Source: a virus. From it: a stretch of 64,000 nucleotides of DNA. Numbering within the stretch: position 1 is the stretch's first letter; every line of letters starts with the position of its first letter. This document shows positions 1 through 64,000 of this stretch, one piece after another. The stretch lies in the IMG/VR virus record IMGVR_UViG_3300027631_000002, positions 64,001-128,000 of that record. One strand, 5' to 3'. Under the pieces are notes generated by a model. The model saw only the letters and a program-made list of their open reading frames with translations. It did not search any database and was not told the DNA's origin. Position numbers and translations under genes: made by a program.

Positions 1-483
1 ATCTGGTACTGTTGCACCAGTTGGTAACTTAATTGATTTATCAGAAAAGATAAGTTTTATCTCAACATCAACTTTATAACTTTTGGCTACTTTTCTTTCA
101 TATACTTCTAAAAATCTCCAAGTACCTCTATTTAAGTATTGATTTTGTAATGTACAGTTTAGATAAGTAAATGTTTTAAACAACATTACTTTATCACAGT
201 TAAAGTCTGCGGCGGGTGCACAATGTCCTTTGTCATATATGTTTGTTTCATAATCTTTTGCATCAGATGTCTTATAAAGCTTTTCAGTATAGAATTCCAT
301 ACCCTGTCTTGATGCTTTACCATCTTGACAAAGTACACGGTACTTAACTCTCAATGGTTGTTCAAATTTTTCTGAATAACTGACTTCAAAAATATCTGTT
401 TTAACTAACACACTATCTCTAACAACTTGAGAATGGCTCATGAGTGTTGTCATAAATAAGAAAATCGATAATAATTTCTTCAT
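1..483 (-). CDS. DNA/RNA non-specific endonuclease (His-Me finger, NucA/EndoG-like) with signal peptide; runs off the left edge
   Basis: Not in the ORF track. Manual translation from ATG at 483: MKKLLSIFLFMTTLMSHSQVV...YDKGHCAPAADF...LNCTLQNQYLNRGTWRFLE. DxGH and N..Q...LN.G.W are the family motifs. Confidence 0.85.
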   Translation of the reverse strand, partial: MKKLLSIFLFMTTLMSHSQVVRDSVLVKTDIFEVSYSEKFEQPLRVKYRVLCQDGKASRQGMEFYTEKLYKTSDAKDYETNIYDKGHCAPAADFNCDKVMLFKTFTYLNCTLQNQYLNRGTWRFLEVYERKVAKSYKVDVEIKLIFSDKSIKLPTGATVPD

Positions 484-534
484 TGTTTTTTATTTTTTTA
501 ACTTATTATATATTAAGTTTTAATATATAATAAT

Positions 535-696
535 ATGAAGATAATAGGTATGACTTTAATTGTGATTTCCTTAGTGATTGGAATATTGGTTGATAACAAC
601 TATTTTATAGAAATTAGACTTCCTATATTTAGTTCCTTTATTATATTCCTATTAGGAATATATCTTCTTATAGATAAAGATCAATTTACCACATAA
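535..696 (+). CDS. small membrane protein (53 aa, two hydrophobic segments)
   Basis: Manual translation MKIIGMTLIVISLVIGILVDNNYFIEIRLPIFSSFIIFLLGIYLLIDKDQFTT; TAATATATA at 521-529 lies just upstream. Confidence 0.55.
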   Translation: MKIIGMTLIVISLVIGILVDNNYFIEIRLPIFSSFIIFLLGIYLLIDKDQFTT

Positions 697-845
697 ATAA
701 TCACTTTACTATGTTCTTTAATAAATTTAAGTTCACCATAAAATCCTAGTTCTTTGGCTTTTTGTTCATACTTATCATAAATCTCATCAAAGTTATTATC
801 AACAACTTTAACTTTTTCAATTCCTAGTTTTTTTAATAGTTCCAT
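681..845 (-). CDS. hypothetical protein (54 aa)
   Basis: Manual translation MELLKKLGIEKVKVVDNNFDEIYDKYEQKAKELGFYGELKFIKEHSKVIIYVVN; fills the gap between neighbours. Confidence 0.55.
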   Translation of the reverse strand: MELLKKLGIEKVKVVDNNFDEIYDKYEQKAKELGFYGELKFIKEHSKVIIYVVN

Positions 846-866
846 ATTGTATATATTTTATATTTC

Positions 867-892
867 AACTCCTAAGAATAATTTCATATAAT
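867..892 (+). promoter_or_regulatory. putative middle-type promoter AACW-N16/17-TATA
   Basis: AACT-N16-TATAAT. Confidence 0.5.
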
Positions 893-896
893 TATT

Positions 897-1406
897 ATGA
901 AATTAAAAGTTTACATTTCCGGATACGGTGCTGAAGTTACTCAAGGAACTTTAACAAATGAGAAGGTTGAAAAGATATATGAAATTCATGATTCATTAGA
1001 AGAATACTTTAGTCAATATGTTGATGATGATTTTAGTTGGTATGAGATTGATGATAACTTTCATTGCTCTGCTGCTTATTTAGATGAATCTTCTATTCAA
1101 ATTATTGACGAAGAGGGTTCAACTATATATGAAAGACCTTGTGATGAATTGATTTATGATCAAGTAATAACAGAACCTATTTATTCTACAGATGAGAAAT
1201 GTGCTATTACCTGTGTATCTACTGAAAAGGGTACTTTTTTTGAAGGAGATTTTGAAATTGAAGAATTTGATCCAGAGTTACTTACTTTGAAAATTAAAAG
1301 ATTGGAAAGTTTTAAAATGGTTTCTGAAGTATTCTATAATGGTGAGAAGATACCTGGGGATTTTGTTTTCTCAAATGGAAAAGACTTCAATGTTTATATT
1401 GACTAG
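897..1406 (+). CDS. hypothetical acidic protein
   Basis: 169-aa ORF with AACT-N16-TATAAT upstream. Confidence 0.75.
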   Translation: MKLKVYISGYGAEVTQGTLTNEKVEKIYEIHDSLEEYFSQYVDDDFSWYEIDDNFHCSAAYLDESSIQIIDEEGSTIYERPCDELIYDQVITEPIYSTDEKCAITCVSTEKGTFFEGDFEIEEFDPELLTLKIKRLESFKMVSEVFYNGEKIPGDFVFSNGKDFNVYID

Positions 1407-1407
1407 T

Positions 1408-2076
1408 CTATTTTAGAGGTATCTCGGGAGTAATATCAAAATTATCATTAAGATAGATCTTTAACTCATTTTCGATATAATGTTCTGGTACAACCTTGTC
1501 ATTATCTTCTTTACCCATCTTATCACTAATAAATGTTGTAAATTCATCAATCACTTCTGGTTTGAGTGCTTCAATCAATCTGTCTGATACTACAAATGCT
1601 CTTGAGAATCTATCCTTTAAATTTATTTGACCTTCTGGTAGCATCATATAAGTATCAATTGTCTTTTTTAAAAAGTCTGTATATTTAGATTGTGGTTCTA
1701 AATAAGTAAATATTGTATCAAATATCCTATGTACTAAACGAGAAGAACCAAATATAGTACCTATAATTGCAAGTACTGGAAAAAATGGTGCTAATGATAA
1801 TGGAATTGCCATTGGTAAGATATTAAATATATTCTTTTTAAGTGTTGTTCTTTTTTTTGCTTTTATAGCATCTTTAAAAATAGCATTAAGTATTCCAAAT
1901 GTAAAATTATCACCTTTACTGTGTAAATAAGTTGCTAGATGTCCATGTTTAGATAAAGTAACTTGTCTGTCTAGTTCTTCTTTATCTGTCACACCTATAC
2001 TGATAAGATATTCTCTTATATTTCTATCATGTTTCTCAAGAATCAGAAAATCGTTATATTTTTTTACTTTAGTCAT
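1408..2076 (-). CDS. hypothetical protein with capsid-targeting-like leader and a central hydrophobic segment
   Basis: Starts MTKVKKYNDFLILE; hydrophobic stretch ILPMAIPLSLAPFFPVLAIIGTIFG. Confidence 0.7.
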   Translation of the reverse strand: MTKVKKYNDFLILEKHDRNIREYLISIGVTDKEELDRQVTLSKHGHLATYLHSKGDNFTFGILNAIFKDAIKAKKRTTLKKNIFNILPMAIPLSLAPFFPVLAIIGTIFGSSRLVHRIFDTIFTYLEPQSKYTDFLKKTIDTYMMLPEGQINLKDRFSRAFVVSDRLIEALKPEVIDEFTTFISDKMGKEDNDKVVPEHYIENELKIYLNDNFDITPEIPLK

Positions 2077-2109
2077 ATTAAATTACTGCTTGTTTTCAAT
2101 GTATATAAA

Positions 2110-2135
2110 AACAAAGATTATTTTTTTACTATATA
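2110..2135 (+). promoter_or_regulatory. putative middle-type promoter
   Basis: AACA-N16-TATATA before gp52. Confidence 0.45.
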
Positions 2136-2142
2136 TAAAATT

Positions 2143-3486
2143 ATGATAACAGAAAAAACGATTTCAGATTTTCTTTCATGTGAGTATAAAGAATTCGCAA
2201 TGTATTCAATCGAAGGTAGAGCAATACCATCAGTTGTTGATGGTTTTAAGCCAACTCAAAGAAAAATTATTCACATATCCAACCAAATATGGCGAACAGG
2301 TAATGAGAAGAACCTAAAAGTATTTCAACTAGCTGGTAAAGTAGCATCCGATGCATTTTATCATCACGGTAATACTTCATTAGAAAATGCTATTGTTACA
2401 ATGGCACAAAAATTTAAAAATAATGCTGCTTTATTAGAGGAAGATGGACAATTTGGTTCATTACGTTCTCCGCAACCAGGTGCCGCAAGATATATTGGAA
2501 CAAAGTTAAGTGATAATTTTAGATTGATTTACAAAGATTTTGATCTACTTGAATATAAACAAGAAGAAGGTGAAACAATTGAACCTAAATACTTTTTACC
2601 AATTATTCCAACAGTATTATTAAATGGTTCAAGTGGTATTGCAGTAGGATTTGCTTCTAATGTGTTAAATAGAGACATTAAAAGCATTATTGATACATGT
2701 GTGAGAGTTATTGAGGGTAAAAAAATAATGAGTATTAAACCTTCTTTAAACGAGTTTACTGGTGAATTCATACAAGATAAAGAAAATCCTAAAAGATGGA
2801 TAATTAGAGGATTATTTCAAAGAGTAAATACTTCAACTGTAAGAATAACAGAATTACCACCTTCTATGACTTATGAAAAGTATGAAGAGATACTAGATAA
2901 ACTAGTTGATAACAAAGATATTGTATCATATGATGATAATTGTAAAGATAATATAGATTATACAATTAAATTTCAGAGAGCTATTTTAGAAGGTATTGAT
3001 GATACTGCAATGATTAAGTTATTAAAGTTAGAGGAGTCATCGACCGAAATATTTACAACACTTGACGAATTTGGTAAATTAAAAATATTTGAAACATCAG
3101 AAGAGATAATAGAATACTTCACTAAATTTAGATTAAATTATTATGATATAAGAAAACAACATAGTTTGGATAAACTTAATAGAGAATTAAAGATATTAAG
3201 TAATAGAGGTAGATTTATTAAAGCTATTTTAGATGAGAAATTAAAAATAAATAATGTTTCTAAAACGGAAATTATAACAAATATAGAAACACTCGGTTTA
3301 GAACAAATAGATGATTCTTATGATTATTTATTGAGAATGCCACTTTACTCTTTAACAAAAGAGTTGTTTGAAAAAATGAAACAGGACTTCACTGCAAAAA
3401 AAGAAGAAATTAAAATATTAGAATCTACTGATCCAAAAGATATGTATCTACTAGATTTAAGTGAATTAAAAAAGAAGTTTAAATAG
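2143..3486 (+). CDS. gp52: DNA topoisomerase II medium subunit (GyrA/ParC-like)
   Basis: RAIPSVVDGFKPTQRK, YHHG, GQFGS and AARY (catalytic Tyr). Start moved from 2029 to the ATG at 2143. Confidence 0.95.
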   Translation: MITEKTISDFLSCEYKEFAMYSIEGRAIPSVVDGFKPTQRKIIHISNQIWRTGNEKNLKVFQLAGKVASDAFYHHGNTSLENAIVTMAQKFKNNAALLEEDGQFGSLRSPQPGAARYIGTKLSDNFRLIYKDFDLLEYKQEEGETIEPKYFLPIIPTVLLNGSSGIAVGFASNVLNRDIKSIIDTCVRVIEGKKIMSIKPSLNEFTGEFIQDKENPKRWIIRGLFQRVNTSTVRITELPPSMTYEKYEEILDKLVDNKDIVSYDDNCKDNIDYTIKFQRAILEGIDDTAMIKLLKLEESSTEIFTTLDEFGKLKIFETSEEIIEYFTKFRLNYYDIRKQHSLDKLNRELKILSNRGRFIKAILDEKLKINNVSKTEIITNIETLGLEQIDDSYDYLLRMPLYSLTKELFEKMKQDFTAKKEEIKILESTDPKDMYLLDLSELKKKFK

Positions 3487-3516
3487 TTGAACATTGAATT
3501 TTTTTCACTATATTTG
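3487..3516 (+). promoter_or_regulatory. Bacteroidota-type housekeeping promoter (TTG-N19-TAnnTTTG)
   Basis: TTG at 3487-3489, TATATTTG at 3509-3516, ATG at 3536. Confidence 0.65.
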
Positions 3517-3535
3517 TAAAAATTATATAATAGAA

Positions 3536-4804
3536 ATGAAAGAACAACTAAGTCAACTTATAAATGAAAGATCTCCTGGATCTAAACCAATCTTTTTGGT
3601 TGTTAGGGGATCACATGCATATGGAACTAATATAGAAACTTCCGATACTGACTACGCAGGTGTATTTATCCAATCATTGGATGATATTCTTGGTAGTAAA
3701 TACAAACAACAAGTAAATGATGATACTAATGATACTGTAATCTATGAGTTACGTAGATTTTTAGAATTACTATCTAGTAATAATCCAACTGTTTTAGAAT
3801 TACTTAATACTCCAGAGGAATGTATTATCTATAAAGATCCTATTTTTGATCTAATATTAGAGAATAGAGAACAATTTATTACTAAAATCTGTGCTAATTC
3901 TTTCGGTGGTTATGCAAAAGCTCAAATTGGTAAAGCAAAAGGTCAAAATAAAAAACAAAACTGGGAAAAGGATAAAGTAACTCGTAAAGACTTGCTTGAC
4001 TTTTGTTATGTTATTCAAGGAACAAAAGCAATTCCATGGAAAAAATGGAATGATGGTAGATTTGATGAAAGATTTATTGGTGCAGTAAATGTTCCATATG
4101 CAAAAGATGTTTATACTTTATTCTACGATAGTGAAGGTGATATGATGTTCTCTGGAAAAGAGAAAAAAGAGTTGAGTGATATGATGATTCAACAACGTAA
4201 AGATGCTGGTCTTGCATTAGGTCTTGGTTATAAAGGATTAGTTAAAGTAGGTACAACTACTATTGATAGAAGTAAACTTACTAATATGACTGATGAACAA
4301 ATTGATAGACTTGAGTTAGTTTTTCAAAAAGAGGCTGAGAAAAACTTAGGTGTATCAAATCAATTGAGATTATCATCAATTCCAAAAGGTCAAGAACCAT
4401 TTTGTACTATTACTTATAACAAAGATGGTTATTCAGAACACTGTAAAGACTTTAGAGAGTATGAAGAATGGTTATCAAAGAGAAATCTTCAAAGATGGGT
4501 GGATGTTAAGTCTCACGGTCAACAAATTGATGGTAAGAATATGATGCACTGTCGTAGATTGATGGATATGGCTCGTGAGATTGCAGAGGGTAAAGGTATT
4601 CTTGTTAAGAGAGATAATGCACAAGAACTTCTTGCAATTAGAAGAGGTGAAATAGATTTACAAACTTTGATTGATCATGTTGAAAGCGAGATTAAAGAAG
4701 TAGATACTTTGTTTAAAGAATCAAATTTACCAGAAAAGGTAGATGAAAATTTTATAAATAGTTTATTAGTAAAAATTAGAAAATCAGTTTATGGTATACA
4801 ATAA
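3536..4804 (+). CDS. predicted nucleotidyltransferase (Pol-beta fold, YcgL/RlaP-like)
   Basis: GSHAYG...SDTDY, NNPTVLELL and DGKNMMHCRRL motifs. Start moved to ATG 3536, downstream of TATATTTG. Confidence 0.85.
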   Translation: MKEQLSQLINERSPGSKPIFLVVRGSHAYGTNIETSDTDYAGVFIQSLDDILGSKYKQQVNDDTNDTVIYELRRFLELLSSNNPTVLELLNTPEECIIYKDPIFDLILENREQFITKICANSFGGYAKAQIGKAKGQNKKQNWEKDKVTRKDLLDFCYVIQGTKAIPWKKWNDGRFDERFIGAVNVPYAKDVYTLFYDSEGDMMFSGKEKKELSDMMIQQRKDAGLALGLGYKGLVKVGTTTIDRSKLTNMTDEQIDRLELVFQKEAEKNLGVSNQLRLSSIPKGQEPFCTITYNKDGYSEHCKDFREYEEWLSKRNLQRWVDVKSHGQQIDGKNMMHCRRLMDMAREIAEGKGILVKRDNAQELLAIRRGEIDLQTLIDHVESEIKEVDTLFKESNLPEKVDENFINSLLVKIRKSVYGIQ

Positions 4805-5426
4805 CGTTTCAATTATCGCAATTATTATAGGGTTCTTTTGTTTAGGATATTTATTTAATAATCTTTTAAGAAAGATTATTGATGGGTATAATGATGGTAA
4901 GTATAAAAAAGAAATTACGGATATTTTTCAAAATGTATTGGATAATCTTTATACAAATAAGACAAGTTTTATTAGTAGAATCAATAACACTGTTACTATT
5001 ATGACTGAACTAAATGAGGTAGGTGTGGTAAATGTTGTTTATCTAATGGATAGACGTGATATAGCTATATTCAAAGGAGATAAATGTATATATACATCAG
5101 ACTCAATAGATAAGTCAGTGGTCGATGAAATAATTGTGGGTGTGGATGTTTTCTATAAACATGAGATAAATGATGTCGTAAATGTAATGGGTATGGTTTT
5201 CTCTCGTGATGAATTTGAGAATAAGTTCAAAATAAAAGTAGAAGATATGAAGAAGGGTATGTTTGGTGGTTTTCCTAAAGAAGAAATGTCAGATATTGAA
5301 AAAATAAAAAGACAAAATGAGATAAAGTTTAATATAGATGATATATTAGATAGAATTACATCTGTTGGTATTGAAAATCTTACACCAGAGGAAAAAAGAT
5401 TTTTAGATAGCTATAACAATGAATAA
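4791..5426 (+). CDS. membrane-anchored protein with C-terminal DUF6576-like motif
   Basis: N-terminal TM; C-terminal IDDILDRITSVGIENLTPEEKRFLD. Confidence 0.7.
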   Translation: MVYNNVSIIAIIIGFFCLGYLFNNLLRKIIDGYNDGKYKKEITDIFQNVLDNLYTNKTSFISRINNTVTIMTELNEVGVVNVVYLMDRRDIAIFKGDKCIYTSDSIDKSVVDEIIVGVDVFYKHEINDVVNVMGMVFSRDEFENKFKIKVEDMKKGMFGGFPKEEMSDIEKIKRQNEIKFNIDDILDRITSVGIENLTPEEKRFLDSYNNE

Positions 5427-5760
5427 TCTAGAATTAAATGGATTTAACTCTAATTTTGGTGATTTTAAAATAGTATCTATTTTAAGTGATTATGAAAGTC
5501 ATTGGATATTGGGTTTAACTTCTATTATTCTTGAAAAAGATAGTTTATATTTTTTTATTCAAGATGATAAAGAGAAAATTAGTGATGTTTCTAAGATGCC
5601 GATTTATATAAAAGAGGATTGGATAAATTATAATAAAAATGATTTAAGTTTAGATATTATAAATAAACATATTAAGTATTATAAAAATGATGATGAAGAT
5701 ATGTTTAACTTGCTAATGACAATACGAAGAGATTTTATACTTACAAAGTATATTAAATAA
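5419..5760 (+). CDS. hypothetical protein
   Basis: 113-aa ORF coupled to the upstream gene and followed by a terminator. Confidence 0.7.
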   Translation: MNNLELNGFNSNFGDFKIVSILSDYESHWILGLTSIILEKDSLYFFIQDDKEKISDVSKMPIYIKEDWINYNKNDLSLDIINKHIKYYKNDDEDMFNLLMTIRRDFILTKYIK

Positions 5761-5790
5761 AAAAAACCACTCAATGAGTGGTTTTTCTTT
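5761..5790. terminator. bidirectional intrinsic terminator
   Basis: AAAAACCACTC-AAT-GAGTGGTTTTT between convergent genes. Confidence 0.85.
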
Positions 5791-5801
5791 TATTATTAAG
5801 A

Positions 5802-6323
5802 TTAAAGTGGTAATTCTTCCTCTTCATCCTCTTCTTGAGCTTGTCCTTGTGCAGGTTCTTGAGCTTGTCCTTGTGGTTGAGCTTGTCCTTGTGTAGGTTC
5901 TTCAAATTCTCCTTCTGTAGGTTCTTGAGCTTGTGGTTGAGCTTCAGTTTGTACTTGTGGTTGAGCTTGTGCTTGAGGTTCAGTCTGTGCTTGAGGTTCA
6001 GTCTGTACTTGAACTTGTCCTTGTGTTTGTGCTTGTGTTTGACCACCCATTATAGCACCACCAGGAATCTTATCTATATCTAAGAAAGTAGTTGTTACAT
6101 ATTTAATAATTTCTTCGGCAATATCTACATCACCAAAAAATTGACGTAAGTTTTTACCTGTAGTATCTTTTACTTTTTTAACATAAGCGTTTATTAAAGA
6201 TTGAGGTAAGTCAATCATAGTTTTTACTTTATAAAGATCGTTAACTTGGAAAACAGATTCTTTGATAATCTCTTCTCTATTTTTTTGAATACGAAATTTT
6301 TCAAATGCTTTAACGTGTTTCAT
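5802..6323 (-). CDS. leader-bearing protein with Gln/Glu/Pro/Ala low-complexity tail
   Basis: Starts MKHVKAFEKF; EPQAQ/QGQAQ repeats; TAATATATA upstream. Confidence 0.75.
   Translation of the reverse strand: MKHVKAFEKFRIQKNREEIIKESVFQVNDLYKVKTMIDLPQSLINAYVKKVKDTTGKNLRQFFGDVDIAEEIIKYVTTTFLDIDKIPGGAIMGGQTQAQTQGQVQVQTEPQAQTEPQAQAQPQVQTEAQPQAQEPTEGEFEEPTQGQAQPQGQAQEPAQGQAQEEDEEEELPL
5830..6050 (-). repeat. degenerate coding tandem repeats (GAACCTCAAGCA/CAAGCTCAA-type units)
   Basis: Repeated cttgagcttgt/gcttgaggttcagt units encoding QAQ/EPQ. Confidence 0.8.
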
Positions 6324-6348
6324 GTTTTTGTTTATTTTTTATATGATT

Positions 6349-6357
6349 TATATATTA
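6349..6357 (-). promoter_or_regulatory. putative late promoter TAATATATA
   Basis: Exact motif upstream of a leader-bearing gene. Confidence 0.6.
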
Positions 6358-6391
6358 AGAATAAAAAGCCATTTTTTGTATTTTTTATAAA

Positions 6392-6901
6392 TTATTGAAT
6401 AATACCCAATGCGGCCAGTACTAATCCTATTATTACTACAGATCCACCTATTCCACCTACAACCATCTTTGTTTTTAGTCTTGATAATTGACTATTTTTC
6501 TCATCAATTACTTTTTGTCTATTGACTATTTCTGTTTCTAGTATTTTATTTTTTTGCATCCAAGCAAGTATCTCACCTTGTAGAGCTTTAATTTTATCAT
6601 CTTTTACTAAAATTTGTCCGTCTAATTTTTTAACAACAATATCTAGTTTGGTGATTGCCTTATTCTTTTCATCAATTACTTTTAATGTTAGTGTCTCATA
6701 ATCTTTCATTTCTTCTGCCAACTTTTCAAATTTTTCTAAAATATTTGAATTATTATTAAGATGCATCGCTTGTGGAATAGTCATTATTATTACTTTTTGA
6801 CCAAGTGAATCAACCTCAAACTTTGGATATTCTATTTGCTTACCCTGTGAAAACATTGTTGTAAAAACTAATGTTATTAGTATTGTAAATAATTTTCTCA
6901 T
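6392..6901 (-). CDS. exported coiled-coil protein with C-terminal TM anchor (spanin-like partner?)
   Basis: Signal peptide ending TMFS|Q, heptad repeats, C-terminal VVGGIGGSVVIIGLVLAALGII; no lipobox Cys. Confidence 0.65.
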   Translation of the reverse strand: MRKLFTILITLVFTTMFSQGKQIEYPKFEVDSLGQKVIIMTIPQAMHLNNNSNILEKFEKLAEEMKDYETLTLKVIDEKNKAITKLDIVVKKLDGQILVKDDKIKALQGEILAWMQKNKILETEIVNRQKVIDEKNSQLSRLKTKMVVGGIGGSVVIIGLVLAALGIIQ

Positions 6902-6920
6902 TTTTATTTTTATTTTTAAG

Positions 6921-7511
6921 TTACTTAGTAATAATTATCAAAGTTTGTCCTGTTTGTAAACCATTCGCCAAAAACTTATTTTGTTCAATTATTTCAGTTA
7001 TACTTACATTATATAGCTTTGATAAAGAATATAATGTTTCATGTTTTAGTACTTTATGTCTAATTTCTGTTGGTTTATCTACTTTTTGAATCTCTTTTGT
7101 TGTTGTATTTTTTACTAAATCTTTTAAAAGTTCCTCATCAGTTAGAACTTTTGGATTATTTTTCAACTCTTCAATTTCTCTTCGTGTCTGAGCCATATCT
7201 CCTTTTATACTGGAAAGTTCTGACTCAAATTTCGCAGCCATTGCTCTTGCAATCATTACTTCTTTTTTTGCATTGGTAACTTCTATTATCAATTTCTTAT
7301 CTTCTATATCTTTTAGTCGGTATACCTCCTGCCAAGCAGCAACTTTTTCTTCTGCAATTTTTTTCTCTGCTTCTAATTTTTTATAATCTCTTTCAAGTTG
7401 TTTAACTCTTTCTTTTGATTCAGAAAAACCACCGAAGTACCAAGTAAGTCCAAAACCAACTGTTGATATTAGTAAAAATAAAATTAGAATTATATTAAAG
7501 TTAAGTTTCAT
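6921..7511 (-). CDS. N-terminally anchored coiled-coil protein with C-terminal LysM domain
   Basis: N-terminal TM, long coiled coil, then HKVLKHETLYSLSKLYNVSITEI...LQTGQTLII (LysM consensus). Confidence 0.8.
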   Translation of the reverse strand: MKLNFNIILILFLLISTVGFGLTWYFGGFSESKERVKQLERDYKKLEAEKKIAEEKVAAWQEVYRLKDIEDKKLIIEVTNAKKEVMIARAMAAKFESELSSIKGDMAQTRREIEELKNNPKVLTDEELLKDLVKNTTTKEIQKVDKPTEIRHKVLKHETLYSLSKLYNVSITEIIEQNKFLANGLQTGQTLIIITK

Positions 7512-7619
7512 ATTTTTTCATTGTTTTTTATTATATATTAAATTTTTTTAGTCTGGCTAGTAATTCTACTAAAACATATAATAATACTAATAATAGTTTA
7601 TATATTAAATTTTTTTATA

Positions 7620-7627
7620 TATATTTG
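7620..7627 (+). promoter_or_regulatory. Bacteroidota-type -7 element
   Basis: TATATTTG 20 nt before the HAD-clpS operon. Confidence 0.6.
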
Positions 7628-7647
7628 TATAAAATTTTATAGAAAAT

Positions 7648-8160
7648 ATGGAAATAAAAAAATTGATATGTTTTGACTTTGATGATACTCTTTGTCATAC
7701 CCTTAAACCAGAGGAAGGTAAACCTATCTGGAAAGAAAAATTTGGTACAGATTGGCCTTATAAAGGATGGTGGTCGAAGCCAGAAACTTTGGACTTAGAT
7801 ACTTTTGATACAAAAATAAACCCTTATGTTTACCAAGAATATCTTAAAGCCGTTTCTGATCCTGATAACTATGTTTTTTGTGCAACAGGTCGTATTGAAA
7901 AATTAAGAACTGAAGTGGAAAAAGTTTTACATAAACTAAATTTATCATTCGATGCTCTATATTTAAACAATGGTGGAGACACCTTTACTTTTAAAAGTAG
8001 ATTATTTGAAAAACTAATTAGTGAATTGCAACCAGAGGAATTCATCATGTATGATGATAGATTTGAGCATCTAGTTGAATTTGAAAAATGGACGGAAACT
8101 ATTGATTGTAAAATCACTATAATAGATGTAATAAACAAAACAACAAAAACATTCAATTAA
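7648..8160 (+). CDS. HAD-superfamily phosphatase (PNKP/RNA-repair type)
   Basis: Motif I FDFDDTL, motif II ATGR, motif IV YDDR. Confidence 0.85.
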   Translation: MEIKKLICFDFDDTLCHTLKPEEGKPIWKEKFGTDWPYKGWWSKPETLDLDTFDTKINPYVYQEYLKAVSDPDNYVFCATGRIEKLRTEVEKVLHKLNLSFDALYLNNGGDTFTFKSRLFEKLISELQPEEFIMYDDRFEHLVEFEKWTETIDCKITIIDVINKTTKTFN

Positions 8161-8161
8161 A

Positions 8162-8446
8162 ATGCCAACTATTACTAAGAAAAAAACACAGTCTAAAGTA
8201 CAAGAGATTTTATCTAAACCTTATAAACTAATAGTTCATAATGATGATTACAATTCATTTGACCACGTTATTAGTTGTCTAATGAAAGTTTGTGATCATG
8301 AATATGAACAAGCTACACAGTGTGCTCACATAATTCATAATAGTGGAAAATGTGATGTTAAATATGGTGATTTAGAAACCATTTCAGAAATGAAAAATAA
8401 ACTAAGAGGAGCGGGACTCTCTGCTACCATGGAAGTGAATGAATAA
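8162..8446 (+). CDS. clpS: ATP-dependent Clp protease adaptor ClpS
   Basis: YKLIVHNDDYNSFDHV...AHIIHNSGKCDV is the ClpS core. Confidence 0.9.
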   Translation: MPTITKKKTQSKVQEILSKPYKLIVHNDDYNSFDHVISCLMKVCDHEYEQATQCAHIIHNSGKCDVKYGDLETISEMKNKLRGAGLSATMEVNE

Positions 8447-8476
8447 AAAAAAGACATCTTTAAGATGTCTTTTTTT
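8447..8476. terminator. bidirectional intrinsic terminator
   Basis: AAAAAAGACATCT-TTA-AGATGTCTTTTTT. Confidence 0.85.
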
Positions 8477-8477
8477 A

Positions 8478-10625
8478 TTATTTACCACCACTATTAAACC
8501 AATTTATTCCAGTTGTATTAGATTCACTAACTGTTTTATTTCTATTTAAAATTTTTCTTCTAACATTTAGTAGTTGTGTATAATCAACAGTTTCTGTAAA
8601 TTCAAGATTTTTTAAACAATCTTCTACATATATCTTAAATGATGGATCTTTTTGTAAAGTATCTTCTACCATCTCTTTAAAATCATTTTTTACAAAAGCA
8701 GATGTTGCATTTACAATAGTCATTACACAGTCATCATGTCCAACATCTGCGGCATATCTAGTATTGCCCGCAGTTGTTGTATGTTTAACAAATGTTGTAA
8801 TCTCTCTAACAGTTTCTTCATTATTTATAGAGAAACCTTTTGAAATCATTAAATCTTGATAATCTTTGACCATCATATTCTTATTCTCACCTACTTTTAA
8901 TCCAACTTTTTCTTCGGTTGCATCAGCTCTATGTTTGTATCTAAGGAAAATAGATGATCCATATTGATTATTCCCATCAAAAACGTGTGGTAGTTCAGCA
9001 AGTAAAGTATTTCCATAGTTATTTAACTCTAAAACTATTTTAACATTATCTGGGTTTAAATACTCAAATGCTAAAATATAAAGTAATTCTGCTAATTGTT
9101 TAACTGAAACTAAGTTACTTCTAAATAATCCAATTTGTTCTAATCTAAAAAAATCTGTAACTGATTTATATGCCAATCTTTGTGATTCTATTGTATCCAT
9201 ATCTTTTTTAGATATTTTAAATATATTTATAATTGAATAATCTTGTCCTAAACCTTCTGCAATATCGACTGATAGTATAATCTTTTCATTTTTCCTATTC
9301 ATTGGTATAAAAATCTCATCATCATCTATCCACCTTAAATCTTTATAACTAAATCTTAATTTACTTTCAAATTCGTAAATCTCCTCAAATTTATAATTTT
9401 TCTTATTATTTAAAAGACTATCAATTATTGCTTCATTTAATAATGACTTACTTGAATTGATAAATCTTAAACCATATTCTTGGTTAAAAGCATCCTCACC
9501 ACCAATATCCTTTACTGCTTCTTCTTTCCAAGTTGTCATCTCACCAATTGCTCTCAAAGGTACTTCGAATCCTTTTGAATCAATAAATGTTAAGTTTTTA
9601 ACATCTTCATCAGTACATCTCTCATTATTAAATACAGAGATGATGTCTTTTTGAAAATCCGAATTGAATCCCATATGAGTTTTTGTTATATTCTCTGGAT
9701 ATGTTTCTTTGATACTACTAAATATTTGTTCTTTTGTTACACCATGTTCATATAATCTATGATCATTTAATCTCAAATATGTAACAAATCTTCCCGGAAC
9801 TTGATGCCAGTAAACACGCATTGCTTTATAGTTATTTTTAAGTGGATCTCCATCTGGCCTTTCTGCATCATTAAGTAATTTATGAAACAAGTTCATACCA
9901 TCTGGTGTTGATGTGATAATAATCTTTGAGTTTTGTACTGCTGACACGGTTGGATAAGCAGCGGTATAGTAAGGTTCGATAATATTTGAGGGAATATGTG
10001 CAAACTCATCAAGATAAAGTACGTCAATCGTAAAACCAATTGCTGGAGTTTTAGACCTTGCGGATGTTTTTATTCTACATCCATTCTCAAATGTTAGAGA
10101 CTTTTGATTCCAAGTTTTAATACCTGGTTTTAAAAAGAATGGTAATAATGAATATATAGACTTAATTTTATCTACAATCTCTACTGCAGTATCTCCTTTA
10201 TTGGCGACAATCATTATATTCTTATCATTACTAAATAGAATTGTATGCAACATGAAAATTGATGCCGATATTGTTTTACCAACCTGACGACTTGCCATTA
10301 GTATGTTAAATCTACTATTTACAAAATTGTCTAATATTTCTTTTTGATACTCTCTCAACTTAATTTGACCTACTGATCCATCTTCTGTTTTTACTTTACA
10401 ATATTGTTCTGTGAAGTAGTGTATATCTAATGCACACTTAATATATTCTTCTTGTTCTTCAGGTGACATCCTAAAAGATACACCTGCTCTTCTTAATCCT
10501 ACTTCAGATTTTAACCAGGGATTTTGGTATCTTTTGATGACGATACCGTCATTTATTTTATCTGTTGATTCATCTACCAGCTTCGTGGTAAAGATCATTT
10601 GTTTTTCTATTATTTCTTTTGCCAT
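8478..10625 (-). CDS. gp17: terminase large subunit (T4 gp17-like)
   Basis: LREYQ, SRQVGKT (Walker A), LYLDEFAH (Walker B), IITSTPDG, FNQEY, SVDIAEGLGQDYS and HDDCVM nuclease motifs. Confidence 0.95.
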   Translation of the reverse strand: MAKEIIEKQMIFTTKLVDESTDKINDGIVIKRYQNPWLKSEVGLRRAGVSFRMSPEEQEEYIKCALDIHYFTEQYCKVKTEDGSVGQIKLREYQKEILDNFVNSRFNILMASRQVGKTISASIFMLHTILFSNDKNIMIVANKGDTAVEIVDKIKSIYSLLPFFLKPGIKTWNQKSLTFENGCRIKTSARSKTPAIGFTIDVLYLDEFAHIPSNIIEPYYTAAYPTVSAVQNSKIIITSTPDGMNLFHKLLNDAERPDGDPLKNNYKAMRVYWHQVPGRFVTYLRLNDHRLYEHGVTKEQIFSSIKETYPENITKTHMGFNSDFQKDIISVFNNERCTDEDVKNLTFIDSKGFEVPLRAIGEMTTWKEEAVKDIGGEDAFNQEYGLRFINSSKSLLNEAIIDSLLNNKKNYKFEEIYEFESKLRFSYKDLRWIDDDEIFIPMNRKNEKIILSVDIAEGLGQDYSIINIFKISKKDMDTIESQRLAYKSVTDFFRLEQIGLFRSNLVSVKQLAELLYILAFEYLNPDNVKIVLELNNYGNTLLAELPHVFDGNNQYGSSIFLRYKHRADATEEKVGLKVGENKNMMVKDYQDLMISKGFSINNEETVREITTFVKHTTTAGNTRYAADVGHDDCVMTIVNATSAFVKNDFKEMVEDTLQKDPSFKIYVEDCLKNLEFTETVDYTQLLNVRRKILNRNKTVSESNTTGINWFNSGGK

Positions 10626-10672
10626 AATTGGACTTTACTTTTTTTATATATATTGTAAAAAACCGTTTACTT

Positions 10673-11293
10673 ATGTCAAAAAGTGAAGAACAAAGAATTA
10701 GACTACAAGATGAATTCGATCAAATCCAGTCAGAAAACTCGGAATTCGACATCTCTCTACACTTAGCAAAGCCAGAAGATTTACCAGATTTAGGGGAAAT
10801 CGAGATATATGATTATGATGCTGATTTAACTGTGGCTAGTCAACAATCAATGGATGTACTAGAATCATTGGTTGATTTATATCTAAGTGATATACCAAAA
10901 TTAAAAGAACACTCCTATATTAGAAATAAGATGAGAGAGGATGCTATGGTTTATGCTGAAGCAATTTTCTTATCAAAAATGACTAGAAAAAACTTTCTAT
11001 CTCAATTGAGACAAGTTGATAATGGTGATAATGCAGCAAGAATGCATGAAGTCGTCAATCAAACAATTGGTCAGATTAGAGAGAATGGTAAGTTTTTATC
11101 AAATCAAAGAACTGAATTAGAGAAGTTCTATAAAACACTAAGAAAGGACTTAGGTTATAATGAAATTGAAAATCCTGAAGTTAAACAAGCTGAAGCAGAA
11201 AAATCTGATACATCTTCGGAGGGATTAGTTACTAATAATCGAGATCTAAATGATTTGATTAAAAATGCGATGACTAAAAGAGATGAGAAATAA
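10673..11293 (+). CDS. putative terminase small subunit (gp16-like)
   Basis: Head-to-head with TerL; helical; C-terminal VTNNRDLNDLIK resembles the gp16 tail motif. Start moved to ATG 10673. Confidence 0.5.
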   Translation: MSKSEEQRIRLQDEFDQIQSENSEFDISLHLAKPEDLPDLGEIEIYDYDADLTVASQQSMDVLESLVDLYLSDIPKLKEHSYIRNKMREDAMVYAEAIFLSKMTRKNFLSQLRQVDNGDNAARMHEVVNQTIGQIRENGKFLSNQRTELEKFYKTLRKDLGYNEIENPEVKQAEAEKSDTSSEGLVTNNRDLNDLIKNAMTKRDEK

Positions 11294-11323
11294 AAAAAGA
11301 CTAACATTATGTTAGTCTTTTTT
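11292..11323. terminator. bidirectional intrinsic terminator
   Basis: AAAAAAGACTAACA-TTA-TGTTAGTCTTTTTT. Confidence 0.85.
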
Positions 11324-12163
11324 GTATATAAAATTTTCAAAAGTTTTTACAATTTTATTCAGATTTAACTCTACCTTAGTTACAATAAATGGATTTACTT
11401 TATTAAAGGTAACTTGATTTATAATAAGTTCACATTCTTCCATTTTAAGTACCTCTTTTACTTTCTCTTTTACTTCATCATCACTATTCTTTACTAAAAA
11501 TTGAAGTACATCATTTACACCTTTTGCTAATTTGATTGTATTGATGTCATCATCATATAAAGAAACTTCATCATATTTAGTTATTTCTTCTTCTGTAAAC
11601 TTCGTATCAGCAGTCTTTAATCCAATTATATGTTGGAGTACCAATCTTACTTTTTTGTGTACTATATCGTCTCTATCTCTGTTATAGAATGTTTCAGATA
11701 TGAAGTAGAAGTTCTTTATTTTTAGTCCAAAATCTAGAAGTTTTTCTTCTAATTTCTCAATTAGCTTTTCGTAGTTTCTTTTAGAGTTTTTAGAACAAAT
11801 AACATAAATATCATCCTGACTATTATTAAGATGTCTAATGTTCTCTATATGTATTGTAAAGTCACCATTTTCAATAATATCTTTATTCATAAATTCTTGC
11901 ATCGAGAAAGAAAGTTCTGATATATTTACATTATTATTTTTGGATTTAATTTTAATCTTATTAAAAAGTTCTTCACTTAACCAATAAGTTTGTCCATCTA
12001 TATTAAAGTTTATATTATCCTTTTTGTAAACACCTTTTCTTAAAAGATTAAATTCAGACTTTGATATTCTTATCAAAGGTTTATTAGGAGTTCGAGTATT
12101 TACTATCCAAACTTTACTATTCATTGTTATTAGACTATTAAGGTCGAAGAAGTGTGCGTTCAT
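11312..12163 (-). CDS. HAD-like fold protein with degenerate motif I
   Basis: FFDLNSL in place of FFDxDxT; VICS; YDDD motif IV. Confidence 0.55.
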   Translation of the reverse strand: MNAHFFDLNSLITMNSKVWIVNTRTPNKPLIRISKSEFNLLRKGVYKKDNINFNIDGQTYWLSEELFNKIKIKSKNNNVNISELSFSMQEFMNKDIIENGDFTIHIENIRHLNNSQDDIYVICSKNSKRNYEKLIEKLEEKLLDFGLKIKNFYFISETFYNRDRDDIVHKKVRLVLQHIIGLKTADTKFTEEEITKYDEVSLYDDDINTIKLAKGVNDVLQFLVKNSDDEVKEKVKEVLKMEECELIINQVTFNKVNPFIVTKVELNLNKIVKTFENFIYKKD

Positions 12164-12180
12164 AGTACTATATATAAATA

Positions 12181-12210
12181 AAAAAAACCTATCTTTTATG
12201 ATAGGTTTTT
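12181..12210 (-). terminator. intrinsic terminator
   Basis: AAAAACCTATC-TTTTAT-GATAGGTTTTT. Confidence 0.8.
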
Positions 12211-12215
12211 ATTTT

Positions 12216-12671
12216 TTATCTTAACAATTTTTTACTTAATGCGAAGTCATATAGAACAGGTAAGTTTAAATATTCTATAAAGTGTTTTCTCATATCTTCT
12301 AATGTTTTAGATCTTCTTATAATACTTATAACTAATAATCCAAATTCTTCTTGAAAATCTAAGTAACAATCACACCAAGGTCTATTATAATTCTCTAATG
12401 TTTTCCACTCTTTTTCACCGCCTGTTAGCCAATATAAACTTTTTTCTGGTGATATATTATCAATATTCATTTCTTTAATATCAGTTTTCCAAACTTCGTC
12501 ACTTGCATCACAATTTCTCAACAATAATGAAACTGCTTCTCCTAAATCTGTCGTCATCTCTTTACCTATTTCGAAGAACCATTCATTTCCCTCTCTGCTT
12601 ATTATTATTGTTTTATCATCATAAATGATTTTAGTTCCAATTTCTTTCAGTAAAGTCTTTTTCTTTCTCAT
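12216..12671 (-). CDS. hypothetical protein
   Basis: 151-aa ORF followed by a terminator. Confidence 0.7.
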   Translation of the reverse strand: MRKKKTLLKEIGTKIIYDDKTIIISREGNEWFFEIGKEMTTDLGEAVSLLLRNCDASDEVWKTDIKEMNIDNISPEKSLYWLTGGEKEWKTLENYNRPWCDCYLDFQEEFGLLVISIIRRSKTLEDMRKHFIEYLNLPVLYDFALSKKLLR

Positions 12672-12690
12672 AGTTAGTAATTATTTTTAT

Positions 12691-12981
12691 CTAGATAGGT
12701 TTATTCAACCCACTCTTCCAAGTCCCTTTAAAAAATCCATCTTCCCAAATGCCGTTTTCCCATGTTCCATGAAAAGCACCATTCTTGAATATCCCGTATT
12801 TCCAATCTCCATATTTAAAAATACCTTCATGCCAAATTAAGGTTTCTTTCTTAATTTCTATAATAGCATTCTCAACTTCAGAATCAATTAGCCAATTGAA
12901 TCCAAGTTCTTTTAATTTCTTTAAAATTTCTGATTTTGTTGTGATAGATTTATCACTATATTTAAGTTCTATAATTCCCAT
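12691..12981 (-). CDS. hypothetical protein with W/F-x-x-G pentapeptide-like repeats
   Basis: WHEGIFKYGDWKYGIFKNGAFHGTWENGIWEDGFFKGTW; start probably MGIIELKY at 12981. Confidence 0.65.
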   Translation of the reverse strand: MGIIELKYSDKSITTKSEILKKLKELGFNWLIDSEVENAIIEIKKETLIWHEGIFKYGDWKYGIFKNGAFHGTWENGIWEDGFFKGTWKSGLNKPI

Positions 12982-13096
12982 TCTAAAAATAATCTTTTTA
13001 CAAGTATATATATTTTTCAACGTTAGACATTATTTATCTTTTTGTCTAATTTTTCCTCAAAAATGAAGATTTGGATTTGAAAAAAAAATAAAAAAT

Positions 13097-13126
13097 AAAA
13101 AAAACCAAGATTACTCTCGGTTTTTT
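13097..13126 (-). terminator. intrinsic terminator
   Basis: Minus-strand CCGAGA-GTAA-TCTTGG stem (one G-U pair) plus a U-tract. Confidence 0.7.
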
Positions 13127-13634
13127 ATAATATTTTTATAAGAAATGTTACTTCATTTAATTCAGTATTATCAGATAAATCCTCAAACTCTTCAATTGAT
13201 AATTTATTATCTTCTATATGTACTAACATTTGTACTTTATCATATGTTTTTTCAACCAATTGTGATGTTAGAAGAATGTATTCTTTGACTTCTGATAGTT
13301 TAAAACTGCTTTCTTCATCATCTTCTATGTTTCTAAATATATTTACTTTAAATATGGTTTTAAATTTACCGGTAACCAATTCTCCTTCTTTATTTACATA
13401 AGTATCATTTTCACTAAATCCTACTTCTATTTTAAATCTATCATCTTCTGATAAATAGTTAACTTCATTTTTAATTAGTTTTGACAAGTCTGCTTTTGGA
13501 AATTCATCAGGTAAACTAGGTTTTAGTTCAAACAAAATATTGATTAGTTCGATAACTTCGTGAGTATCTAAGTCTTCGGGTTTAGTATATTTTATCTTAC
13601 CTGAGAAATTCTCATATGTTTTTAGATTTTTCAT
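13125..13634 (-). CDS. leader-bearing hypothetical protein
   Basis: Starts MKNLKTYENF. Confidence 0.75.
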   Translation of the reverse strand: MKNLKTYENFSGKIKYTKPEDLDTHEVIELINILFELKPSLPDEFPKADLSKLIKNEVNYLSEDDRFKIEVGFSENDTYVNKEGELVTGKFKTIFKVNIFRNIEDDEESSFKLSEVKEYILLTSQLVEKTYDKVQMLVHIEDNKLSIEEFEDLSDNTELNEVTFLIKIL

Positions 13635-13646
13635 ATGAGTATATAT

Positions 13647-13675
13647 AAAAAAAACCAGGTGATTTACCTGGTTTT
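13647..13675 (-). terminator. intrinsic terminator
   Basis: AAAACCAGGT-GATTT-ACCTGGTTTT. Confidence 0.8.
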
Positions 13676-13679
13676 AATA

Positions 13680-14234
13680 TTATTTTCTAAACTTCATTAG
13701 CTTATCAACTTCTGTGTAGTCTTTTCTATCCAATGCGGCATCAATCAATAATTCAATCTCACTTTGTCTTAGTTTTGATAAGTCTTCTGTAATAAGAACA
13801 TCGCTATTATCACTTTGTTTATTTCGTAAAGACTCAATATATCGGTCAAAACTTACCATTCTAATATCATATCCTTTTTCAAGTAAATATAAGTAAGTAT
13901 TTAATGATCTTTCAGTTTTAGGTACTTTAGGTACTTTAACTGGTTTCATATTTTTTAATCTATCATAGATTTTTTTAGTAACTGGTGAAAACTTACTAAA
14001 AACCATGAATCTTGGATCATGAAATTTATTAGTGTATTTACACCATAGTTGTTCTTCCATACCGATAACCTCACCTGTGTTGGATTCAACATATAATTTA
14101 TTAGAACCTGTTTTTTTATCATTTAATAATACCTCAAAATCCCAAGAATATGTTTCTGAAATACTAAAAATTTGTTTTAAATCCATTGTCTTTAGATTTA
14201 AACAAACTACCTTATCAATATTAAAATCTGCCAT
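13680..14234 (-). CDS. hypothetical protein with C-terminal UVR-like helix pair
   Basis: C-terminal EIELLIDAALDRKDYTEVDKL; start moved to 14234, downstream of a host-type promoter. Confidence 0.7.
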   Translation of the reverse strand: MADFNIDKVVCLNLKTMDLKQIFSISETYSWDFEVLLNDKKTGSNKLYVESNTGEVIGMEEQLWCKYTNKFHDPRFMVFSKFSPVTKKIYDRLKNMKPVKVPKVPKTERSLNTYLYLLEKGYDIRMVSFDRYIESLRNKQSDNSDVLITEDLSKLRQSEIELLIDAALDRKDYTEVDKLMKFRK

Positions 14235-14251
14235 AGTTATTTTTATTTTAA

Positions 14252-14283
14252 CAAAGATAAAGATAATATTTAAAATATCCAAA
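14252..14283 (-). promoter_or_regulatory. Bacteroidota-type promoter (TTTG-N20-TAnnTTTG)
   Basis: Minus strand TTTG (14283-14280), 20-nt spacer, TATCTTTG (14259-14252). Confidence 0.75.
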
Positions 14284-14330
14284 AATGATACTTATTATTT
14301 TATATATATACTAAAAATTTTTTTATCATA

Positions 14331-17144
14331 ATGAGATATTTAAACAAAAGAGAAGATTTCTTGAAGAAGAAACAACATATACAAGGAGTACCATATGAAA
14401 CATTATTAGAGATGACATCCAGTGCTGGACCATTTGCAAATGATGTGGGTTGGAATGACTCTTTATTAGGTCGTTTAATAAATCATGTTATTAGAAAAGC
14501 AAGAATCGCTGCAAAAGTACCTAGAATAAAAAGTTTAATTAGTCAGTTAAAAGATGAGTTTGAACAAATTGTAGGTCAAGCTAAAATTTATAGTTTGTCT
14601 TCGGAAGATCAACAACTAGTAATTCAAATAGAGCTAGATGTGTTCTTTAAAGAACTAATATACGCGGTTGAGAATAATTTCAAAGTTGGTATCTTAAAAA
14701 GTTTGACTGATGGTTGTATCAAAAGAGTAACTGATATGGCAGAGTTTGATAAAAAGGCTGTTCTTTTAGAAGAATTGAAGAAATTTAGAGAATTTTTAGA
14801 TCAATTTAAAGATGATGAAGGTTCAAATGATGACGATGAAGATGAAGATAATGAAGAAGATACTACTAGTGGTAATCCTACAGGTATTCCTACTGGTGGT
14901 CCAGTAATTTATGATTTTACTGAAACTAAAACTTATGACACGATAGTTAGAAATTTAAAAGCACTTGCTTTAATTTTAGACAATTATAAAAAGGTTACTC
15001 TTGGTAATTCAGTTGAAAAACCTAAAGCAAAATTTACATATGTGGTAAACCCCGGTGAAACACTAGATAAAATTATAATCGATCCTACTAAAAACCCTAA
15101 TAAATTAGATATTGCTGCTATTAAAGATAAAAATGCTCAAATATTAGCAAAATATATCCAATCATCGAAAGATGATGATGCAAAACTTGGTAAATTGACA
15201 CTTGGTAAAATAAATCTTATCATGGAAGGTGGTACATTTGGAACAGGTGGTTCTTTAGAGAGAAATAAAGTACATACTGGTGAAGATCATTTAACACAAG
15301 CATTTATTAAATTAAAAAAAGATATTGTTGCTTTGATTACTCCTAAATCTGCAGGTATTGTTTCTGATGAAAAGAGAATAGAAGAGTATCGTTTACAATA
15401 TCTAAAATTTATCAATGATATTGTTGCAAATTCAAAAAGTGAGGATAGTAGAAAACTCATAAGAAATCTTTACACTGAGATAAATAGATATTTGGTTGGA
15501 GATAAGAAAGCAACAATACAAGAAAAAGATAAACTTTACAAAGAAGGCATTGAACTTTTAAAAGACAAAAATAAAACAGTTGAGTTTGCTGAGAAAATTG
15601 CAAGATTTTCAAAAAGAGCTCTTCAGTTCAATAAACAAAACTTATATGGTGGTCTAGGTAATCTAAGTACACCGTTGAAAGACTTTGTTGATACGATGTT
15701 AGTAATAAATAGTGTTCCTAAAATTACTCCACAAAAAGAGTCATTACTAAATTATAAGTCATTCTTAGAAGCAATATTATCGGATGATCGTACGGAAGAA
15801 GAGAAAAAGAATGGTGGTGCTAATAATAAACAAACAACTACACAAAAACCTACTGGTAATAATAAACCTACTACACCTACATCCGGAACTGCATCACAGG
15901 CACAGGGACAAGGTGATGGTGAGGGTGGTGATGTATCTACAAAAATATTAGAGTTCTTCAATAAAACTTGTATTGAAGTAAGAGCTTATACTGTTTCTGA
16001 TGAAGAAAGAAAGTCAATACAAACTAAAATAGAACAAGTAAAAACAGAGGATGGTAAAAAGATTGAGATGACAATGGATCCAATTATTGCAATAATGAAT
16101 TTATTTATTAAAGCATATAAAACTTATACTGTTAAAACTATTACTAAAAGAACAGAAGGGGTTGATACAAACACATTATCAGAATATACGTCATTTGGTC
16201 AATCAGGTGAAGATGGTGGTAAAACAGGTCCTTATAGAAATAACAAATTATTTGATATGTGGGAAGAAGCGGTAAATAATATAAGAAAAGATCGTAAGTA
16301 CCAAGCAATATTTACTGATAATGCAAATTTAAGATTGCCGAAAGTAACAGACCCTAATCCTGCCGATCCGGAAGATTGGGTTATTAAACCTAAGGCAGGT
16401 GCATCATTTAGAAAATTTATCAATGATGTTTTAGATGGTGATACACTATATAAAAGTTCTGCCACAACAGGAGCGGTCGCTACATTTGTAGAGAAATATT
16501 TTGGTGATGGTACTGTTAGTGAAGCTAAGGCTGCCACAGATATTGATAGTGCTGCGTTAGCAGAAAGTGCAGAAAGTGCAGAAAAGATTGCAGAGAATGC
16601 TATTAAACTAGAGTTAAAAAAACAAACAGCTATTACTCCCGAAGCATATACATTCTTTATAATAGAGGGTATGAGAGCCAAAGATCCTGCAAAACCAGAT
16701 GTATTTGATGAATCTGTATTAAGAACATTCCTTATAAATAAAACTGAAGCTAGTAAAGTTTGGCTTTTCGGTACAACATTTTTGAAGAAATTTGATTTTG
16801 ATTTATTAGAACCAAAACACCAAATAGATAAAGGTGACTTTGAAAAATTAAGTAGTAGTAAATCAGGGGATTTTTATTATACTTCAATTGGCGTTGAAGA
16901 TTTTAAAAAATTAAAACCTAATCAAAAATTAAAAATAGTTACAGAATCACTAACAGGTACTCTATCTAAGGAAGATAATATAAAGATAACAAATATTTAT
17001 ACACTTAATAAAGTAGATGATGTAGCACCATATAAAATTCCTGATGAACAAGTGACTAAGATTCTTAATACAGGGAAAACCGGTTTAAAAAGTGATGTAA
17101 AGGCTGCAATTAAAAGTGATAAAGTAGAAATAAAAGCAATATAA
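14331..17144 (+). CDS. large leader-bearing protein with LysM-like motif (probable virion protein)
   Basis: 937 aa; starts MRYLNKREDFL; YVVNPGETLDKII; low-complexity linkers. Confidence 0.75.
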   Translation: MRYLNKREDFLKKKQHIQGVPYETLLEMTSSAGPFANDVGWNDSLLGRLINHVIRKARIAAKVPRIKSLISQLKDEFEQIVGQAKIYSLSSEDQQLVIQIELDVFFKELIYAVENNFKVGILKSLTDGCIKRVTDMAEFDKKAVLLEELKKFREFLDQFKDDEGSNDDDEDEDNEEDTTSGNPTGIPTGGPVIYDFTETKTYDTIVRNLKALALILDNYKKVTLGNSVEKPKAKFTYVVNPGETLDKIIIDPTKNPNKLDIAAIKDKNAQILAKYIQSSKDDDAKLGKLTLGKINLIMEGGTFGTGGSLERNKVHTGEDHLTQAFIKLKKDIVALITPKSAGIVSDEKRIEEYRLQYLKFINDIVANSKSEDSRKLIRNLYTEINRYLVGDKKATIQEKDKLYKEGIELLKDKNKTVEFAEKIARFSKRALQFNKQNLYGGLGNLSTPLKDFVDTMLVINSVPKITPQKESLLNYKSFLEAILSDDRTEEEKKNGGANNKQTTTQKPTGNNKPTTPTSGTASQAQGQGDGEGGDVSTKILEFFNKTCIEVRAYTVSDEERKSIQTKIEQVKTEDGKKIEMTMDPIIAIMNLFIKAYKTYTVKTITKRTEGVDTNTLSEYTSFGQSGEDGGKTGPYRNNKLFDMWEEAVNNIRKDRKYQAIFTDNANLRLPKVTDPNPADPEDWVIKPKAGASFRKFINDVLDGDTLYKSSATTGAVATFVEKYFGDGTVSEAKAATDIDSAALAESAESAEKIAENAIKLELKKQTAITPEAYTFFIIEGMRAKDPAKPDVFDESVLRTFLINKTEASKVWLFGTTFLKKFDFDLLEPKHQIDKGDFEKLSSSKSGDFYYTSIGVEDFKKLKPNQKLKIVTESLTGTLSKEDNIKITNIYTLNKVDDVAPYKIPDEQVTKILNTGKTGLKSDVKAAIKSDKVEIKAI

Positions 17145-17725
17145 TGAAACATTTAAAAAAATATGATATATTTTTAGAAGAAGCAGAATTTGATGTTCAA
17201 GCAACAGATACTCCTGATGTTAAACTTGCTAAGAATGGTATGAATACTATGAAACTTAATTTAGATGAGTATAAGACAAAGAAATCTTTAATTGATAAGT
17301 TATACTTAGAAGTAAAAGATCCTACTCAAATTGAGACTAAATTAAAGGAAATACTAGGTACTACTGATATACAAAATGGTAAAGATAGAAATCCTTTTTT
17401 GGTAGAATATTCACATTTGGCAAAGTTAAAAGCTGATGTAGAATCAATGAAGCAACAAAATGTATATGATAAAGCGTTTATTGATGATTTTAATCAAGAG
17501 TTAAGAGATTTGGATGCAAATAAGAGTAATGATCCTGCACAAAAATTAGTTATTACTAAAAAAATTGCTGATGTAAATAAAAGAATTATGGATCGAACTC
17601 CTAAATTGACACAAATACAGAATGATTATAATAAAAGTTTCACAGAACATACTACTAAAATCAACAAGACAGGTTCAGATATGACCGAATATATCAAAAA
17701 AATATCTAATGTTAATCAAAAATAG
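17144..17725 (+). CDS. leader-bearing coiled-coil protein
   Basis: Starts MKHLKKYDIFLEE; coupled to the upstream stop. Confidence 0.75.
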   Translation: MKHLKKYDIFLEEAEFDVQATDTPDVKLAKNGMNTMKLNLDEYKTKKSLIDKLYLEVKDPTQIETKLKEILGTTDIQNGKDRNPFLVEYSHLAKLKADVESMKQQNVYDKAFIDDFNQELRDLDANKSNDPAQKLVITKKIADVNKRIMDRTPKLTQIQNDYNKSFTEHTTKINKTGSDMTEYIKKISNVNQK

Positions 17726-17747
17726 AGAAAATATGATTTTTTTCTTT

Positions 17748-17756
17748 TAATATATA
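17748..17756 (+). promoter_or_regulatory. putative late promoter TAATATATA
   Basis: Exact motif upstream of the tail sheath. Confidence 0.7.
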
Positions 17757-17784
17757 CATTATACAAAAAATTAAAATAAAAAAT

Positions 17785-20700
17785 ATGGCAATTCAAATTG
17801 GAAAATACAAAAGACCTGGTATCTTCATCGAAGAAATTGACAAGTCTGTATTCAGTACAGCTACTGTAGAAGGAATAACTAACCTTGTGATGGGAGTTTC
17901 TAAAAAAGGACCTGTTAATACACCGATTAGACTAACAACTGTAAATGACTTAGAAACAGTTTTTGGTCAGTTGGATAGAAACTTGGAAAGAAAAGGTTCA
18001 TTTTTTCACAGAACGGTTTCTAAAATGCTAGAAACAAGTCCTGTCTATGCAATGAACTTAATGATAACTGATGATACATTAGATGTTATTGAATATAAAT
18101 CTTTGTCTTCTTCTGCATTAAAAACTAATGATATTAAGAGAGAAGGACCTTATAGAAGATTCTTTGATACAACTGGTTTCTGGAAAAAAGATACTGAATC
18201 ATTTATAAATTTAACAAAACCTAATACTGGATACTCTGATAGAGCATTAAGTTTTACTAACTTATCCGATAGATATATTACAGTTTTTGTAGTAAAAACT
18301 GCTGTATCTGGATTTGATAGAACTTTATTAGAATGGTATGGTTCTATTGAAAAAATGCCTGCTTATGTAAGTACTGTAGATTATGCATCTGACTATATGG
18401 TTGATGTTATAGTTGTAGGTGGTGATTGGTCTAATTACAAAGAATTGGCGGTTGATAACAGATGGGGTCAATATTTTAATGCAGATGGTTTAATTAAAGG
18501 TCAATTAAGAAATTTTGCAAATGATAGAAATATGACTTTATTAGCTTATTATGAAGGTTTGTCATTGATTCCATATTTTAGAGATTTAAACGGTAAAAAT
18601 ATATTTATCGAAACAACAATAAATAGAGATACTGATTCAACAGGTTTATACTGTGCATTTAATGCAGACTTAGTAGAACAAGACTTCTATACTGGTTTAG
18701 TTGACCTTATAGGTGGTACTTTAGTTGGTTCTGAGAAAAAAACTATTGATTTCTTATCTTATAAAGAAACTATTGTAGAGTCAGTAGAATTTGCACAAGT
18801 TCCATTGGATTTACCTGGAAATGTTGTTGCTTTATTTGGTACTTACTCATACATTGATCAAATGGGTCACGCTTATGGTGATCCTGCTCAATCTGGTGTA
18901 GTTACCGGTGGTAAAAATAGAACTGCTTGGTTTACAGAAGGTGCTGTATTACACGTTAGTGTTTTAGAAGGTGGTCAACCTGGTTCTGGATATACTTATG
19001 CAGGATCTGGTACTTCATCAACAATAAATGTTAAATATTTAGCAGATAATTCACAATTTGAACCATTCTGTATTATAGGTGGACAATATGTTACAGTTGT
19101 AGGTGGTACTGTATCAACTACATTGAGATCGGTAAACTATCCTTATAGTAATGCAACTGCAAGTTATACAACTGCATTTACTCTTAACTCAAGTGGAGTT
19201 ATTTCAAGTGTTAGTAGTTATTCTGCTGGTAACAATCCATCAGTTGGTGCAAGTGATATAGTTTTAGGTTATTTAACAGTTGATATTTTTCAAGGTGGAT
19301 TTATTGAATCATCTATAGACTTTTCACCGGTTGCAATAAGTACATCAGGTGGTATATTTGATTTTGTTGTTCCTGAATATGTTGATGGTGTTTATCTTAC
19401 TGATGGTGTTTCTAATGACCTTGGATTCGGTACAAACTCAACAGTTCATGACTATTATGTTTATGATTTAAGTAATACTCCTGGTTATACACAAGGTGAT
19501 GTTCAATTAGTTTTCTGGGGAACAAATGCTGCGGCAGCTTCTAAAAACTATAATCAATATAGAAAAATAAAAATTTTTAATACAATTTTATCTTTCATCA
19601 ATAGTTCTTATAAAGATAGAGCTACTATGATTGTGAGTGAAGATATAACTGGAAATAGAACTAAGAAAAGTCTAGCAGATATGACTGTAACAAATATAGT
19701 TACTTCAACATCTCAAAACAAATCTTTTGTACTTAAAACTGGTTTATCTGATGTGTCTTACATAGCAGGTGAAGGTAGATTGATTTTCTATAAAGAAGAT
19801 AATGAGTTTATACTAGGTACTGATGGATTACTTACTACTAATATCAGTGCTACTCCAGTACAAGGTGTTGTTGCTAAATATTCTACATTCTATGAAAAAT
19901 ACTTTAATGGTTTGATCAATACTGGTGACTACTTCTATGATAATAGATTACTTGCGGGATCTGATGGAATTGTTAATGATTTTATTGATAATGATGGTAA
20001 TGTCTTAAAAGTAAATGTTACTTTTGTAAATGGTGAAGCTTCTCCAAGTCCAACTAATATAACTGTAACATCTGGTGTTACTGGAGATTATGCAGGATAT
20101 AACTATATTGTTTTTGAAGTAACTGGACTTACTGGTGTTCAAGCAGAGGCTGCTTTAGATTTAGGTCAATTGGAAGAAATTTCATTCCCTCAATCTGAGA
20201 GTAATACTGGTGTATTTACAGTAGTTCAAAACACTGTTCATCCAGAAGATAGTGCAGTTGAATTGGCACAGGCATTAGGATTTACTGCAAGTAATAATTT
20301 CTTTGCGTATACTGTATCTGAGAATGTTACGTTTGAACAAGTATCGGATGTTACTATGGTTTATAATAATTTAGATAAACATTATTTAAAAATGCTTCTA
20401 AATTTAGATGGTACTTTAGAAGTAGACTTTACAGAAAAAACTTTAGAATCAACAGAAAATATTGATATAGAAACTAATTTTACATTTAATATACAGTCAG
20501 AATTAAGTAACTTAAAACAAACTATTGAAATTGAAACACCATCTGGATATGTTGAAGTTCCTAATAAGATTTTAGTAAATGGTTCAAGATATACTGAATT
20601 AAAAGTTGGTGATTTCTTATTAGCAGATAATGAAAATGTTGAATTGGCAATTGGTCAAACTCAACAAAGAAATCTTACAAGAGTTTTAAGTAAAAGACAA

Positions 20701-21879
20701 TATGCTGGTAATACTAGTTTATCTGAAATTACTTGTGATGCAAAAATATTAAAAACTCCATATACTAATGATGCGGGTACTGTAGATTACCAAACAACAA
20801 GATATTCAACTGTTGATCAATATTCAACAACTTACAAAGGTATTGCGATGAAAGGATTTAGAATTAGACAAGCTTCTTTACCAGATGGTACTGAAACTAG
20901 ACAAAATCAAGTTTTAAACTTGGTTGCTAAAGGAACTCCATTATTCAAAGCTTTAATCAATAAAGAAGCATTTGACTTTAGATATTTAATAGATTCATTT
21001 GGTCTAGGTTTGACTGAAAGATCAAAGCAACAATTAGTAGATATTTGTGGTGAAAGATTAAATGTATTTGGTTTCATAAATATGCCATCATTAAAATCAT
21101 TCAAAAACTCTTCATCTCCTAGTTTCGTAAACAATGAAGGTACTTTACAAGTTGAGTTTATTGCTAAAGGTGGTGACCCAGAAAGTAATCCTGCATTCCT
21201 TTACTCATTCGGTGATGGAACTGGTGTTTCTACAGTTGGTTATTTCACACCTTACTTAACAGTAAATGACAATGGTAGACCATTAGATTTCCCACCGGCA
21301 TCTTATGTAGCAACTACTTTTATGAGAAAACATATTTCTAATGTAAGTTCAGTTACTCCTTGGACAATTGCGGCTGGTGTTACAAATGGTAGAATTACAA
21401 ATATTGCGGGTGTTGAACACGAATTTGATCCAACAGATATTGAATTCTTAAACCAAGCACAAATGAATCCAATTGTATTCAAAAGAAATAGAGGATTTGT
21501 GATTGAGACAGAAAATACTGCTTTAACACTTTATAAATCAGCATTATCTTTAATCCACGTGAGAGAAGTTTTAGTTGAGTTAGAAAGAGAACTTTCTTCA
21601 ATGTTACTTGATTACCAATGGAAATTCAATACTCCTGATGTTAGAGCTGAAATTAAATTAAGAGCTGACGTTATTTGTGAAACTTATGTAAACAGAAATG
21701 GTTTATATAACTACTTCAACAAAATGGATGACGAGAATAATACATCTGATATTATTGATAGTCAAATTGGAGTTCTTGATACTTATGTAGAACCAATTAA
21801 AGGTATGGGTATCATTGTAAACAATGTTACAATTTTAAGAACTGGTGCTATTGCAGCTGGAGGATTCCAAAACGCATAA
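17785..21879 (+). CDS. gp18: tail sheath protein, unusually large (1364 aa)
   Basis: N-terminal RPGIFIEEIDKS...GVSKKGPVNTP; C-terminal PPASYV, AGVTNG, NPIV, IHVREVL, YVEPIKGM sheath core. Confidence 0.93.
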   Translation: MAIQIGKYKRPGIFIEEIDKSVFSTATVEGITNLVMGVSKKGPVNTPIRLTTVNDLETVFGQLDRNLERKGSFFHRTVSKMLETSPVYAMNLMITDDTLDVIEYKSLSSSALKTNDIKREGPYRRFFDTTGFWKKDTESFINLTKPNTGYSDRALSFTNLSDRYITVFVVKTAVSGFDRTLLEWYGSIEKMPAYVSTVDYASDYMVDVIVVGGDWSNYKELAVDNRWGQYFNADGLIKGQLRNFANDRNMTLLAYYEGLSLIPYFRDLNGKNIFIETTINRDTDSTGLYCAFNADLVEQDFYTGLVDLIGGTLVGSEKKTIDFLSYKETIVESVEFAQVPLDLPGNVVALFGTYSYIDQMGHAYGDPAQSGVVTGGKNRTAWFTEGAVLHVSVLEGGQPGSGYTYAGSGTSSTINVKYLADNSQFEPFCIIGGQYVTVVGGTVSTTLRSVNYPYSNATASYTTAFTLNSSGVISSVSSYSAGNNPSVGASDIVLGYLTVDIFQGGFIESSIDFSPVAISTSGGIFDFVVPEYVDGVYLTDGVSNDLGFGTNSTVHDYYVYDLSNTPGYTQGDVQLVFWGTNAAAASKNYNQYRKIKIFNTILSFINSSYKDRATMIVSEDITGNRTKKSLADMTVTNIVTSTSQNKSFVLKTGLSDVSYIAGEGRLIFYKEDNEFILGTDGLLTTNISATPVQGVVAKYSTFYEKYFNGLINTGDYFYDNRLLAGSDGIVNDFIDNDGNVLKVNVTFVNGEASPSPTNITVTSGVTGDYAGYNYIVFEVTGLTGVQAEAALDLGQLEEISFPQSESNTGVFTVVQNTVHPEDSAVELAQALGFTASNNFFAYTVSENVTFEQVSDVTMVYNNLDKHYLKMLLNLDGTLEVDFTEKTLESTENIDIETNFTFNIQSELSNLKQTIEIETPSGYVEVPNKILVNGSRYTELKVGDFLLADNENVELAIGQTQQRNLTRVLSKRQYAGNTSLSEITCDAKILKTPYTNDAGTVDYQTTRYSTVDQYSTTYKGIAMKGFRIRQASLPDGTETRQNQVLNLVAKGTPLFKALINKEAFDFRYLIDSFGLGLTERSKQQLVDICGERLNVFGFINMPSLKSFKNSSSPSFVNNEGTLQVEFIAKGGDPESNPAFLYSFGDGTGVSTVGYFTPYLTVNDNGRPLDFPPASYVATTFMRKHISNVSSVTPWTIAAGVTNGRITNIAGVEHEFDPTDIEFLNQAQMNPIVFKRNRGFVIETENTALTLYKSALSLIHVREVLVELERELSSMLLDYQWKFNTPDVRAEIKLRADVICETYVNRNGLYNYFNKMDDENNTSDIIDSQIGVLDTYVEPIKGMGIIVNNVTILRTGAIAAGGFQNA

Positions 21880-21896
21880 TCACTTAAATAAATATT

Positions 21897-21926
21897 AAAA
21901 CCCTTAGAGAAATCTAAGGGTTTTTT
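21897..21926 (+). terminator. intrinsic terminator after sheath
   Basis: AAAACCCTTAGA-GAAA-TCTAAGGGTTTT. Confidence 0.85.
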
Positions 21927-22007
21927 ATTTTAAACCAATTAGTTATTATTTAATATAATAGAGACATTGATTGTATCAATATATAAATAAAAAATAATAA
22001 TTAAATT

Positions 22008-22955
22008 ATGCCAGATAATAAGAAAGATATGAGTGAAGAAGATTACCTAAAAAGACATTTAGGTGATATAGACACTAATAAAAAAAGTAATACACCAAGT
22101 TCATTTGATGATACTATCACTGAACCAGTACTTGAAAGTACAAGAACTAGTGATCTACAATATTTTAGCTTTGATGTTAGAGACTTTCCTTGTGGAAAAT
22201 TCTATCCAATTGGAACTATGTTTATGGTTAGACCTGCACAAGTTAGAGAAATTCAAGCTTACTCAATGGTGGATGATAATAACTTCTATGATGTAGTTGA
22301 AAAAATGAATGATATGTTACAAGCATGTGTTCGTATTAAATATACTGATGGTAGAGTAGGTTCTTTTTTAGAAGTGAAAGATCAAGATAGAATTTATTTA
22401 ATTTTCTTAATTAGAGAACTAACATTTCAGCAAGGTAACTCATTGACCGTAAATGCAAAATGTACCTGTGGTGAAGAATTAGCAATAGAATTAAAAAGAG
22501 ATAACTTTAGATTCCATAAAATTGATGAGAAATTGGATAAATTTTATTCACCTGCATCAAGTTCATTCTCATTTAAAACAATAAACGGTGGTCAGTTTGA
22601 AATAACTCCTCCAAACATTGGATTACAAAAAGCTTTTACTGATTATATCATTAAAGAAAATAATGAGAAAAGTACTCCTAATTTATCTTTCTTAAAAATT
22701 ATTCCATTTATGTTAAATGGTAGATCAAGTATTACTTATGATGGAATTAAAGCAAAATTAAAAGAATTTCAAGAAATGGATGATATTTCATTTCAGTTTT
22801 TAAATGCCGCTATAGGTAAAATGACTTTCGGTATTGAAAAACTTGGTAAGGCTTGTACGTGTGGTGAGGAGGTTACCACAGAAATGCAGTTTCCCAACGG
22901 AACGTCAGGTATTTTCGTTATTCATGATGCCTTTGAAGCATATATTAAAGAATAA
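22008..22955 (+). CDS. baseplate hub assembly protein (T4 gp26-like)
   Basis: FP..GKFYP, VRPAQVREIQ, DRIYLIFLIRELTF and two C-x-C-G-E-E zinc motifs; located between sheath and tube. Confidence 0.7.
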   Translation: MPDNKKDMSEEDYLKRHLGDIDTNKKSNTPSSFDDTITEPVLESTRTSDLQYFSFDVRDFPCGKFYPIGTMFMVRPAQVREIQAYSMVDDNNFYDVVEKMNDMLQACVRIKYTDGRVGSFLEVKDQDRIYLIFLIRELTFQQGNSLTVNAKCTCGEELAIELKRDNFRFHKIDEKLDKFYSPASSSFSFKTINGGQFEITPPNIGLQKAFTDYIIKENNEKSTPNLSFLKIIPFMLNGRSSITYDGIKAKLKEFQEMDDISFQFLNAAIGKMTFGIEKLGKACTCGEEVTTEMQFPNGTSGIFVIHDAFEAYIKE

Positions 22956-23178
22956 ATTATTACTTCAAAAACATTTCCATACTCAGGAAGCAGCAATGGA
23001 TGAATGGCCTTTTTGGATGCTTGAAGAAAACATTAAATTAGTTAATGAAATTCTTGAAGAAGAAGACAAAAACCAGAAAAAAGAAGAAGAGGGTCAAAGA
23101 GGTTCAATGCCAGATACTGGATCAATGATGAAAAGTGCTCAAAGTATGACAGGAAATATGCAAATGCCTAAATTCTAA
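22924..23178 (+). CDS. baseplate hub assembly chaperone (gp51-like)
   Basis: LLQKHFHTQEAAMDEWPFWMLEENIKLV...EEE follows the gp26-like gene; start moved to 22924. Confidence 0.55.
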   Translation: MMPLKHILKNKLLLQKHFHTQEAAMDEWPFWMLEENIKLVNEILEEEDKNQKKEEEGQRGSMPDTGSMMKSAQSMTGNMQMPKF

Positions 23179-23191
23179 AATAGATAAAAAT

Positions 23192-23220
23192 AAAAAATCC
23201 ATCAAATTGATGGATTTTTT
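23192..23220. terminator. bidirectional intrinsic terminator
   Basis: AAAAAATCCATCA-AAT-TGATGGATTTTTT. Confidence 0.85.
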
Positions 23221-23240
23221 TATTTTAATATAAGATGATA

Positions 23241-23861
23241 TTAGTAACCAGAAACCAACGGTGGGTTGATTGTAAAGTTGTTATCAATATACTCATCAAT
23301 GAAGTAATCATATGTGAAAGTACCACTAACGTTATCTATGATATTATTTGAACTCCAATCAAGTGAATATCCTGTTAGTTTATATAATTGACAGTTTTGA
23401 AAGGTAACTCTTCTCAAAACAACTCCTTTTTTATCATGTTGATTTACAATAATAGTACCAATCAAATCACTTTTATAGTGAAGTGCTCCATTTTGAGAGT
23501 TGAATGCTAAGTCATACCAAGCTTTCATAGTATTCCAGTTCTCCAAAGAACCCTGTTGATTAACATTAACCTGAATAGGAATAACAATCTCACCCGAAGT
23601 TTTTGTAGGAGTTGAAAGAAACTCTCTTGTAGAGTATTTGAATCTCTGTTGTTTAGAAGTTATATCAAATTCTGTTAAGTTAAGATCGATCTTAGTTGCA
23701 TTTTGTAATAACAAGATCGGATCTCTACCTTGTGCTTGTAAGATAACAGGTAATATAAATGTTATCTCAAATAAGTTTAAATATACTACTTCGTCAGGAA
23801 GAGTTCCTGGTCCTCCAGGTGAGCCTACTCCTTGTAGTTGGGTAAAATGAGGTAATGGCAT
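23241..23861 (-). CDS. gp19: tail tube protein
   Basis: NLFEITF, FKYSTR, WYDLAFNSQNG, YKSDLIGTIIVNQHDKKG...TFQNC, TFTYDY. Confidence 0.85.
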   Translation of the reverse strand: MPLPHFTQLQGVGSPGGPGTLPDEVVYLNLFEITFILPVILQAQGRDPILLLQNATKIDLNLTEFDITSKQQRFKYSTREFLSTPTKTSGEIVIPIQVNVNQQGSLENWNTMKAWYDLAFNSQNGALHYKSDLIGTIIVNQHDKKGVVLRRVTFQNCQLYKLTGYSLDWSSNNIIDNVSGTFTYDYFIDEYIDNNFTINPPLVSGY

Positions 23862-23940
23862 ATGCTTTTTTATTATTTTTTGTTTAACTTGAATAACAAA
23901 TTATTAAATTATATATTTACTTTTCTGTATTCTCTATCTC

Positions 23941-23949
23941 TATATATTA
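23941..23949 (-). promoter_or_regulatory. putative late promoter TAATATATA
   Basis: Exact motif upstream of the tail tube. Confidence 0.6.
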
Positions 23950-23972
23950 TAATAAAAAAACGTTTTTTTTCT

Positions 23973-23998
23973 AACTTTGTAGATAAATATCATATAAA
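23973..23998 (+). promoter_or_regulatory. putative middle-type promoter
   Basis: AACT-N16-TATAAA before gp47. Confidence 0.5.
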
Positions 23999-24017
23999 TA
24001 AAAAAGAATTTTTATTG

Positions 24018-25136
24018 ATGAGAGTTTTTATGATAACTGATACACATTTCGGTATTTATCTTAATAATTTAGATAAGTGGTTGAATATGATGGAGTCAAC
24101 GTTTTATGAGTTTGTTATACCTTACTTAAAAGAAAATGTAAAAGAAGGTGATGTTTTAATACATCTTGGTGATCTATTTGATAATAGAACTAGTTTACCT
24201 ATTATTGTTTTGAATAAAGTAGAAAAAATACTTAGAGAACTAGCTAAAATTCTTCCTGTTCATATAATGGTTGGAAATCATGATCTGTGGAATAAAGGAT
24301 CTAATGAAGTAAACTCTGTTAGATTATATGGTTATATCGATAACATTACTGTATATGAAGAAACAACAATCTTACAATTAGGTGGTCAAAGAATTGTTTT
24401 AATGCCTTGGGTTGAAAAACGTTTAGATATGGTCAATGAAATTAGATCTAATCAAGGTGATTATCTAATGTGTCACTCTGACTTAAATGGATGTAAAATG
24501 CACCTTAATTCAGTTGCTCACAGAAATGCTGATAAGATTGATGTAGAAGATTTTAAGTCGTATAAGAGAGCTTTCTCTGGCCATATTCACCTTTTGCAAC
24601 ATAATAAAAATTTCACGTTTATAGGGTCTTTATATCAAATGGACAGAAATGATTATGGTGATCAAAAGGGAATAACAATATTAGATTTATCTAATGATGA
24701 AGTAAGTTTTATTCCAAATACATTTTCTCCAGTATTCAGAAAATATAATGTTATTTCAGAAACTGATGTTGATGGGTTAGATGCTTTAAGAAATTCAAAA
24801 GATTATATCGATTTATCTATTTCAAATAACTTACTTATTAGTAATAGAAAGTTAAGAAGAAAGTTAGAAGTTTTATTAGAAAACAGTGGATTTTCTTCTG
24901 TTGATTATATTGATGATATAGTTACTAAGGTTGACGAATCTGTTGATACAACACCTGATGAAGAATTTGATGAAGAAAAATTAGATATTTCTATACAACT
25001 TGATTATTCGGATTATATAAAAGAGTATATAAACAAACAAAAGTATGATAATGATACTTTTAGAGAAGGAGTAGTAACTGAATATGATGAGGTTATTAGA
25101 ATTTATAATGAGAACTATAGTTCTAAAAAAGATTAA
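24018..25136 (+). CDS. gp47: recombination endonuclease subunit (Mre11/SbcD-like)
   Basis: ITDTHFG, HLGDLFDNR, VGNHD, SGHIH, GSLYQ metallophosphoesterase motifs; start moved to 24018. Confidence 0.92.
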   Translation: MRVFMITDTHFGIYLNNLDKWLNMMESTFYEFVIPYLKENVKEGDVLIHLGDLFDNRTSLPIIVLNKVEKILRELAKILPVHIMVGNHDLWNKGSNEVNSVRLYGYIDNITVYEETTILQLGGQRIVLMPWVEKRLDMVNEIRSNQGDYLMCHSDLNGCKMHLNSVAHRNADKIDVEDFKSYKRAFSGHIHLLQHNKNFTFIGSLYQMDRNDYGDQKGITILDLSNDEVSFIPNTFSPVFRKYNVISETDVDGLDALRNSKDYIDLSISNNLLISNRKLRRKLEVLLENSGFSSVDYIDDIVTKVDESVDTTPDEEFDEEKLDISIQLDYSDYIKEYINKQKYDNDTFREGVVTEYDEVIRIYNENYSSKKD

Positions 25137-25137
25137 A

Positions 25138-25338
25138 ATGAGGGCAGAAAACGTATTTGAAAGAATTACAAATGGTATATTATATAACCGTAATTTAAAA
25201 GTTTATACAAAAGATTATTTAGAAGGAATTGTAAGAGAACTTGAGCAACAAGAGCAGTTTGAGAAATGTATAAAATTAAATGAATTTATAAGTAAGAGAT
25301 TTAATCACGAGTTAAATTACAAAAACCCTATTATATAG
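25138..25338 (+). CDS. small protein with UVR-like motif
   Basis: LEQQEQFEKCIKLNEFI; starts 1 nt after the gp47 stop. Confidence 0.6.
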   Translation: MRAENVFERITNGILYNRNLKVYTKDYLEGIVRELEQQEQFEKCIKLNEFISKRFNHELNYKNPII

Positions 25339-26458
25339 GGTTTTTGTAATTACTCTTTATCTTGTTTGCCAGTTCCTTTGACTTAGTTATATTACCATGT
25401 TCTGTACCAGGTATGATAATTGACGTTGCTTTACCTGTAGTACATTCAGTAACTTCTTTTTCAATTGATGCTATATCTTCTTTCGGCTTAGCTTTGCCCT
25501 CTTTATTACCAGCCAGTAAAGAAATTACTTCAACACCTTCCAATTTAGGTAATCTTCCTTTACCTGTTTTTTTTGTGCCGTCCATTTTTAGTTCAGAGAT
25601 CTCTATTGGTGTTGTTTCCCTACCCAGTCCAAGCTTCTTTAATGTGTCTTGTTCAACAAAATTTATAAGATTGATAACATCACCTTCTTTAAACGTCATA
25701 CTTTCTACTTCTTTTGGCATAACACTATATCTTTCTTTGAAGTTAGTAGTGTCATACTTATCTTCAATTATATAAACTTCATCTGGAGTTTTCTCATTTA
25801 TAACTTTGGCCGCTGCATCTAATTTAGTATTATCTGGTGGAAAATCTTTACCCAAATATTCTATATAGTTTCCTTTATTTGCTTTTCTGAAATCAACCAA
25901 CTCTTTTTCTGTGTATATTCTTTTAATGGATTTTTCTTCTTCTTCCGTGGAATTTACACCCAATCTAGCTTTACTAATCACTCCCATCGGAGTTGCCATA
26001 GCTGCTCTTGGTGTATTACCTTTAACTATACCTATTGCAAACTCTTCTGTGGAATCAGGGATACCGCTATCTATAAAGAATAATTGGTTATTGAACTTTT
26101 TTGATCCCGACAAAGCACTTGCTAAGTGCCAAGCAATTGCACCACCTATAGAGAATCCACCTACTGCGCACGTCTTAATATTGGGATCAGCCTCTATCTC
26201 CTTTGCAATTTTGTTGGCATAGTCTCTCACATTAAACTCATTGATAAAATTTGCAGTATATACGGAGAAATCATTACCAGGATCGTCAGCCAATGCTTGG
26301 AAATCATCATCACCTTGACCACCATCTTTACCTGCTCCTGGTAGTAGTATAAGTGTTTTATTTCCTTCATTAGAAAGTTGGTAAAGAATACCTTTAGTTT
26401 CTTCTTTATTTTCCTCTTTACTTTCTAAAAAAGATTCATAAGGTTTTAAATATCTCAT
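25331..26458 (-). CDS. alpha/beta hydrolase (thioesterase-like) with capsid-targeting-like leader
   Basis: Starts MRYLKPYESFLE; GFSIGG nucleophile elbow, FFIDSG, C-terminal PGTEHGNI. Confidence 0.8.
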   Translation of the reverse strand: MRYLKPYESFLESKEENKEETKGILYQLSNEGNKTLILLPGAGKDGGQGDDDFQALADDPGNDFSVYTANFINEFNVRDYANKIAKEIEADPNIKTCAVGGFSIGGAIAWHLASALSGSKKFNNQLFFIDSGIPDSTEEFAIGIVKGNTPRAAMATPMGVISKARLGVNSTEEEEKSIKRIYTEKELVDFRKANKGNYIEYLGKDFPPDNTKLDAAAKVINEKTPDEVYIIEDKYDTTNFKERYSVMPKEVESMTFKEGDVINLINFVEQDTLKKLGLGRETTPIEISELKMDGTKKTGKGRLPKLEGVEVISLLAGNKEGKAKPKEDIASIEKEVTECTTGKATSIIIPGTEHGNITKSKELANKIKSNYKNPI

Positions 26459-26715
26459 AATTTCTGTAATCTTATTTTTAAGTCTCCAGTTCCTTTTATA
26501 ACTCTGTGATAAATTCCCATTGGTATAAAAACTTCACCTTGAATAACTTTTGGTAATTCATCATCTAATTGTATTTGCCAATCTGTTTCTCCAATAGATT
26601 CAATTATTCTATCTTCTCTATCACGATGCCAAACGTAATCTCCAGAGTCAGTATCTTGTTTAAACTCTCTGATAAATACATTATCGGATACTATTTCTTC
26701 TTTAAACGGTAACAT
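26455..26715 (-). CDS. cupin-like small protein
   Basis: VWHRDREDR...FIPMGIYHRVIKG. Confidence 0.7.
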   Translation of the reverse strand: MLPFKEEIVSDNVFIREFKQDTDSGDYVWHRDREDRIIESIGETDWQIQLDDELPKVIQGEVFIPMGIYHRVIKGTGDLKIRLQKL

Positions 26716-27107
26716 TAGCTTACTATTTCTTTATATCTTTCTTTGAATTTATCAATTTTGTCTAACCAATTATCTTTCACATCACAATCTTTCACATAGT
26801 TTTTAACTCTTGGTTCAATATATAATAAAAGTTCTCTTATCTGACCTATAAATGTAGATAACATTTTAGGATTATTATATAATAAACTAAGATTATCAAT
26901 TAGTTCAGCATATGTTTTTCCATTTATAAGAGGCTCTCTAAGTCTTTTCATCATAGAACTCAATTCATCAGTTGCGGTTTGATCAACACCCATTTTAGTT
27001 ATTTGTGAAAATCCCATTGTTATCAACATACCAAAATCAAACAAAAAATCATTGATAAACTTTTTGTTAGCAGATTCAAATATTTTATATTCTTTTAAAT
27101 ATCTCAT
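26715..27107 (-). CDS. leader-bearing hypothetical protein
   Basis: Starts MRYLKEYKIFES. Confidence 0.75.
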   Translation of the reverse strand: MRYLKEYKIFESANKKFINDFLFDFGMLITMGFSQITKMGVDQTATDELSSMMKRLREPLINGKTYAELIDNLSLLYNNPKMLSTFIGQIRELLLYIEPRVKNYVKDCDVKDNWLDKIDKFKERYKEIVS

Positions 27108-27139
27108 ATTATTTATTTTCTTTTATCATAAAGAATTCA

Positions 27140-27715
27140 TTACCAAAAGCCTGGATAAGACTTTCCAAAAATATGAGAATATTTGTTAATCCGACACGCC
27201 CAGTACCCCGCTGTAGTTTTATCTTTTTTCAAATGGCATTTATGTCTTGCTGCAAATGATTTTCTTGCTTTAGGATCACTTACTTTGGCAGTTAAACCAC
27301 CATGAACATCACCAAATGAAATCTTTTTAACATTACCAGTTTTAGGATTTTTAACAAAAACGTGATATTTCTTAGCACCACCTCTCATAGGTTTATTTAA
27401 CTCTACTTCTTTACCTTGGTATTCTGCTTCATTTAATTCATGTATAGTCTCCATTGGTAAATCTAAAGGAACTGAAACTCCTTCATACTCAGCAAATCTA
27501 CCTATATCAGTTGATTCAAATAATTCAGTATCTAAGTCTGATAATTCAATTTGATTGTTATCAAATAATTGTCTTGCTTCTTTGATTAGATTAAAGTATT
27601 GATTAGAACCAGGTCTAAACACATTTTCAACAATAGGTTTATTATTATCAATGTGGTATTGTAGATTTTCTGATATTCTACCAGAAAAAGATTCAAATAG
27701 TTTTAAGTATTTCAT
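27140..27715 (-). CDS. leader-bearing protein with basic C-terminal domain (FG...RKSFAARHKC...AGYWAC)
   Basis: Start moved to MKYLKLFESF at 27715; the C-terminal domain resembles a family I recall from T4-like cyanophages and large DNA viruses. Confidence 0.75.
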   Translation of the reverse strand: MKYLKLFESFSGRISENLQYHIDNNKPIVENVFRPGSNQYFNLIKEARQLFDNNQIELSDLDTELFESTDIGRFAEYEGVSVPLDLPMETIHELNEAEYQGKEVELNKPMRGGAKKYHVFVKNPKTGNVKKISFGDVHGGLTAKVSDPKARKSFAARHKCHLKKDKTTAGYWACRINKYSHIFGKSYPGFW

Positions 27716-27716
27716 A

Positions 27717-28091
27717 TTATTTAAACATTTTTTTAAATTTTTCAGGTGCATTGTCTAATTCTAAAACTCTTGCATTTATAGTTTTGATACCATTTTTAAG
27801 ACATTTTGCTACTCTATGTTGACCATCTAGAACCATTGTAAACTTACCATTTCTTCTAGAAACTAGTATTGGAAATTCTAAATCTGCACTATCTACTCTA
27901 TTTGGATCCCTCTCAACATCTATAATAATATCTTTAAGTAATTCTGTTTCTAGTTCTTCAACTGGTATTCCTTTTTCATCTAGGTATTCAATAACATCAG
28001 TTATTGTTATTTTGTTTCCATCGTTATCTGCCCAAGAGGTATTCAGACCAGTATCAGATGTAAAATCCTCAAATATCTTTAGGTATTTCAT
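27717..28091 (-). CDS. ParB/Srx-like domain protein with leader
   Basis: Starts MKYLKIFEDF; ADLEFPILV...VLDGQHRV. Confidence 0.75.
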   Translation of the reverse strand: MKYLKIFEDFTSDTGLNTSWADNDGNKITITDVIEYLDEKGIPVEELETELLKDIIIDVERDPNRVDSADLEFPILVSRRNGKFTMVLDGQHRVAKCLKNGIKTINARVLELDNAPEKFKKMFK

Positions 28092-28111
28092 TTTAGTAAA
28101 ATAATTTTTAT

Positions 28112-28149
28112 TATATATTAAATATCAAGAACTCAAAATTTAATATATA
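28112..28149. promoter_or_regulatory. divergent pair of putative late promoters
   Basis: TAATATATA on minus (28112-28120) and on plus (28141-28149). Confidence 0.7.
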
Positions 28150-28169
28150 ATCAAAACTTAATAAACTTA

Positions 28170-31100
28170 ATGTCAAGTCACGAAAACTTATATTTCTTTA
28201 ATAAACAGGGAGATGCTCTAAACTTCAGATATGATGAAACAACTCAATTATTTCAAGGAGATATTCTTTTTGATGAGAATTCAACAGATACTTTTAAAAC
28301 ATATGCTCTTTATACATTGGAGAGAATACCATCATTTGAATTTGAGTCACCAGGTGAATTAGGAACTAATAAATTTCAGTTATTTAATGAGTATGGATTT
28401 CATTTTTATGGATGTACAAACTCATTAAACAAACAGATAACTAAGATAGAGCCAGTAAATAATGATCCTGACTTCTATTCTAAATGGATATATGGTAGTA
28501 ACTTTGAATCAACATTTCCAGTAGGAACTTTGATTATATTTAATCAAACATTATTAGAATTTACTAATCCAGATCAAACATTTGTTGTTGTTGGTACAAA
28601 AAAGGGAGCAATTTTAATTATATCAACAGTTGATAACTCTACCTTTGAAAGTAATTATTATGGAGATTATTCTAATACTAATCTATATGTTGGTAAAACA
28701 ATATCTGGTATAAATGCAGTTGGTATTTATAACTATATTGATACAAATTATGTAAATAACTTATCAGTTTGGAATGAACAAAACTTTTATGATAAAGTTT
28801 ATAGAGGTAAAAAGTTAAATGTAGTAAATAGTAATATAAATGATGGTATTTATACTATAAAGGGTCCAGAGATAACAGATATTATACACTTTGAATATTT
28901 AACTAGTCCTGCTTTACTACCGACAAACTCTGATTTAATTATTGAGGTTGTTTTAGGAACAGATTTGCCAAAGTTATATGATGGTGGTTTAGAAATAACA
29001 GCAGATAGTAAAATATTAGTAACTAACTATATATACTATCCAACTATGTTAAAGTCTAGACAAGAATTTAAGGTAGTTGGTTCTGTAACAAATGAAAACT
29101 TCTTTACAACTGCAGATACTTATGACTTTACTTCAAATAATAATATAAAGTTTTATAATTTAGATGATCAAGTTACTTTTGATGGTAAACTATATCAGTG
29201 TGTTCAAGCTTATACTCATAGTCACGCGGATGAGACAACTAGGTTTATAAATCCTTCTAATGATAATACTCACTGGTCAAATCCAACATTTATTAGAGTA
29301 AATGAATCGACAGTGAATGAATCATTATTATTTGCACAGATATATCTAACAAAAGAAAAGTACTACTACGATTATGGTTTTACTCAATCTAGTTATGTAA
29401 CAATGGCTGCCGCGGCAGAGAAATATAAAACTGATTTAGATATATTTAATGTTGATCTTTATTATGATAAGGGTTATTTAAAGGCAGATTTAGTTTATCC
29501 AAGTAGATATGCGGTTGTTAATTTCTATCATACACAGGTTGGACCAACATACTCGATAGGAAGTGAATATAGGTCATTTGAGAGACTTATTGAGGTAAAT
29601 GAGACTCTTAAACCTGAATTTAATTATGATTACTCAGAGAACTTTAAATACAATATAGTTTTTACTGATTTAGATGAGTATGGTTTAAAGATAATTATAA
29701 ACAAAATGGTTTATGAAGAGCAAATATCTTATGTTTATACTGGAATTGGTTTAGACTTACCAAGAACAATTGATAGAACTCTTAGAAATTGGATAACGAG
29801 AAATTATATTAGTTTATATAAACTTGGTATCAACGCTGAGTTGGACTATACATATGTTGCAGGTGGACCTATTAGCTCAGTATTTTTTAATTCAATAGTT
29901 ATTAAAACTGAATATCCTAATGTACCAATTGATGTTAGTTCTGTATTAGTTGGAACTACTGCGAATTATTTTATTGAACATTCAAGAGTACTTTTTAATG
30001 ATTTGGGACCTTCTTTAAATATAAAGATAAATAATAAAGATAATATCATCCAAACATCAAACTTTTATGTATTAGATATAAATGCTAATTTACTACCACT
30101 TAATAGTGAAATTATTGGTGCAACTGCAGGGACATACAGTACAATATTTAGTACCGGTGATACTGCAAATATATCTGTTGGTGTTGATGGAAAGGTATCA
30201 TCAATTGTACTTTCATCAGTTGGTAATATTGGTTATTCAATAGGTGCAACATTTAGTTTAGAATTTGGTAATAGTAGTGGTACATCATCTATTATATTTG
30301 AGGTTGACGACAGAGATTTACAAAGAAAAGCTGACATTCCTAAAACTTTAAAAAGTTGGTGTGATTTGTATTCAAATGATTTAAAAGAGTATGGATTTCT
30401 TATTACTAATATAAATAGTGTTTTAAAGTTTGATATTAAACAAACTGATGTTGCATTTGATTATACTATTACAACAGGTAAAGTAAATCTACCTGGTTTA
30501 AATGATTATAAAATAACAAAAAAGATAAAAGGTAATCAAGGCACTTTAGTTGCTTCTAATGAAGTTATTTTATCCGCATCATCATCATTATCATTTGAAC
30601 AGGAAGGATTCGCCACTGGTATGGTATTTTCACTTAATAATACATACTGGCCTTGGATGAATCAAGAGTTTGCTATTGAGTTCTTAGATCCACATGTATT
30701 AAATTTAAGTTATCAAGGTCCTTTCTGGGATTATAACAATATAATTTGTAATAAATCTCCATTTGTTACTATTGCATTTAATTTAGGATTTGGACAAACA
30801 GAATGTGATCCTATTAGTTCTACTGGTGGCGGTCAGTTTAATCAGTATCAGTTTAGTGATACACAATTTAATATAAACTTTTATCCTAATACTTATGCTG
30901 TTACTGAATATGAATCAACTACTAATTTAGTTGATATTAAGTATATACAACTATCAGAGACTATACTTTCTTTAGGTGATGATTTAGTTGTACATGACTC
31001 ATACAGTGGAACATATATTACGACAATTACTTTACCAGGTAATGTTACTAGTATTAAAATGGAATTTAACCCTATAAATAATTATATTTATTGTTTATCC

Positions 31101-34100
31101 TTAAATAAAGTTTATATTGTTGATCCATCTACAAATTATTTACTTACATCATTTTCTTTAGCTAATGATGTGGCAGACTTATTAGTAAATCCTGATAGTG
31201 GTGATGTTTATATTACTTATAGTAACTTATCCGAGGTACACATCTTTAAATCTACAACATTTAACTCAGTTCAAGATTATACCATTATTTCTACTTTTGG
31301 TAGTACTGGTAGAATGGCTTATAATGAATTTGAGAATGATATTTATGTTGTTACGGTTGATAATATTTTAAGAATTGATGGTAATGCAAGACAAATACAG
31401 GTAATCTATAATCTACCTGGAGTTATTGATTATATATTATATGAACCTGCAAATGAGTCTATGTTTGTTTACGATTCTACAAACCTGTATAAAATTGATA
31501 ATGGAATACTTGTATCTCTATCAATTACAACTCAGTTATTTAATGATATTATTTTTAATAATTTAACTGGTGATATGAATATATCAGACTCTTCTTTTGA
31601 AGTAGCAAAATTAGGATTAGATGGTAATATTTTAAAACAAACCGATATTGCAAACTATGGATATATGGCATTGAATCAATATGATGGTGCGATTTATATA
31701 TCATCACAAAGCGGAAACTCAGTGATTGTTATAGATTCGATAACACAACAGTTGGTTTACTCGAATTCACTTGCCGCACCAACAACAAAAATAATTTATA
31801 ACCCTGATAGAAAATCTATGTGGGTATTACAACCATCATTTAATCAAATAGTTGAAATAGAAGTAGGTCTGAATAACGATGGAACGATAGTGGTTGGTAC
31901 AGCAAGTTATATTAATGATAATGTATATGGTACTTTGGATCCTAATTTTGAGGAAAGAGATGATATGTGGTTAAAAACTAGAGATTATTTTAGAAGACCT
32001 AGAGAAAACTTCACAGATGATTATCGAGTAGAATATTATTGGAAATGGTTTTCGGATAATGTACCACAATTCTTTCTATATGATTTTTATGGTGATCAAT
32101 TATCTCGAACAACAACTGGATCATATTCATATGTTGGACCAACTCCTTTAAATAATATTGTTTTAAATAGAAATTCTAATACTGATTTATCTAAGGTTTC
32201 TGTATCTGAATATCAACAAACAATTTTTGATAGAATTGATTATTCATTAAGTTATATTGATGATGAGGTTGACATTTCTACTTCTGTAGAACCACTTCAA
32301 CTATTTGTTGGATTTCAATCACAAAATGAAGGAGCTCTTCGTTCTATACTACAATTGTATAAAAGAGAGGATATAAACTTTACTATTGAAACTAAAGAAG
32401 ATACAGAAGTAATTTTACAAACATTGGATATAAATGGTCCTGATAAAAGAGGTTTAATATCTCTTAGTACATACTCAACTGAGTATTTTACTGATAAAGG
32501 TTTAAAACCAGGTCAGCATATTGTAATCTATATTAAAGATAAGACTAGTCATATAAATCAGTATATATCATATAATAATGGTACTTTACTTAAAATTAGA
32601 GAGGTTTATTCAAAATCTTTAATAGTAGATTTCTTTAATTTATCAACCGATATTATAGAACTAGAATCAACAACTGTTAATCATCCAACTGCAAATGATT
32701 TACTTTATTTAAGTTTTGGTATTAAAGTTATTGATAAGGAAATAGGTAGATTTTTTACTTATGGTCAGACAGAAGAAGAAGATATTAGACACAAGATTGA
32801 ATTAGGTAATGTTGGTAAACTAATTTCACCAGAAGATGTATTTATATTTAAACAATATGATATTGAAGAAGGTGGTATTGACTGGGTTTATTTGAATATG
32901 AAGAGAAAGGAAATGTTGATGATGAAACATTTGATATATCCTTATATTGGATCTTATAAATCAATTATAAATGCTATAAACTTCTTTGGTTATAATGACT
33001 TGGAATTAAATGAATACTATAGAAATATTGATACCAACTCTGCTAATTTTTTAAAGTTATTTAAAGTTGAGATTCCTGATATTTTTGATAATAGTGTTGA
33101 AGGTTGGACTGAGAATGACTTTATTAAACATACGATGCCAAATGATAACTTTGAGGATACCAATTTATTTAATTTAACTTATTTTATTACTGATAAAGAA
33201 GGTAATAATACTTTAAACTATACATTAGATGAGGTTATTATAAAACTTCAAGGATTGAAATACTGGTTAAAGAAAAATATTATCCCTCTAACACATAAGA
33301 TACTTGATATTACTGGTAATGCTTACTTTACTGGAGGAACTCAAATACAACATAAATTACAAGATACTAGAATAGTAAATATTTATGATAATATGACACC
33401 GATTACATCTAAATTAAATGAAGCTTATCTTATGCCTGTAAATAGTGGTTCTACGGTGTATAACTGTGTATTAGATTTTTATTCAATTATTCCAGATGTT
33501 GGTGCAGATAAAACCAAAACTGGTTTAGTTGTACCACCAAAACCTTTTAATGGTAAGACACTAAATTTACCAGACTACTTTACTATTAAAATTAGAACTT
33601 ATAAAACATATAAAGAATGGGCACCGTTTGTTAGTTATGATTTTGGTGACAGAGTAACTTATTATGGTAAGTTATATGAATCAGTTTATCAAAGAGTAGA
33701 GTTTAACATGTTAGTGAATCTTACTAATAAAGTAAACTCTCCTAGAAAGTATGAAAATGTTACTAAATGGATATCTAACCAGTCATACTCGGAAACAAGT
33801 TTAGTTGAATATAATAGAGATATTTATGTTTTATTGAGTCCAACCCAATCAACTACTACACCATATTCTGATTTTACTACTAATATTCAAACTGAAACTT
33901 TTATTTGGAACAAAGTGACAGAGTGGAAGGAAATGGATTGGGATCCAGTTCAAACCATTTCGGAATTTAGACAAGGAAATGACTTATTGCCATTCAATTT
34001 TACATTAGACTCAAATATTGATCCATTTGTAGCAGTAGAGGTAGTATCTGATAATGGATATGGTTGTATTTATAATGATAAAAATAATTATGAAATAAGA

Positions 34101-34244
34101 GGATTAAAAGATTTAGTAGAGCCTTATAAACCTATTGAAACAATAGGACCATTTGTTCCTATTATAATCAATACTACACCACCAAGACGACCAAGACGTA
34201 TATTTACACAATTATCTTCACAGATTATAGAAGAAAACCCTTAG
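28170..34244 (+). CDS. giant baseplate wedge-type structural protein (gp7-like) with beta-propeller and CBM-like modules
   Basis: 2024 aa; repeated F/YNPxNxxxYV blades; two short modules DDQVTFDGKLYQC and GDRVTYYGKLYES; C-terminal PYIGSYKSIINAINFFGY resembles the P2 gpI/gp7 wedge domain; late promoter upstream. Confidence 0.65.
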   Translation: MSSHENLYFFNKQGDALNFRYDETTQLFQGDILFDENSTDTFKTYALYTLERIPSFEFESPGELGTNKFQLFNEYGFHFYGCTNSLNKQITKIEPVNNDPDFYSKWIYGSNFESTFPVGTLIIFNQTLLEFTNPDQTFVVVGTKKGAILIISTVDNSTFESNYYGDYSNTNLYVGKTISGINAVGIYNYIDTNYVNNLSVWNEQNFYDKVYRGKKLNVVNSNINDGIYTIKGPEITDIIHFEYLTSPALLPTNSDLIIEVVLGTDLPKLYDGGLEITADSKILVTNYIYYPTMLKSRQEFKVVGSVTNENFFTTADTYDFTSNNNIKFYNLDDQVTFDGKLYQCVQAYTHSHADETTRFINPSNDNTHWSNPTFIRVNESTVNESLLFAQIYLTKEKYYYDYGFTQSSYVTMAAAAEKYKTDLDIFNVDLYYDKGYLKADLVYPSRYAVVNFYHTQVGPTYSIGSEYRSFERLIEVNETLKPEFNYDYSENFKYNIVFTDLDEYGLKIIINKMVYEEQISYVYTGIGLDLPRTIDRTLRNWITRNYISLYKLGINAELDYTYVAGGPISSVFFNSIVIKTEYPNVPIDVSSVLVGTTANYFIEHSRVLFNDLGPSLNIKINNKDNIIQTSNFYVLDINANLLPLNSEIIGATAGTYSTIFSTGDTANISVGVDGKVSSIVLSSVGNIGYSIGATFSLEFGNSSGTSSIIFEVDDRDLQRKADIPKTLKSWCDLYSNDLKEYGFLITNINSVLKFDIKQTDVAFDYTITTGKVNLPGLNDYKITKKIKGNQGTLVASNEVILSASSSLSFEQEGFATGMVFSLNNTYWPWMNQEFAIEFLDPHVLNLSYQGPFWDYNNIICNKSPFVTIAFNLGFGQTECDPISSTGGGQFNQYQFSDTQFNINFYPNTYAVTEYESTTNLVDIKYIQLSETILSLGDDLVVHDSYSGTYITTITLPGNVTSIKMEFNPINNYIYCLSLNKVYIVDPSTNYLLTSFSLANDVADLLVNPDSGDVYITYSNLSEVHIFKSTTFNSVQDYTIISTFGSTGRMAYNEFENDIYVVTVDNILRIDGNARQIQVIYNLPGVIDYILYEPANESMFVYDSTNLYKIDNGILVSLSITTQLFNDIIFNNLTGDMNISDSSFEVAKLGLDGNILKQTDIANYGYMALNQYDGAIYISSQSGNSVIVIDSITQQLVYSNSLAAPTTKIIYNPDRKSMWVLQPSFNQIVEIEVGLNNDGTIVVGTASYINDNVYGTLDPNFEERDDMWLKTRDYFRRPRENFTDDYRVEYYWKWFSDNVPQFFLYDFYGDQLSRTTTGSYSYVGPTPLNNIVLNRNSNTDLSKVSVSEYQQTIFDRIDYSLSYIDDEVDISTSVEPLQLFVGFQSQNEGALRSILQLYKREDINFTIETKEDTEVILQTLDINGPDKRGLISLSTYSTEYFTDKGLKPGQHIVIYIKDKTSHINQYISYNNGTLLKIREVYSKSLIVDFFNLSTDIIELESTTVNHPTANDLLYLSFGIKVIDKEIGRFFTYGQTEEEDIRHKIELGNVGKLISPEDVFIFKQYDIEEGGIDWVYLNMKRKEMLMMKHLIYPYIGSYKSIINAINFFGYNDLELNEYYRNIDTNSANFLKLFKVEIPDIFDNSVEGWTENDFIKHTMPNDNFEDTNLFNLTYFITDKEGNNTLNYTLDEVIIKLQGLKYWLKKNIIPLTHKILDITGNAYFTGGTQIQHKLQDTRIVNIYDNMTPITSKLNEAYLMPVNSGSTVYNCVLDFYSIIPDVGADKTKTGLVVPPKPFNGKTLNLPDYFTIKIRTYKTYKEWAPFVSYDFGDRVTYYGKLYESVYQRVEFNMLVNLTNKVNSPRKYENVTKWISNQSYSETSLVEYNRDIYVLLSPTQSTTTPYSDFTTNIQTETFIWNKVTEWKEMDWDPVQTISEFRQGNDLLPFNFTLDSNIDPFVAVEVVSDNGYGCIYNDKNNYEIRGLKDLVEPYKPIETIGPFVPIIINTTPPRRPRRIFTQLSSQIIEENP

Positions 34245-34263
34245 ATAAAATCTAAGGGTTTTT
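34234..34263. terminator. bidirectional intrinsic terminator overlapping a stop codon
   Basis: AAAACCCTTAGA-TAAAA-TCTAAGGGTTTT; same stem as 21897. Confidence 0.85.
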
Positions 34264-34275
34264 ATTTTTTGATTA

Positions 34276-34935
34276 CTACTTTACTTCTTCAAATTCAATT
34301 TCTGTTTGATTACTTTTAACATCTTGAGTAACTCCTTCTTCAAAACAAGCAACCCAGTCTAAGACATCTGTTGAAACATTCTTACCAATAGTATCATAAT
34401 AGTTAAAAACTTTACTAACTGCACCAATTCTTTTAAGAATTTCAGAAAATGTATAAGTATCTTTTGTAAGACCTTTAACTTTATGTTCTGCAATTAAATG
34501 GTAGATATATGTTATCTCTGTTGCATCTACTAAGAATGGAATAGAGTCTGTATCATTTGTAAATTTATCTGCTCTCATAGTTCCTAGTATTTCTGTTAGT
34601 TCAATTGCTAAGAATATAGTATTTACATCATATTCTAATTTGCTTTGAATTAAATCACTTAAAAATTTCCATTGAACTCTATTTAAGTTAAAGTTATACT
34701 TAGTTGATTTTAATGCGTTTGTATAATTGATACAAAGTTCTTGAGCACTTTTATAAAGACTGTCTTTTTCTAATTCGGTTTTCCCTTTACCATTATTATT
34801 TTTGATAAAGTCTAATATTGCTTGATATTTATTATCTAGATTAGATTCAAAACCTTCTCCAATATTTTTATAATCTATATCATTTTCTGTAAAAATAACA
34901 CTTGGTTTAATTACGTTTGTTTGTATATCTGACAT
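34276..34935 (-). CDS. hypothetical protein
   Basis: 219-aa ORF. Confidence 0.75.
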   Translation of the reverse strand: MSDIQTNVIKPSVIFTENDIDYKNIGEGFESNLDNKYQAILDFIKNNNGKGKTELEKDSLYKSAQELCINYTNALKSTKYNFNLNRVQWKFLSDLIQSKLEYDVNTIFLAIELTEILGTMRADKFTNDTDSIPFLVDATEITYIYHLIAEHKVKGLTKDTYTFSEILKRIGAVSKVFNYYDTIGKNVSTDVLDWVACFEEGVTQDVKSNQTEIEFEEVK

Positions 34936-34951
34936 ACTTTTTTAATTATTT

Positions 34952-35377
34952 TTATACGATAAAATCGTTATCTTTATCCTCTTTTTGCTCTGCAAATAAA
35001 GTTTCCACCTGATTGGCTCTACTAACCTTTTCAACACCATATTTTACTACAATTGATGAAAATGTATTAAAGTCAGTTCCTACTAACTTAATCTTTCCAC
35101 TTTCTAAATTCATGTTGATTTTATCAATTTCTTGTTCAATTAAGATAGTTCTTGATTCCTCATCAAAGGCATCCATTAAATCTTCATTGATAGTAATTTT
35201 TAAATCCTTTTTAAGAACAAATGCGTAGTCATCTGCAATTTTAGAGATTTTAATAAGTTGTTTTTGTTTTTTAACTCCGATAAATTCAAATTCTATTTTT
35301 ACCGGAAATGTTTTTTTATTAAAAACATCAAAAAAATCATTTATTGTATCTTCCGATAGCTCATAAAAATTATCCAT
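34952..35377 (-). CDS. degenerate phage metallopeptidase-like protein
   Basis: ITINEDL..AFDEESRTILIEQEIDKI...TDFNTF..IV.KYG lines up with the HELxH...HDVEEF..VV.RYG family but lacks the His ligands. Confidence 0.55.
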   Translation of the reverse strand: MDNFYELSEDTINDFFDVFNKKTFPVKIEFEFIGVKKQKQLIKISKIADDYAFVLKKDLKITINEDLMDAFDEESRTILIEQEIDKINMNLESGKIKLVGTDFNTFSSIVVKYGVEKVSRANQVETLFAEQKEDKDNDFIV

Positions 35378-35397
35378 ATTATATTTTATATTTTTAT

Positions 35398-35423
35398 ATT
35401 ATAAAGAAATATAAAAGAAAGTT
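35398..35423 (-). promoter_or_regulatory. putative middle-type promoter
   Basis: AACT-N16-TATAAT. Confidence 0.5.
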
Positions 35424-35425
35424 TA

Positions 35426-35857
35426 CTAATTTTTAAGTAAAAAGTAAGATATGATACCTAATATTGTTAAGGCAGGAATAAATTTATAATAAAGACTATT
35501 ATAAAGTTTAGGTGTCTCAAGTAGTGAGAATCCAATTACAATTAGATAAGAATATTTGTCAACTTTTTTAATCTCATATGATCTAAAAAGTTCAACTAAT
35601 CCTTTCGAATTTAGGAATCTCGCAACTTCTGCACTATATTCTCTAATATAAGTTTCTGATATTCTATCAATATCTGTTTTTTTTAGTGAATAAGCTTCAC
35701 CAACAAGCTCTTCAGGAACATTTAAAACAGTATATAATCGATAAGCATTATCGACTCTTATATTTAAGTTTTTCTCAAGATCTACTTTGTTCTCTTTAAC
35801 TATTCTTCTATAAGATAGAAAAAGTTTTAATTTTTTTAAAAAAGATATTTTGTTCAT
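35426..35857 (-). CDS. hypothetical protein with C-terminal TM
   Basis: C-terminal FIPALTILGIISYFLL. Confidence 0.7.
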   Translation of the reverse strand: MNKISFLKKLKLFLSYRRIVKENKVDLEKNLNIRVDNAYRLYTVLNVPEELVGEAYSLKKTDIDRISETYIREYSAEVARFLNSKGLVELFRSYEIKKVDKYSYLIVIGFSLLETPKLYNSLYYKFIPALTILGIISYFLLKN

Positions 35858-35863
35858 AATTAT

Positions 35864-35890
35864 ATTATATGTATTTATATGGTATTTGTT
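35864..35890 (-). promoter_or_regulatory. putative middle-type promoter
   Basis: AACA-N17-TATAAT. Confidence 0.45.
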
Positions 35891-38800
35891 TTAAAACAAA
35901 TTAGTAAACCAGTTACCACCACCGCCACTATTTCCACCACCTACAACAGATTTAGTTTGTACCTGACCTTCAGATGCACCAGAAACATGTTGATCTAAAG
36001 TCATAGTAGTCTGATTTATATTACTTAATAATTGAATAATCATATCAAGTTGGTCATTCGTATTCATTTTTGATTTACCACCTTTGAGAGGTGCTGCTGT
36101 CGGTGCTAATTTTTTATCACCAACTACTGGACGCTTTGTTTTCGTGCCATCATATTCAACCAACTTACTAAATACACTTGCTCTTTCTTCAAGAGTTCTC
36201 ATCATATTTTCTAAATTATCCTTATTCATTGAAGCTAACACTGCTAAATTACCAGTTAGATTTCTTATTAGGCCAACCTTCTTACCATCTATTGATGAAA
36301 GTGCACCACCAAACTTCTTCAATGATGTTGCTAACTTATCATAAGCTCCTGCAATAGTAATCATACCTCTGGCTGCCTGTGAAATAGGATCTAATCCAAG
36401 TAATGATTTTACTCCACTAAAGAAACCAGAATTTTTATCAACACTGGTTAGGTAATTTGCTAGTTTTGCATAATCCATCACATTTTTGGATAAATTCTTC
36501 ATATAGTTAGGATCAATATTTTTTGAAAAATATTGTCTTCCTGACCAAATAGTTTTTGCCGCCTTCACTAATGAAAGTGCTACTAAATTAGTTTTCGCCA
36601 ATCCAAATAGACTTGTATTCATTAAACGATTACTTAGACTTTTGTATCCAGTTAAATTTCTCGTTAAACTTGGAACAAACGCATTATTCATAGGGGTAAA
36701 ATACCTTTTATTATTATGAATTATTTTTGCAGTCGATATCATTGAATACGCAATAAAGTTTATGTTCAAAAGACTAACCGGATCAACATCCATTAAATCG
36801 GTTGCAAGTTTAACATAACTTTTAATCGATTTTGATATGTTAGTTATCCATGTACTTGGTGGATAGGAATTCCAAATAGCTTTTTTAACTGTTCCAAATT
36901 TGTTTGCGACTGAAACTATCGCATTCGCAACTGATTTAATTCCATATACCATATCATTTGCGGCATCTGCACCTGAAGTAAACCAACCACTATTTTCACT
37001 CATATAAGTAAATACTGGTGCAAAAGCTTGTAAAGCTCCTCCAACATTTTTACCCCAATCTGCAGAAGGTGTATTTGATAAATCAAATTTAGACTTATTT
37101 ACACCAAACGCATCAGCTGCTGCAATTATACCATCTACAATAGTTAGTATACCTGCTTTCATATCTTCTGGAGTAACTTTTGTACTAAACATACCACCAC
37201 TACTAAGTGCTGCATATACAGGTGCAAAAGCGGCTATAGCACCACCAACTCCCTCTGCCCACTCTTTAGGTGGCCCACCTTTAAAACTATTTTTAACTTT
37301 AGGATCTGAAAAAAAGTTTGCCGCATCTACAATACCCATTGACACTGTTCTTATCGCTTGTGCAAAATCATCTGGACCAACTCCACCACCAAATAAACTC
37401 ATTATTTTATTTGCTGCCAACATTGCATAAACCGGTGAGAATGCTGCCAATGCAAGAGCAATTCCTCCTGCCCATTCTAATGTAGGTCCACCTGTAAAAT
37501 TACCTTTTGATAAGATTGCGGCCGAATCAACTATTGTTTGTGCAATCAATAAAACAGCTTCACCACCTGCAACTAATGCGGCCATTCCTAATCCAAACGA
37601 TAAAAGAATTACACTACCTAAACCAGCCATTGCTAAACCAAATGCAGTCAAACTTATACCAACACCCATTGCCCATCCTAAACCAGGATAGTTAGCATAT
37701 TTACCTTCTGATAAAATATAAGAAGCGGCAACTATTACTGCTGCAATCCCTACTATAGCAAGTGCTCCTAATGCTAGTGCTGCTCCACCAATACCAGTTT
37801 CAATTATTAAACCAAATACTGTGGCAATTAAACCAAATGCTAATATAGAAGCACCTGTACCAAGTGCCCATTTCCAACCAGGATAATTATCATATTTACC
37901 TTCTGAAATTAAAAGTGATGATACTGCTACAACTCCAGCTAGTATAATCATACATAATCCACCTTCTATAATCTTCTTAATTCCTATTTTTGCAAGTACA
38001 AAAGCGGCAAATCCCATTGCAATTGCGGATATCGCAAAAACAATAGAGAATACTACAATATTAAATAATAGAGCATAGTCAATTGGAGTAGTTTCCGCTA
38101 ATATTTTAGAAGATAACATAATTGCAATTGATAATGCAGTAAATAATAGAGGTAATACAACAACATCTCCCAGTTTTATGTTTTTAATTGCAGGAGCCAT
38201 TAGTTTTAAAGCAAATGCTAATACGACAAATATTATTGATATACCAATTGCTGTAATAAATTTAGCAAAAGTTATTGGAACTACCTCACCCAAATATTCT
38301 GATGATTTTGCTATTGCCATTGACATTGCTATAAGTAATAATGGCATCAATATTGCAGCAACTGCTGCCTGTGCTGGATCTAAACCTTTAAATGCACCTA
38401 TTAGTTTTTTAATCCCAAATGAAATTACTGTAAACATTGCTGCGATTAAAATACCTGTTATCGCTTGTGCAAATGATATCGGAACTATCATTTGTAATAC
38501 CCAAGATGATAGTGCAATTCCTAATGCAATTGCTGGTAATATTAGAGGTAAAAATAAAATAGCTTTTCCTAATGTTGATATATCGGCACCTAGTGCGTTT
38601 ATCAATTTTTTAATTCCAAATGCAATTACTGTAAACATACCTGCTATTAAGATTGCAGTAAATGCCTGAGCAAATGATATTGGTTTTACAAATGCCAATA
38701 CCCAAGATGATAGTGCAATTCCCAATGCAATTGCTGGTAATAAAATCGGTAGAAAAAGAATAGACTTACCTAATGTTACTATATTTTCTCCTAGTGCTAA

Positions 38801-39430
38801 TATCAATTTTTTAATTCCAAACGCAATTACTGTAAACATACCTGCGATTAAAATCGCTGTTATAGATTGACCAAATGATATTGGTTTTATAAAAGACAGA
38901 ACCCAAGATGATAACATAATAGCTATAGACATAATAACCATAACCTTACCAGCAGTAATTGCTTGTTCTACAGTTATTTTGGCTTCTGCTACTTTCTGAA
39001 ATGCGTGTGATATTAAAACTATTGCTAAACCGAGTGAGACAACTGATAGAAAATCAACTTTACCTATTATTTTAAATGCTAAACCAATTGCCAATACCGC
39101 AACCGCTATTAAAAGTATTGTAGTTACACCTTTTTTAAGATTACTTTGTTTTTTAGGATCTTCACCAGTTTCATCAATAGCATTCTTTTTATCAGAATCT
39201 TTCTTCTTTTGCATCTCTAAAATAGTATTCTGTTTCTCTAAAATCTTTTTAGTATCTGACTTAATAGACTTTAAACTAACTGAAATCTCAGTTAGTTGTT
39301 GTGAGAAATTACCACTTTGAAGTGCATTGGTAGTTGTAGTATTACTACCCTCTTTCTTCTCAAGTGCTTTTGAGATCATTTCAAGTGAATCTGATAAATT
39401 ATTTAATGCGTCTAATAACTGCTTATCCAT
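35891..39430 (-). CDS. tape-measure-like protein
   Basis: About 1180 aa, Ala/Gly/Ile-rich amphipathic repeats with periodic W/F; start moved to MDKQLL at 39430, downstream of a late promoter. Confidence 0.75.
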   Translation of the reverse strand: MDKQLLDALNNLSDSLEMISKALEKKEGSNTTTTNALQSGNFSQQLTEISVSLKSIKSDTKKILEKQNTILEMQKKKDSDKKNAIDETGEDPKKQSNLKKGVTTILLIAVAVLAIGLAFKIIGKVDFLSVVSLGLAIVLISHAFQKVAEAKITVEQAITAGKVMVIMSIAIMLSSWVLSFIKPISFGQSITAILIAGMFTVIAFGIKKLILALGENIVTLGKSILFLPILLPAIALGIALSSWVLAFVKPISFAQAFTAILIAGMFTVIAFGIKKLINALGADISTLGKAILFLPLILPAIALGIALSSWVLQMIVPISFAQAITGILIAAMFTVISFGIKKLIGAFKGLDPAQAAVAAILMPLLLIAMSMAIAKSSEYLGEVVPITFAKFITAIGISIIFVVLAFALKLMAPAIKNIKLGDVVVLPLLFTALSIAIMLSSKILAETTPIDYALLFNIVVFSIVFAISAIAMGFAAFVLAKIGIKKIIEGGLCMIILAGVVAVSSLLISEGKYDNYPGWKWALGTGASILAFGLIATVFGLIIETGIGGAALALGALAIVGIAAVIVAASYILSEGKYANYPGLGWAMGVGISLTAFGLAMAGLGSVILLSFGLGMAALVAGGEAVLLIAQTIVDSAAILSKGNFTGGPTLEWAGGIALALAAFSPVYAMLAANKIMSLFGGGVGPDDFAQAIRTVSMGIVDAANFFSDPKVKNSFKGGPPKEWAEGVGGAIAAFAPVYAALSSGGMFSTKVTPEDMKAGILTIVDGIIAAADAFGVNKSKFDLSNTPSADWGKNVGGALQAFAPVFTYMSENSGWFTSGADAANDMVYGIKSVANAIVSVANKFGTVKKAIWNSYPPSTWITNISKSIKSYVKLATDLMDVDPVSLLNINFIAYSMISTAKIIHNNKRYFTPMNNAFVPSLTRNLTGYKSLSNRLMNTSLFGLAKTNLVALSLVKAAKTIWSGRQYFSKNIDPNYMKNLSKNVMDYAKLANYLTSVDKNSGFFSGVKSLLGLDPISQAARGMITIAGAYDKLATSLKKFGGALSSIDGKKVGLIRNLTGNLAVLASMNKDNLENMMRTLEERASVFSKLVEYDGTKTKRPVVGDKKLAPTAAPLKGGKSKMNTNDQLDMIIQLLSNINQTTMTLDQHVSGASEGQVQTKSVVGGGNSGGGGNWFTNLF
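38390..38915 (-). repeat. 201-nt (67-aa) tandem coding repeat, about 2.6 copies
   Basis: SSWVL..PISF.Q..T.ILIA.MFTVI.FGIKKLI recurs; cccaagatgat at about 38500, 38701 and 38902. Confidence 0.85.
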
Positions 39431-39435
39431 AAAAG

Positions 39436-39444
39436 TATATATTA
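39436..39444 (-). promoter_or_regulatory. putative late promoter TAATATATA
   Basis: 5 nt upstream of the tape-measure ATG at 39430. Confidence 0.65.
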
Positions 39445-39520
39445 AAAAACTTAATCCTTTTAACATTTTATATATTTTTTACTATAATAAATAATAATAT
39501 ATAATAAATAAAATAATCAT

Positions 39521-39985
39521 ATGGAGATGGGACTAAAGAAGACTTTGAAGTACTATATTCTTGGTGAATCTTTAAAAGAAATTGAAGCTAATCGTATATT
39601 AGATAAAATTTCTAAAAAGAAAGCACTTTCCGATAGGGAAAAAAGATTTTTAGAATTATATAATCATAAATCTGAAGAAACTCCTAAAGACCATATGTAT
39701 TTGTCTAAGAATACAACTTGTGAGAGAGTTAGAAATTTACTTGATACTGGTAAGTCAGTAATTTGTGATTTGAGTGATAGAGATGGTAAAATTGGATTAC
39801 AAATTCTAAATATAGAGAATATTCACACTGATGATGATTGTACTGTATTTATGAAAGGAGATGAAACATATAAACTTCAAGATAGATTTTTATACAACAT
39901 AATTTATAATCAAAAATTAAACAAGTATTCCCTACAAGAACAAGGTGAATATTATGAAAAAATAGAGCAAAATAATGAAGATTAA
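39521..39985 (+). CDS. hypothetical protein with DUF6576-like motif
   Basis: ANRILDKISKKKALSDREKRFL. Confidence 0.7.
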   Translation: MEMGLKKTLKYYILGESLKEIEANRILDKISKKKALSDREKRFLELYNHKSEETPKDHMYLSKNTTCERVRNLLDTGKSVICDLSDRDGKIGLQILNIENIHTDDDCTVFMKGDETYKLQDRFLYNIIYNQKLNKYSLQEQGEYYEKIEQNNED

Positions 39986-40256
39986 AAAATTTGATAACTT
40001 TATAAATGAAGTAAGTGGTACTGAGTTAGTTGGTCCAGAAATGGGTATGGGATTTGGTACAACTCCATTAAATAACAATACAATAAGTTCATCAGATACC
40101 TCAGTAATTTTTAGTGATATAAATAATACAATTTATACACTAGATGATTATAATCAATTATATCAAGATTATCTAAAAGCAGGTGGTGGACCATTAAATG
40201 GATTTACGAAAGAGAATTTAGATAAAATTATAGTTTCTTTACAGGAACAGCAGTAG
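39975..40256 (+). CDS. leader-bearing small protein
   Basis: Starts MKIKKFDNFINE. Confidence 0.7.
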   Translation: MKIKKFDNFINEVSGTELVGPEMGMGFGTTPLNNNTISSSDTSVIFSDINNTIYTLDDYNQLYQDYLKAGGGPLNGFTKENLDKIIVSLQEQQ

Positions 40257-40301
40257 AATACAATATATATAACAAATTGATAAAAAAACAGAAATCAAGT
40301 T

Positions 40302-41633
40302 ATGAGTAAATTAGTTACCTTAAATGGTATAAATGATGAAGAACTATTAAATTCTTTATTTAGTAATGAAATATCTATTATAGAAGATATACAAGGAAGT
40401 AAAATTTGGGTTAATTGGAATGGTAAAGAATTCACGATTAAAACAAAGAGTATTTCAAGTGAGCCAATCAATCTTATAGATTTAGCAATGCAGAATTATT
40501 ATAATCCTGCAATTAATTATTTTAACTCTTTAGATAGTAGAGTAAAATCATTGTTAAATAGAAAGTGGTGGTTTTGTTTTGAGTATTTTCCAGACGAGCA
40601 ACCTGCTAATATAGAGTATAATAGAGTTCCTAAGAATAAATTGGTTTTAACAGCTATAAATAAAGCAGGTAAATATGAGTTTTTTTTAGAAGAATTAAAT
40701 GAATATGCAAGACTTTTTGATGTTGAGATTATACCAGTTGTTTTTCAAGGAAAACTAACTGATAAGATGATTGAGGCAATTAAATATTTTTTAAATACTA
40801 GTGAAGAAGATTTAGATTATATTTTTGGTGAAAAGTCATTTACATTTTTCTTTTATAAGATATTAAATCCACTTTCGGAAGGTTCATTTTTAATGGATGA
40901 TGATTTTCAAAAGAATATTGAGAAATTGATTATTAGAAATAACTCGGATGATATGTCATTTGAATTATTAAATCCTTTATATACAAGACTAGGTGAAAAT
41001 AATGATACTGAGTTTGTTGAGATATACACATTGATATTGATAAACTTTTTAAACTTCTGTCAATCTGTTGATTTGAAAGATATAAAGTTAAAAGGTTCAT
41101 CAAAAGATGAAATTTATATCTATTTAATATGTAAACTTTATAATATATATATTAGTGAAGTAAAACAGGATCTATTAGACTTTGATTTTGTAGTACCAGA
41201 ATTTTTTGATAAAGATAAATTTAAAATAAATACAGAACTTATTCTAAATAAAGTAACTAAAGAATATTTATCAGAGTCTGAAAAACTTGAATATATTTTC
41301 AAGGTTATTCTTGGTTCATTTAGTAAGAAAAGAAAAAAAGCAATTGGTATATTCACTGATAATACAGTAAAACTATTCAATAAGTTTATTGATGATATTG
41401 AAGATCATATTGGAACTTACTTACAAAGAATTAGTGAGATAGAATTGACGAGAGCGGGTTTATTAGATTTTGGAGACTTCTTTGATATTCAATATGATGT
41501 TGATGGAGAGGGAGAAGTTTATCCAGATGTTTACTCTGAATTTGAAAAAGGAGTATCAAATGATAAAAAGAAAAAGGGTAAGGGTGGTAAAATGCCAATA
41601 GAACCAATAAATACAACAAAAAAACCCATATAA
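40302..41633 (+). CDS. RNA ligase (Rnl2)-fold protein with degenerate catalytic motif
   Basis: EDIQGS at the position of motif I EKxDGS, FCFEY, IIPVVFQG, IEKLIIR. Confidence 0.5.
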   Translation: MSKLVTLNGINDEELLNSLFSNEISIIEDIQGSKIWVNWNGKEFTIKTKSISSEPINLIDLAMQNYYNPAINYFNSLDSRVKSLLNRKWWFCFEYFPDEQPANIEYNRVPKNKLVLTAINKAGKYEFFLEELNEYARLFDVEIIPVVFQGKLTDKMIEAIKYFLNTSEEDLDYIFGEKSFTFFFYKILNPLSEGSFLMDDDFQKNIEKLIIRNNSDDMSFELLNPLYTRLGENNDTEFVEIYTLILINFLNFCQSVDLKDIKLKGSSKDEIYIYLICKLYNIYISEVKQDLLDFDFVVPEFFDKDKFKINTELILNKVTKEYLSESEKLEYIFKVILGSFSKKRKKAIGIFTDNTVKLFNKFIDDIEDHIGTYLQRISEIELTRAGLLDFGDFFDIQYDVDGEGEVYPDVYSEFEKGVSNDKKKKGKGGKMPIEPINTTKKPI

Positions 41634-41645
41634 TAATGGGTTTTT
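41618..41645 (+). terminator. intrinsic terminator
   Basis: AAAAACCCAT-ATAATA-ATGGGTTTTT. Confidence 0.8.
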
Positions 41646-41658
41646 CTAATATAAAAAT

Positions 41659-41880
41659 ATGAAAGAAATAAATTTAAAAACAAAATCGATCAATGTTGAA
41701 ACAAAGTCAAGACAACTTAAATGTGATTATTCTAGAGAGTTGGTTAAAGATCTTAATTCTTTCCATAATATTGATGTAGAGGCAGAATTAGTAAGACTAT
41801 TAGATAGTGAAATTAAGACATCAATTAGGAAACAAAGTAGAAAGAAAAAAATTGAAAATTTAACGAAACATACTGACTAA
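41659..41880 (+). CDS. mini-protein homologous to a segment of the T4-type major capsid protein
   Basis: VETKSRQLKCDYSRELVKDLNSFHNIDVEAELVRLLDSEI versus recalled T4 gp23 IEAKSRQLKAAYSIELAQDLRAVHGMDADAELSGILATEI. Confidence 0.8.
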   Translation: MKEINLKTKSINVETKSRQLKCDYSRELVKDLNSFHNIDVEAELVRLLDSEIKTSIRKQSRKKKIENLTKHTD

Positions 41881-41892
41881 TTTTCATATAAA
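41867..41892 (+). promoter_or_regulatory. putative middle-type promoter
   Basis: AACA-N16-TATAAA before the PolA-like gene. Confidence 0.45.
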
Positions 41893-41896
41893 AACT

Positions 41897-43129
41897 ATGT
41901 ATATTGAAAATGTAATAATCACTAAAGAAAGCTCTGAAAGCGTAGCAAAACGTATAGATGATAAGTTATTTTCTCTTCAATTTTTACCAGAATGTTTATA
42001 TGGAATATCAACTATAAAAACATTAGAATTTAATAACATTAAACTTAAAACAAACTATCTAATTGATATAGTACATAATTTAATATTAAAGTATTATTTC
42101 AAAAAAGAAAACAGATTCGCTCTAAATGCGACTATTCTAAAGGATAAGTATGGTTATCTTTATAACTATTATATCAACTACTTAGTTTCAAATGGTATTT
42201 TGATACTTAAAACAAACTATCAAAATGGAGTTACATCAAGAATATATGCCTTAGATGAAAATATATTTACTCATAAAATAAAAAGATATAAAAATTTAGA
42301 TAAAGTACTTCTAAAAAAGTATAAAAATAAATTTGTTGATATGATTCATATCAATGATATTTCTAAAGTGAGTTTAATTGAACCACTTATAAAGGAAAAA
42401 TTAGTTTCTGATCTATTCAGTGTTAAAATTGAATATGATAGAGCTATTTTCTTTCTAGATTCCTTAAAACATCAAGATATAGACATATATAACAGAAACA
42501 TATACTCTGTTGATTGTATCAATGATAAACATATCTTTTATCACTTTGATGATTATGGGAGAATGCATACAAACTACACTATTCTTAAATCATTTATTAG
42601 AAAAAACTGTCTATTGATAGATGGTGAAGAAACTTGTGAGATCGACATACCTAACAGCCAGCCATTATTTCTAACTAAAATAATTGACATGCACTCTAAT
42701 CTAGTAGATCAAAAGGAACTTCTCTTATTTAAAGAACTTACCATATCAGGAACATATTATCAATATGTTATGAATCAATTAGGTGAGAGTAATAAGAAAA
42801 AGGTTAAAGAGATGACTTATAAAGTTCTTTTTGGAAGAAATATTGCTACAAGTAAAGTAGATAAAAACTTTAAAAAACTGTTTCCAACAATTCATCAGTT
42901 TATTAAAAATTATAAAAAAGAAAATGGTGATTATAGAGTTCTGGCATATGACTTACAAAAAGCAGAATCGGATTTAGTCTTTAATACCGTTATCAAGAAA
43001 GTAATGCAATTTTATCCAGAGATAAAACTAATAACAATTCATGATAGTATTGTTATACCTAGAAAATATAAGGAAGAAGTGAATCAAATTTTTGAAATAG
43101 AGCTCAAAAAAGAGTTTAACATAAACTAA
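41897..43129 (+). CDS. minimal family-A polymerase / single-subunit RNAP-fold protein
   Basis: DDYGRMH, EIDIPNSQP (motif A), KVKEMTYKVLFG (motif B), TIHDSIV (motif C); no exonuclease motifs seen. Confidence 0.7.
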   Translation: MYIENVIITKESSESVAKRIDDKLFSLQFLPECLYGISTIKTLEFNNIKLKTNYLIDIVHNLILKYYFKKENRFALNATILKDKYGYLYNYYINYLVSNGILILKTNYQNGVTSRIYALDENIFTHKIKRYKNLDKVLLKKYKNKFVDMIHINDISKVSLIEPLIKEKLVSDLFSVKIEYDRAIFFLDSLKHQDIDIYNRNIYSVDCINDKHIFYHFDDYGRMHTNYTILKSFIRKNCLLIDGEETCEIDIPNSQPLFLTKIIDMHSNLVDQKELLLFKELTISGTYYQYVMNQLGESNKKKVKEMTYKVLFGRNIATSKVDKNFKKLFPTIHQFIKNYKKENGDYRVLAYDLQKAESDLVFNTVIKKVMQFYPEIKLITIHDSIVIPRKYKEEVNQIFEIELKKEFNIN

Positions 43130-43145
43130 AAATAATATATAAGAA

Positions 43146-43304
43146 ATGAAAACATTTTATTTAAGAATAAAGAATACGAAAGAAGTTTTAATAAAAACAT
43201 CTTGTTATAGTATCGAAGAAGCAGTTGATTACTTTTCAAAGGTTAAACAATTACCAAAAAAAGATTTAGTAAGTATATTCTTGATTACTGAATCGAAAAA
43301 ATAA
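43146..43304 (+). CDS. hypothetical protein (52 aa)
   Basis: Manual translation MKTFYLRIKNTKEVLIKTSCYSIEEAVDYFSKVKQLPKKDLVSIFLITESKK; TAATATATA at 43133-43141. Confidence 0.6.
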   Translation: MKTFYLRIKNTKEVLIKTSCYSIEEAVDYFSKVKQLPKKDLVSIFLITESKK

Positions 43305-43314
43305 TATATACTTT

Positions 43315-43854
43315 GTGAATTTAGAAAACCCAAATATATCTTATCTTATATTATCATCTGATGGTTTAGATGATATGACATCTGTTCTTTATGCTAAAGA
43401 TTATCAGATACTTCCCTTACAAACTTATTATAGAGAATCTTTTGATAATTCTGCTATGGGTTATAGTGATGTTGATAATGATACACTAAGAAAAGATGTT
43501 ATTTTTTTATTAAATCACTTTCATCAAGAATCTGCGATTATTAAATATAAAGGAGAAAAAAAACCAAGAAGAATCTATAGAACTGGTGCTGAAAAGTTAT
43601 TAGAAATCAATATGTTTAATACTGATTCTGAAAATGTTTCATACTTATATAGAGGATTATCGTTTTCTTTTGTGGAATCAAAGAGATATTGGGTTCCTAA
43701 ATCTAAGGAAGATTTCAAAGTAGGTATGATAGTTGAGTATTTCAATAATAATCAATGGTCTGAAAAAGTAGTTGAAAATCCTAATGATGAATGGGAAAGA
43801 ATGTATAAACTTCTTTTAAAATATGATAAAGTTAGAGTACAATCTATAAATTAA
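43315..43854 (+). CDS. hypothetical protein
   Basis: 179-aa ORF with GTG start; TAATATATA at 43302-43310; terminator downstream. Confidence 0.7.
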   Translation: MNLENPNISYLILSSDGLDDMTSVLYAKDYQILPLQTYYRESFDNSAMGYSDVDNDTLRKDVIFLLNHFHQESAIIKYKGEKKPRRIYRTGAEKLLEINMFNTDSENVSYLYRGLSFSFVESKRYWVPKSKEDFKVGMIVEYFNNNQWSEKVVENPNDEWERMYKLLLKYDKVRVQSIN

Positions 43855-43882
43855 AAAACCTCTCAAAATTTGAGAGGTTTTT
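43853..43882. terminator. bidirectional intrinsic terminator
   Basis: AAAAACCTCTCAAA-A-TTTGAGAGGTTTTT. Confidence 0.85.
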
Positions 43883-43883
43883 C

Positions 43884-44660
43884 TTATTTTATATGAAACC
43901 ACATAATTCTATTTTTTAGACTCGGTGTTTCTTTCATAAAGTATTTATCTTCATTAAGTGACTTTATTACAAATAGTCCATCTTCTTGACCACCATTTAT
44001 ATCGGCTCTTAAAACAATAAATTTATCTTTTGAAATTATATTTGATTCAATTAAAGTATAATTTGTTGAAATTATAAGTTGTTTATCTCCATAAAAATAT
44101 TTTGATATAGTTTCTGGATGTGCTAATAAAGTAGTTCCTGGACCACGTCTATTATTTACTGCAATATAATTACCACACATAAGTAATTTAGACATAATTT
44201 TTCTTTGACTATATTCAAAGTTTTCTCTAGAAGTTTTATCAGGATCATTAGTTAGAGTTAAATCAAATGATGACATTCCACTTTTTAAAACAGGTTGTCC
44301 TTGTGTAAATTTTTCCATATAGTTTAATAAATCTGTATGTAAATCTTCATAAGATGTAAAGGATGTTTCTTGTACAGTCATTGAAAATATTTTTGGACCA
44401 ATAGTCTGTGTAAAGTTACCGTCTAATATTGGAAGATCTACTCTACTGTTCCAAGTAGATTCTTCTTTTTCACCAGTTACAATATCAATGGCTAGTTCAC
44501 GATTTTTTGATTTTATCTTTAATTGTTCTTGAAGTGTATCTTCTTCTATAAAATCCATGTAAGATATAGTAGCAACAGAGCCACTATGTTGTTTTTCATA
44601 AAAATTACATAAGTATTTTATCTCCTTTTTTATTTCTTCTTCAGTTTTAGAAAGTATCAT
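43884..44660 (-). CDS. truncated major-capsid-protein paralogue (axial-domain region)
   Basis: LKSGM..FDL...RKIMSKLLMCGNYIAVNNRRGPGTTLLAHP versus recalled gp23 GKSGM...FDF...LLFQIDKEAVEIARQTGRGEGNFIIAS. Confidence 0.6.
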   Translation of the reverse strand: MILSKTEEEIKKEIKYLCNFYEKQHSGSVATISYMDFIEEDTLQEQLKIKSKNRELAIDIVTGEKEESTWNSRVDLPILDGNFTQTIGPKIFSMTVQETSFTSYEDLHTDLLNYMEKFTQGQPVLKSGMSSFDLTLTNDPDKTSRENFEYSQRKIMSKLLMCGNYIAVNNRRGPGTTLLAHPETISKYFYGDKQLIISTNYTLIESNIISKDKFIVLRADINGGQEDGLFVIKSLNEDKYFMKETPSLKNRIMWFHIK

Positions 44661-45375
44661 AGAAATTACTCATACCTATTTTTTGTGAACTCATGTTTAT
44701 AGATCTAACTAAATCTTCTTTAGATATTCCAACCATTTGTTGAAGAATCTTTTCATTTATTGGGTTACTATCAATTTTATTATGAAAGAAATGATAAACA
44801 CTTATTGGTAATACATTACTTGTTAAAAAGTTTTTAACTTTATGTGATAGAAACTCATCCGCACCACCTAGTCCAATAAATGATTCATTCCAACCACCTA
44901 TTTTTTGTATAGCAGCTTTTCTAAATATAGAAATTCCACTACATAAAGAAGTTTCTTTACCAGGTCTATTGATTTTTAGTATGTCTTCATATTGTAAATT
45001 CGCTTCATTAGGAAAAAGATCAACAATAGAATTATGTGGACTAACCATTTCATACTTATCAAGTGATTGAATAGACTCAATAAGCTTATTAGGATCTAAT
45101 ATAGTGTCTGCATCACCAAATATTACGATATTTGTATTTGATGATTTTAAACCAACATTATATCCCCAAGATTTATTATAAGGTTTGTCAGTTTTGATAA
45201 AGATGTGTTTACATTTTAATGATAAGTGTGATATTTTAGAGTGTTTATCTTGTTCAACAAGAATAACTTCTACATTTGCAAACCCATTTATCCAATCAAG
45301 AACTCGTCTAAGATTGTTTAGCCTATCTGGGCTGTGTCTATATCCAATTATATAGGTAAAAGAATGTGTATTCAT
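44647..45375 (-). CDS. glycosyltransferase (GT2/GT7-like, GT-A fold)
   Basis: VILVEQD, FNKSWGYNVG-like segment, FGDADT (DxD), IGGWNESFIGLGGAD. Confidence 0.85.
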   Translation of the reverse strand: MNTHSFTYIIGYRHSPDRLNNLRRVLDWINGFANVEVILVEQDKHSKISHLSLKCKHIFIKTDKPYNKSWGYNVGLKSSNTNIVIFGDADTILDPNKLIESIQSLDKYEMVSPHNSIVDLFPNEANLQYEDILKINRPGKETSLCSGISIFRKAAIQKIGGWNESFIGLGGADEFLSHKVKNFLTSNVLPISVYHFFHNKIDSNPINEKILQQMVGISKEDLVRSINMSSQKIGMSNFYDTF

Positions 45376-45416
45376 TACTAATTTATTATTTTTCTAATTA
45401 TATTGTATTTTACCAA

Positions 45417-45569
45417 TTAGTTTAGTGGATTTTGATAACCCTTTTGTTGAGTTATAAGTAACATCTGACTAGTTGATAAATCGTTGTGATTCCATCCCAT
45501 TTTTTTACAATATTCTACTAAAAATTTCTCTTTCAAAAAAGAAATTTCTTGTTTCGTTTTAGTTTTCAT
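45417..45569 (-). CDS. hypothetical protein (50 aa)
   Basis: Manual translation MKTKTKQEISFLKEKFLVEYCKKMGWNHNDLSTSQMLLITQQKGYQNPLN. Confidence 0.6.
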   Translation of the reverse strand: MKTKTKQEISFLKEKFLVEYCKKMGWNHNDLSTSQMLLITQQKGYQNPLN

Positions 45570-45601
45570 AACTTTGATTTTTATTTTATATATAATTTTA
45601 C

Positions 45602-45609
45602 TATCTTTG
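45602..45609 (+). promoter_or_regulatory. Bacteroidota-type -7 element
   Basis: TATCTTTG 4 nt before the ATG of the 2H phosphoesterase. Confidence 0.6.
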
Positions 45610-45613
45610 TCGT

Positions 45614-46192
45614 ATGGTATTTAAAGTAAGAGGTATATTAGATTTCAGTCCACAGGACAAAACTAAGAAGCATGCTAGTCAAGCTTCTTGGAAGAGAGTT
45701 GCTATGATCCGAACTGAATGTGAATTAGATAGATACTATGCTTGGTTTTTAAAGAAGAGATTTAGTCTTGAATTAAATAGTACCTTGAGAGGAACTCACG
45801 TTACTTTCATCAATGATAAAATGGACGCTAAAACATTTGAACAATTTGCACAAATCTTCAATGGTAAAGAAATTGATTTCTATGTTGAAACTGAGCCAAG
45901 AAGTAATGGTGAGCACTGGTGGTTAAGAGTTCACTGCCCAGAAGCAGAAAGTATTAGAGAAGTTATGGGTTTATCAAGAGAACCATTCTATGGAATGCAC
46001 CTAACATTAGGATATGCTCTAGTTAAATATCCAGAGGCTACTGCACTAAATGATAGTCCACTTGCAATTAAAGTAAGAAAAGATTATATAGAACATTCTA
46101 AATATATTTTAGAGTGTTGTAAAAGACACGAATTGATTTCTAATGAACCTAGAAAATCTTTAAGTGAACATGAAATAATAGAGTTTAAATAA
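45614..46192 (+). CDS. 2H phosphoesterase superfamily protein
   Basis: Two H-x-T motifs, GTHVTFI and GMHLTLG, about 70 aa apart. Confidence 0.75.
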   Translation: MVFKVRGILDFSPQDKTKKHASQASWKRVAMIRTECELDRYYAWFLKKRFSLELNSTLRGTHVTFINDKMDAKTFEQFAQIFNGKEIDFYVETEPRSNGEHWWLRVHCPEAESIREVMGLSREPFYGMHLTLGYALVKYPEATALNDSPLAIKVRKDYIEHSKYILECCKRHELISNEPRKSLSEHEIIEFK

Positions 46193-46218
46193 AAAAGAGG
46201 ACAAATGTCCTCTTTTTT
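46191..46218. terminator. bidirectional intrinsic terminator
   Basis: AAAAAAGAGGACA-AA-TGTCCTCTTTTTT. Confidence 0.85.
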
Positions 46219-47200
46219 ATGTTCTTGATTGATACCACATTGATTTTGGTTCTTCTTTAGGTTCATCTAATTGTTTTGGTTCCTCCTCTTTAATTTCCTC
46301 TTTCTTAGGTACTTCTCTTGGTATATCTGCAATATTATAACGAAACCATTTACTATTTGGATTTCTATAATCTGGTGAACCTCTAAGTGTTTCAACATCA
46401 TCATACAAGTGATTTACTTTTATACCATATTTTAATGCGTGTATACATCTTTGAAAGTTCCTAGAATCACCTAATAGTGAAAATATCTTCCAAATTTCTC
46501 CTTCAATTTGATCATCTATTAGACTTGGTAGTAATTTTTTAAACCTAAATGCACTATTTCTATCCGAGAATATGCCATAATGATACATATTTAGTGCTTC
46601 TCTACCACCCGTCCACATAGGTCTTGGATCTGATTGAGGAAGTGTTAAACTAATTTGCAAATCTGCATTATCATCATAAAGTTCTTGTAGTGTGTATTGT
46701 TTTGGTGGATCTTCTTGGTCCCATTCATCTGGATTATTCCAATTTTCTAACCCATCATCCCAGTTAGACATATTTATTTTAAATGAAAATAAAGGAACAT
46801 CCCATCCTGGTAAAGATCTACCTAATTTTAATTTTGTTTCTTCTAATGGTTCAAAATAAAATTGTATCGTAAAGTATAATTCTCTTTCTGCATCACTCCA
46901 AAGATCAAGCATTTCTTCTTCTGATATATCTTCATATCTTGTATTGATATCACCTATACTTGATCCAGATTTTCTTGTATTTAGAATAAACTTTGCCTTA
47001 GGTTTCGTAAATTTAACCTTTCTATCTATATCACTATAGTTTTTAACGAGTTCTATATTATAAACACCCCATTCTTTTTCGGAACCATAATCTTTTAAAT
47101 TTCTACCTTTTTCTACTTTATGAGGCATATTCATAAATCTTTGACCGGCATCTCTATAGACTTTTGGTGTTAGTTCTTCGTAAGTTTTAATCCATTTCAT
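46217..47200 (-). CDS. leader-bearing hypothetical protein
   Basis: Start moved to MKWIKTYEEL at 47200; TAATATATA 5 nt upstream. Confidence 0.75.
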   Translation of the reverse strand: MKWIKTYEELTPKVYRDAGQRFMNMPHKVEKGRNLKDYGSEKEWGVYNIELVKNYSDIDRKVKFTKPKAKFILNTRKSGSSIGDINTRYEDISEEEMLDLWSDAERELYFTIQFYFEPLEETKLKLGRSLPGWDVPLFSFKINMSNWDDGLENWNNPDEWDQEDPPKQYTLQELYDDNADLQISLTLPQSDPRPMWTGGREALNMYHYGIFSDRNSAFRFKKLLPSLIDDQIEGEIWKIFSLLGDSRNFQRCIHALKYGIKVNHLYDDVETLRGSPDYRNPNSKWFRYNIADIPREVPKKEEIKEEEPKQLDEPKEEPKSMWYQSRT

Positions 47201-47204
47201 AAAG

Positions 47205-47213
47205 TATATATTA
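47205..47213 (-). promoter_or_regulatory. putative late promoter TAATATATA
   Basis: Upstream of MKWIKTYEEL. Confidence 0.6.
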
Positions 47214-47220
47214 TTTTTTA

Positions 47221-47247
47221 AACTCACATTTATATTCATCATATAAT
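47221..47247 (+). promoter_or_regulatory. putative middle-type promoter
   Basis: AACT-N17-TATAAT. Confidence 0.5.
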
Positions 47248-47251
47248 AAAT

Positions 47252-47431
47252 ATGAGAGAACTATCATTAGAAGAAAGAGTACAACTATTTTGTAATAAGT
47301 ATAAAAAACATATTTCTTACGGTTTCGACTTGACACACGAAGATTTAGATAAACATGATATTACTAGAAATATTGAAACTAATTTAAAAAAGGATATATA
47401 ACTAGAAAATAGTAAATTATTAAATGAGTGA
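47252..47431 (+). CDS. hypothetical protein (59 aa)
   Basis: Manual translation MRELSLEERVQLFCNKYKKH...ENSKLLNE; overlaps the next start; AACT-N17-TATAAT upstream. Confidence 0.6.
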
Positions 47432-47921
47432 TATTACAACAATTGGTTATTTAGAAGATCTAGTCGAACAAGTTAAATCTTTGGATACTACTGAATTATC
47501 TGATAAATTAAGTAAAGAAGAAAAAAAAATAAAACAAGTAGTTGAAGAACAAAAAGTTTATTTTTGGATAAGACTTTATTTAAAGGAAGAAGATTCTAAC
47601 TTAGTGATAGGAGATGATATTTCTATCAAATGGACTCCAACTGGTGAAGAATTAAAAACAAAGTTTATCTGTTATGGTAAAACTGGACTACAAAAAGATT
47701 ATGATGAGGAAATAGTAAACTATAATTCAGAAGATGATAAGAAAGTTCTTTGTTTAATGGTTGATGAAGGTCAAGTCAATTATAATGAAGATATTCCTTT
47801 TGTTAGAACTTTATTTAAAGTTGGTCGTCATTTTGAATATCAATTAGTTAAAAGATCAGAATTACTTTTTGTCAATGTTAGAAATGGTATGATTTTAGAC
47901 TACTTCGACTGCGATTTTTGA
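47424..47921 (+). CDS. hypothetical protein
   Basis: 165-aa ORF. Confidence 0.75.
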   Translation: MSDITTIGYLEDLVEQVKSLDTTELSDKLSKEEKKIKQVVEEQKVYFWIRLYLKEEDSNLVIGDDISIKWTPTGEELKTKFICYGKTGLQKDYDEEIVNYNSEDDKKVLCLMVDEGQVNYNEDIPFVRTLFKVGRHFEYQLVKRSELLFVNVRNGMILDYFDCDF

Positions 47922-47924
47922 TTT

Positions 47925-48434
47925 ATGGAAACAGATTCAATAGAATATTTATTATTATCTTACTTTAATGAACTAATTTGGGTGGATCAAAATCCAGTTG
48001 AATTTACTATTAGTGAGACTTTTAAAGAAAATGGAAATATAAGAACTTCAAATAAAGTAGAAGTTTATCAATTACAAGATTTGTTAGTAACTTCTTTGGA
48101 AGATACTAACACTTTTTTGTTTGAACTAATGTCTGATTGCCAGTCAAAACAACTAAATTTTTATCCAAAGAATATAGTATCTAGATTATTCAATTTAAAG
48201 TCAAATAAACGACTTAAAAAAGAATTAGATGGTCTTACATCAAATAACTGGATAATTACTTCTAATCATATATATGATGTTTATATGAAAGATTGTGGAT
48301 ATAATGTTTACTTATCTAATGAGTTTGAAAATCAAATTGTAATTGGTGACAAATCATCTAAATTGATATTAAACAAAAATCTAAAAGAATTCTATTTGGA
48401 TAAGTCTAATATTAGAGTAATAAAGTTAAAATAA
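47925..48434 (+). CDS. hypothetical protein
   Basis: 169-aa ORF followed by a terminator. Confidence 0.7.
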   Translation: METDSIEYLLLSYFNELIWVDQNPVEFTISETFKENGNIRTSNKVEVYQLQDLLVTSLEDTNTFLFELMSDCQSKQLNFYPKNIVSRLFNLKSNKRLKKELDGLTSNNWIITSNHIYDVYMKDCGYNVYLSNEFENQIVIGDKSSKLILNKNLKEFYLDKSNIRVIKLK

Positions 48435-48464
48435 AAAAAGTCGAGATAAATCTCGACTTTTTTT
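48433..48464. terminator. bidirectional intrinsic terminator
   Basis: AAAAAAAGTCGAGA-TAAA-TCTCGACTTTTTTT. Confidence 0.85.
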
Positions 48465-48957
48465 ATTCTATTCCTAATTGTTTTAGTTTAAGATCTCTTT
48501 TAACAGAATCATCAACTATTAGTTGAACCTCACTTTTATTTACCCATTTATCTTGCATAAACTGAATTATACCTGATTTTTTTGCCGCATCTCTTCCAAT
48601 TTGATCCATTGATGTAAAGTCAACTGCTTTAACTTTTACTCTAGATTCGGTTACATCTAAAACTTCTAATTCATAAGTTACTTTGAAAGATTCTGGTTTC
48701 ATTTTGTTACCATCTTTGTCAGTATCAGTCCAACTAAGTCCGTAATCTGGATAAATAACTTTGTGTCCCGGCTCGATTGCAATTAAATCTTTCTTAAAAG
48801 CATCTGCCTTATCCTTTTCTTTTGAGACTTTATCTCTTTCTTTTGAGACTTTATCTTTCTCTTCTCTTATGTCTTCGCACTTAGAATAAAGAATGAAATT
48901 ACCTATCAAAGAACCTAAAAGACATAGAGATAGTACTAATACTACAATTTGTATCAT
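48463..48957 (-). CDS. membrane-anchored coiled-coil protein
   Basis: N-terminal TM, heptad duplication, C-terminal KRDLKLKQLGIE. Confidence 0.75.
   Translation of the reverse strand: MIQIVVLVLSLCLLGSLIGNFILYSKCEDIREEKDKVSKERDKVSKEKDKADAFKKDLIAIEPGHKVIYPDYGLSWTDTDKDGNKMKPESFKVTYELEVLDVTESRVKVKAVDFTSMDQIGRDAAKKSGIIQFMQDKWVNKSEVQLIVDDSVKRDLKLKQLGIE
48817..48858. repeat. 21-nt tandem duplication (DKVSKE x2)
   Basis: ttcttttgagactttatct occurs twice in tandem. Confidence 0.85.
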
Positions 48958-48968
48958 ATTTTTATTTT

Positions 48969-49235
48969 TTAAAGTTCGTAATACATTTCACCATAAATTG
49001 GAGATCTTCTAATTATCTCTTTGATCAATTCAAATCCAATATCTTGAAGTAAATATAGGAATACTTGATCGTTCTCATTCTTAGTTACTATCTCACCTGA
49101 AACTAATTTTTTAATGTCCTGTTTAGTAAAATAAACATCAGTTTTATTATAATCAATACCGTGTTTGGCTATTCCGCTTTTACATAAGTTTGTGAAGGTA
49201 ACCTCATTAAAGACGGTTCTTATTTCTTTTTGCAT
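48969..49235 (-). CDS. hypothetical protein
   Basis: 88-aa ORF. Confidence 0.7.
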   Translation of the reverse strand: MQKEIRTVFNEVTFTNLCKSGIAKHGIDYNKTDVYFTKQDIKKLVSGEIVTKNENDQVFLYLLQDIGFELIKEIIRRSPIYGEMYYEL

Positions 49236-49289
49236 ATTAAAATCTTTTTTAACTATATAGTTTTTTTATTAGTTTGTTTATTGATTATA

Positions 49290-49297
49290 CAAATATA
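49290..49297 (-). promoter_or_regulatory. Bacteroidota-type -7 element
   Basis: TATATTTG on the minus strand, upstream of 49235. Confidence 0.5.
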
Positions 49298-49327
49298 TAA
49301 AAAAATATCTTTTTAACATATTATTTT

Positions 49328-49336
49328 TAATATATA
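49328..49336 (+). promoter_or_regulatory. putative late promoter TAATATATA
   Basis: Upstream of an operon of three leader-bearing genes. Confidence 0.65.
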
Positions 49337-49364
49337 AATCACAATAAATTATAATTATACTAAC

Positions 49365-51068
49365 ATGAAATGGATTAAAAATAGAAATCTTTTTTTAGAA
49401 GCTAAATTACGTGATGTTATCCTACCAAGACAAGCAAAGGCTGTAATATCAAAATGGGGAGAAAAATACTTAGATTATGAAGAGGTAACACCTACTGATA
49501 AGATCATACAAGGAAGTTGGAAGTTATCTGAAGAAGATAAGAATGAAGTATTAGGTGTTTTCTGTCAAACAGATATGCCACAACTTTTTACTTTGTTTTC
49601 AAGTTTACCAGAACAATTTGGTAATGTTTTAAATCAATCGATCAATACGGATCTATTTAGAGAAGATAAAGCAACATATGAAAGAATTTTCGAAGGATTT
49701 GATATTAGAAAACCTAAATTAGATCAAATACTTGCTATATTCAGTTCAGTTTTTAGAAAACTATCAATTGCTGATACAATGGCAACTTCTGTCATCTCTA
49801 AAGATGAATCAAACAGACCTATTAGAGATGAACAAGGTAATATGATTAGAGTTGAAAAGAAAGCAGGTGATTTAGTTTTTAGTAATAACTTAATCAATAT
49901 AAACTCTTTTATCGGTGACTACAATGATTTAGTTGATAAATGTATTGAAGCAAATGTTGATGGATGGTCTGAATCAGATAAAATGGCGTCTTCAAACTTA
50001 TTTTCTGAAAATAGAAACTTAGGTAGTTTTATAAACTTTGCTGCAACAAATGAGAATACACAATATAAATTAGATTTTGAAATTTTTAATAAAGACATTT
50101 TCTTAAAAATCAGTCATAATCCAAAAGACATTTTGAATATGTCTATTTCTAAGTTCTATTCTTCTTGTCAACACTTATATAGTGGTGGATATAGTCGTCA
50201 AGTTTTGGCAAATGTATTTGATCCAAATAGTATACCAGCTTTTTTAATTTTTGAAACTCCTATTTTCTGGGAAGGTGAAAAAATATCAGAACATTTACCA
50301 TTATCTAGAATGATTATTAGAAATTTAGAGTCATTTGAAGAAAATGCTCCTACAAGATTATATTTTGATAGAGCTTATCCAGATAGAATGCAGAATAAAT
50401 TTGAGGAAATTGTTACTAAATATACAGGAAATGTAAATGATGGTCAAAGAGGAGAAAGATACTTATATACACCAGATTTAGATTTTGAAGATTCGCTAGA
50501 TGCACCATATCAAGATAAGTTATCACTTACACAAGGTAAGATGATTGGTAAAAACATTAAAACATTATATTTAAGTCAAATTGGAAATTGGAAAAATATT
50601 AGAGTTGATCCTAATGCAAGAATTAAAGAATTGATTATCGAAACTACTGAAATACCAGATAGTTTATTGAATATAAATATTACTTTAGATTGGATTAAGT
50701 TTAAGTTTATTGAAATACATACTTTGAAAGACTTTGATAATATCAAAACAACAAATATAGCTTTTGATAAATGTAAATTTTCTAATGATGTTTTACAAGA
50801 TATTAATAAATCAAATCCAAATATTACAAAATTACAAATAATTAGTTGTGATAATGTTGGTTCTTTTGACTTCTCTACTTTCAAAGCATTAGAAGAGTTA
50901 CAAGTAATATATACTTTAGATTCTGCAGAAGATTTGAAATCGATTGTATCAGAAAGTTTGAAGAAATTGATAATTTCTGGAGACTTGGTAACCAAAGAAA
51001 GTAAATCAATAATATCATCTCTTAGAAGTAAAGGATTAAAAATAGAAATAGTTGGACCAGTAATATGA
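49365..51068 (+). CDS. leader-bearing protein with LRR-like C-terminus
   Basis: Starts MKWIKNRNLFLE; central MSISKFYSSCQH; C-terminal IKTLYL/IKELII/ITKLQIISC/LEELQV/LKKLIISG repeats. Confidence 0.7.
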   Translation: MKWIKNRNLFLEAKLRDVILPRQAKAVISKWGEKYLDYEEVTPTDKIIQGSWKLSEEDKNEVLGVFCQTDMPQLFTLFSSLPEQFGNVLNQSINTDLFREDKATYERIFEGFDIRKPKLDQILAIFSSVFRKLSIADTMATSVISKDESNRPIRDEQGNMIRVEKKAGDLVFSNNLININSFIGDYNDLVDKCIEANVDGWSESDKMASSNLFSENRNLGSFINFAATNENTQYKLDFEIFNKDIFLKISHNPKDILNMSISKFYSSCQHLYSGGYSRQVLANVFDPNSIPAFLIFETPIFWEGEKISEHLPLSRMIIRNLESFEENAPTRLYFDRAYPDRMQNKFEEIVTKYTGNVNDGQRGERYLYTPDLDFEDSLDAPYQDKLSLTQGKMIGKNIKTLYLSQIGNWKNIRVDPNARIKELIIETTEIPDSLLNINITLDWIKFKFIEIHTLKDFDNIKTTNIAFDKCKFSNDVLQDINKSNPNITKLQIISCDNVGSFDFSTFKALEELQVIYTLDSAEDLKSIVSESLKKLIISGDLVTKESKSIISSLRSKGLKIEIVGPVI

Positions 51069-52843
51069 AAAATCTAAAATATATAAAATTATTTGAGGCA
51101 TTTGATGCAAGAACACTTAATGTAACTTTAAAAAATATTAAAGGATCAGAAGATAAGAAAAACTTTTTATCAAATCTAAAAACAATATGTGATAAATTTG
51201 ATATACCCGAATCTAAACTTAGTGATGACTTATTTACTTATTTACCTTTTAACAAAGCGTTGAAGTTCAACAATGTTGTTTCTGATGACCAACCTTGTGA
51301 TGCAGTAGGTGAATTTGTTCATGGTGAAAGATGTGACAATGGTAAAGTAAGAAGACCTTGGGGTAGAGGATTTAGAGTTGTTGATTGTGGTACTTGTAAA
51401 GGTACTGGTATCAAACCTAAAAGATCAGATTTATCTTTACTTAAATTTTGGTTTAATTCAGAAGGAAAATACGTTGCTACGACTGCAGTAGATGGTATTT
51501 ACAGAGCATCAACTAACACTGCGGCAACAGCATTCTCACCAAATATTACTGATTATGATGTAGTTAAAAGAATTCCCAAAACACAGATAAAAAATCAATT
51601 AGAAACTGGTGATATAATATCAGTAGATCTTGTAGATAATCATTGGAATGGAACCGCTTATAATGTTGAAACACAAATTGTTGCTTATGTTTATAAAGAA
51701 GTAAGATATGGTAATGAGATTAAAGTATTTGCTATTCAAAATAGAAGAGGTAGATATCCTAGACCTTGGAATAGTGACTGGAGAAGTATTGGTAATGAGT
51801 CTTGGACTCTTACAACTTCTAAATGTAATAATATAAACCTATTAAAAGCTAAAGCTAATGCAGGTGGTCAGGATCCTTATGGATATAATACATTATTTGA
51901 TATGTCTAACTTCCGTGTTAGACCAGTTCAAGTTACTTCTACATTGAAAGATGCAAACTTTGCAATTATATTAGATTTTTCTAAATTAGATAAGTTGGGG
52001 GTTGTAAAGAAAACAGAAGTAAAATCTGGTAGAACAGAATCAAGAGAAGGTGCGACTGCATTTATATCTAACGATGATATAAAGAAAGCAAATATTAAAA
52101 GATACTTTGATAAAATTGCGACTAGTTTTAAACTAACTGGAGAATTACAAGATGTTAGTAAGTTTACTAGTATGGCTACTAGAGTTCTTGGTGGTAGATC
52201 TTGTGTGTACTTCTTAAATAATTCTGCAAGTACTAATGAAATGGATACTCTATCAACTATAGCAGGATATATCTTTAAGATGATTAAAAAAATAAAAACT
52301 GCAGAAAAGGCAGATAATCAATCTACAGAAGATGGATTCGTAGGAACTGCAGTTGAAGATTTAAAACAGGATAGAGATTTTATAGATATTATTACTATTA
52401 TTAACGATAAATATAAAAGTTTATTAGATAATTCAATTAAAAAAGTAGATAGTACAACTAGATTCCTTAAACAACTTAAAGATAAAATTAAAGCAGATGC
52501 TAGTGAAGATTGGATGGATAAAGATCTTAGAATACTATCCAATATAGATAACTTATCTGCAGAAATAAACAAATATATTTCATCAATCAAAGTAGATACT
52601 TTAGAAGATGTTGAATTTTTAATACAAGAAATTTACTCTATAAAAAGTTTATTAAGATCTGATAGAATGTCTATGACAAACTTAAATGGTTTATTTGATA
52701 GAATGCGTCCAGGTAGTTATTATAACGAAGTTCGTTATTTATATCCAGCACTTACAGATAGAAGAACTTATTATGGTAATATAAACAACGGTATTCAATC
52801 TATAATTACAATTATAAGAAAAAAACTAGCAATGTTAGACTAA
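51065..52843 (+). CDS. leader-bearing protein with DnaJ-type zinc finger
   Basis: Starts MKNLKYIKLFEAF; C...CDNGKV...CGTCKGTG. Confidence 0.75.
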   Translation: MKNLKYIKLFEAFDARTLNVTLKNIKGSEDKKNFLSNLKTICDKFDIPESKLSDDLFTYLPFNKALKFNNVVSDDQPCDAVGEFVHGERCDNGKVRRPWGRGFRVVDCGTCKGTGIKPKRSDLSLLKFWFNSEGKYVATTAVDGIYRASTNTAATAFSPNITDYDVVKRIPKTQIKNQLETGDIISVDLVDNHWNGTAYNVETQIVAYVYKEVRYGNEIKVFAIQNRRGRYPRPWNSDWRSIGNESWTLTTSKCNNINLLKAKANAGGQDPYGYNTLFDMSNFRVRPVQVTSTLKDANFAIILDFSKLDKLGVVKKTEVKSGRTESREGATAFISNDDIKKANIKRYFDKIATSFKLTGELQDVSKFTSMATRVLGGRSCVYFLNNSASTNEMDTLSTIAGYIFKMIKKIKTAEKADNQSTEDGFVGTAVEDLKQDRDFIDIITIINDKYKSLLDNSIKKVDSTTRFLKQLKDKIKADASEDWMDKDLRILSNIDNLSAEINKYISSIKVDTLEDVEFLIQEIYSIKSLLRSDRMSMTNLNGLFDRMRPGSYYNEVRYLYPALTDRRTYYGNINNGIQSIITIIRKKLAMLD

Positions 52844-53461
52844 ATGAAACACTTGAAAATATTTGATAATTTTCAAGATAAACAAACATTGATAATTGTC
52901 GATGTTCAAAAGTCTTTTAGAAAGTTTTTTACTGAAATGTATTTACACGAATTAAAAAACTATTGTAAGAAGTTTGAATCTGTTTACCAAATTTGGGATA
53001 ACCACGTCGATGGTAAGAATGTAGATAAAGATTATCTATATGATGAGGATCCAGACATCCCAGTTCATAAAGATTTATATCGTTTTCCTAATCAAAAAGA
53101 TCTAATAGAGAAAAGATATAACTATGATGTAGATGTAGATTTCTATAAAAATATTTTATCTAAAGACGTTTATAAAGATCTAAAAGAAAAGGAATCTAAT
53201 AAGGAATTAAAAAGAGGTGATACTTTCAATACTAAAGAAGGTACATTTATAATTTATATTGGAAATCATCATAAATGGTATCACCTACCGAAAAAACTAC
53301 AGGAACTATTCACTGAATTAAAAGGACAAGAAGTTGTTATGGTTGGTGGTTCTGATTCAGAATGTTATTTAGACGTTGAAACTGCCGCTAAATCATTTGG
53401 AGTTAAAGTAAAAAGAGATTTTAAATATATCTACAGTGCCAATCATTGTCCTATAAAGTAA
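52844..53461 (+). CDS. cysteine hydrolase (isochorismatase/nicotinamidase family) with leader
   Basis: Starts MKHLKIFDNF; LIIVDVQ, EKRY, VGGSDSECY give a D-K-C triad. Confidence 0.75.
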   Translation: MKHLKIFDNFQDKQTLIIVDVQKSFRKFFTEMYLHELKNYCKKFESVYQIWDNHVDGKNVDKDYLYDEDPDIPVHKDLYRFPNQKDLIEKRYNYDVDVDFYKNILSKDVYKDLKEKESNKELKRGDTFNTKEGTFIIYIGNHHKWYHLPKKLQELFTELKGQEVVMVGGSDSECYLDVETAAKSFGVKVKRDFKYIYSANHCPIK

Positions 53462-53464
53462 TAC

Positions 53465-53842
53465 TTAGTTTACTGTTGCATAAACTTGATAATCAGAAAC
53501 CGTAAAACTTATAACCATATATTCTTGGTATCTTTCAGGATCTTCAAAAAACTCTACATATAATTCGTAAGGAACAGAATCTACCTCTGGTATATAATCC
53601 GCAATCTGTGCCATTAGTTCTCCTTCAATTGATTCTGATGATAATCTAGTTTCATGTAATAGTTCTGTTAGATTTGCACCAAAGTTAGGTTCACCTAAAA
53701 CTTCACCTTTATTAGTAAAAATAATCATCTCATACTTTTGTATGATAACTCTGATTACGTCATCTTCGATAAGTTCTGCCAATTTAAACATTGGATGTCC
53801 TGGGTAACAGATATAAAAATCTATAAAGTTAAAGTTCGCCAT
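53465..53842 (-). CDS. gp25: baseplate wedge / sheath initiator (gp25-like)
   Basis: IFTNKGEVLGEPNFGANLTELLHE...IADYIP. Confidence 0.85.
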   Translation of the reverse strand: MANFNFIDFYICYPGHPMFKLAELIEDDVIRVIIQKYEMIIFTNKGEVLGEPNFGANLTELLHETRLSSESIEGELMAQIADYIPEVDSVPYELYVEFFEDPERYQEYMVISFTVSDYQVYATVN

Positions 53843-53846
53843 AAAT

Positions 53847-53855
53847 TATATATTA
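53847..53855 (-). promoter_or_regulatory. putative late promoter TAATATATA
   Basis: Upstream of gp25. Confidence 0.65.
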
Positions 53856-53873
53856 AAAATTTATATATACTTA

Positions 53874-54245
53874 ATGAGATATTTAAAGAAATTTAATGAA
53901 GGTCAGTCACCATCTGATATAATAGATAGTATAGAGGGCATTTTAGTCGATTTAATGGATAATAATATGGTAGAAATAACTGATAAGTCTTGGGCTTTAG
54001 AGGTTTCTATTAAATTACCGGTCGATATTGTAGATACTGATAATAGGAGAGACTTTATATATAATGAGATTGATTTTGAATCAATTAAAGATAAAGTTTT
54101 AATGCTATTGGATTATATGAAGAATAAAGGATATAAATATAGAATGTCTTGTAAGATTAAGGGAAGTAGTACTTTCTTTTCTGTTAAAAGAGATACTATT
54201 ATTGATTTACCAGTAACAGAAGTAAAAATCATTTTTGATAAATAA
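53874..54245 (+). CDS. leader-bearing hypothetical protein
   Basis: Starts MRYLKKFNE. Confidence 0.75.
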   Translation: MRYLKKFNEGQSPSDIIDSIEGILVDLMDNNMVEITDKSWALEVSIKLPVDIVDTDNRRDFIYNEIDFESIKDKVLMLLDYMKNKGYKYRMSCKIKGSSTFFSVKRDTIIDLPVTEVKIIFDK

Positions 54246-54275
54246 TATATAAAATAATAAAAATAAAAATTTAAA

Positions 54276-54635
54276 ATGAAATATTTAAAAAGATTTAATG
54301 AAAGTATTTTAGATGATGTTAGATCTGAAGTAGATAAAACTCGTTCTAGTATTAGTTCTAAGTTTGGACGTTTTTCTAATGTAGAAGATGAATTCAATGA
54401 TGATAGTTTTGAAGTAACTGGTAAATTAGAAATACAAGGTGGTTCATCAAAAACACCAGTTATTAAAATTAGAAGTATGAATAAAACTATAGATGGTACT
54501 TCGGTATTATCTGGTGATATAATGGCTTGGGATTTAACTAAATTTGACGGACAAGAAGTTACTATAAAAGGAACTACTAAAAATGGTGAAAAGCCTTCTT
54601 TTATGAATCCAATTATGGTAAATGAAATACAATAA
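54276..54635 (+). CDS. leader-bearing protein, possible OB-fold
   Basis: Starts MKYLKRFNESILD; beta-rich EVTGKL...FDGQEVTIKG. Confidence 0.7.
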   Translation: MKYLKRFNESILDDVRSEVDKTRSSISSKFGRFSNVEDEFNDDSFEVTGKLEIQGGSSKTPVIKIRSMNKTIDGTSVLSGDIMAWDLTKFDGQEVTIKGTTKNGEKPSFMNPIMVNEIQ

Positions 54636-54664
54636 AAAAAACCCAGTTTTAAACTGGGTTTTTT
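54634..54664. terminator. bidirectional intrinsic terminator
   Basis: AAAAAACCCAGTTT-T-AAACTGGGTTTTTT. Confidence 0.85.
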
Positions 54665-55620
54665 AATATATCTCTAAATTTTCCTATAATTGTTATACCA
54701 AGTATTAAAGGATCTGTTGCTCCTTCTAATTTAGATGAATAATCCGCAATTATATAAGCAGTTTCAAATAATTTATTTACACTTTCTCTTTTATCTGTTA
54801 TACACCAATCAATAAAAGGTTTTCCTAATAGTTTAATCATTACATCAATTTTCTCCGCTCCAAAGTTTGACACTAAAAAGTGATAAGTTTTTTCAAAGTC
54901 TAAATCTTCATATAAAGTATTATAAAGTTCTAACTTCACTTTTGCAGAAACATTACCTGTTCCATCACTTATTGCTCCAGTATCTAAATAACTCTGTACT
55001 TCAACTAATACAGAACGAAAGTCTGGAAACTTTTTAGTAATAATATTTACTAAATCTTCTTTTGGTATCTCGGATTCCTCTTTAGGAAGAATTTCATTGA
55101 TAATCTTTTTATAAATCTCTTGTTTAAGGAACTTTTCTTCTTCTACTCCTTGACAGTCAAATCCAATTTGTTTAATTCTTGATTTTAATCCATCTGATAT
55201 TTTATTGATGTGGTTCGTTGTAATGATAAAACGAACATTTTTGTTGTATCTTTCTATAAAAGCTTTAAATGCGTCTTGGAAGTTTGTAGAAACTCTCTCA
55301 AACTCATCTAAGAATACATATTTAATATCTGAATTAGTATCCATCATTGGAGTAAACTTACAGAAGTTATCGATTTCAGTTCTAAGAACATCAATTGATG
55401 TATCCATTGAACAGTTCAATTCTAAGTAAGGAGTTTCTTTTGAGTATCTACCGATTAGTATTCTAGCTAAACTTGTTTTACCGGTTCCGTAGTGACCGTG
55501 GAATATATAGTGTTGGTTTACACCATTTTCTAATTCTTTTCTAATTCTTGGAAGTAATATAATGTCGTCGATAGTTTTTGGACGCCATTTTTCCCATAAT
55601 AATAATTTATTTACTGACAT
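54649..55620 (-). CDS. gp44: sliding clamp loader subunit (RFC-like AAA+)
   Basis: WEKWRPKTIDD, GHYGTGKT, LNCS, LDEFE, FIITTN, KSR, FPDFR. Confidence 0.93.
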   Translation of the reverse strand: MSVNKLLLWEKWRPKTIDDIILLPRIRKELENGVNQHYIFHGHYGTGKTSLARILIGRYSKETPYLELNCSMDTSIDVLRTEIDNFCKFTPMMDTNSDIKYVFLDEFERVSTNFQDAFKAFIERYNKNVRFIITTNHINKISDGLKSRIKQIGFDCQGVEEEKFLKQEIYKKIINEILPKEESEIPKEDLVNIITKKFPDFRSVLVEVQSYLDTGAISDGTGNVSAKVKLELYNTLYEDLDFEKTYHFLVSNFGAEKIDVMIKLLGKPFIDWCITDKRESVNKLFETAYIIADYSSKLEGATDPLILGITIIGKFRDILKNPV

Positions 55621-55641
55621 ATTTTATCTCATTTTCTCATG

Positions 55642-55668
55642 AGTATATCAAAAATTATCAAGAAAGTT
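55642..55668 (-). promoter_or_regulatory. putative middle-type promoter
   Basis: AACT-N17-TATACT before gp44. Confidence 0.5.
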
Positions 55669-56228
55669 TATACTTTTGGACGCCCAATTAGATATTCTTC
55701 TTCTGTTATAGTATGGTCTGGAAGAGTTCTTGTATAAACACCTTGTCTTATCCAGTTTATCTCTGAATGAGGAAAAATTTTACTAACAGTTTGTTTATCA
55801 CAGTATTTACAACCTGCACCTATAAGTATCTCAGCAGGTCTTCCTGAAACTTCAATCCAAAATCCTTCTTTATGCAATAGGACAATCAATTGTTTCATTA
55901 GTTCTTTCCTAGCTTCTTTTGTTCCATCATGACCCCAACCAGAAATCTTGTGTCCATTAGACTCTCTAGAAAATATAACAACATCGGCTTGTGGATCTTT
56001 ATCTATATCAACTGCTGTCCAGAAAGTTAAGTCTGGATCATTTACAACTGCATCAGGACTTGATATTCTAACATGTCCACCAAGTGGTTTATATGCCAAA
56101 TCAACAATCTCCCATATTTCTTTTTTAAGCTTTTTTCTATCTTCCATAGAAAGTTCAACCCATTTATTCTTATCATATAAATCGGAAAAAGTAAAGTCTT
56201 CAAATAATTTAATGTAATTCATTGTCAC
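55668..56228 (-). CDS. leader-bearing protein, possible GNAT-like fold
   Basis: MNYIKLFEDF; AYKPLGG, GWGHDG, EVSG. The fold call is tentative. Confidence 0.6.
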   Translation of the reverse strand: MTMNYIKLFEDFTFSDLYDKNKWVELSMEDRKKLKKEIWEIVDLAYKPLGGHVRISSPDAVVNDPDLTFWTAVDIDKDPQADVVIFSRESNGHKISGWGHDGTKEARKELMKQLIVLLHKEGFWIEVSGRPAEILIGAGCKYCDKQTVSKIFPHSEINWIRQGVYTRTLPDHTITEEEYLIGRPKV

Positions 56229-57006
56229 TCCATTTTTTTAATAAGTCTAATGCTATTCTTCTTCTACGTCCAATTGGTATAGTAATATCAGTTCTATCTA
56301 TTTCTTTTCCATGTTTTTTAAAAAAATCACTTCTACCATTACTATCAATACCTAATTCAATAAAATCATCATCAGTTAGTATAGGTTCACTTTTATATGG
56401 TTTTGGTTCTTTAGGTTCTATAGATTTTATATGTTTTTTATGATGACAAGGTGACTCTGTCCATACTTGTAATGTTTCTCCTTCTTCCTTAGACATTTTA
56501 AGTAGTTCATCATATGTTAATGTTCCAACTACACCACCATCAATTAACATTTGTTGATATTCTGTGATTGCTTTCATAAATCCATCTTTATCTTCGTAAT
56601 AATCTGGAAATTCTTCAACTTTTTTACCTAAGAAATCTTTCACGGTTCTTTCTGGGGAGAACCAAGTACTTCCTAATCCACCGTTTCTTAATTCTTTATT
56701 AAAACCAAAGATAGCACCTTCTTTAGGGATAATATCAAATGCAGTTCCATACCAACCAATCGAACTATCTGGATTTGGTCTAAAATACATATGTACTGAT
56801 TTTAAAGGATGTGGAATTCCCAAGTTAGCATAATTATTTATAAATTCAATGTAATCTTCATCAATTGAATTTCCAGAACTTACTGTACGTAATTTAGGAT
56901 CATCAATATATTCATCTTTATCAATTTTAACTCCTCTTACTAATGTTCCATTAAATACATTGGGAAATTCATTATTAAAATCTTCAAATATTTTTAAGTA
57001 CTTCAT
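56209..57006 (-). CDS. leader-bearing protein, possible ADP-ribosyltransferase-like fold
   Basis: Starts MKYLKIFEDF; TLVRGV and a later SVHMYF. The fold call is tentative. Confidence 0.6.
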   Translation of the reverse strand: MKYLKIFEDFNNEFPNVFNGTLVRGVKIDKDEYIDDPKLRTVSSGNSIDEDYIEFINNYANLGIPHPLKSVHMYFRPNPDSSIGWYGTAFDIIPKEGAIFGFNKELRNGGLGSTWFSPERTVKDFLGKKVEEFPDYYEDKDGFMKAITEYQQMLIDGGVVGTLTYDELLKMSKEEGETLQVWTESPCHHKKHIKSIEPKEPKPYKSEPILTDDDFIELGIDSNGRSDFFKKHGKEIDRTDITIPIGRRRRIALDLLKKWSDNELH

Positions 57007-57011
57007 ATATC

Positions 57012-57051
57012 TATATATTAAGTTTAGAGACTTATATTTTTTTAATATATA
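57012..57051. promoter_or_regulatory. divergent pair of putative late promoters
   Basis: TAATATATA on minus (57012-57020) and on plus (57043-57051). Confidence 0.65.
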
Positions 57052-57055
57052 CTTT

Positions 57056-57961
57056 ATGTCAAAAAATATAACAACAGAAGATTTTATAAAAATGTCAATT
57101 GAATTATTTACGGATAAGTATAATTATTCAAAGACTAATTATGTTAAAATGAAAGATAAGGTTATTATAATATGTAATGTACATAAAATTGAATTTTTAC
57201 AAACACCTGATAAACATTTATCTTCCAAAACAGGAGGTTGTCCTAAATGTAATACAATAGGGAAGGGTAGATTAACTAATAAACTTTTCATAGAAAAATC
57301 AAATTTAATACATTTAAACAAATATGACTATTCTATAACAGAATATATTAAATCAAATGAAAAAGTTAAAATATCTTGTAAAAAACATGGACCTTTTGAG
57401 ATTAATGCAAACTCACACCTAAATGGTAGAGGTTGTTCTAAGTGTGGTGGTAATTATAAATATAAAATTATTGAGTTATTGGATACATTTAATAATATGT
57501 ATAGAGGATATACATATGATTTTAGCAATTATAAAAATATTAAAAGTAGAATATTAGTTAAATGTCCTAAACATTCTCAATTTGAAACAAGTACTGAATT
57601 ATTACTAAATGGATATGGTTGTAGTTCTTGTGGTAAGAAAAGTACTGGTGAAGAAAAAGTATCAGAGGTATTGAATAAGAACAATATAATATATATAAAA
57701 CAAAAGTCTTTTGATGGATGTGTTTTCAAAAATAAAATGCAATTTGATTTTTTTATTCCAGAATTTAATACTTGTATAGAGTATGATGGTATACAACATT
57801 TTGAACCAATTAAATATTTTGGTGGTATTTATTCATTAGAGAAACAAAAAATTAAGGATAGTATTAAAGATAATTTTTGTAAAAAAAATAATATTAAATT
57901 GATAAGAATTCCATATTATGAATTTGATAACATAGAAAAAATATTAAATTATTCATTATGA
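57056..57961 (+). CDS. free-standing putative homing endonuclease (3 zinc-ribbon repeats plus Vsr/PD-(D/E)xK-like nuclease)
   Basis: Three C.xH..F.....HL...GC.xC units; FDFFIP...IEYDGIQHF...IRIPY; start moved to 57056. Confidence 0.85.
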   Translation: MSKNITTEDFIKMSIELFTDKYNYSKTNYVKMKDKVIIICNVHKIEFLQTPDKHLSSKTGGCPKCNTIGKGRLTNKLFIEKSNLIHLNKYDYSITEYIKSNEKVKISCKKHGPFEINANSHLNGRGCSKCGGNYKYKIIELLDTFNNMYRGYTYDFSNYKNIKSRILVKCPKHSQFETSTELLLNGYGCSSCGKKSTGEEKVSEVLNKNNIIYIKQKSFDGCVFKNKMQFDFFIPEFNTCIEYDGIQHFEPIKYFGGIYSLEKQKIKDSIKDNFCKKNNIKLIRIPYYEFDNIEKILNYSL

Positions 57962-58851
57962 TAGGAGATAGGTATAATATGGATGATGTCTTCTTTCGTG
58001 ATCTAACCATCTGCGTTTTAGATACACTAGAAGGACAAGTAAAGTGGATAAATAGATTTACCTCAGGTGATAAATTTGTAGAAGTTCCTTTCTACTATTC
58101 AATGACTGGTGATGAAAGATTTTTGTTAGATACATTTACTGATGATATAGTTTCTGGTGATTCTACTGGAAATGGTAGGTATCTTGAATTAAATACTGAC
58201 ATTATACCAAGAGGACATTTAACACTTAAATCATTTGCAATTCGTTCAGATGAATTTGCAAATCCAAATGTTTGGTTAAGAACAGTTGTTGAGAATGAAG
58301 TTGAAATAAAAAAGGTTTTAGGAAGAATTAGAGCAGTTCCGGTAACTGTTAGTTATGATTTGGTAATCACTTTATCAAGTGAGATAGATACTTTTAAATG
58401 TAGTCAGGCTATTATGGATACATTATGGATATATAAATTCATGTATTTTGAACATAATTTTATGAATATTGATGCAGTTATTTTAATGCCTGATTCAAAT
58501 TCTATTGAAATGACAAGAGATAAGAATTTAACATCTGATAATTCAATAAAAATGACAGTATCATTTGAAGTACAAACATACTACCCTGCTTTTAGAAGAG
58601 ATAGAGCAGATTTCCCTGGTTATACAAAAGAAAATGGTGGAATGTCAGATCTAAATGGATATGAAATAGAGGGTGGATATTCTGACTTTTTTAATAATGT
58701 TCGTGGTGGGACTACTGCAGGAGAGCCAAATAAGGGATTTTTTGTTGCACCTAAAAGAACACGTTGGTTTAATAATATTCTACGAGCTAGAGAACAAAGT
58801 TCTAGAAGATATGATAATCCTAATGGAGATTTGGGAAATAAAAACAAATAA
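57958..58851 (+). CDS. gp15: tail sheath stabiliser / tail terminator
   Basis: FRDLTICVLD...TSGDKFVEVPFYY versus recalled T4 gp15 ESGDKFIRVPITY; C-terminal FEVQTY. Confidence 0.75.
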   Translation: MIGDRYNMDDVFFRDLTICVLDTLEGQVKWINRFTSGDKFVEVPFYYSMTGDERFLLDTFTDDIVSGDSTGNGRYLELNTDIIPRGHLTLKSFAIRSDEFANPNVWLRTVVENEVEIKKVLGRIRAVPVTVSYDLVITLSSEIDTFKCSQAIMDTLWIYKFMYFEHNFMNIDAVILMPDSNSIEMTRDKNLTSDNSIKMTVSFEVQTYYPAFRRDRADFPGYTKENGGMSDLNGYEIEGGYSDFFNNVRGGTTAGEPNKGFFVAPKRTRWFNNILRAREQSSRRYDNPNGDLGNKNK

Positions 58852-58884
58852 AACAAAAAAAGGAAAAAAATGACTTTTTTACCT

Positions 58885-58893
58885 TAATATATA
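58885..58893 (+). promoter_or_regulatory. putative late promoter TAATATATA
   Basis: Upstream of 58924. Confidence 0.6.
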
Positions 58894-58923
58894 GTAATAT
58901 AAAAAAAATAATAAATTAGAAAT

Positions 58924-60207
58924 ATGAAGAATCTTAAACTTGAATTGTTTAACTTCAAAAAGGATCTTTCTCTTGATCAAGAAGAAATATCTACAATTGT
59001 AGAAGGACATATGAATGCTTGTAATCAACATTCAGAGAAAACTATAATTACTTCTCTTAATGAAAGATTAAAACCTTATACCTATGATAAAGGTGTTAAG
59101 GTATTATTAGAAGGTCTTAATGATGATATGGCTGCATTTGAATTACTATACGAATTGAAAAATTTATATGGTGTTCTTAATACAAGAAATCAAGGAGAAC
59201 TTTACAGACAACCTATAAACGTTTTATTACAAACAATTAATCTTGAATCAGATCAAGATAGAATGTCAAAAATTCTTAATGAATTAGCTATTTATGACTG
59301 GGTTCCAGAAATTAAAGTATTTGTTCATAACTTAACAAAATCTCCAGAAAAAAGATCTAATCTTTTAAGTGGTGGTAGTGGTGAATCAATCTTTACTGTT
59401 GTAGAACAAGTTGAAGAAGGACATGTTGCTTTGGTTAGAGATTCTTGGTTTTTATTGACTGAAAATTCAATTGAAAAAACATTATTAGAAAATCATATTA
59501 AAGATGAGACAGCATTAAGAAGTTTAAGAACTTTGGAAACTGCAATGAAATACTCAACTGTTACTGAAAGTAGAATTAATTTTAGAATTTCAGAATATCT
59601 AACAATTGGTTTATCAGTTGGTAAAAAAAGTGGATTATTCATCAATGATGACGAATTAAATGAAGAAACTACATTAGAAAGTTTGTTTAACTCTCCAATT
59701 ATTCCTATCGTTAACAAAAACTTTTATCCAGTTTTATTAGAAACTTCTAAAAACTTAGATAAATTTGTTGAATTAGATGTTGTAAAAAGAGTTAATAACT
59801 TAGTAAATCCTTATTTAGAAGTATTTGCTTTCAATTACAAAAATAATACATTTGTTTACAGATGTGATGAAAGATATGGTAATTCATTCTTTAAATATGA
59901 ATCTGCTTTAGAATTAGTAAATGAGGTAAGAAATGAACTAAACTATGACTTAACTTACTTCTACGAAAACAAACTAAGTAAAGAATTAATTGTTAAAAGA
60001 AAACTTGAAGATAAAGAAAGAGAAATCACTCTTAAATTAGAAGATGTTGAATTTAACATTGATAAAGTTAAAGGTTCTTTAAAAATGATTGGTGAATCAG
60101 AAGTTTTAACAACTGCTTTATCTAACTTAGAAAAAAGACAAGCTAATCTTTCTACTGAATTAAGTGCAGTTAAAGAATTACAATATAAAGAAAGAATAAA
60201 AGGATAA
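58924..60207 (+). CDS. late protein with C-terminal coiled coil (possible prohead core component)
   Basis: Late promoter upstream, many L-x-E sites, C-terminal heptads. Confidence 0.55.
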   Translation: MKNLKLELFNFKKDLSLDQEEISTIVEGHMNACNQHSEKTIITSLNERLKPYTYDKGVKVLLEGLNDDMAAFELLYELKNLYGVLNTRNQGELYRQPINVLLQTINLESDQDRMSKILNELAIYDWVPEIKVFVHNLTKSPEKRSNLLSGGSGESIFTVVEQVEEGHVALVRDSWFLLTENSIEKTLLENHIKDETALRSLRTLETAMKYSTVTESRINFRISEYLTIGLSVGKKSGLFINDDELNEETTLESLFNSPIIPIVNKNFYPVLLETSKNLDKFVELDVVKRVNNLVNPYLEVFAFNYKNNTFVYRCDERYGNSFFKYESALELVNEVRNELNYDLTYFYENKLSKELIVKRKLEDKEREITLKLEDVEFNIDKVKGSLKMIGESEVLTTALSNLEKRQANLSTELSAVKELQYKERIKG

Positions 60208-60279
60208 GATAACTAAACAAGTTATTATTCATAGCATTGCTGATTTCTAATACCTTCGGGTCATGACAATCATATAAAT

Positions 60280-60317
60280 AAAAAAAATACTCAAACGAAA
60301 GTTTGAGTATTTTTTTT
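60280..60317 (+). terminator. intrinsic terminator
   Basis: AAAAAAATACTCAAAC-GAAA-GTTTGAGTATTTTTTT. Confidence 0.9.
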
Positions 60318-60330
60318 AATATATACATAT

Positions 60331-60381
60331 ATGTATTCACTTTATGTTTTAAAAGACCCAGATAGTCTTATTATTAAATAA
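60331..60381 (+). pseudogene. truncated GIY-YIG homing endonuclease N-terminus
   Basis: MYSLYVLKDPDSLIIK* matches the IYxLxDP start of phage GIY-YIG nucleases; has its own TAATATATA promoter. Confidence 0.5.
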
Positions 60382-60405
60382 TCAAGAAAAGGTTATTTTT
60401 TATTA

Positions 60406-60431
60406 AACTTTTATAATCATAATTATATAAC
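60406..60431 (+). promoter_or_regulatory. putative middle-type promoter
   Basis: AACT-N16-TATAAC before gp55. Confidence 0.5.
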
Positions 60432-60489
60432 ATGAAACCATTAAAAGGTAATTAAAGAGTTTACTCTTATAAAAAATGATTTAACGGTT

Positions 60490-60855
60490 ATTTACTTAAA
60501 CAATAAAGAGCTCTATATAGAGATCATAGTGTCAAAAGCACAAGGACGACTAACAAGAAATGCGGAGAAAATGCTAGAGTTACTAGCAAAAAAGACAATA
60601 AGAAAAATGAGATACTGGTCAAATGATGACAAGTTAGATTGCTACCAAAGTGGTTTACTAGATATGTTTCAAAACTGGTTCAATTTTAATGAAGACAAAT
60701 CAATCAATGCATTTGCTTATTTTACAGAAATCTTTAAAAGAGGATTGGCTAAAGGATGGAATGACCTTTATAAAAAGAAAGGAGATAATGAACATTTAAT
60801 TAAACTTATCTCAATAAATGGTGCCAACGATGGAAATGGATTACACTCAATTTAA
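60490..60855 (+). CDS. gp55: late transcription sigma factor (gp55-like); start codon unresolved
   Basis: In-frame IYLNNKELYIEII upstream of the GTG at 60529; DCYQSGLLDMFQNWFNFNEDKSINAFAYFT parallels gp55 region 2. Confidence 0.85.
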   Translation: MYLNNKELYIEIIVSKAQGRLTRNAEKMLELLAKKTIRKMRYWSNDDKLDCYQSGLLDMFQNWFNFNEDKSINAFAYFTEIFKRGLAKGWNDLYKKKGDNEHLIKLISINGANDGNGLHSI

Positions 60856-60961
60856 TATACAAACATTTGATTTAGTCTCAGATCCGGGTTTTTCTACTGC
60901 AAATTTTTTTAATAAAAATTATATAAGAATGAAAAGAATAAGAAACTTATTTAATTTTTAG
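60836..60961 (+). CDS. 41-aa mini-protein carrying a prohead-protease-like motif
   Basis: Manual translation MDYTQFNIQTFDLVSDPGFSTANFFNKNYIRMKRIRNLFNF; ATG overlaps the sigma 3' end. Confidence 0.6.
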   Translation: MDYTQFNIQTFDLVSDPGFSTANFFNKNYIRMKRIRNLFNF

Positions 60962-60987
60962 TATAGAATACTTTTAAACCAATTTTT

Positions 60988-61287
60988 ATGAATAAAGTTT
61001 ATCTTCAAATCTGGGAAGAGTCAATTATTAATCAAGGAACAAGACCTGATGGTTGTTCACTACATATCGACCTAGAATCAAATCAAAAATATTTAAAATC
61101 AATCTATGAATTTAGAGAAAATTTAAAAATACCAAATGATTATGATTCTGCAGTTGGTGAACCAGTTGAGGTCTTGGTAAACGATGATGTTTACAACCTA
61201 ATAAAGATAGACAAAACAATTAGATTATTACAAAACGAATTTAATAATTTAATACAACTAAAAGATATAATACCAAATGATTGTTAG
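60988..61287 (+). CDS. hypothetical protein
   Basis: 99-aa ORF with WEES..RPDGCSLH. Confidence 0.75.
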   Translation: MNKVYLQIWEESIINQGTRPDGCSLHIDLESNQKYLKSIYEFRENLKIPNDYDSAVGEPVEVLVNDDVYNLIKIDKTIRLLQNEFNNLIQLKDIIPNDC

Positions 61288-61606
61288 TTTAATAATTTTA
61301 TTATTTATAATAAATAATATTTATTTTCTTAAAAATAGAGATTATTTACAAAAGAATTTTTCGGAAAAAAATAATATTAGATTACTAGATGTTTTATATT
61401 ATTATATAAATCTATTATACTATGTCTTTGTATTTATTGGTTTATTTACTGACTATAAGTTATATTTCTATATTTTAACTATAACATACCTATTAAAGTT
61501 TCCGCTATATCATATAAATAGAAAGATATATCAAATATTTTCATATTTCTATTCACATATAACAATTATTATTTTACTTACTTTATTATATTCCAAACTT
61601 TTTTAA
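61277..61606 (+). CDS. small multi-pass membrane protein
   Basis: Three to four hydrophobic segments. Confidence 0.6.
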   Translation: MIVSLIILLFIINNIYFLKNRDYLQKNFSEKNNIRLLDVLYYYINLLYYVFVFIGLFTDYKLYFYILTITYLLKFPLYHINRKIYQIFSYFYSHITIIILLTLLYSKLF

Positions 61607-62113
61607 ATGTAGTTCAGTTATGATTATAAAATCATATCCTTTCTTATCACACCAAGAAATCATAGTTTCCCACTTAGTCTTATTCTTATAAGCCATTTTA
61701 AGATCATACTCGAAGTTTTTTAACTTCTTTAATCCATTTTGAGGTACATTCATTTTTCCTTCTTTTAAATCAATTACCATTTGATATTCTTTCATTGGCT
61801 TTACTTCAACCACGACTCTCTTTCTAGTTCCATCTGCAAGTTGCATCTCATAATAAAAGTCTGGATAATAACAGTGTTCTTTAACTCTCATATCACCATT
61901 GTCAAAATGAGTCATTTGATAAGGTATTTTAAGACACTCTGCACCCCACATTAAAATACTTGAGTTATTATCTAACCAAGTCATTATTCTCTTCTCCCAA
62001 GAGCTTCTAAAGTAAACTCCACCGTTAGTATTTAGTTTCATTACTTTATCCTTATTTATAGGAATAAAATTTCCCTGGTTGTAGTTCTTATTATTTGGTT
62101 TTGAATTTATCAT
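61586..62113 (-). CDS. gp4: head completion nuclease (TnsA-like)
   Basis: YNQGNFIP.N..K, FRSSWE, WGAE, YYPDF, VEVKP, KW...WC. Confidence 0.9.
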   Translation of the reverse strand: MINSKPNNKNYNQGNFIPINKDKVMKLNTNGGVYFRSSWEKRIMTWLDNNSSILMWGAECLKIPYQMTHFDNGDMRVKEHCYYPDFYYEMQLADGTRKRVVVEVKPMKEYQMVIDLKEGKMNVPQNGLKKLKNFEYDLKMAYKNKTKWETMISWCDKKGYDFIIITELHLKKFGI

Positions 62114-62143
62114 ATTTTATATATAAATAAAAATAATTCTCTT

Positions 62144-62848
62144 ATGGCAGTTGTTGATTCTTTGTTAGAACGTGTTAAACTAGCTTTACTTTATAACGGA
62201 AATGGAATAGTTGAAAATTTTAAAAATAACTCCTTATTTTTCTATGATAAGTATAGTAAATCTAGTAAAGATGTTGAATCTATAAATATTAAAGATATTT
62301 ATCCTGGTGGGTTTTACTTTTTTCACTATAAAGACGATTCTAATTGGATGAAATATTCACCAGTATTTGTTGTCGATTTTAAAAAATTTGAAGATAAAGT
62401 AATTCTATTTGCAGTGAATTTTAATTTTATTCCGATGGAGATAAGAGCTCAGATATTTAATAAGTATATACAAACAAATGACTTTGAAAACAATACTTTC
62501 TTAAAGGTAAATTATGAAGGAATGTATAAAGAATTGTTAAATTCTGGATTTGAATATGCTTTAATGGAGTTTAATGCAGTACAACTAGTTTTGGTTCATA
62601 GAATTCATTTAGAACTACTACCTAGATTTCTTTATTCTCAACATCCTATCAATAAATATGATCCACAAAAACTAGTACAAATTTGGCAAGCAAAACTTTC
62701 TAGTAGAAATGAAAGACATAAAGAAGTAATCTCATCTATTCTAAGTGACTTCTATGATGTAAATAACGAAATATCAGACAAATATAATGTTATGAGAGAT
62801 CATATAAAACGTCTTCAGACCAGTCTTACCAAGTACGGAAAAAGATAG
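62144..62848 (+). CDS. gp2: DNA end protector protein
   Basis: GGFYFFHY, SPVFVV, FAVNFNFIP..IR; adjacent to gp4. Confidence 0.7.
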   Translation: MAVVDSLLERVKLALLYNGNGIVENFKNNSLFFYDKYSKSSKDVESINIKDIYPGGFYFFHYKDDSNWMKYSPVFVVDFKKFEDKVILFAVNFNFIPMEIRAQIFNKYIQTNDFENNTFLKVNYEGMYKELLNSGFEYALMEFNAVQLVLVHRIHLELLPRFLYSQHPINKYDPQKLVQIWQAKLSSRNERHKEVISSILSDFYDVNNEISDKYNVMRDHIKRLQTSLTKYGKR

Positions 62849-62891
62849 TAAAATGTAGAAAGGAAGAAGTTTATTTTTTATATATAGTTAT

Positions 62892-63041
62892 ATGAAAGCA
62901 AAAGATATAATGGAAAAATATAATATAACTCGAAGAACATTACATAATTGGGTTAAAAAAGGTGTTATCGAAGTAGAACTTACTCCAACAGGTAGATATA
63001 TCTACATTGAAAAAAATAAAAAGTCTGATGAAAAGTTGTAG
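62892..63041 (+). CDS. MerR/IS607-type helix-turn-helix mini-protein (49 aa)
   Basis: Manual translation MKAKDIMEKYNITRRTLHNWVKKGVIEVELTPTGRYIYIEKNKKSDEKL. Confidence 0.75.
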   Translation: MKAKDIMEKYNITRRTLHNWVKKGVIEVELTPTGRYIYIEKNKKSDEKL

Positions 63042-63753
63042 TAAATGTAAGTTAGATAAAGAATTGACTTTATTCTATAAATGTTCATCTAGTAAAGATG
63101 GTCATAGGTCAAATTGTATTACTTGTTGTAAACAATGGAAAATTGATAATAAAGAAAAAATAAATGACTATTTAGTAAGTAATAAGGAAAGACTTTCTAA
63201 AAATAGAAGTGAGAGATACCAGCTCAATAAAGATTTCTTTATCTTAAAATCATCCAACTATTATAAAAATAATAGAGAAGAAATTAAACTCAAATCAAAT
63301 CTATATTATGAGAATAATAAAGAATCTAAGTTAGAGTATCAAAAAGAGTATCAAAAAAATAATAAAGATAAGAGAAATACTTATCTAAGTGAAAGAAGAC
63401 TGAATGATCCCTTATTTAGACTAATAACAAATGTTAGGAATTTAATATATAATTCATTCTATTATAATGGATATTCAAAAAATTCAAAGACCGAAGAACT
63501 ATTAGGATGTTCTTTTGAAGAATTAAAAGAGTATTTAGAATCTAAGTTTGAACCTTGGATGAACTGGGATAATAGAGGATTGTATAGTGGTGAGTTTAAC
63601 TATGGTTGGGATATAGATCATGTTATACCATTATCAAGTGTAAATAAAGAAGATGAAATAATAAAATTAAATCACTATACTAATTTACAACCACTCTGTA
63701 GTAAAATAAACAGAGATATAAAGAAAGATAATTTAGAATATGGCGTCATATAA
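63028..63753 (+). CDS. HNH homing endonuclease with N-terminal C4 zinc finger
   Basis: CSKC...CITC, then WDIDHVIPLSS...NHYTNLQPL...N; start moved to ATG 63028. Confidence 0.85.
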   Translation: MKSCSKCKLDKELTLFYKCSSSKDGHRSNCITCCKQWKIDNKEKINDYLVSNKERLSKNRSERYQLNKDFFILKSSNYYKNNREEIKLKSNLYYENNKESKLEYQKEYQKNNKDKRNTYLSERRLNDPLFRLITNVRNLIYNSFYYNGYSKNSKTEELLGCSFEELKEYLESKFEPWMNWDNRGLYSGEFNYGWDIDHVIPLSSVNKEDEIIKLNHYTNLQPLCSKINRDIKKDNLEYGVI

Positions 63754-64000
63754 TAATTTCAGTCAAGAAAATCAAAATAACGTTGGATCAAACTTTGCGA
63801 TGGTAAATTCATCTGGAGTTGAGAATAAAGGCTTGTTTAGTAGGATTTTGAGAAACTTATCATCATATGGAATGAACTTTGATGACATGATTGTGAGGAA
63901 TCAAGTAGGTATTGGTATCAATGAAGATCCATACGCTGCTAAAGGAAATTCGATGTACGATTTTTTTTCAAGCCGGGCGGTTGCATCAGTATTGAATAGA
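63740..64000 (+). CDS. 5' end of a long late gene, probably the portal protein (gp20-like); runs off the right edge
   Basis: Open frame MASYNNFSQ...LRNLSSYGMNFDDMIVRNQVGIG...YDFFSSRAVASVLNR; resembles portal N-termini I recall from related phages; follows gp4/gp2. Confidence 0.5.
   Translation, partial: MASYNNFSQENQNNVGSNFAMVNSSGVENKGLFSRILRNLSSYGMNFDDMIVRNQVGIGINEDPYAAKGNSMYDFFSSRAVASVLNR

Follow-up and report, generated by a model that had tools for sequence, protein, structure and literature searches.

Conserved micro-proteins of a Mahaphage-type megaphage correspond to single pieces of core phage proteins and end in a common C-terminal tail

Why would a phage that encodes its own capsid protein and prohead protease also carry small ORFs resembling single pieces of these proteins, and do such ORFs form one system? 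The question arises from a 64,000 nt stretch of viral DNA (the window), in which a first-pass annotation had described three ORFs as stand-alone parts of T4-type head proteins and proposed that they serve as immune decoys or assembly modulators. The source contig is a piece of a roughly 600-kb, Mahaphage-type "megaphage". The coordinates and frames of the three ORFs (ORF-A, ORF-B and ORF-C; Table 1) were confirmed, and the pattern was found to reach beyond them. On sequence comparison, conserved micro-proteins of this phage each reproduce one piece of its capsid protein or head protease and end in a common tail, and a further micro-protein segment is probably derived from its DNA polymerase.

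Table 1. Features discussed in the text. Positions count from the first nucleotide of the window unless prefixed with G000.
Feature	Position	Strand	Evidence
Conserved block: 443-aa gene, ORF-A, 410-aa gene, 52-aa gene, 179-aa gene (no function assigned)	40302..43854	+	Gene order in relatives
ORF-A, 73-aa micro-protein (gp23 P-domain strand, spine helix, C-terminal tail)	41659..41880	+	Pfam Gp23, T4 gp23 alignment, 74 clusters, dN/dS
Tail core of ORF-A, R-K-K-K-I-E-N-L	41839..41862	+	Fits contig-wide tail motif
ORF-B, 258 aa, compact but complete HK97-fold paralogue of gp23/gp24; tail absent	43884..44660	-	AF2, Foldseek, VIA-align, hhalign
Family-2 glycosyltransferase; 3′ end overlaps ORF-B start by 14 nt	44647..45375	-	Pfam Glycos_transf_2 E 1.9e-6; PHROG 1721 E 3e-13
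Tail-bearing 164-aa gene, no function assigned	48463..48957	-	Motif in last 16 residues; no Pfam family
Gene for a gp55-like late sigma factor; its start codon here is uncertain	60529..60855	+	PHROG 234 E 8.7e-7; six-frame match 60490-60744
ORF-C, 41-aa micro-protein; 20-nt overlap with 3′ end of gp55-like gene	60836..60961	+	Retained in relatives, with indels that preserve the frame
Protease-like segment of ORF-C, residues 10-22	60863..60901	+	BLASTP match to the prohead-protease ORF of the same phage
Tail core of ORF-C, R-M-K-R-I-R-N-L	60926..60949	+	Fits tail motif; kept in relatives
Tail-bearing 78-aa ORF, PolB motif-A-like	G000:55471-55707		D-F-x-S-L-Y-P-S motif; weak profile matches
ClpC-like AAA+ unfoldase, 686 aa, without N-domain	G000:30208-32268		Pfam AAA_2 E 4.6e-64

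The description of ORF-A as a segment of a T4-type major capsid protein is borne out by profile searches. Residues 1-58 correspond to positions 131-188 of the 376 in Pfam Gp23 (PF07068), a significant family match (E 3.7e-12, 46.8 bits, cut-off 24.4), and PHROG 138 ('major head protein') is matched with an E-value of 6e-12. ORF-A aligns to residues 258-304 of T4 gp23, with 22 of 47 positions identical by manual count, and is closer to canonical gp23 than to the phage's own capsid protein. At 73 aa and 58 profile positions only, it does not cover the whole HK97 fold (P-domain, A-domain and E-loop); by these comparisons it is a fragment, and not a capsid protein able to form a shell subunit. Homologues of 64-81 aa are intact in 74 protein clusters, and a dN/dS of 0.23, compared with 0.03-0.07 for the neighbouring genes, shows that ORF-A is under purifying selection. 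Within the family, conservation peaks in the tail, which is invariant to at least 90% across the 74 clusters, and the DNA beneath it is invariant as well because of amino-acid conservation combined with codon bias. One distant relative (L023) has an ORF-A homologue that lacks the tail. The gene order of the surrounding block is kept in six close and three distant relatives, and the position of ORF-A is fixed even where the identity of ORF-B drops to 29-35%. Its 410-aa and 443-aa neighbours gave no family match and no structure match.

ORF-C had been read as the Asp loop of the prohead protease. Profile searches (Pfam, PHROG) returned no match for it, and the early view drawn from them, that ORF-C is unrelated to the protease, was overturned by direct comparison with the phage's own prohead-protease ORF. 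Residues 10-22 of ORF-C align with residues 147-159 of that ORF, with 8 of 13 positions identical and all 13 similar (BLASTP, pairwise E 1e-4). The copied stretch is the D-x-V-x-D-P-G-F strand of the protease, a conserved D-x-V-x-x-P strand that aligns with T4 gp21. Against the whole contig proteome, the prohead protease was again the best match (E 0.006), with other chance-looking matches in a similar E range, and at 13 residues the likeness appears only moderately significant. The protease domain with its catalytic residues is not present in ORF-C; the actual prohead protease is encoded from G000:132430 onward. Tail-bearing homologues of ORF-C occur in LR756502 and LR745206, and more distant relatives do not carry it. 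The gp55-like gene that it overlaps starts further upstream in relatives. Expression of ORF-C as the gp55 C-terminus by a +1 frameshift was considered and rejected: gp55-like proteins across the clade share one conserved ending, distant relatives have no ORF-C, and there is no conserved slippery site. The intact clusters and dN/dS of ORF-A, together with the frame-keeping indels of ORF-C, agree with the proposal that both mini-ORFs are conserved, selected genes and not products of decay.

The octamer R-x-K-[KR]-I-x-N-L, said to be common to the two mini-ORFs, is in its strict form confined to ORF-A and ORF-C within the contig, but it belongs to a wider tail found on 22 of 232 genes. A scan of the last 16 residues of these 232 genes for the looser motif R-x-x-[KR]-[IL]-x-x-[IL] gave the 22 C-terminal occurrences, compared with 7 in 51,793 interior positions, a 78-fold enrichment (Fisher p 1e-25). 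In shuffled tails the motif occurred 0.67 times on average and never more than 4 times, placing the tag well above shuffled C-termini, and none of 196 shadow ORFs carried the motif. The consensus in the contig is R-x-x-K-[IL]-x-x-[IL]-[LF]; in its fuller form the tail reads hydrophobic-R-[DE/K]-x-K-[IL]-x-x-[IL]-[LF], followed by at most six further residues and the stop codon, and is basic and amphipathic. An identical consensus is found in LR745206 and in the more distant LR756504.

Tail carriers share no similarity upstream of the tail. Because their codons vary and the downstream contexts differ between sites, conservation is at the level of the protein and not of the DNA, and an origin of the tail as a side effect of some DNA element, such as a promoter, terminator or repeat, was rejected on the same grounds. 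The shared ending is thus a real protein-level feature, as would be expected of a docking handle, and its enrichment on unrelated proteins places it, as far as sequence can tell, in the generic class of shared C-terminal docking tails. Its supposed specificity for head-protein mimics was not upheld. About 10% of contig genes bear the tail, Pfam scans of 30 further carriers found no families, and one carrier is a complete GIY-YIG domain. Most carriers are not recognisable fragments, and the tail is therefore a general device, with the fragments a minority of its carriers. The T4-type late promoter TATAAATA, considered as a clue to timing, was not enriched (91 found, 113 expected).

Further tagged pieces of gp23 are present in complete relatives. 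Six-frame Gp23 scans of two such genomes, LR745206 and LR756502, detected nothing beyond the capsid gene, the homologue of ORF-B and some small ORFs. The small ORFs, of 61, 67, 70 and 75 aa, represent three different parts of gp23, and each terminates in the tail, either as such or with S at position 4; among other small ORFs the frequency of the tail is about 17%. In the source genome, the tail-bearing 78-aa ORF matches Pfam DNA_pol_B (E 0.039) and a PHROG profile (E 0.017), both weakly, and its segment is probably PolB motif A. The PolB gene of this phage is split. Core-protein fragments bearing the tail do exist, and the tail is not restricted to them.

The three ORFs do not form one system, since ORF-B has a complete HK97 fold and no tail. 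It had been described as a piece of the capsid axial domain; its homology to gp23 holds, and what it encodes is the whole fold and not a fragment. Pfam Gp23 is matched by 28 of 86 diverse members of the ORF-B family (best E 2.1e-9), and hhalign pairs ORF-B residues 140-234 with residues 407-518 of the phage's own capsid protein (probability 97.7%, E 1.3e-12). An AF2 model built from a diverse alignment has a pLDDT of 92.7 (38.8 with a shallow alignment). Its top structural matches, aligned by VIA-align over residues 1-258, are T4 gp23 (Z 15.2) and gp24 (Z 13.1; rmsd 3.8 over 199 residues), with a further Z of 13.3 among the matches to these two proteins; Foldseek likewise placed T4 gp23/gp24 first, with probability 1.0. 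The looser 'internal version' of the octamer noted in ORF-B (RELAIDIV) is the end of the spine helix, and contains R54, the sole invariant column of the family alignment. A profile comparison of ORF-A with ORF-B was not significant; its register places the ORF-A tail on the end of the ORF-B spine helix. The family comprises about 118 clusters of about 250 aa and occurs throughout the clade, and the arrangement with the glycosyltransferase gene is also seen in the distant relatives L023, L024 and L034. ORF-B is a separate entity from the tagged fragments: a complete, compact, fast-evolving HK97-fold paralogue, co-oriented with a glycosyltransferase. It defines a family of gp23-like proteins of compact size that escapes current profile libraries.

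ORF-B could be the pentameric vertex protein of the capsid, functionally equivalent to T4 gp24, rather than an accessory protein or decoy. T4 gp24 is likewise a second gp23-type HK97-fold protein, and the clade-wide distribution of ORF-B and its structural proximity to gp23 and gp24 are consistent with such a role. In the two complete relatives its homologue is the sole other gp23-type fold detected, and no full-length gp24-like gene was found there. However, T4 gp24 has 427 aa and is encoded beside the major capsid protein, whereas ORF-B is much shorter, lacks the insertion domain of both gp23 and gp24, and is separated from the head genes by about 27 kb and coupled to the glycosyltransferase. 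It is also only 28-30% identical between genomes whose capsid proteins share 72-74%, diverging about three times faster, and has a dN/dS of 0.30. This rapid divergence and the location outside the head genes would argue for caution in regarding ORF-B as a component of the virion shell, and the vertex role seems somewhat unlikely.

What survives of the original interpretation is a pair of conserved, selected mini-ORFs with a shared protein-level tail, without the third ORF and without tail specificity; a decoy or assembly-modulator role for the tagged fragments is a plausible hypothesis. Lit and CapRel sense capsid protein, and CBASS has been linked to the prohead protease. Bacterial sensors that read capsid protein and DNA polymerase have also been described (bioRxiv 10.64898/2026.01.04.697583). 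As a tentative proposal, which we rate as possible and no higher, ORF-A and ORF-C would belong to a class of small, conserved Mahaphage-type proteins that act as competitive mimics. Each would consist of one short, conserved segment of a core protein (the capsid strand and spine helix of gp23 type, the D-x-V-x-D-P-G-F strand of the prohead protease and, probably, PolB motif A) fused to the basic amphipathic tail. We infer that the tail would be a docking handle read by a single common partner, and that the fragment would mimic the matching surface of the full-length protein, tying up a host sensor or assembly factor whose normal ligand is the capsid protein, protease or polymerase. Docking tails shared between proteins, and molecular mimics, have each been described in phages. 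Conserved micro-proteins that combine literal pieces of core proteins with a genome-wide tail were not found in literature searches and are, to our knowledge, without precedent.

If the tail is instead a signal for encapsidation or scaffold docking, its carriers would be internal head or core proteins held on the inner face of the procapsid and packaged, and the fragments would modulate assembly or head size. Cargo peptides of encapsulins, the C-terminus of the HK97 protease and P22-type scaffold C-termini are analogues, and docking of scaffold and cargo C-termini on HK97-fold shells is an established principle. An amphipathic, basic C-terminal helix on many small, unrelated proteins, some of them derived from head proteins, suits this arrangement. 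Encapsulins dock diverse cargo inside a compact HK97-fold shell by a short C-terminal peptide, and ORF-B is of encapsulin size and matches encapsulins with Z 10-12; SaPI CpmB, P4 Sid and the C-terminal docking helices of scaffolds are small proteins in which a short helix engages an HK97-fold capsid protein or scaffold and alters assembly. However, ORF-B is by sequence a relative of gp23 and the tail consensus differs from known cargo peptides, while CpmB and Sid are not capsid-protein fragments, unlike ORF-A, which the phage encodes itself and which corresponds literally to part of gp23. The GIY-YIG domain and the PolB-like fragment are not obvious head cargo, and no prohead-protease cleavage motif lies beside the tail. 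On balance, a packaging signal is unlikely.

Alternatively, the tail may serve the ClpC-like unfoldase of this phage as an adaptor or degron handle, with the carriers timed for removal or delivering bound targets. Shared C-terminal tethering tails are familiar from Clp adaptors and substrates, such as the XB peptide of SspB and the C-terminus of MuA, and the phage does encode a two-ring Clp-type ATPase. This enzyme lacks the N-domain, however, which is the usual docking site of ClpC/ClpA adaptors, and no co-variation is seen, the tail consensus being constant across lineages; such a function is quite unlikely.

A PIP-like peptide that binds the sliding clamp is a still more doubtful reading. 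The T4 gp43, gp55 and gp33 clamp-binding tails and the acidic tails of T7 gp2.5 and gp4 are also cases in which unrelated phage proteins end in one short peptide read by one partner, which here is a presumed one. In its spacing, [DE]-x-K-[IL]-x-x-[IL]-[LF] follows the PIP-box pattern, the C-terminus of PolB fits R-x-x-x-I-x-x-I-F, and the gp55-like gene has ORF-C at its end. A candidate clamp-like ORF of 260 aa adjoins PolB, the one pointer to its identity being a language-model lead (score 0.94) to a cluster with gp45-slide_C in 10% of its members. That identity is unproven: Pfam gp45 models gave nothing or a weak match within a nucleotidyltransferase, searches of PDB and PHROG were empty, and hhalign to T4 gp45 was not significant. 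The T4 tails, read from the T4 record, are acidic and aromatic (S-L-D-F-L-[FY]), whereas R-x-x-K-[IL]-x-x-[IL]-[LF] is basic and aliphatic and is carried mostly by tiny proteins without assigned function. About 10% of genes would be unusually many clamp clients, and gp55-like proteins keep their own conserved C-terminus clade-wide, with ORF-C missing in distant relatives.

A more elaborate form of the mimicry proposal, which we regard as rather improbable, is a library of tagged epitope decoys. Conserved motifs read by immune sensors (in the spine region of the capsid protein, the protease strand and PolB motif A) would be displayed on the fragments, and the tail would hand the sensor to a phage machine (e.g., the ClpC-like unfoldase without N-domain) or sequester it; ORF-B would then be a whole-fold decoy for Avs7-type sensors. 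Lit (through the Gol peptide) and CapRel sense short capsid motifs and Avs7/8/10 sense the whole HK97 fold, making a free fragment or fold the expected shape of a decoy. Unlike the Lit target, however, ORF-A does not cover the Gol region (gp23 residues about 93-122). Searches of the literature on C-terminal motifs of megaphages and on decoys made from capsid fragments gave no relevant result, and no such decoy encoded by a phage. Least probable is that the mini-ORFs are functionless footprints of gene fragmentation or homing elements, left as open frames: homing elements do target conserved motifs of essential genes, and the split PolB, the GIY-YIG carrier and the confinement of ORF-C to close relatives fit, but the conservation of ORF-A across deep divergence, with its selected sequence and near-invariant tail, already disfavours this for ORF-A, frames are preserved through indels, and the tails differ at the DNA level and are therefore not copies of one element end.

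If the fragments act as decoys, they would represent a novel class of counter-defence, directed against sensors of the core phage proteome. Should they take part in assembly, they would inform how a head large enough for more than 600 kb of DNA is put together. About 10% of a proteome that otherwise lacks annotation is singled out by the tail as one functional group, so that a single pull-down could give a first handle on dozens of genes.

The source contig (179,626 bp; G+C 27%; completeness 30% by CheckV), of which the window covers bases 64001-128000, comes from a huge phage of the Mahaphage group. The nearest relatives of its late sigma, capsid and other genes are found in the uncultured phages LR745206 and LR756502 (635–642 kb), and its more remote relatives are 636–735 kb genomes and the Prevotella Lak phages. 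The first-pass annotation had drawn attention to three ORFs of the window that resemble pieces of T4-type head proteins, two of which share an ending, and this observation is confirmed. The further proposal, that they form one system of three head-protein fragments, holds only in part: ORF-A and, on a short match, ORF-C are tailed pieces, and ORF-B is a complete HK97 fold without the tail.

Features of the window and of the source contig (G000; L, loci of the contig or of relatives). Unprefixed coordinates are those of the window.
Feature	Coordinates	Strand	Characteristics
ORF-A, 73 aa	41659-41880	+	Pfam Gp23 positions 131-188, E 3.7e-12; PHROG 138
410-aa gene	41897-43129	+	conserved neighbour, adjoins ORF-A across the clade
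ORF-B, 258 aa	43884-44660	-	AlphaFold2 HK97 fold (predicted); family homologous to gp23
ORF-C, 41 aa	60836-60961	+	overlaps final 20 nt of gp55-like late sigma gene (PHROG 234)
ClpC/ClpA-like two-ring AAA+ protein, 686 aa	G000:C1:30208-32268 (L033:1209-3269)		outside window; starts at first ATPase module, no N-domain
GIY-YIG catalytic domain, stand-alone, 80 aa	G000:C1:51401-51643		outside window; Pfam E 4.6e-20; ends in shared tail
Tail carrier, 78 aa	G000:55471-55707		outside window; D-F-x-S-L-Y-P-S, the PolB motif A signature; weak profile matches (E 0.039, 0.017)
Prohead protease, N-terminal part of 736-aa ORF	G000:132430 onward		Peptidase_S80 E 4.6e-6; S77 weak
Major capsid protein, 568 aa	G000:134987-136375		outside window; Pfam Gp23 E 1.8e-29
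Strongly conserved ORF, 260 aa	G000:C1:157939-158721 (L022:7939-8721)		outside window; adjoins PolB and an IF3-like gene
PolB gene	G000:C1:159462-160940		outside window; begins just before motif B

The likeness of ORF-A to part of a T4-type major capsid protein is borne out by its Pfam and PHROG matches and by alignment to T4 gp23 residues 258–304 (22 of 47 identical), a region comprising a P-domain strand and the spine helix. BLASTP shows no similarity between ORF-A and the phage's own capsid protein, and the ORF-A family profile finds that protein weakly, over collinear residues 309–369 (E 0.0013). Judged by sequence, canonical gp23 is closer to ORF-A than the phage's own capsid protein is. 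Homologues of ORF-A fall into 74 clusters of 64–81 aa, all of them matching Gp23. The location is unchanged in six close relatives and is also kept in three distant ones, where ORF-B identity is only 29–35%. Together with the in-frame indels and a dN/dS of 0.23, these features argue that ORF-A is a gene and not debris. The final 12 residues are the most conserved stretch of the family; distant homologues have a shorter helix and retain the strand and the tail (R-x-x-[KS]-I-x-x-I-[FY]), while a single homologue (locus L023) has lost the tail.

Between a 443-aa gene and ORF-A lies a perfect A5-C-C-C-A-T / A-T-G-G-G-T5 hairpin with a T-run (window 41620–41648), which resembles an intrinsic terminator and is kept in relatives, so that ORF-A may start its own transcript. 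In the adjoining 410-aa gene, the motifs G-R-M-H-T, D-I-P-N-S-Q-P and T-I-H-D-S recall by eye those of family-A or T7-type polymerases, a resemblance unconfirmed by Pfam, PHROG, PDB or atlas searches, none of which gave a match.

The strict octamer common to ORF-A and ORF-C (RKKKIENL and RMKRIRNL) occurs in those two ORFs of the contig only. The looser motif put forward in the first-pass annotation, R-x-x-[KR]-[IL]-x-x-[IL], was scanned over 232 ATG-ORFs picked greedily from the contig, and was found within the last 16 residues of 22 of these genes, against a mean of 0.67 (maximum 4) in 1000 shuffles of the tails. It occurred seven times at 51,793 interior positions, once at N-termini and never in 196 shadow ORFs, a 78-fold C-terminal enrichment (Fisher p 1e-25). 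None of the 22 carriers exceeds 180 aa, a size limit within which 127 of the genes fall, and upstream of the motif the carrier sequences show no kinship. The same residue is encoded by differing codons across tail sites and the DNA downstream is variable; the tail is therefore conserved at the protein level. The tail reads hydrophobic-R-[DE]-x-K-[IL]-x-x-[IL]-L-K in consensus, with ORF-A and ORF-C as its K/R-rich representatives. When it is drawn as a helical wheel, the invariant Arg falls inside the hydrophobic face, which suggests a helix for docking and not one that anchors in a membrane. Tails of the same class are carried by 6/116 genes (100 kb) of LR745206 and by 7/116 genes (100 kb) of the more distant LR756504.

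ORF-C matched nothing in profile searches. The proposal that it is a piece of the prohead protease draws support from a short match of 13 residues: ORF-C 10–22 and residues 147–159 of the phage's own protease ORF are identical at 8/13 positions and similar at 13/13 (E 1e-4 in direct comparison). The protease segment is also the best match to ORF-C in the contig proteome, at an E of only 0.006. The match coincides with the D-x-V-x-x-P strand of the protease, which aligns with T4 gp21, and is the portion of ORF-C conserved among relatives. Close relatives keep ORF-C with in-frame indels, and the homologues in LR756502 and LR745206 finish in the canonical tail. That ORF-C is the detached C-terminus of gp55 can be rejected, because more distant genomes lack ORF-C and their gp55-like proteins keep the same conserved ending.

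This ending is found clade-wide as S-[IL]-[DHN]...G-x-G-hydrophobic-[HY]-[SN]-hydrophobic (LR756502, LR756504, LR756501, LR756500 and Lak-C1; loci L026–L030), and may be the clade's equivalent of the clamp-binding end of T4 gp55. In the gp55-like gene of the window, the start site used by relatives (M-L-Y-M-Y-L-N-N-K-E-L-Y; window 60448–60528) lacks an ATG, GTG or TTG. The reading frame does encode the conserved N-terminal residues, but only non-canonical codons precede them, and a protein begun at the first standard start (GTG, 60529) would lack these residues. In Lak-C1 the gp55-like gene has in-frame TAG codons, consistent with the recoding of that phage.

ORF-B was recognised by none of the profile libraries. 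It has 67 close homologues of equal length, and its profile search gave 118 clusters (50% identity), all of about 230–270 aa; Pfam Gp23 is matched by 28 of 86 diverse family members, and the family profile aligns to the phage's own capsid protein (E 1.3e-12). AlphaFold2, run with a diverse alignment, gave a model (pLDDT 92.7) in which the HK97 fold spans the full length, with Z scores of 15.2 and 13.3 to T4 gp23, 13.1 to gp24 and 10–12 to encapsulins and HK97. ORF-B is therefore not a fragment, and is predicted to be a minimal gp23-type fold that lacks the insertion domain. The supposed internal version of the tag (RELAIDIV) is the end of the spine helix and includes R54, the sole invariant column of the family. 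The start of ORF-B is overlapped by the stop of a family-2 glycosyltransferase, a layout kept in distant relatives. ORF-B evolves fast: its dN/dS is 0.30, compared with 0.03–0.07 for its neighbours, and identity to LR745206 and LR756502 is 28–30% for the syntenic ORF-B gene, 72–74% for the capsid protein and 84–86% for gp55. A full-length gp24-like gene could be detected in neither of these two complete genomes, and ORF-B may therefore be the capsid vertex protein, though this is somewhat unlikely.

When LR745206 and LR756502 were scanned in six frames with Gp23, matches fell on the capsid gene, the ORF-B homologue and four small ORFs, of which one is the ORF-A homologue (61 aa), two cover the spine helix only (67 and 70 aa; profile 164–194, E about 1e-3) and one covers the C-terminal strands (75 aa; profile 308–356, E 2e-4). 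All four finish in the tail or in a variant whose fourth position is S. Since only about 17% of small genes carry the tail at baseline, chance is an unlikely explanation, albeit for a small sample and with an S variant that broadens the motif. Directly upstream of the 75-aa fragment is a 50-aa ORF that also ends in the tail (L041:516-668; LR745206, about 255 kb), suggesting that tail carriers may cluster.

The PolB gene of the contig starts late and ends in I-M-D-I-F-N-G-F, and no exonuclease domain was found within the 180 kb, which argues that the polymerase is split. The 78-aa motif A carrier could then be either a surplus fragment or a functioning part of the split polymerase. Two results count against a general core-fragment rule: the GIY-YIG carrier is a complete domain (lacking a DNA-binding domain), and a recognisable family was seen in none of 30 other tail carriers scanned.

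Candidate readers of the tail in the contig are the N-domain-less ClpC-like unfoldase, which has a V-G-F loop resembling the ClpP-docking loop, and the 260-aa ORF beside PolB, a possible gp45-type sliding clamp on a language-model lead only; a further candidate is the interior of the capsid. The 3′ end of the 260-aa ORF is overlapped by a tail-bearing ORF of 62–69 aa, as gp55 is by ORF-C.

The prohead protease has been linked to CBASS. T4 head-length mutations presumably cluster in the part of gp23 matched by ORF-A, which bears on an assembly partner as target. Bacterial sensors are documented as responding to both the capsid protein and the polymerase (bioRxiv 10.64898/2026.01.04.697583). In the proposed mechanism the tail would dock on a single shared partner, and the core-protein segment would be a competitive mimic aimed at either a host sensor or an assembly partner; the closeness of ORF-A to canonical gp23, more than to the phage's own capsid protein, fits a mimic directed against something that reads a generic gp23 surface. 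Most likely, these genes represent a class of selected micro-proteins in which one conserved core-protein segment is joined to a general-purpose C-terminal handle, and such a pairing of a core-protein fragment with a tail used throughout the genome appears to be novel.

Follow-up and report, generated by a model that had tools for sequence, protein, structure and literature searches.

Major capsid proteins (MCPs) are normally known as whole genes encoding the HK97 fold, and the closest described system for the small gene reported here is the T4 major capsid protein gp23 (PF07068; PDB 6UZC, 5VF3, 7VS5). According to Fang et al. 2022 (PMC9546572), P-loop contacts near the quasi-threefold axes hold the capsomers together, and the capsomers are also joined by charge pairing between an acidic short helix and a basic strand of the P domain. 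The same work placed head-length mutations in two clusters (A268, A275, D285 and D287; T457, R460 and G461), contacts with the portal whisker at H282 and M284, and gp31-bypass sites at G292, V306 and V307, in the spine helix, as well as at A455. The Gol peptide, which activates the Lit protease, lies about a quarter into gp23 and is not a separate gene.

Short fragments of proteins produced in the laboratory bind and inhibit their parent protein or its partners (Savinov et al. 2022, PMC9245647; FragFold, PMC10769210). Among natural proteins, SaPI CpmA and CpmB, P4 Sid and PICI Ccm bind the capsid protein or the scaffold of the helper phage and redirect capsid size; CpmB mimics the capsid-binding C-terminus of the scaffold and Ccm is a full-length HK97-fold homologue. 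C-terminal peptides that bind a hub are represented by the clamp-binding tails of T4 and RB69, PIP boxes, the cargo-loading peptides of encapsulins and microcompartments, and the SspB and ssrA tails.

The gene considered here encodes a 73-aa protein (hereafter mini-protein) made of two modules, a copy of gp23 from about residue 250 to 304 and a basic C-terminal tag, joined in what a structure model predicts to be one long helix. Like the laboratory fragments, it is a short piece keeping native-like contact residues; those fragments, however, are engineered and come from bacterial proteins, whereas the mini-protein is a natural conserved phage gene, whose activity is inferred. The satellite hijackers CpmA/CpmB, Sid and Ccm, being small or accessory capsid-binding proteins, resemble the role that we propose for it, but none of them is known to be a fragment of a capsid protein, as the mini-protein is. 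The Gol peptide shares with it the condition of short internal gp23 segment, has a biological activity of its own, and differs in not lying at residues 250-312. As for the tag, it is like the hub-binding peptides a short helical motif at the extreme C-terminus, common to many otherwise unrelated proteins, and its pattern (R-x-x-[KR]-[IL]-x-x-[IL]-[FL]) is not known to fit any of their consensus sequences. No description of stand-alone capsid-fragment genes was found in the literature searched, by means of limited keyword searches. We consider a stand-alone tagged capsid-fragment gene as new in kind, its anatomy, conservation and selection being shown below and its function being inferred.

The window, that is the whole stretch of DNA analysed, is 64,000 nt long and corresponds to the bases 64001-128000 of a 179,626-bp IMG/VR virus record (CheckV completeness about 30%); its G+C content is 28.9%. 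The features of the locus are collected in Table 1.

Table 1. Coordinates of the mini-gene, its parts, its neighbours and other tagged mini-ORFs (window positions unless another source is given).
Feature	Position	Strand	Basis or remark
Mini-gene, 73 aa (gp23 fragment and tag)	41659..41880	+	ORF with ATG start and TAA stop
gp23-derived module, residues 1-58 (T4 gp23 about 250-304)	41659..41832	+	Pfam, PDB, hhalign, T4 mapping
Helical linker of variable length, residues 52-60	41812..41838	+	Relatives differ by -4, +3 or +6 residues
C-terminal tag RKKKIENLTKHT, residues 61-72	41839..41874	+	Invariant columns in the family alignment
Terminator-like hairpin AAAAAACCCAT-loop-ATGGGTTTTT, closing the 443-aa gene	41620..41645	+	13 nt 5' of the mini-gene ATG
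Stop codon and 16-nt spacer, 5' of the 410-aa gene	41878..41896	+	Nearly invariant in DNA alignment A2
443-aa gene	40302-41633	+	Upstream neighbour
410-aa gene	41897-43129	+	Directly downstream of the mini-gene
258-aa orphan	43884-44660	-	Fast evolving, conserved neighbourhood
Family-2 glycosyltransferase, 242 aa	44647-45375	-	PF00535, 28.4 bits, above cut-off; overlaps the start of the 258-aa ORF by 14 nt
192-aa protein	45614-46192	+	Weak PF22547 match, below cut-off
Second basic-tag mini-ORF of the window, 47 aa, ending IRMKRIRNLFNF	60818..60961	+	Regex scan; orthologue LR745206 189488-189649
Tagged mini-ORF with DFASLYPS, 78 aa	G000:C1:55471-55707	+	8.3 kb before the window start; orthologue LR745206 83154-83393 (78/79 aa)
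76-aa ORF of G001, closely related to the window phage	L064:657-887; G001:C1:146656-146886		Tag-like FRKSKIRRLL in the middle of capsid-like sequence, not at the end

The Pfam model PF07068 (Gp23) matched the mini-protein with an E-value of 3.7e-12 and 46.8 bits, the cut-off being 24.4 bits, over the positions 131-188 only of the 376 of the profile, and PHROG 138 ('major head protein') matched it with E 6e-12. By phmmer against the PDB, residues 12-58 were aligned without gaps to residues 258-304 of T4 gp23 (E 2e-6), and hhalign of the mini-protein family with an MCP alignment headed by T4 gp23 gave a probability of 98.2% and E 3.3e-14, residues 1-66 corresponding to gp23 250-312. The similarity to gp23 is far above chance. 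A reading of the locus made from sequence alone (hereafter sequence-only reading) had considered the protein as an MCP segment aligned to T4 gp23 without gaps, and this claim held with strong significance: all the residues it listed (KSRQLK, Y, EL, DL, H, D and AEL) are present, and the gp23 sequence that it gave agrees with T4 gene 23 (NC_000866). Its assignment of the segment to a strand and long helix of the HK97 fold was right but incomplete: the strand is the basic one of the P domain, the short acidic helix of that domain is also present, and of the spine helix only the first half is included.

The mini-protein is 38-51% identical to gp23-type MCPs and keeps, as T4 gp23 does, the basic P-domain strand (K16, R18 and K21), the acidic short helix (E27 and D31), the His/Asp loop (H36, D39 and E41) and the start of the spine helix. 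Unlike T4 gp23, it lacks the N-arm, the insertion domain, the A domain and the P-loop strands, and therefore it cannot form an HK97 fold on its own; moreover, it ends in an unrelated tag and its gene stands apart from the head genes. Length also speaks against a complete HK97-type fold, the MCPs compared having 456-571 aa and the mini-protein 73 aa. The mini-protein is thus very likely a derivative of the Gp23 family and not a capsid protein. Foldseek with its model returned no match, a search which is uninformative for a single helix.

To map the fragment on the T4 structure we used T4 numbering checked on T4 gene 23 (NC_000866), with which all the residues named in PMC9546572 agree. The conserved positions of the mini-protein coincide with K262, R264, K267, E273, D277, H282, D285 and D287 of the gp23 family, H36, D39 and E41 being the equivalents of H282, D285 and D287. 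Within the mini-protein family K16, E27, D31, H36, D39 and E41 are conserved at 90-100%, R18 is R in 28 of 32 sequences and K21 alternates between K and R. Further small ORFs, described below, copy a C-terminal piece corresponding to T4 residues 436-485, which includes A455, T457, R460 and G461 (P loop). Taken together and in T4 numbering, the gp23 pieces recruited are likely to represent the inter-capsomer contact elements of the quasi-threefold axes and both clusters of head-length mutations, as well as the sites that touch the portal whisker. Part of this match is a detection bias, since Pfam favours conserved segments.

The origin of the fragment was evaluated with Smith-Waterman scores, each set against shuffled-sequence controls. 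With the MCPs of four foreign phages (LR756508, IMG/VR L010, cyanophage S-CREM2 and Acinetobacter phage ZZ1) the mini-protein scored 116-119 (z 21-25) and with T4 gp23 108 (z 19.7), against 45-46 (z 3-4) with three MCPs of its own lineage; BLASTP against its own MCP gave no alignment at E <= 100. A recent duplication of the own capsid gene was rejected on these grounds (score 46 versus 108-119 for foreign proteins), and an origin from the vertex protein gp24 was also rejected (T4 gp24, score 52, z 4.4 versus 19.7 for gp23). Five unrelated gp23 lineages are about equally close to the mini-protein, and no donor can be named. The mini-protein retains a gp23-family consensus that the Mahaphage MCP has lost. 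The own MCP keeps the same charge logic, with a basic strand and an acidic short helix.

The phage itself belongs to a lineage of very large genomes. By the protein of the 443-aa gene, the nearest GenBank phages are LR745206 (634,780 bp, 76% identity) and LR756502 (642,428 bp, 73%), followed by LR756501/3 (735,411 bp) and LR756504 (636,363 bp), with 46-49% identity. The four largest complete genomes reported by Al-Shayeb et al. 2020 (PMC7162821) measure 634, 636, 642 and 735 kb; that study placed all its largest genomes in the Mahaphage clade, and predicted that Bacteroidetes support the replication of genomes above 634 kb. The mini-gene is a real, selected, stand-alone gene of a Mahaphage-type huge phage lineage, having LR745206 and LR756502 as nearest relatives, and the hosts of this lineage are predicted to be Bacteroidota.

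The evidence for a gene of its own is the following. Searching among proteins of 40-128 aa only, we found homologues in at least 74 clusters, 64-81 aa long (nearly all 69 or 73 aa), with 63-95% identity and a Pfam Gp23 match in all of them, several being on contigs of 350-650 kb. The order 443-aa gene, mini-gene, 410-aa gene was identical in all the nine loci in which both flanks were present, namely five viral contigs (L004-L008), two metagenome loci and two GenBank genomes, while one further contig (L009) stops after the 258-aa gene. The dN/dS ratio of the mini-gene was 0.10-0.37 in 15 of 15 pairs, compared with 0.01-0.08, 0.04-0.10 and 0.02-0.06, respectively, for the 443-aa gene, the 410-aa gene and a neighbouring 179-aa gene, and its dN was about 5-10 times that of the neighbours; in L004, for instance, the mini-protein is 78% identical and the flanking proteins are 98.6% and 97.3% identical. 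Selection on the mini-gene is purifying, yet the gene evolves faster than its neighbours, which could reflect relaxed constraint rather than an arms race. The start codon and the first six residues are invariant in the family alignment.

We also searched the window by tblastn with five MCPs (the own one and those of LR756508, L010, S-CREM2 and ZZ1), and matches were obtained inside the mini-ORF only, with no capsid homology in the flanks in any frame. A decayed capsid pseudogene with pieces in other frames was rejected on this basis. A capsid protein split over the 242-aa ORF, the mini-ORF and the 258-aa ORF was rejected as well, the first being a family-2 glycosyltransferase and the match of the last being weak. 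The only full-length Gp23-family gene of the record (568 aa) lies 29 kb downstream of the mini-gene, outside the window, and the complete relatives have one such gene apiece. Upstream, the hairpin that precedes the ATG has a deltaG of -10.9 kcal/mol (z -3.5, RNA fold), is the one terminator-like site of a pattern scan in which 0.1 was expected, and shows compensatory stem changes in the relatives L006 and L009. The claims of the sequence-only reading that the gene starts right after a terminator, is far from the head genes and is an independent gene instead of a broken capsid gene all held, the last on the absence of flanking homology, the 74 clusters, the synteny and the dN/dS. It had also declared that near identity to the genomic capsid gene would refute it, which was not the case. 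What it missed was the near-invariant tag at the C-terminus and the sister mini-ORFs copying other pieces of gp23.

The tag is the best-conserved part of the mini-protein family, above the capsid-like body: 11 of its 12 positions are invariant in 32 of 32 aligned sequences, and T72 is S in a single row. The AlphaFold2 model obtained with the family alignment has a mean pLDDT of 70, with residues 1-25 disordered, two short helices, and a long helix over residues 40-69 (pLDDT 81-90) that runs from the spine-helix homology through the linker into the tag. That the tag is helical, as predicted by the model, and conserved at the protein level independently of the body is very likely.

A similar tail is carried by two other mini-ORFs of this record. 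In LR745206, the tail regex gave 20 matches in 3,711 ORFs, 16 of them no more than 12 residues away from a C-terminus, always in ORFs of 35-83 aa. With the broader pattern given above we obtained 91 C-terminal versus 14 internal matches in LR745206, and 14 C-terminal and 3 internal matches in this record, whose codon-shuffled controls gave about 1.3 C-terminal matches. The second module of the mini-protein is probably the basic version of a tag that ends about a tenth of the ORFs of the phage, the tag being acidic on the larger proteins (median 105 aa) and basic on the mini-ORFs (median 46 aa). Precisely, the RKKKIENLT of the mini-protein fits the broader pattern at 8 of 9 positions, with T in place of F/L, and passes the looser regex and not the strict one; the tail of the LR745206 orthologue (RKESINKIF) also passes the looser regex, and the strict regex is passed by the C-terminal-fragment ORF at 255010 (RKRKIENIF) and by the polymerase-like (PolB-like) ORF of G000 (RKRKIRNIL). 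Pfam searches on 39 larger tagged proteins, made in order to obtain a clue to the protein reading the tag, gave no match. In four ORFs of 219-536 aa in LR745206 (332300-332968, 499590-500288, 338501-339160 and 120830-122440) the tag matrix matches very strongly at internal positions, one example being YLRDIKINQILE at residue 54; such ORFs may be fusions of tagged units or mis-joined.

Some simpler accounts of the tail were considered and discarded. The tag could be the detached end of the MCP spine helix (ISKQIVNKIF in the own MCP, IRKxKIxKIF in the tag), but among 143,884 internal windows this site ranked only 315th with the basic matrix and 5,196th with the all-tag matrix, and weight-matrix ranking led us to reject this origin. 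Conservation of the tail merely as promoter of the next gene was rejected as the sole cause, because the tail of the 78-aa ORF is encoded with different codons and stands before a terminator and a convergent gene. A mobile cassette made of the fragment and the 410-aa gene was rejected, other tagged mini-ORFs having unrelated neighbours, and so was TATAAAAA-N-ATG as a common start motif, whose one match equals the chance expectation. A box overlapping the stop codon of the mini-gene (TAATTTT[CG]; TAATTTTC in the window and TAATTTTG in 4 of 5 relatives) lies 11 nt 5' of the next ATG, and resembles a Bacteroidota -7 promoter box (TAnnTTTG) that would serve the 410-aa gene. This promoter-like box may add a constraint at the DNA level to the 3' end of the mini-gene.

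Searching the complete relatives with the Gp23 model, we found further small ORFs, each with a basic tail of this kind. The syntenic slot is occupied by a 61-aa ORF in LR745206 (Pfam Gp23 E 5.7e-3) and by a 53-aa ORF in LR756502, and in both the strand motif is retained while the helix is lost (Smith-Waterman z 6-10 against huge-phage MCPs). Elsewhere in the same two genomes there are helix-only ORFs of 67 and 70 aa (Gp23 E 6.1e-4 and 1.3e-3; z 6-12 against MCPs). The C-terminal P-domain strands are copied by a 75-aa ORF (Gp23 E 2.2e-4, z 10-14), whose equivalent in G001 is a 76-aa ORF with z 14 against the MCP of its own lineage; for these C-terminal-fragment ORFs the own MCP is about as close as foreign MCPs. 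About 20 mini-ORFs were scanned and four sub-threshold Gp23 matches were obtained, hence they are not due to chance. The 50-aa and 45-aa ORFs that adjoin the C-terminal-fragment ORFs have no significant similarity to MCPs; the 45-aa one, beside the 76-aa ORF of G001, ends with RRKNKIKRLF.

Other tagged mini-ORFs gave less clear results. For the 47-aa mini-ORF of the window no parent protein is detectable and there is no Pfam match; the suggestion of the sequence-only reading that the ORF at 60836-60961 mimics a prohead protease found no support in Pfam. The 78-aa mini-ORF and its orthologue both conserve DFASLYPS, a signature of motif A of family-B polymerases, with marginal matches in Pfam (E 0.039) and to the PHROG DNA polymerase (E 0.017), and a portal-like mini-ORF was also marginal (E 0.048). 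Both these matches are merely suggestive, since chance alone should give about one such match in about 20 queries.

Our best reading of these results, to which we give clearly less than an even chance of being right, is that the mini-protein is a tagged mimic of a capsid contact surface directed against a foreign gp23-type capsid; it is inferred, with no binding, expression or phenotype data. We read the protein as a surface mimic because it keeps the gp23-conserved contact residues and because its N-terminal strand is predicted to be disordered when alone, and we favour a foreign capsid as target because canonical gp23 is far closer to it than the own MCP and its dN is raised. In this view, strand addition and charge pairing would bind the mini-protein to gp23-type subunits at the edge of their P domain, or to a protein normally reading this edge, and the tag would couple the complex to a still unknown tag reader or hub. 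The likely target would be the capsid of a co-infecting foreign gp23-type phage and the likely effect interference with capsid assembly or its redirection; there are precedents for the inhibition of a parent protein by its fragments (PMC9245647, PMC10769210). Against this reading, the own capsid is not excluded as target, as the own MCP keeps the charge logic, and some lineages can dispense with the complete module, the gene being cut in LR745206 and LR756502 to 61 and 53 aa, without the helix. A bolder version, possible and no more than that, considers the mini-ORFs as a set of tagged peptides, each with one contact element of gp23 (strand and acidic helix, spine helix, P-loop strands), that would cap, mis-assemble or tether the capsid subunits of competitors.

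Among the rivals, a factor for the assembly of the own capsid, or a minor head component at quasi-threefold positions acting in size or curvature control of a very large capsid or as cement, and loaded in the prohead, like the other tagged proteins, by the tag, remains possible. T4 mutations at homologous residues alter head length (PMC9546572), the own MCP has its basic strand and acidic short helix at the same place, and the C-terminal-fragment ORFs are about equally near own and foreign MCPs; on the other hand, the mini-protein is much nearer foreign gp23 than the own MCP, its gene lies among nucleic-acid-enzyme genes at a distance from the MCP gene, and the sister lineages do without the helix, while co-evolution with the own MCP would be expected. 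It is equally conceivable that the function resides in the tag only, the gp23 body being historical, a helical body derived from scraps of captured genes with a role unrelated to capsids. In favour of this are the higher conservation of the tag, the varying length of the linker, the approximately 91 tagged ORFs, mostly orphans with mutually unrelated bodies and no Pfam match, and the other basic-tag mini-ORFs without any detectable parent. This account, however, does not fit the conserved gp23-family residues held at 90-100% over 74 clusters, nor the recruitment of at least three different gp23 pieces, all P-domain contact elements, an outcome hardly to be expected of random scraps.

A role as immune decoy or antagonist, in which the fragment would occupy host sensors of conserved capsid-protein surfaces while leaving them inactive, the tag serving to dispose of the complex or to sequester it, is in our opinion unlikely. 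The bacterial proteins Avs7 and Dsr1 do bind MCPs, polymerases and portal-associated proteins being sensed by other families of Avs (bioRxiv 10.64898/2026.01.04.697583), the fast evolution of the mini-gene would fit an arms race, and the marginal PolB-like and portal-like mini-ORFs exist. Nevertheless, whole core folds are recognised over extended interfaces (same preprint), so that a half-disordered piece of 58 residues would be a poor mimic; a decoy should mimic the own MCP, which the mini-protein does not; and the PolB and portal matches (E 0.04-0.05, about 20 queries) do not exceed chance. Finally, we regard as practically ruled out that the ORF is the non-functional remains of a capsid gene acquired horizontally, or else a spurious reading frame lying over regulatory DNA of the downstream gene. 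Its 3' end is nearly invariant in DNA and overlaps the promoter-like box, and it evolves faster than its neighbours, but the dN/dS stays low in every pair, length and frame are kept down to 63% identity together with the start and first residues, and elsewhere tags are found with different codons and no downstream gene.

Returning to our preferred reading of a tagged mimic, the pieces of capsid protein kept here as short, selected, separate genes are those that join capsomers and set head length in T4. If capsid subunits are indeed what the fragments bind, these would be the first natural modulators of capsid assembly of the fragment type, a possible weapon between phages, and a source of peptides to probe or block the assembly of T4-type heads; if the bolder version were true, they would constitute a natural system of protein-fragment inhibitors coupled to a proteome-wide docking tag. 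The capsid fragments are also the first clients with a recognisable body for an undescribed C-terminal tag of huge phages, and offer a handle on its reader.

As regards the neighbouring genes, Pfam and PHROGs gave no match for the two flanking proteins. In a language-model atlas, the 443-aa protein, extremely conserved and present in 5 of 5 large Mahaphage genomes checked, has neighbours with PF09414 (RNA_ligase), a lead only, while the cluster nearest to the 410-aa protein is 'DNA polymerase family A palm domain-containing protein' (score 0.97). The latter protein is 86-97% conserved in relatives and contains polymerase-like motifs (…EIDIPNSQP…, …KVLFG… and …ITIHDS…). The mini-gene is thus likely flanked by an RNA-ligase-like and a family-A-polymerase-palm-like protein, on atlas leads that fit motifs read in the sequences, and the second might be a very divergent stand-alone palm-domain polymerase.

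The 258-aa orphan has a dN/dS of 0.23-0.38 and a stretch of 36 residues (…QRKIMSKLLMCGNYIAVNNRRGPGTTLL…) resembling the A-domain helix-strand of gp23-type MCPs; its pairwise E against the own MCP is 8e-5, hhalign of its family with MCPs covers 36 columns with a probability of 10.9%, and its AlphaFold2 model is unusable (pLDDT 43). The Bacteroidota-type -7 box at the mini-gene stop is consistent with the predicted host phylum. The 192-aa protein matches PF22547 (2H phosphoesterase 'Swiss Army Knife', E 3.5e-4) and, together with the RNA-ligase-like gene, could hint at an RNA-repair neighbourhood.
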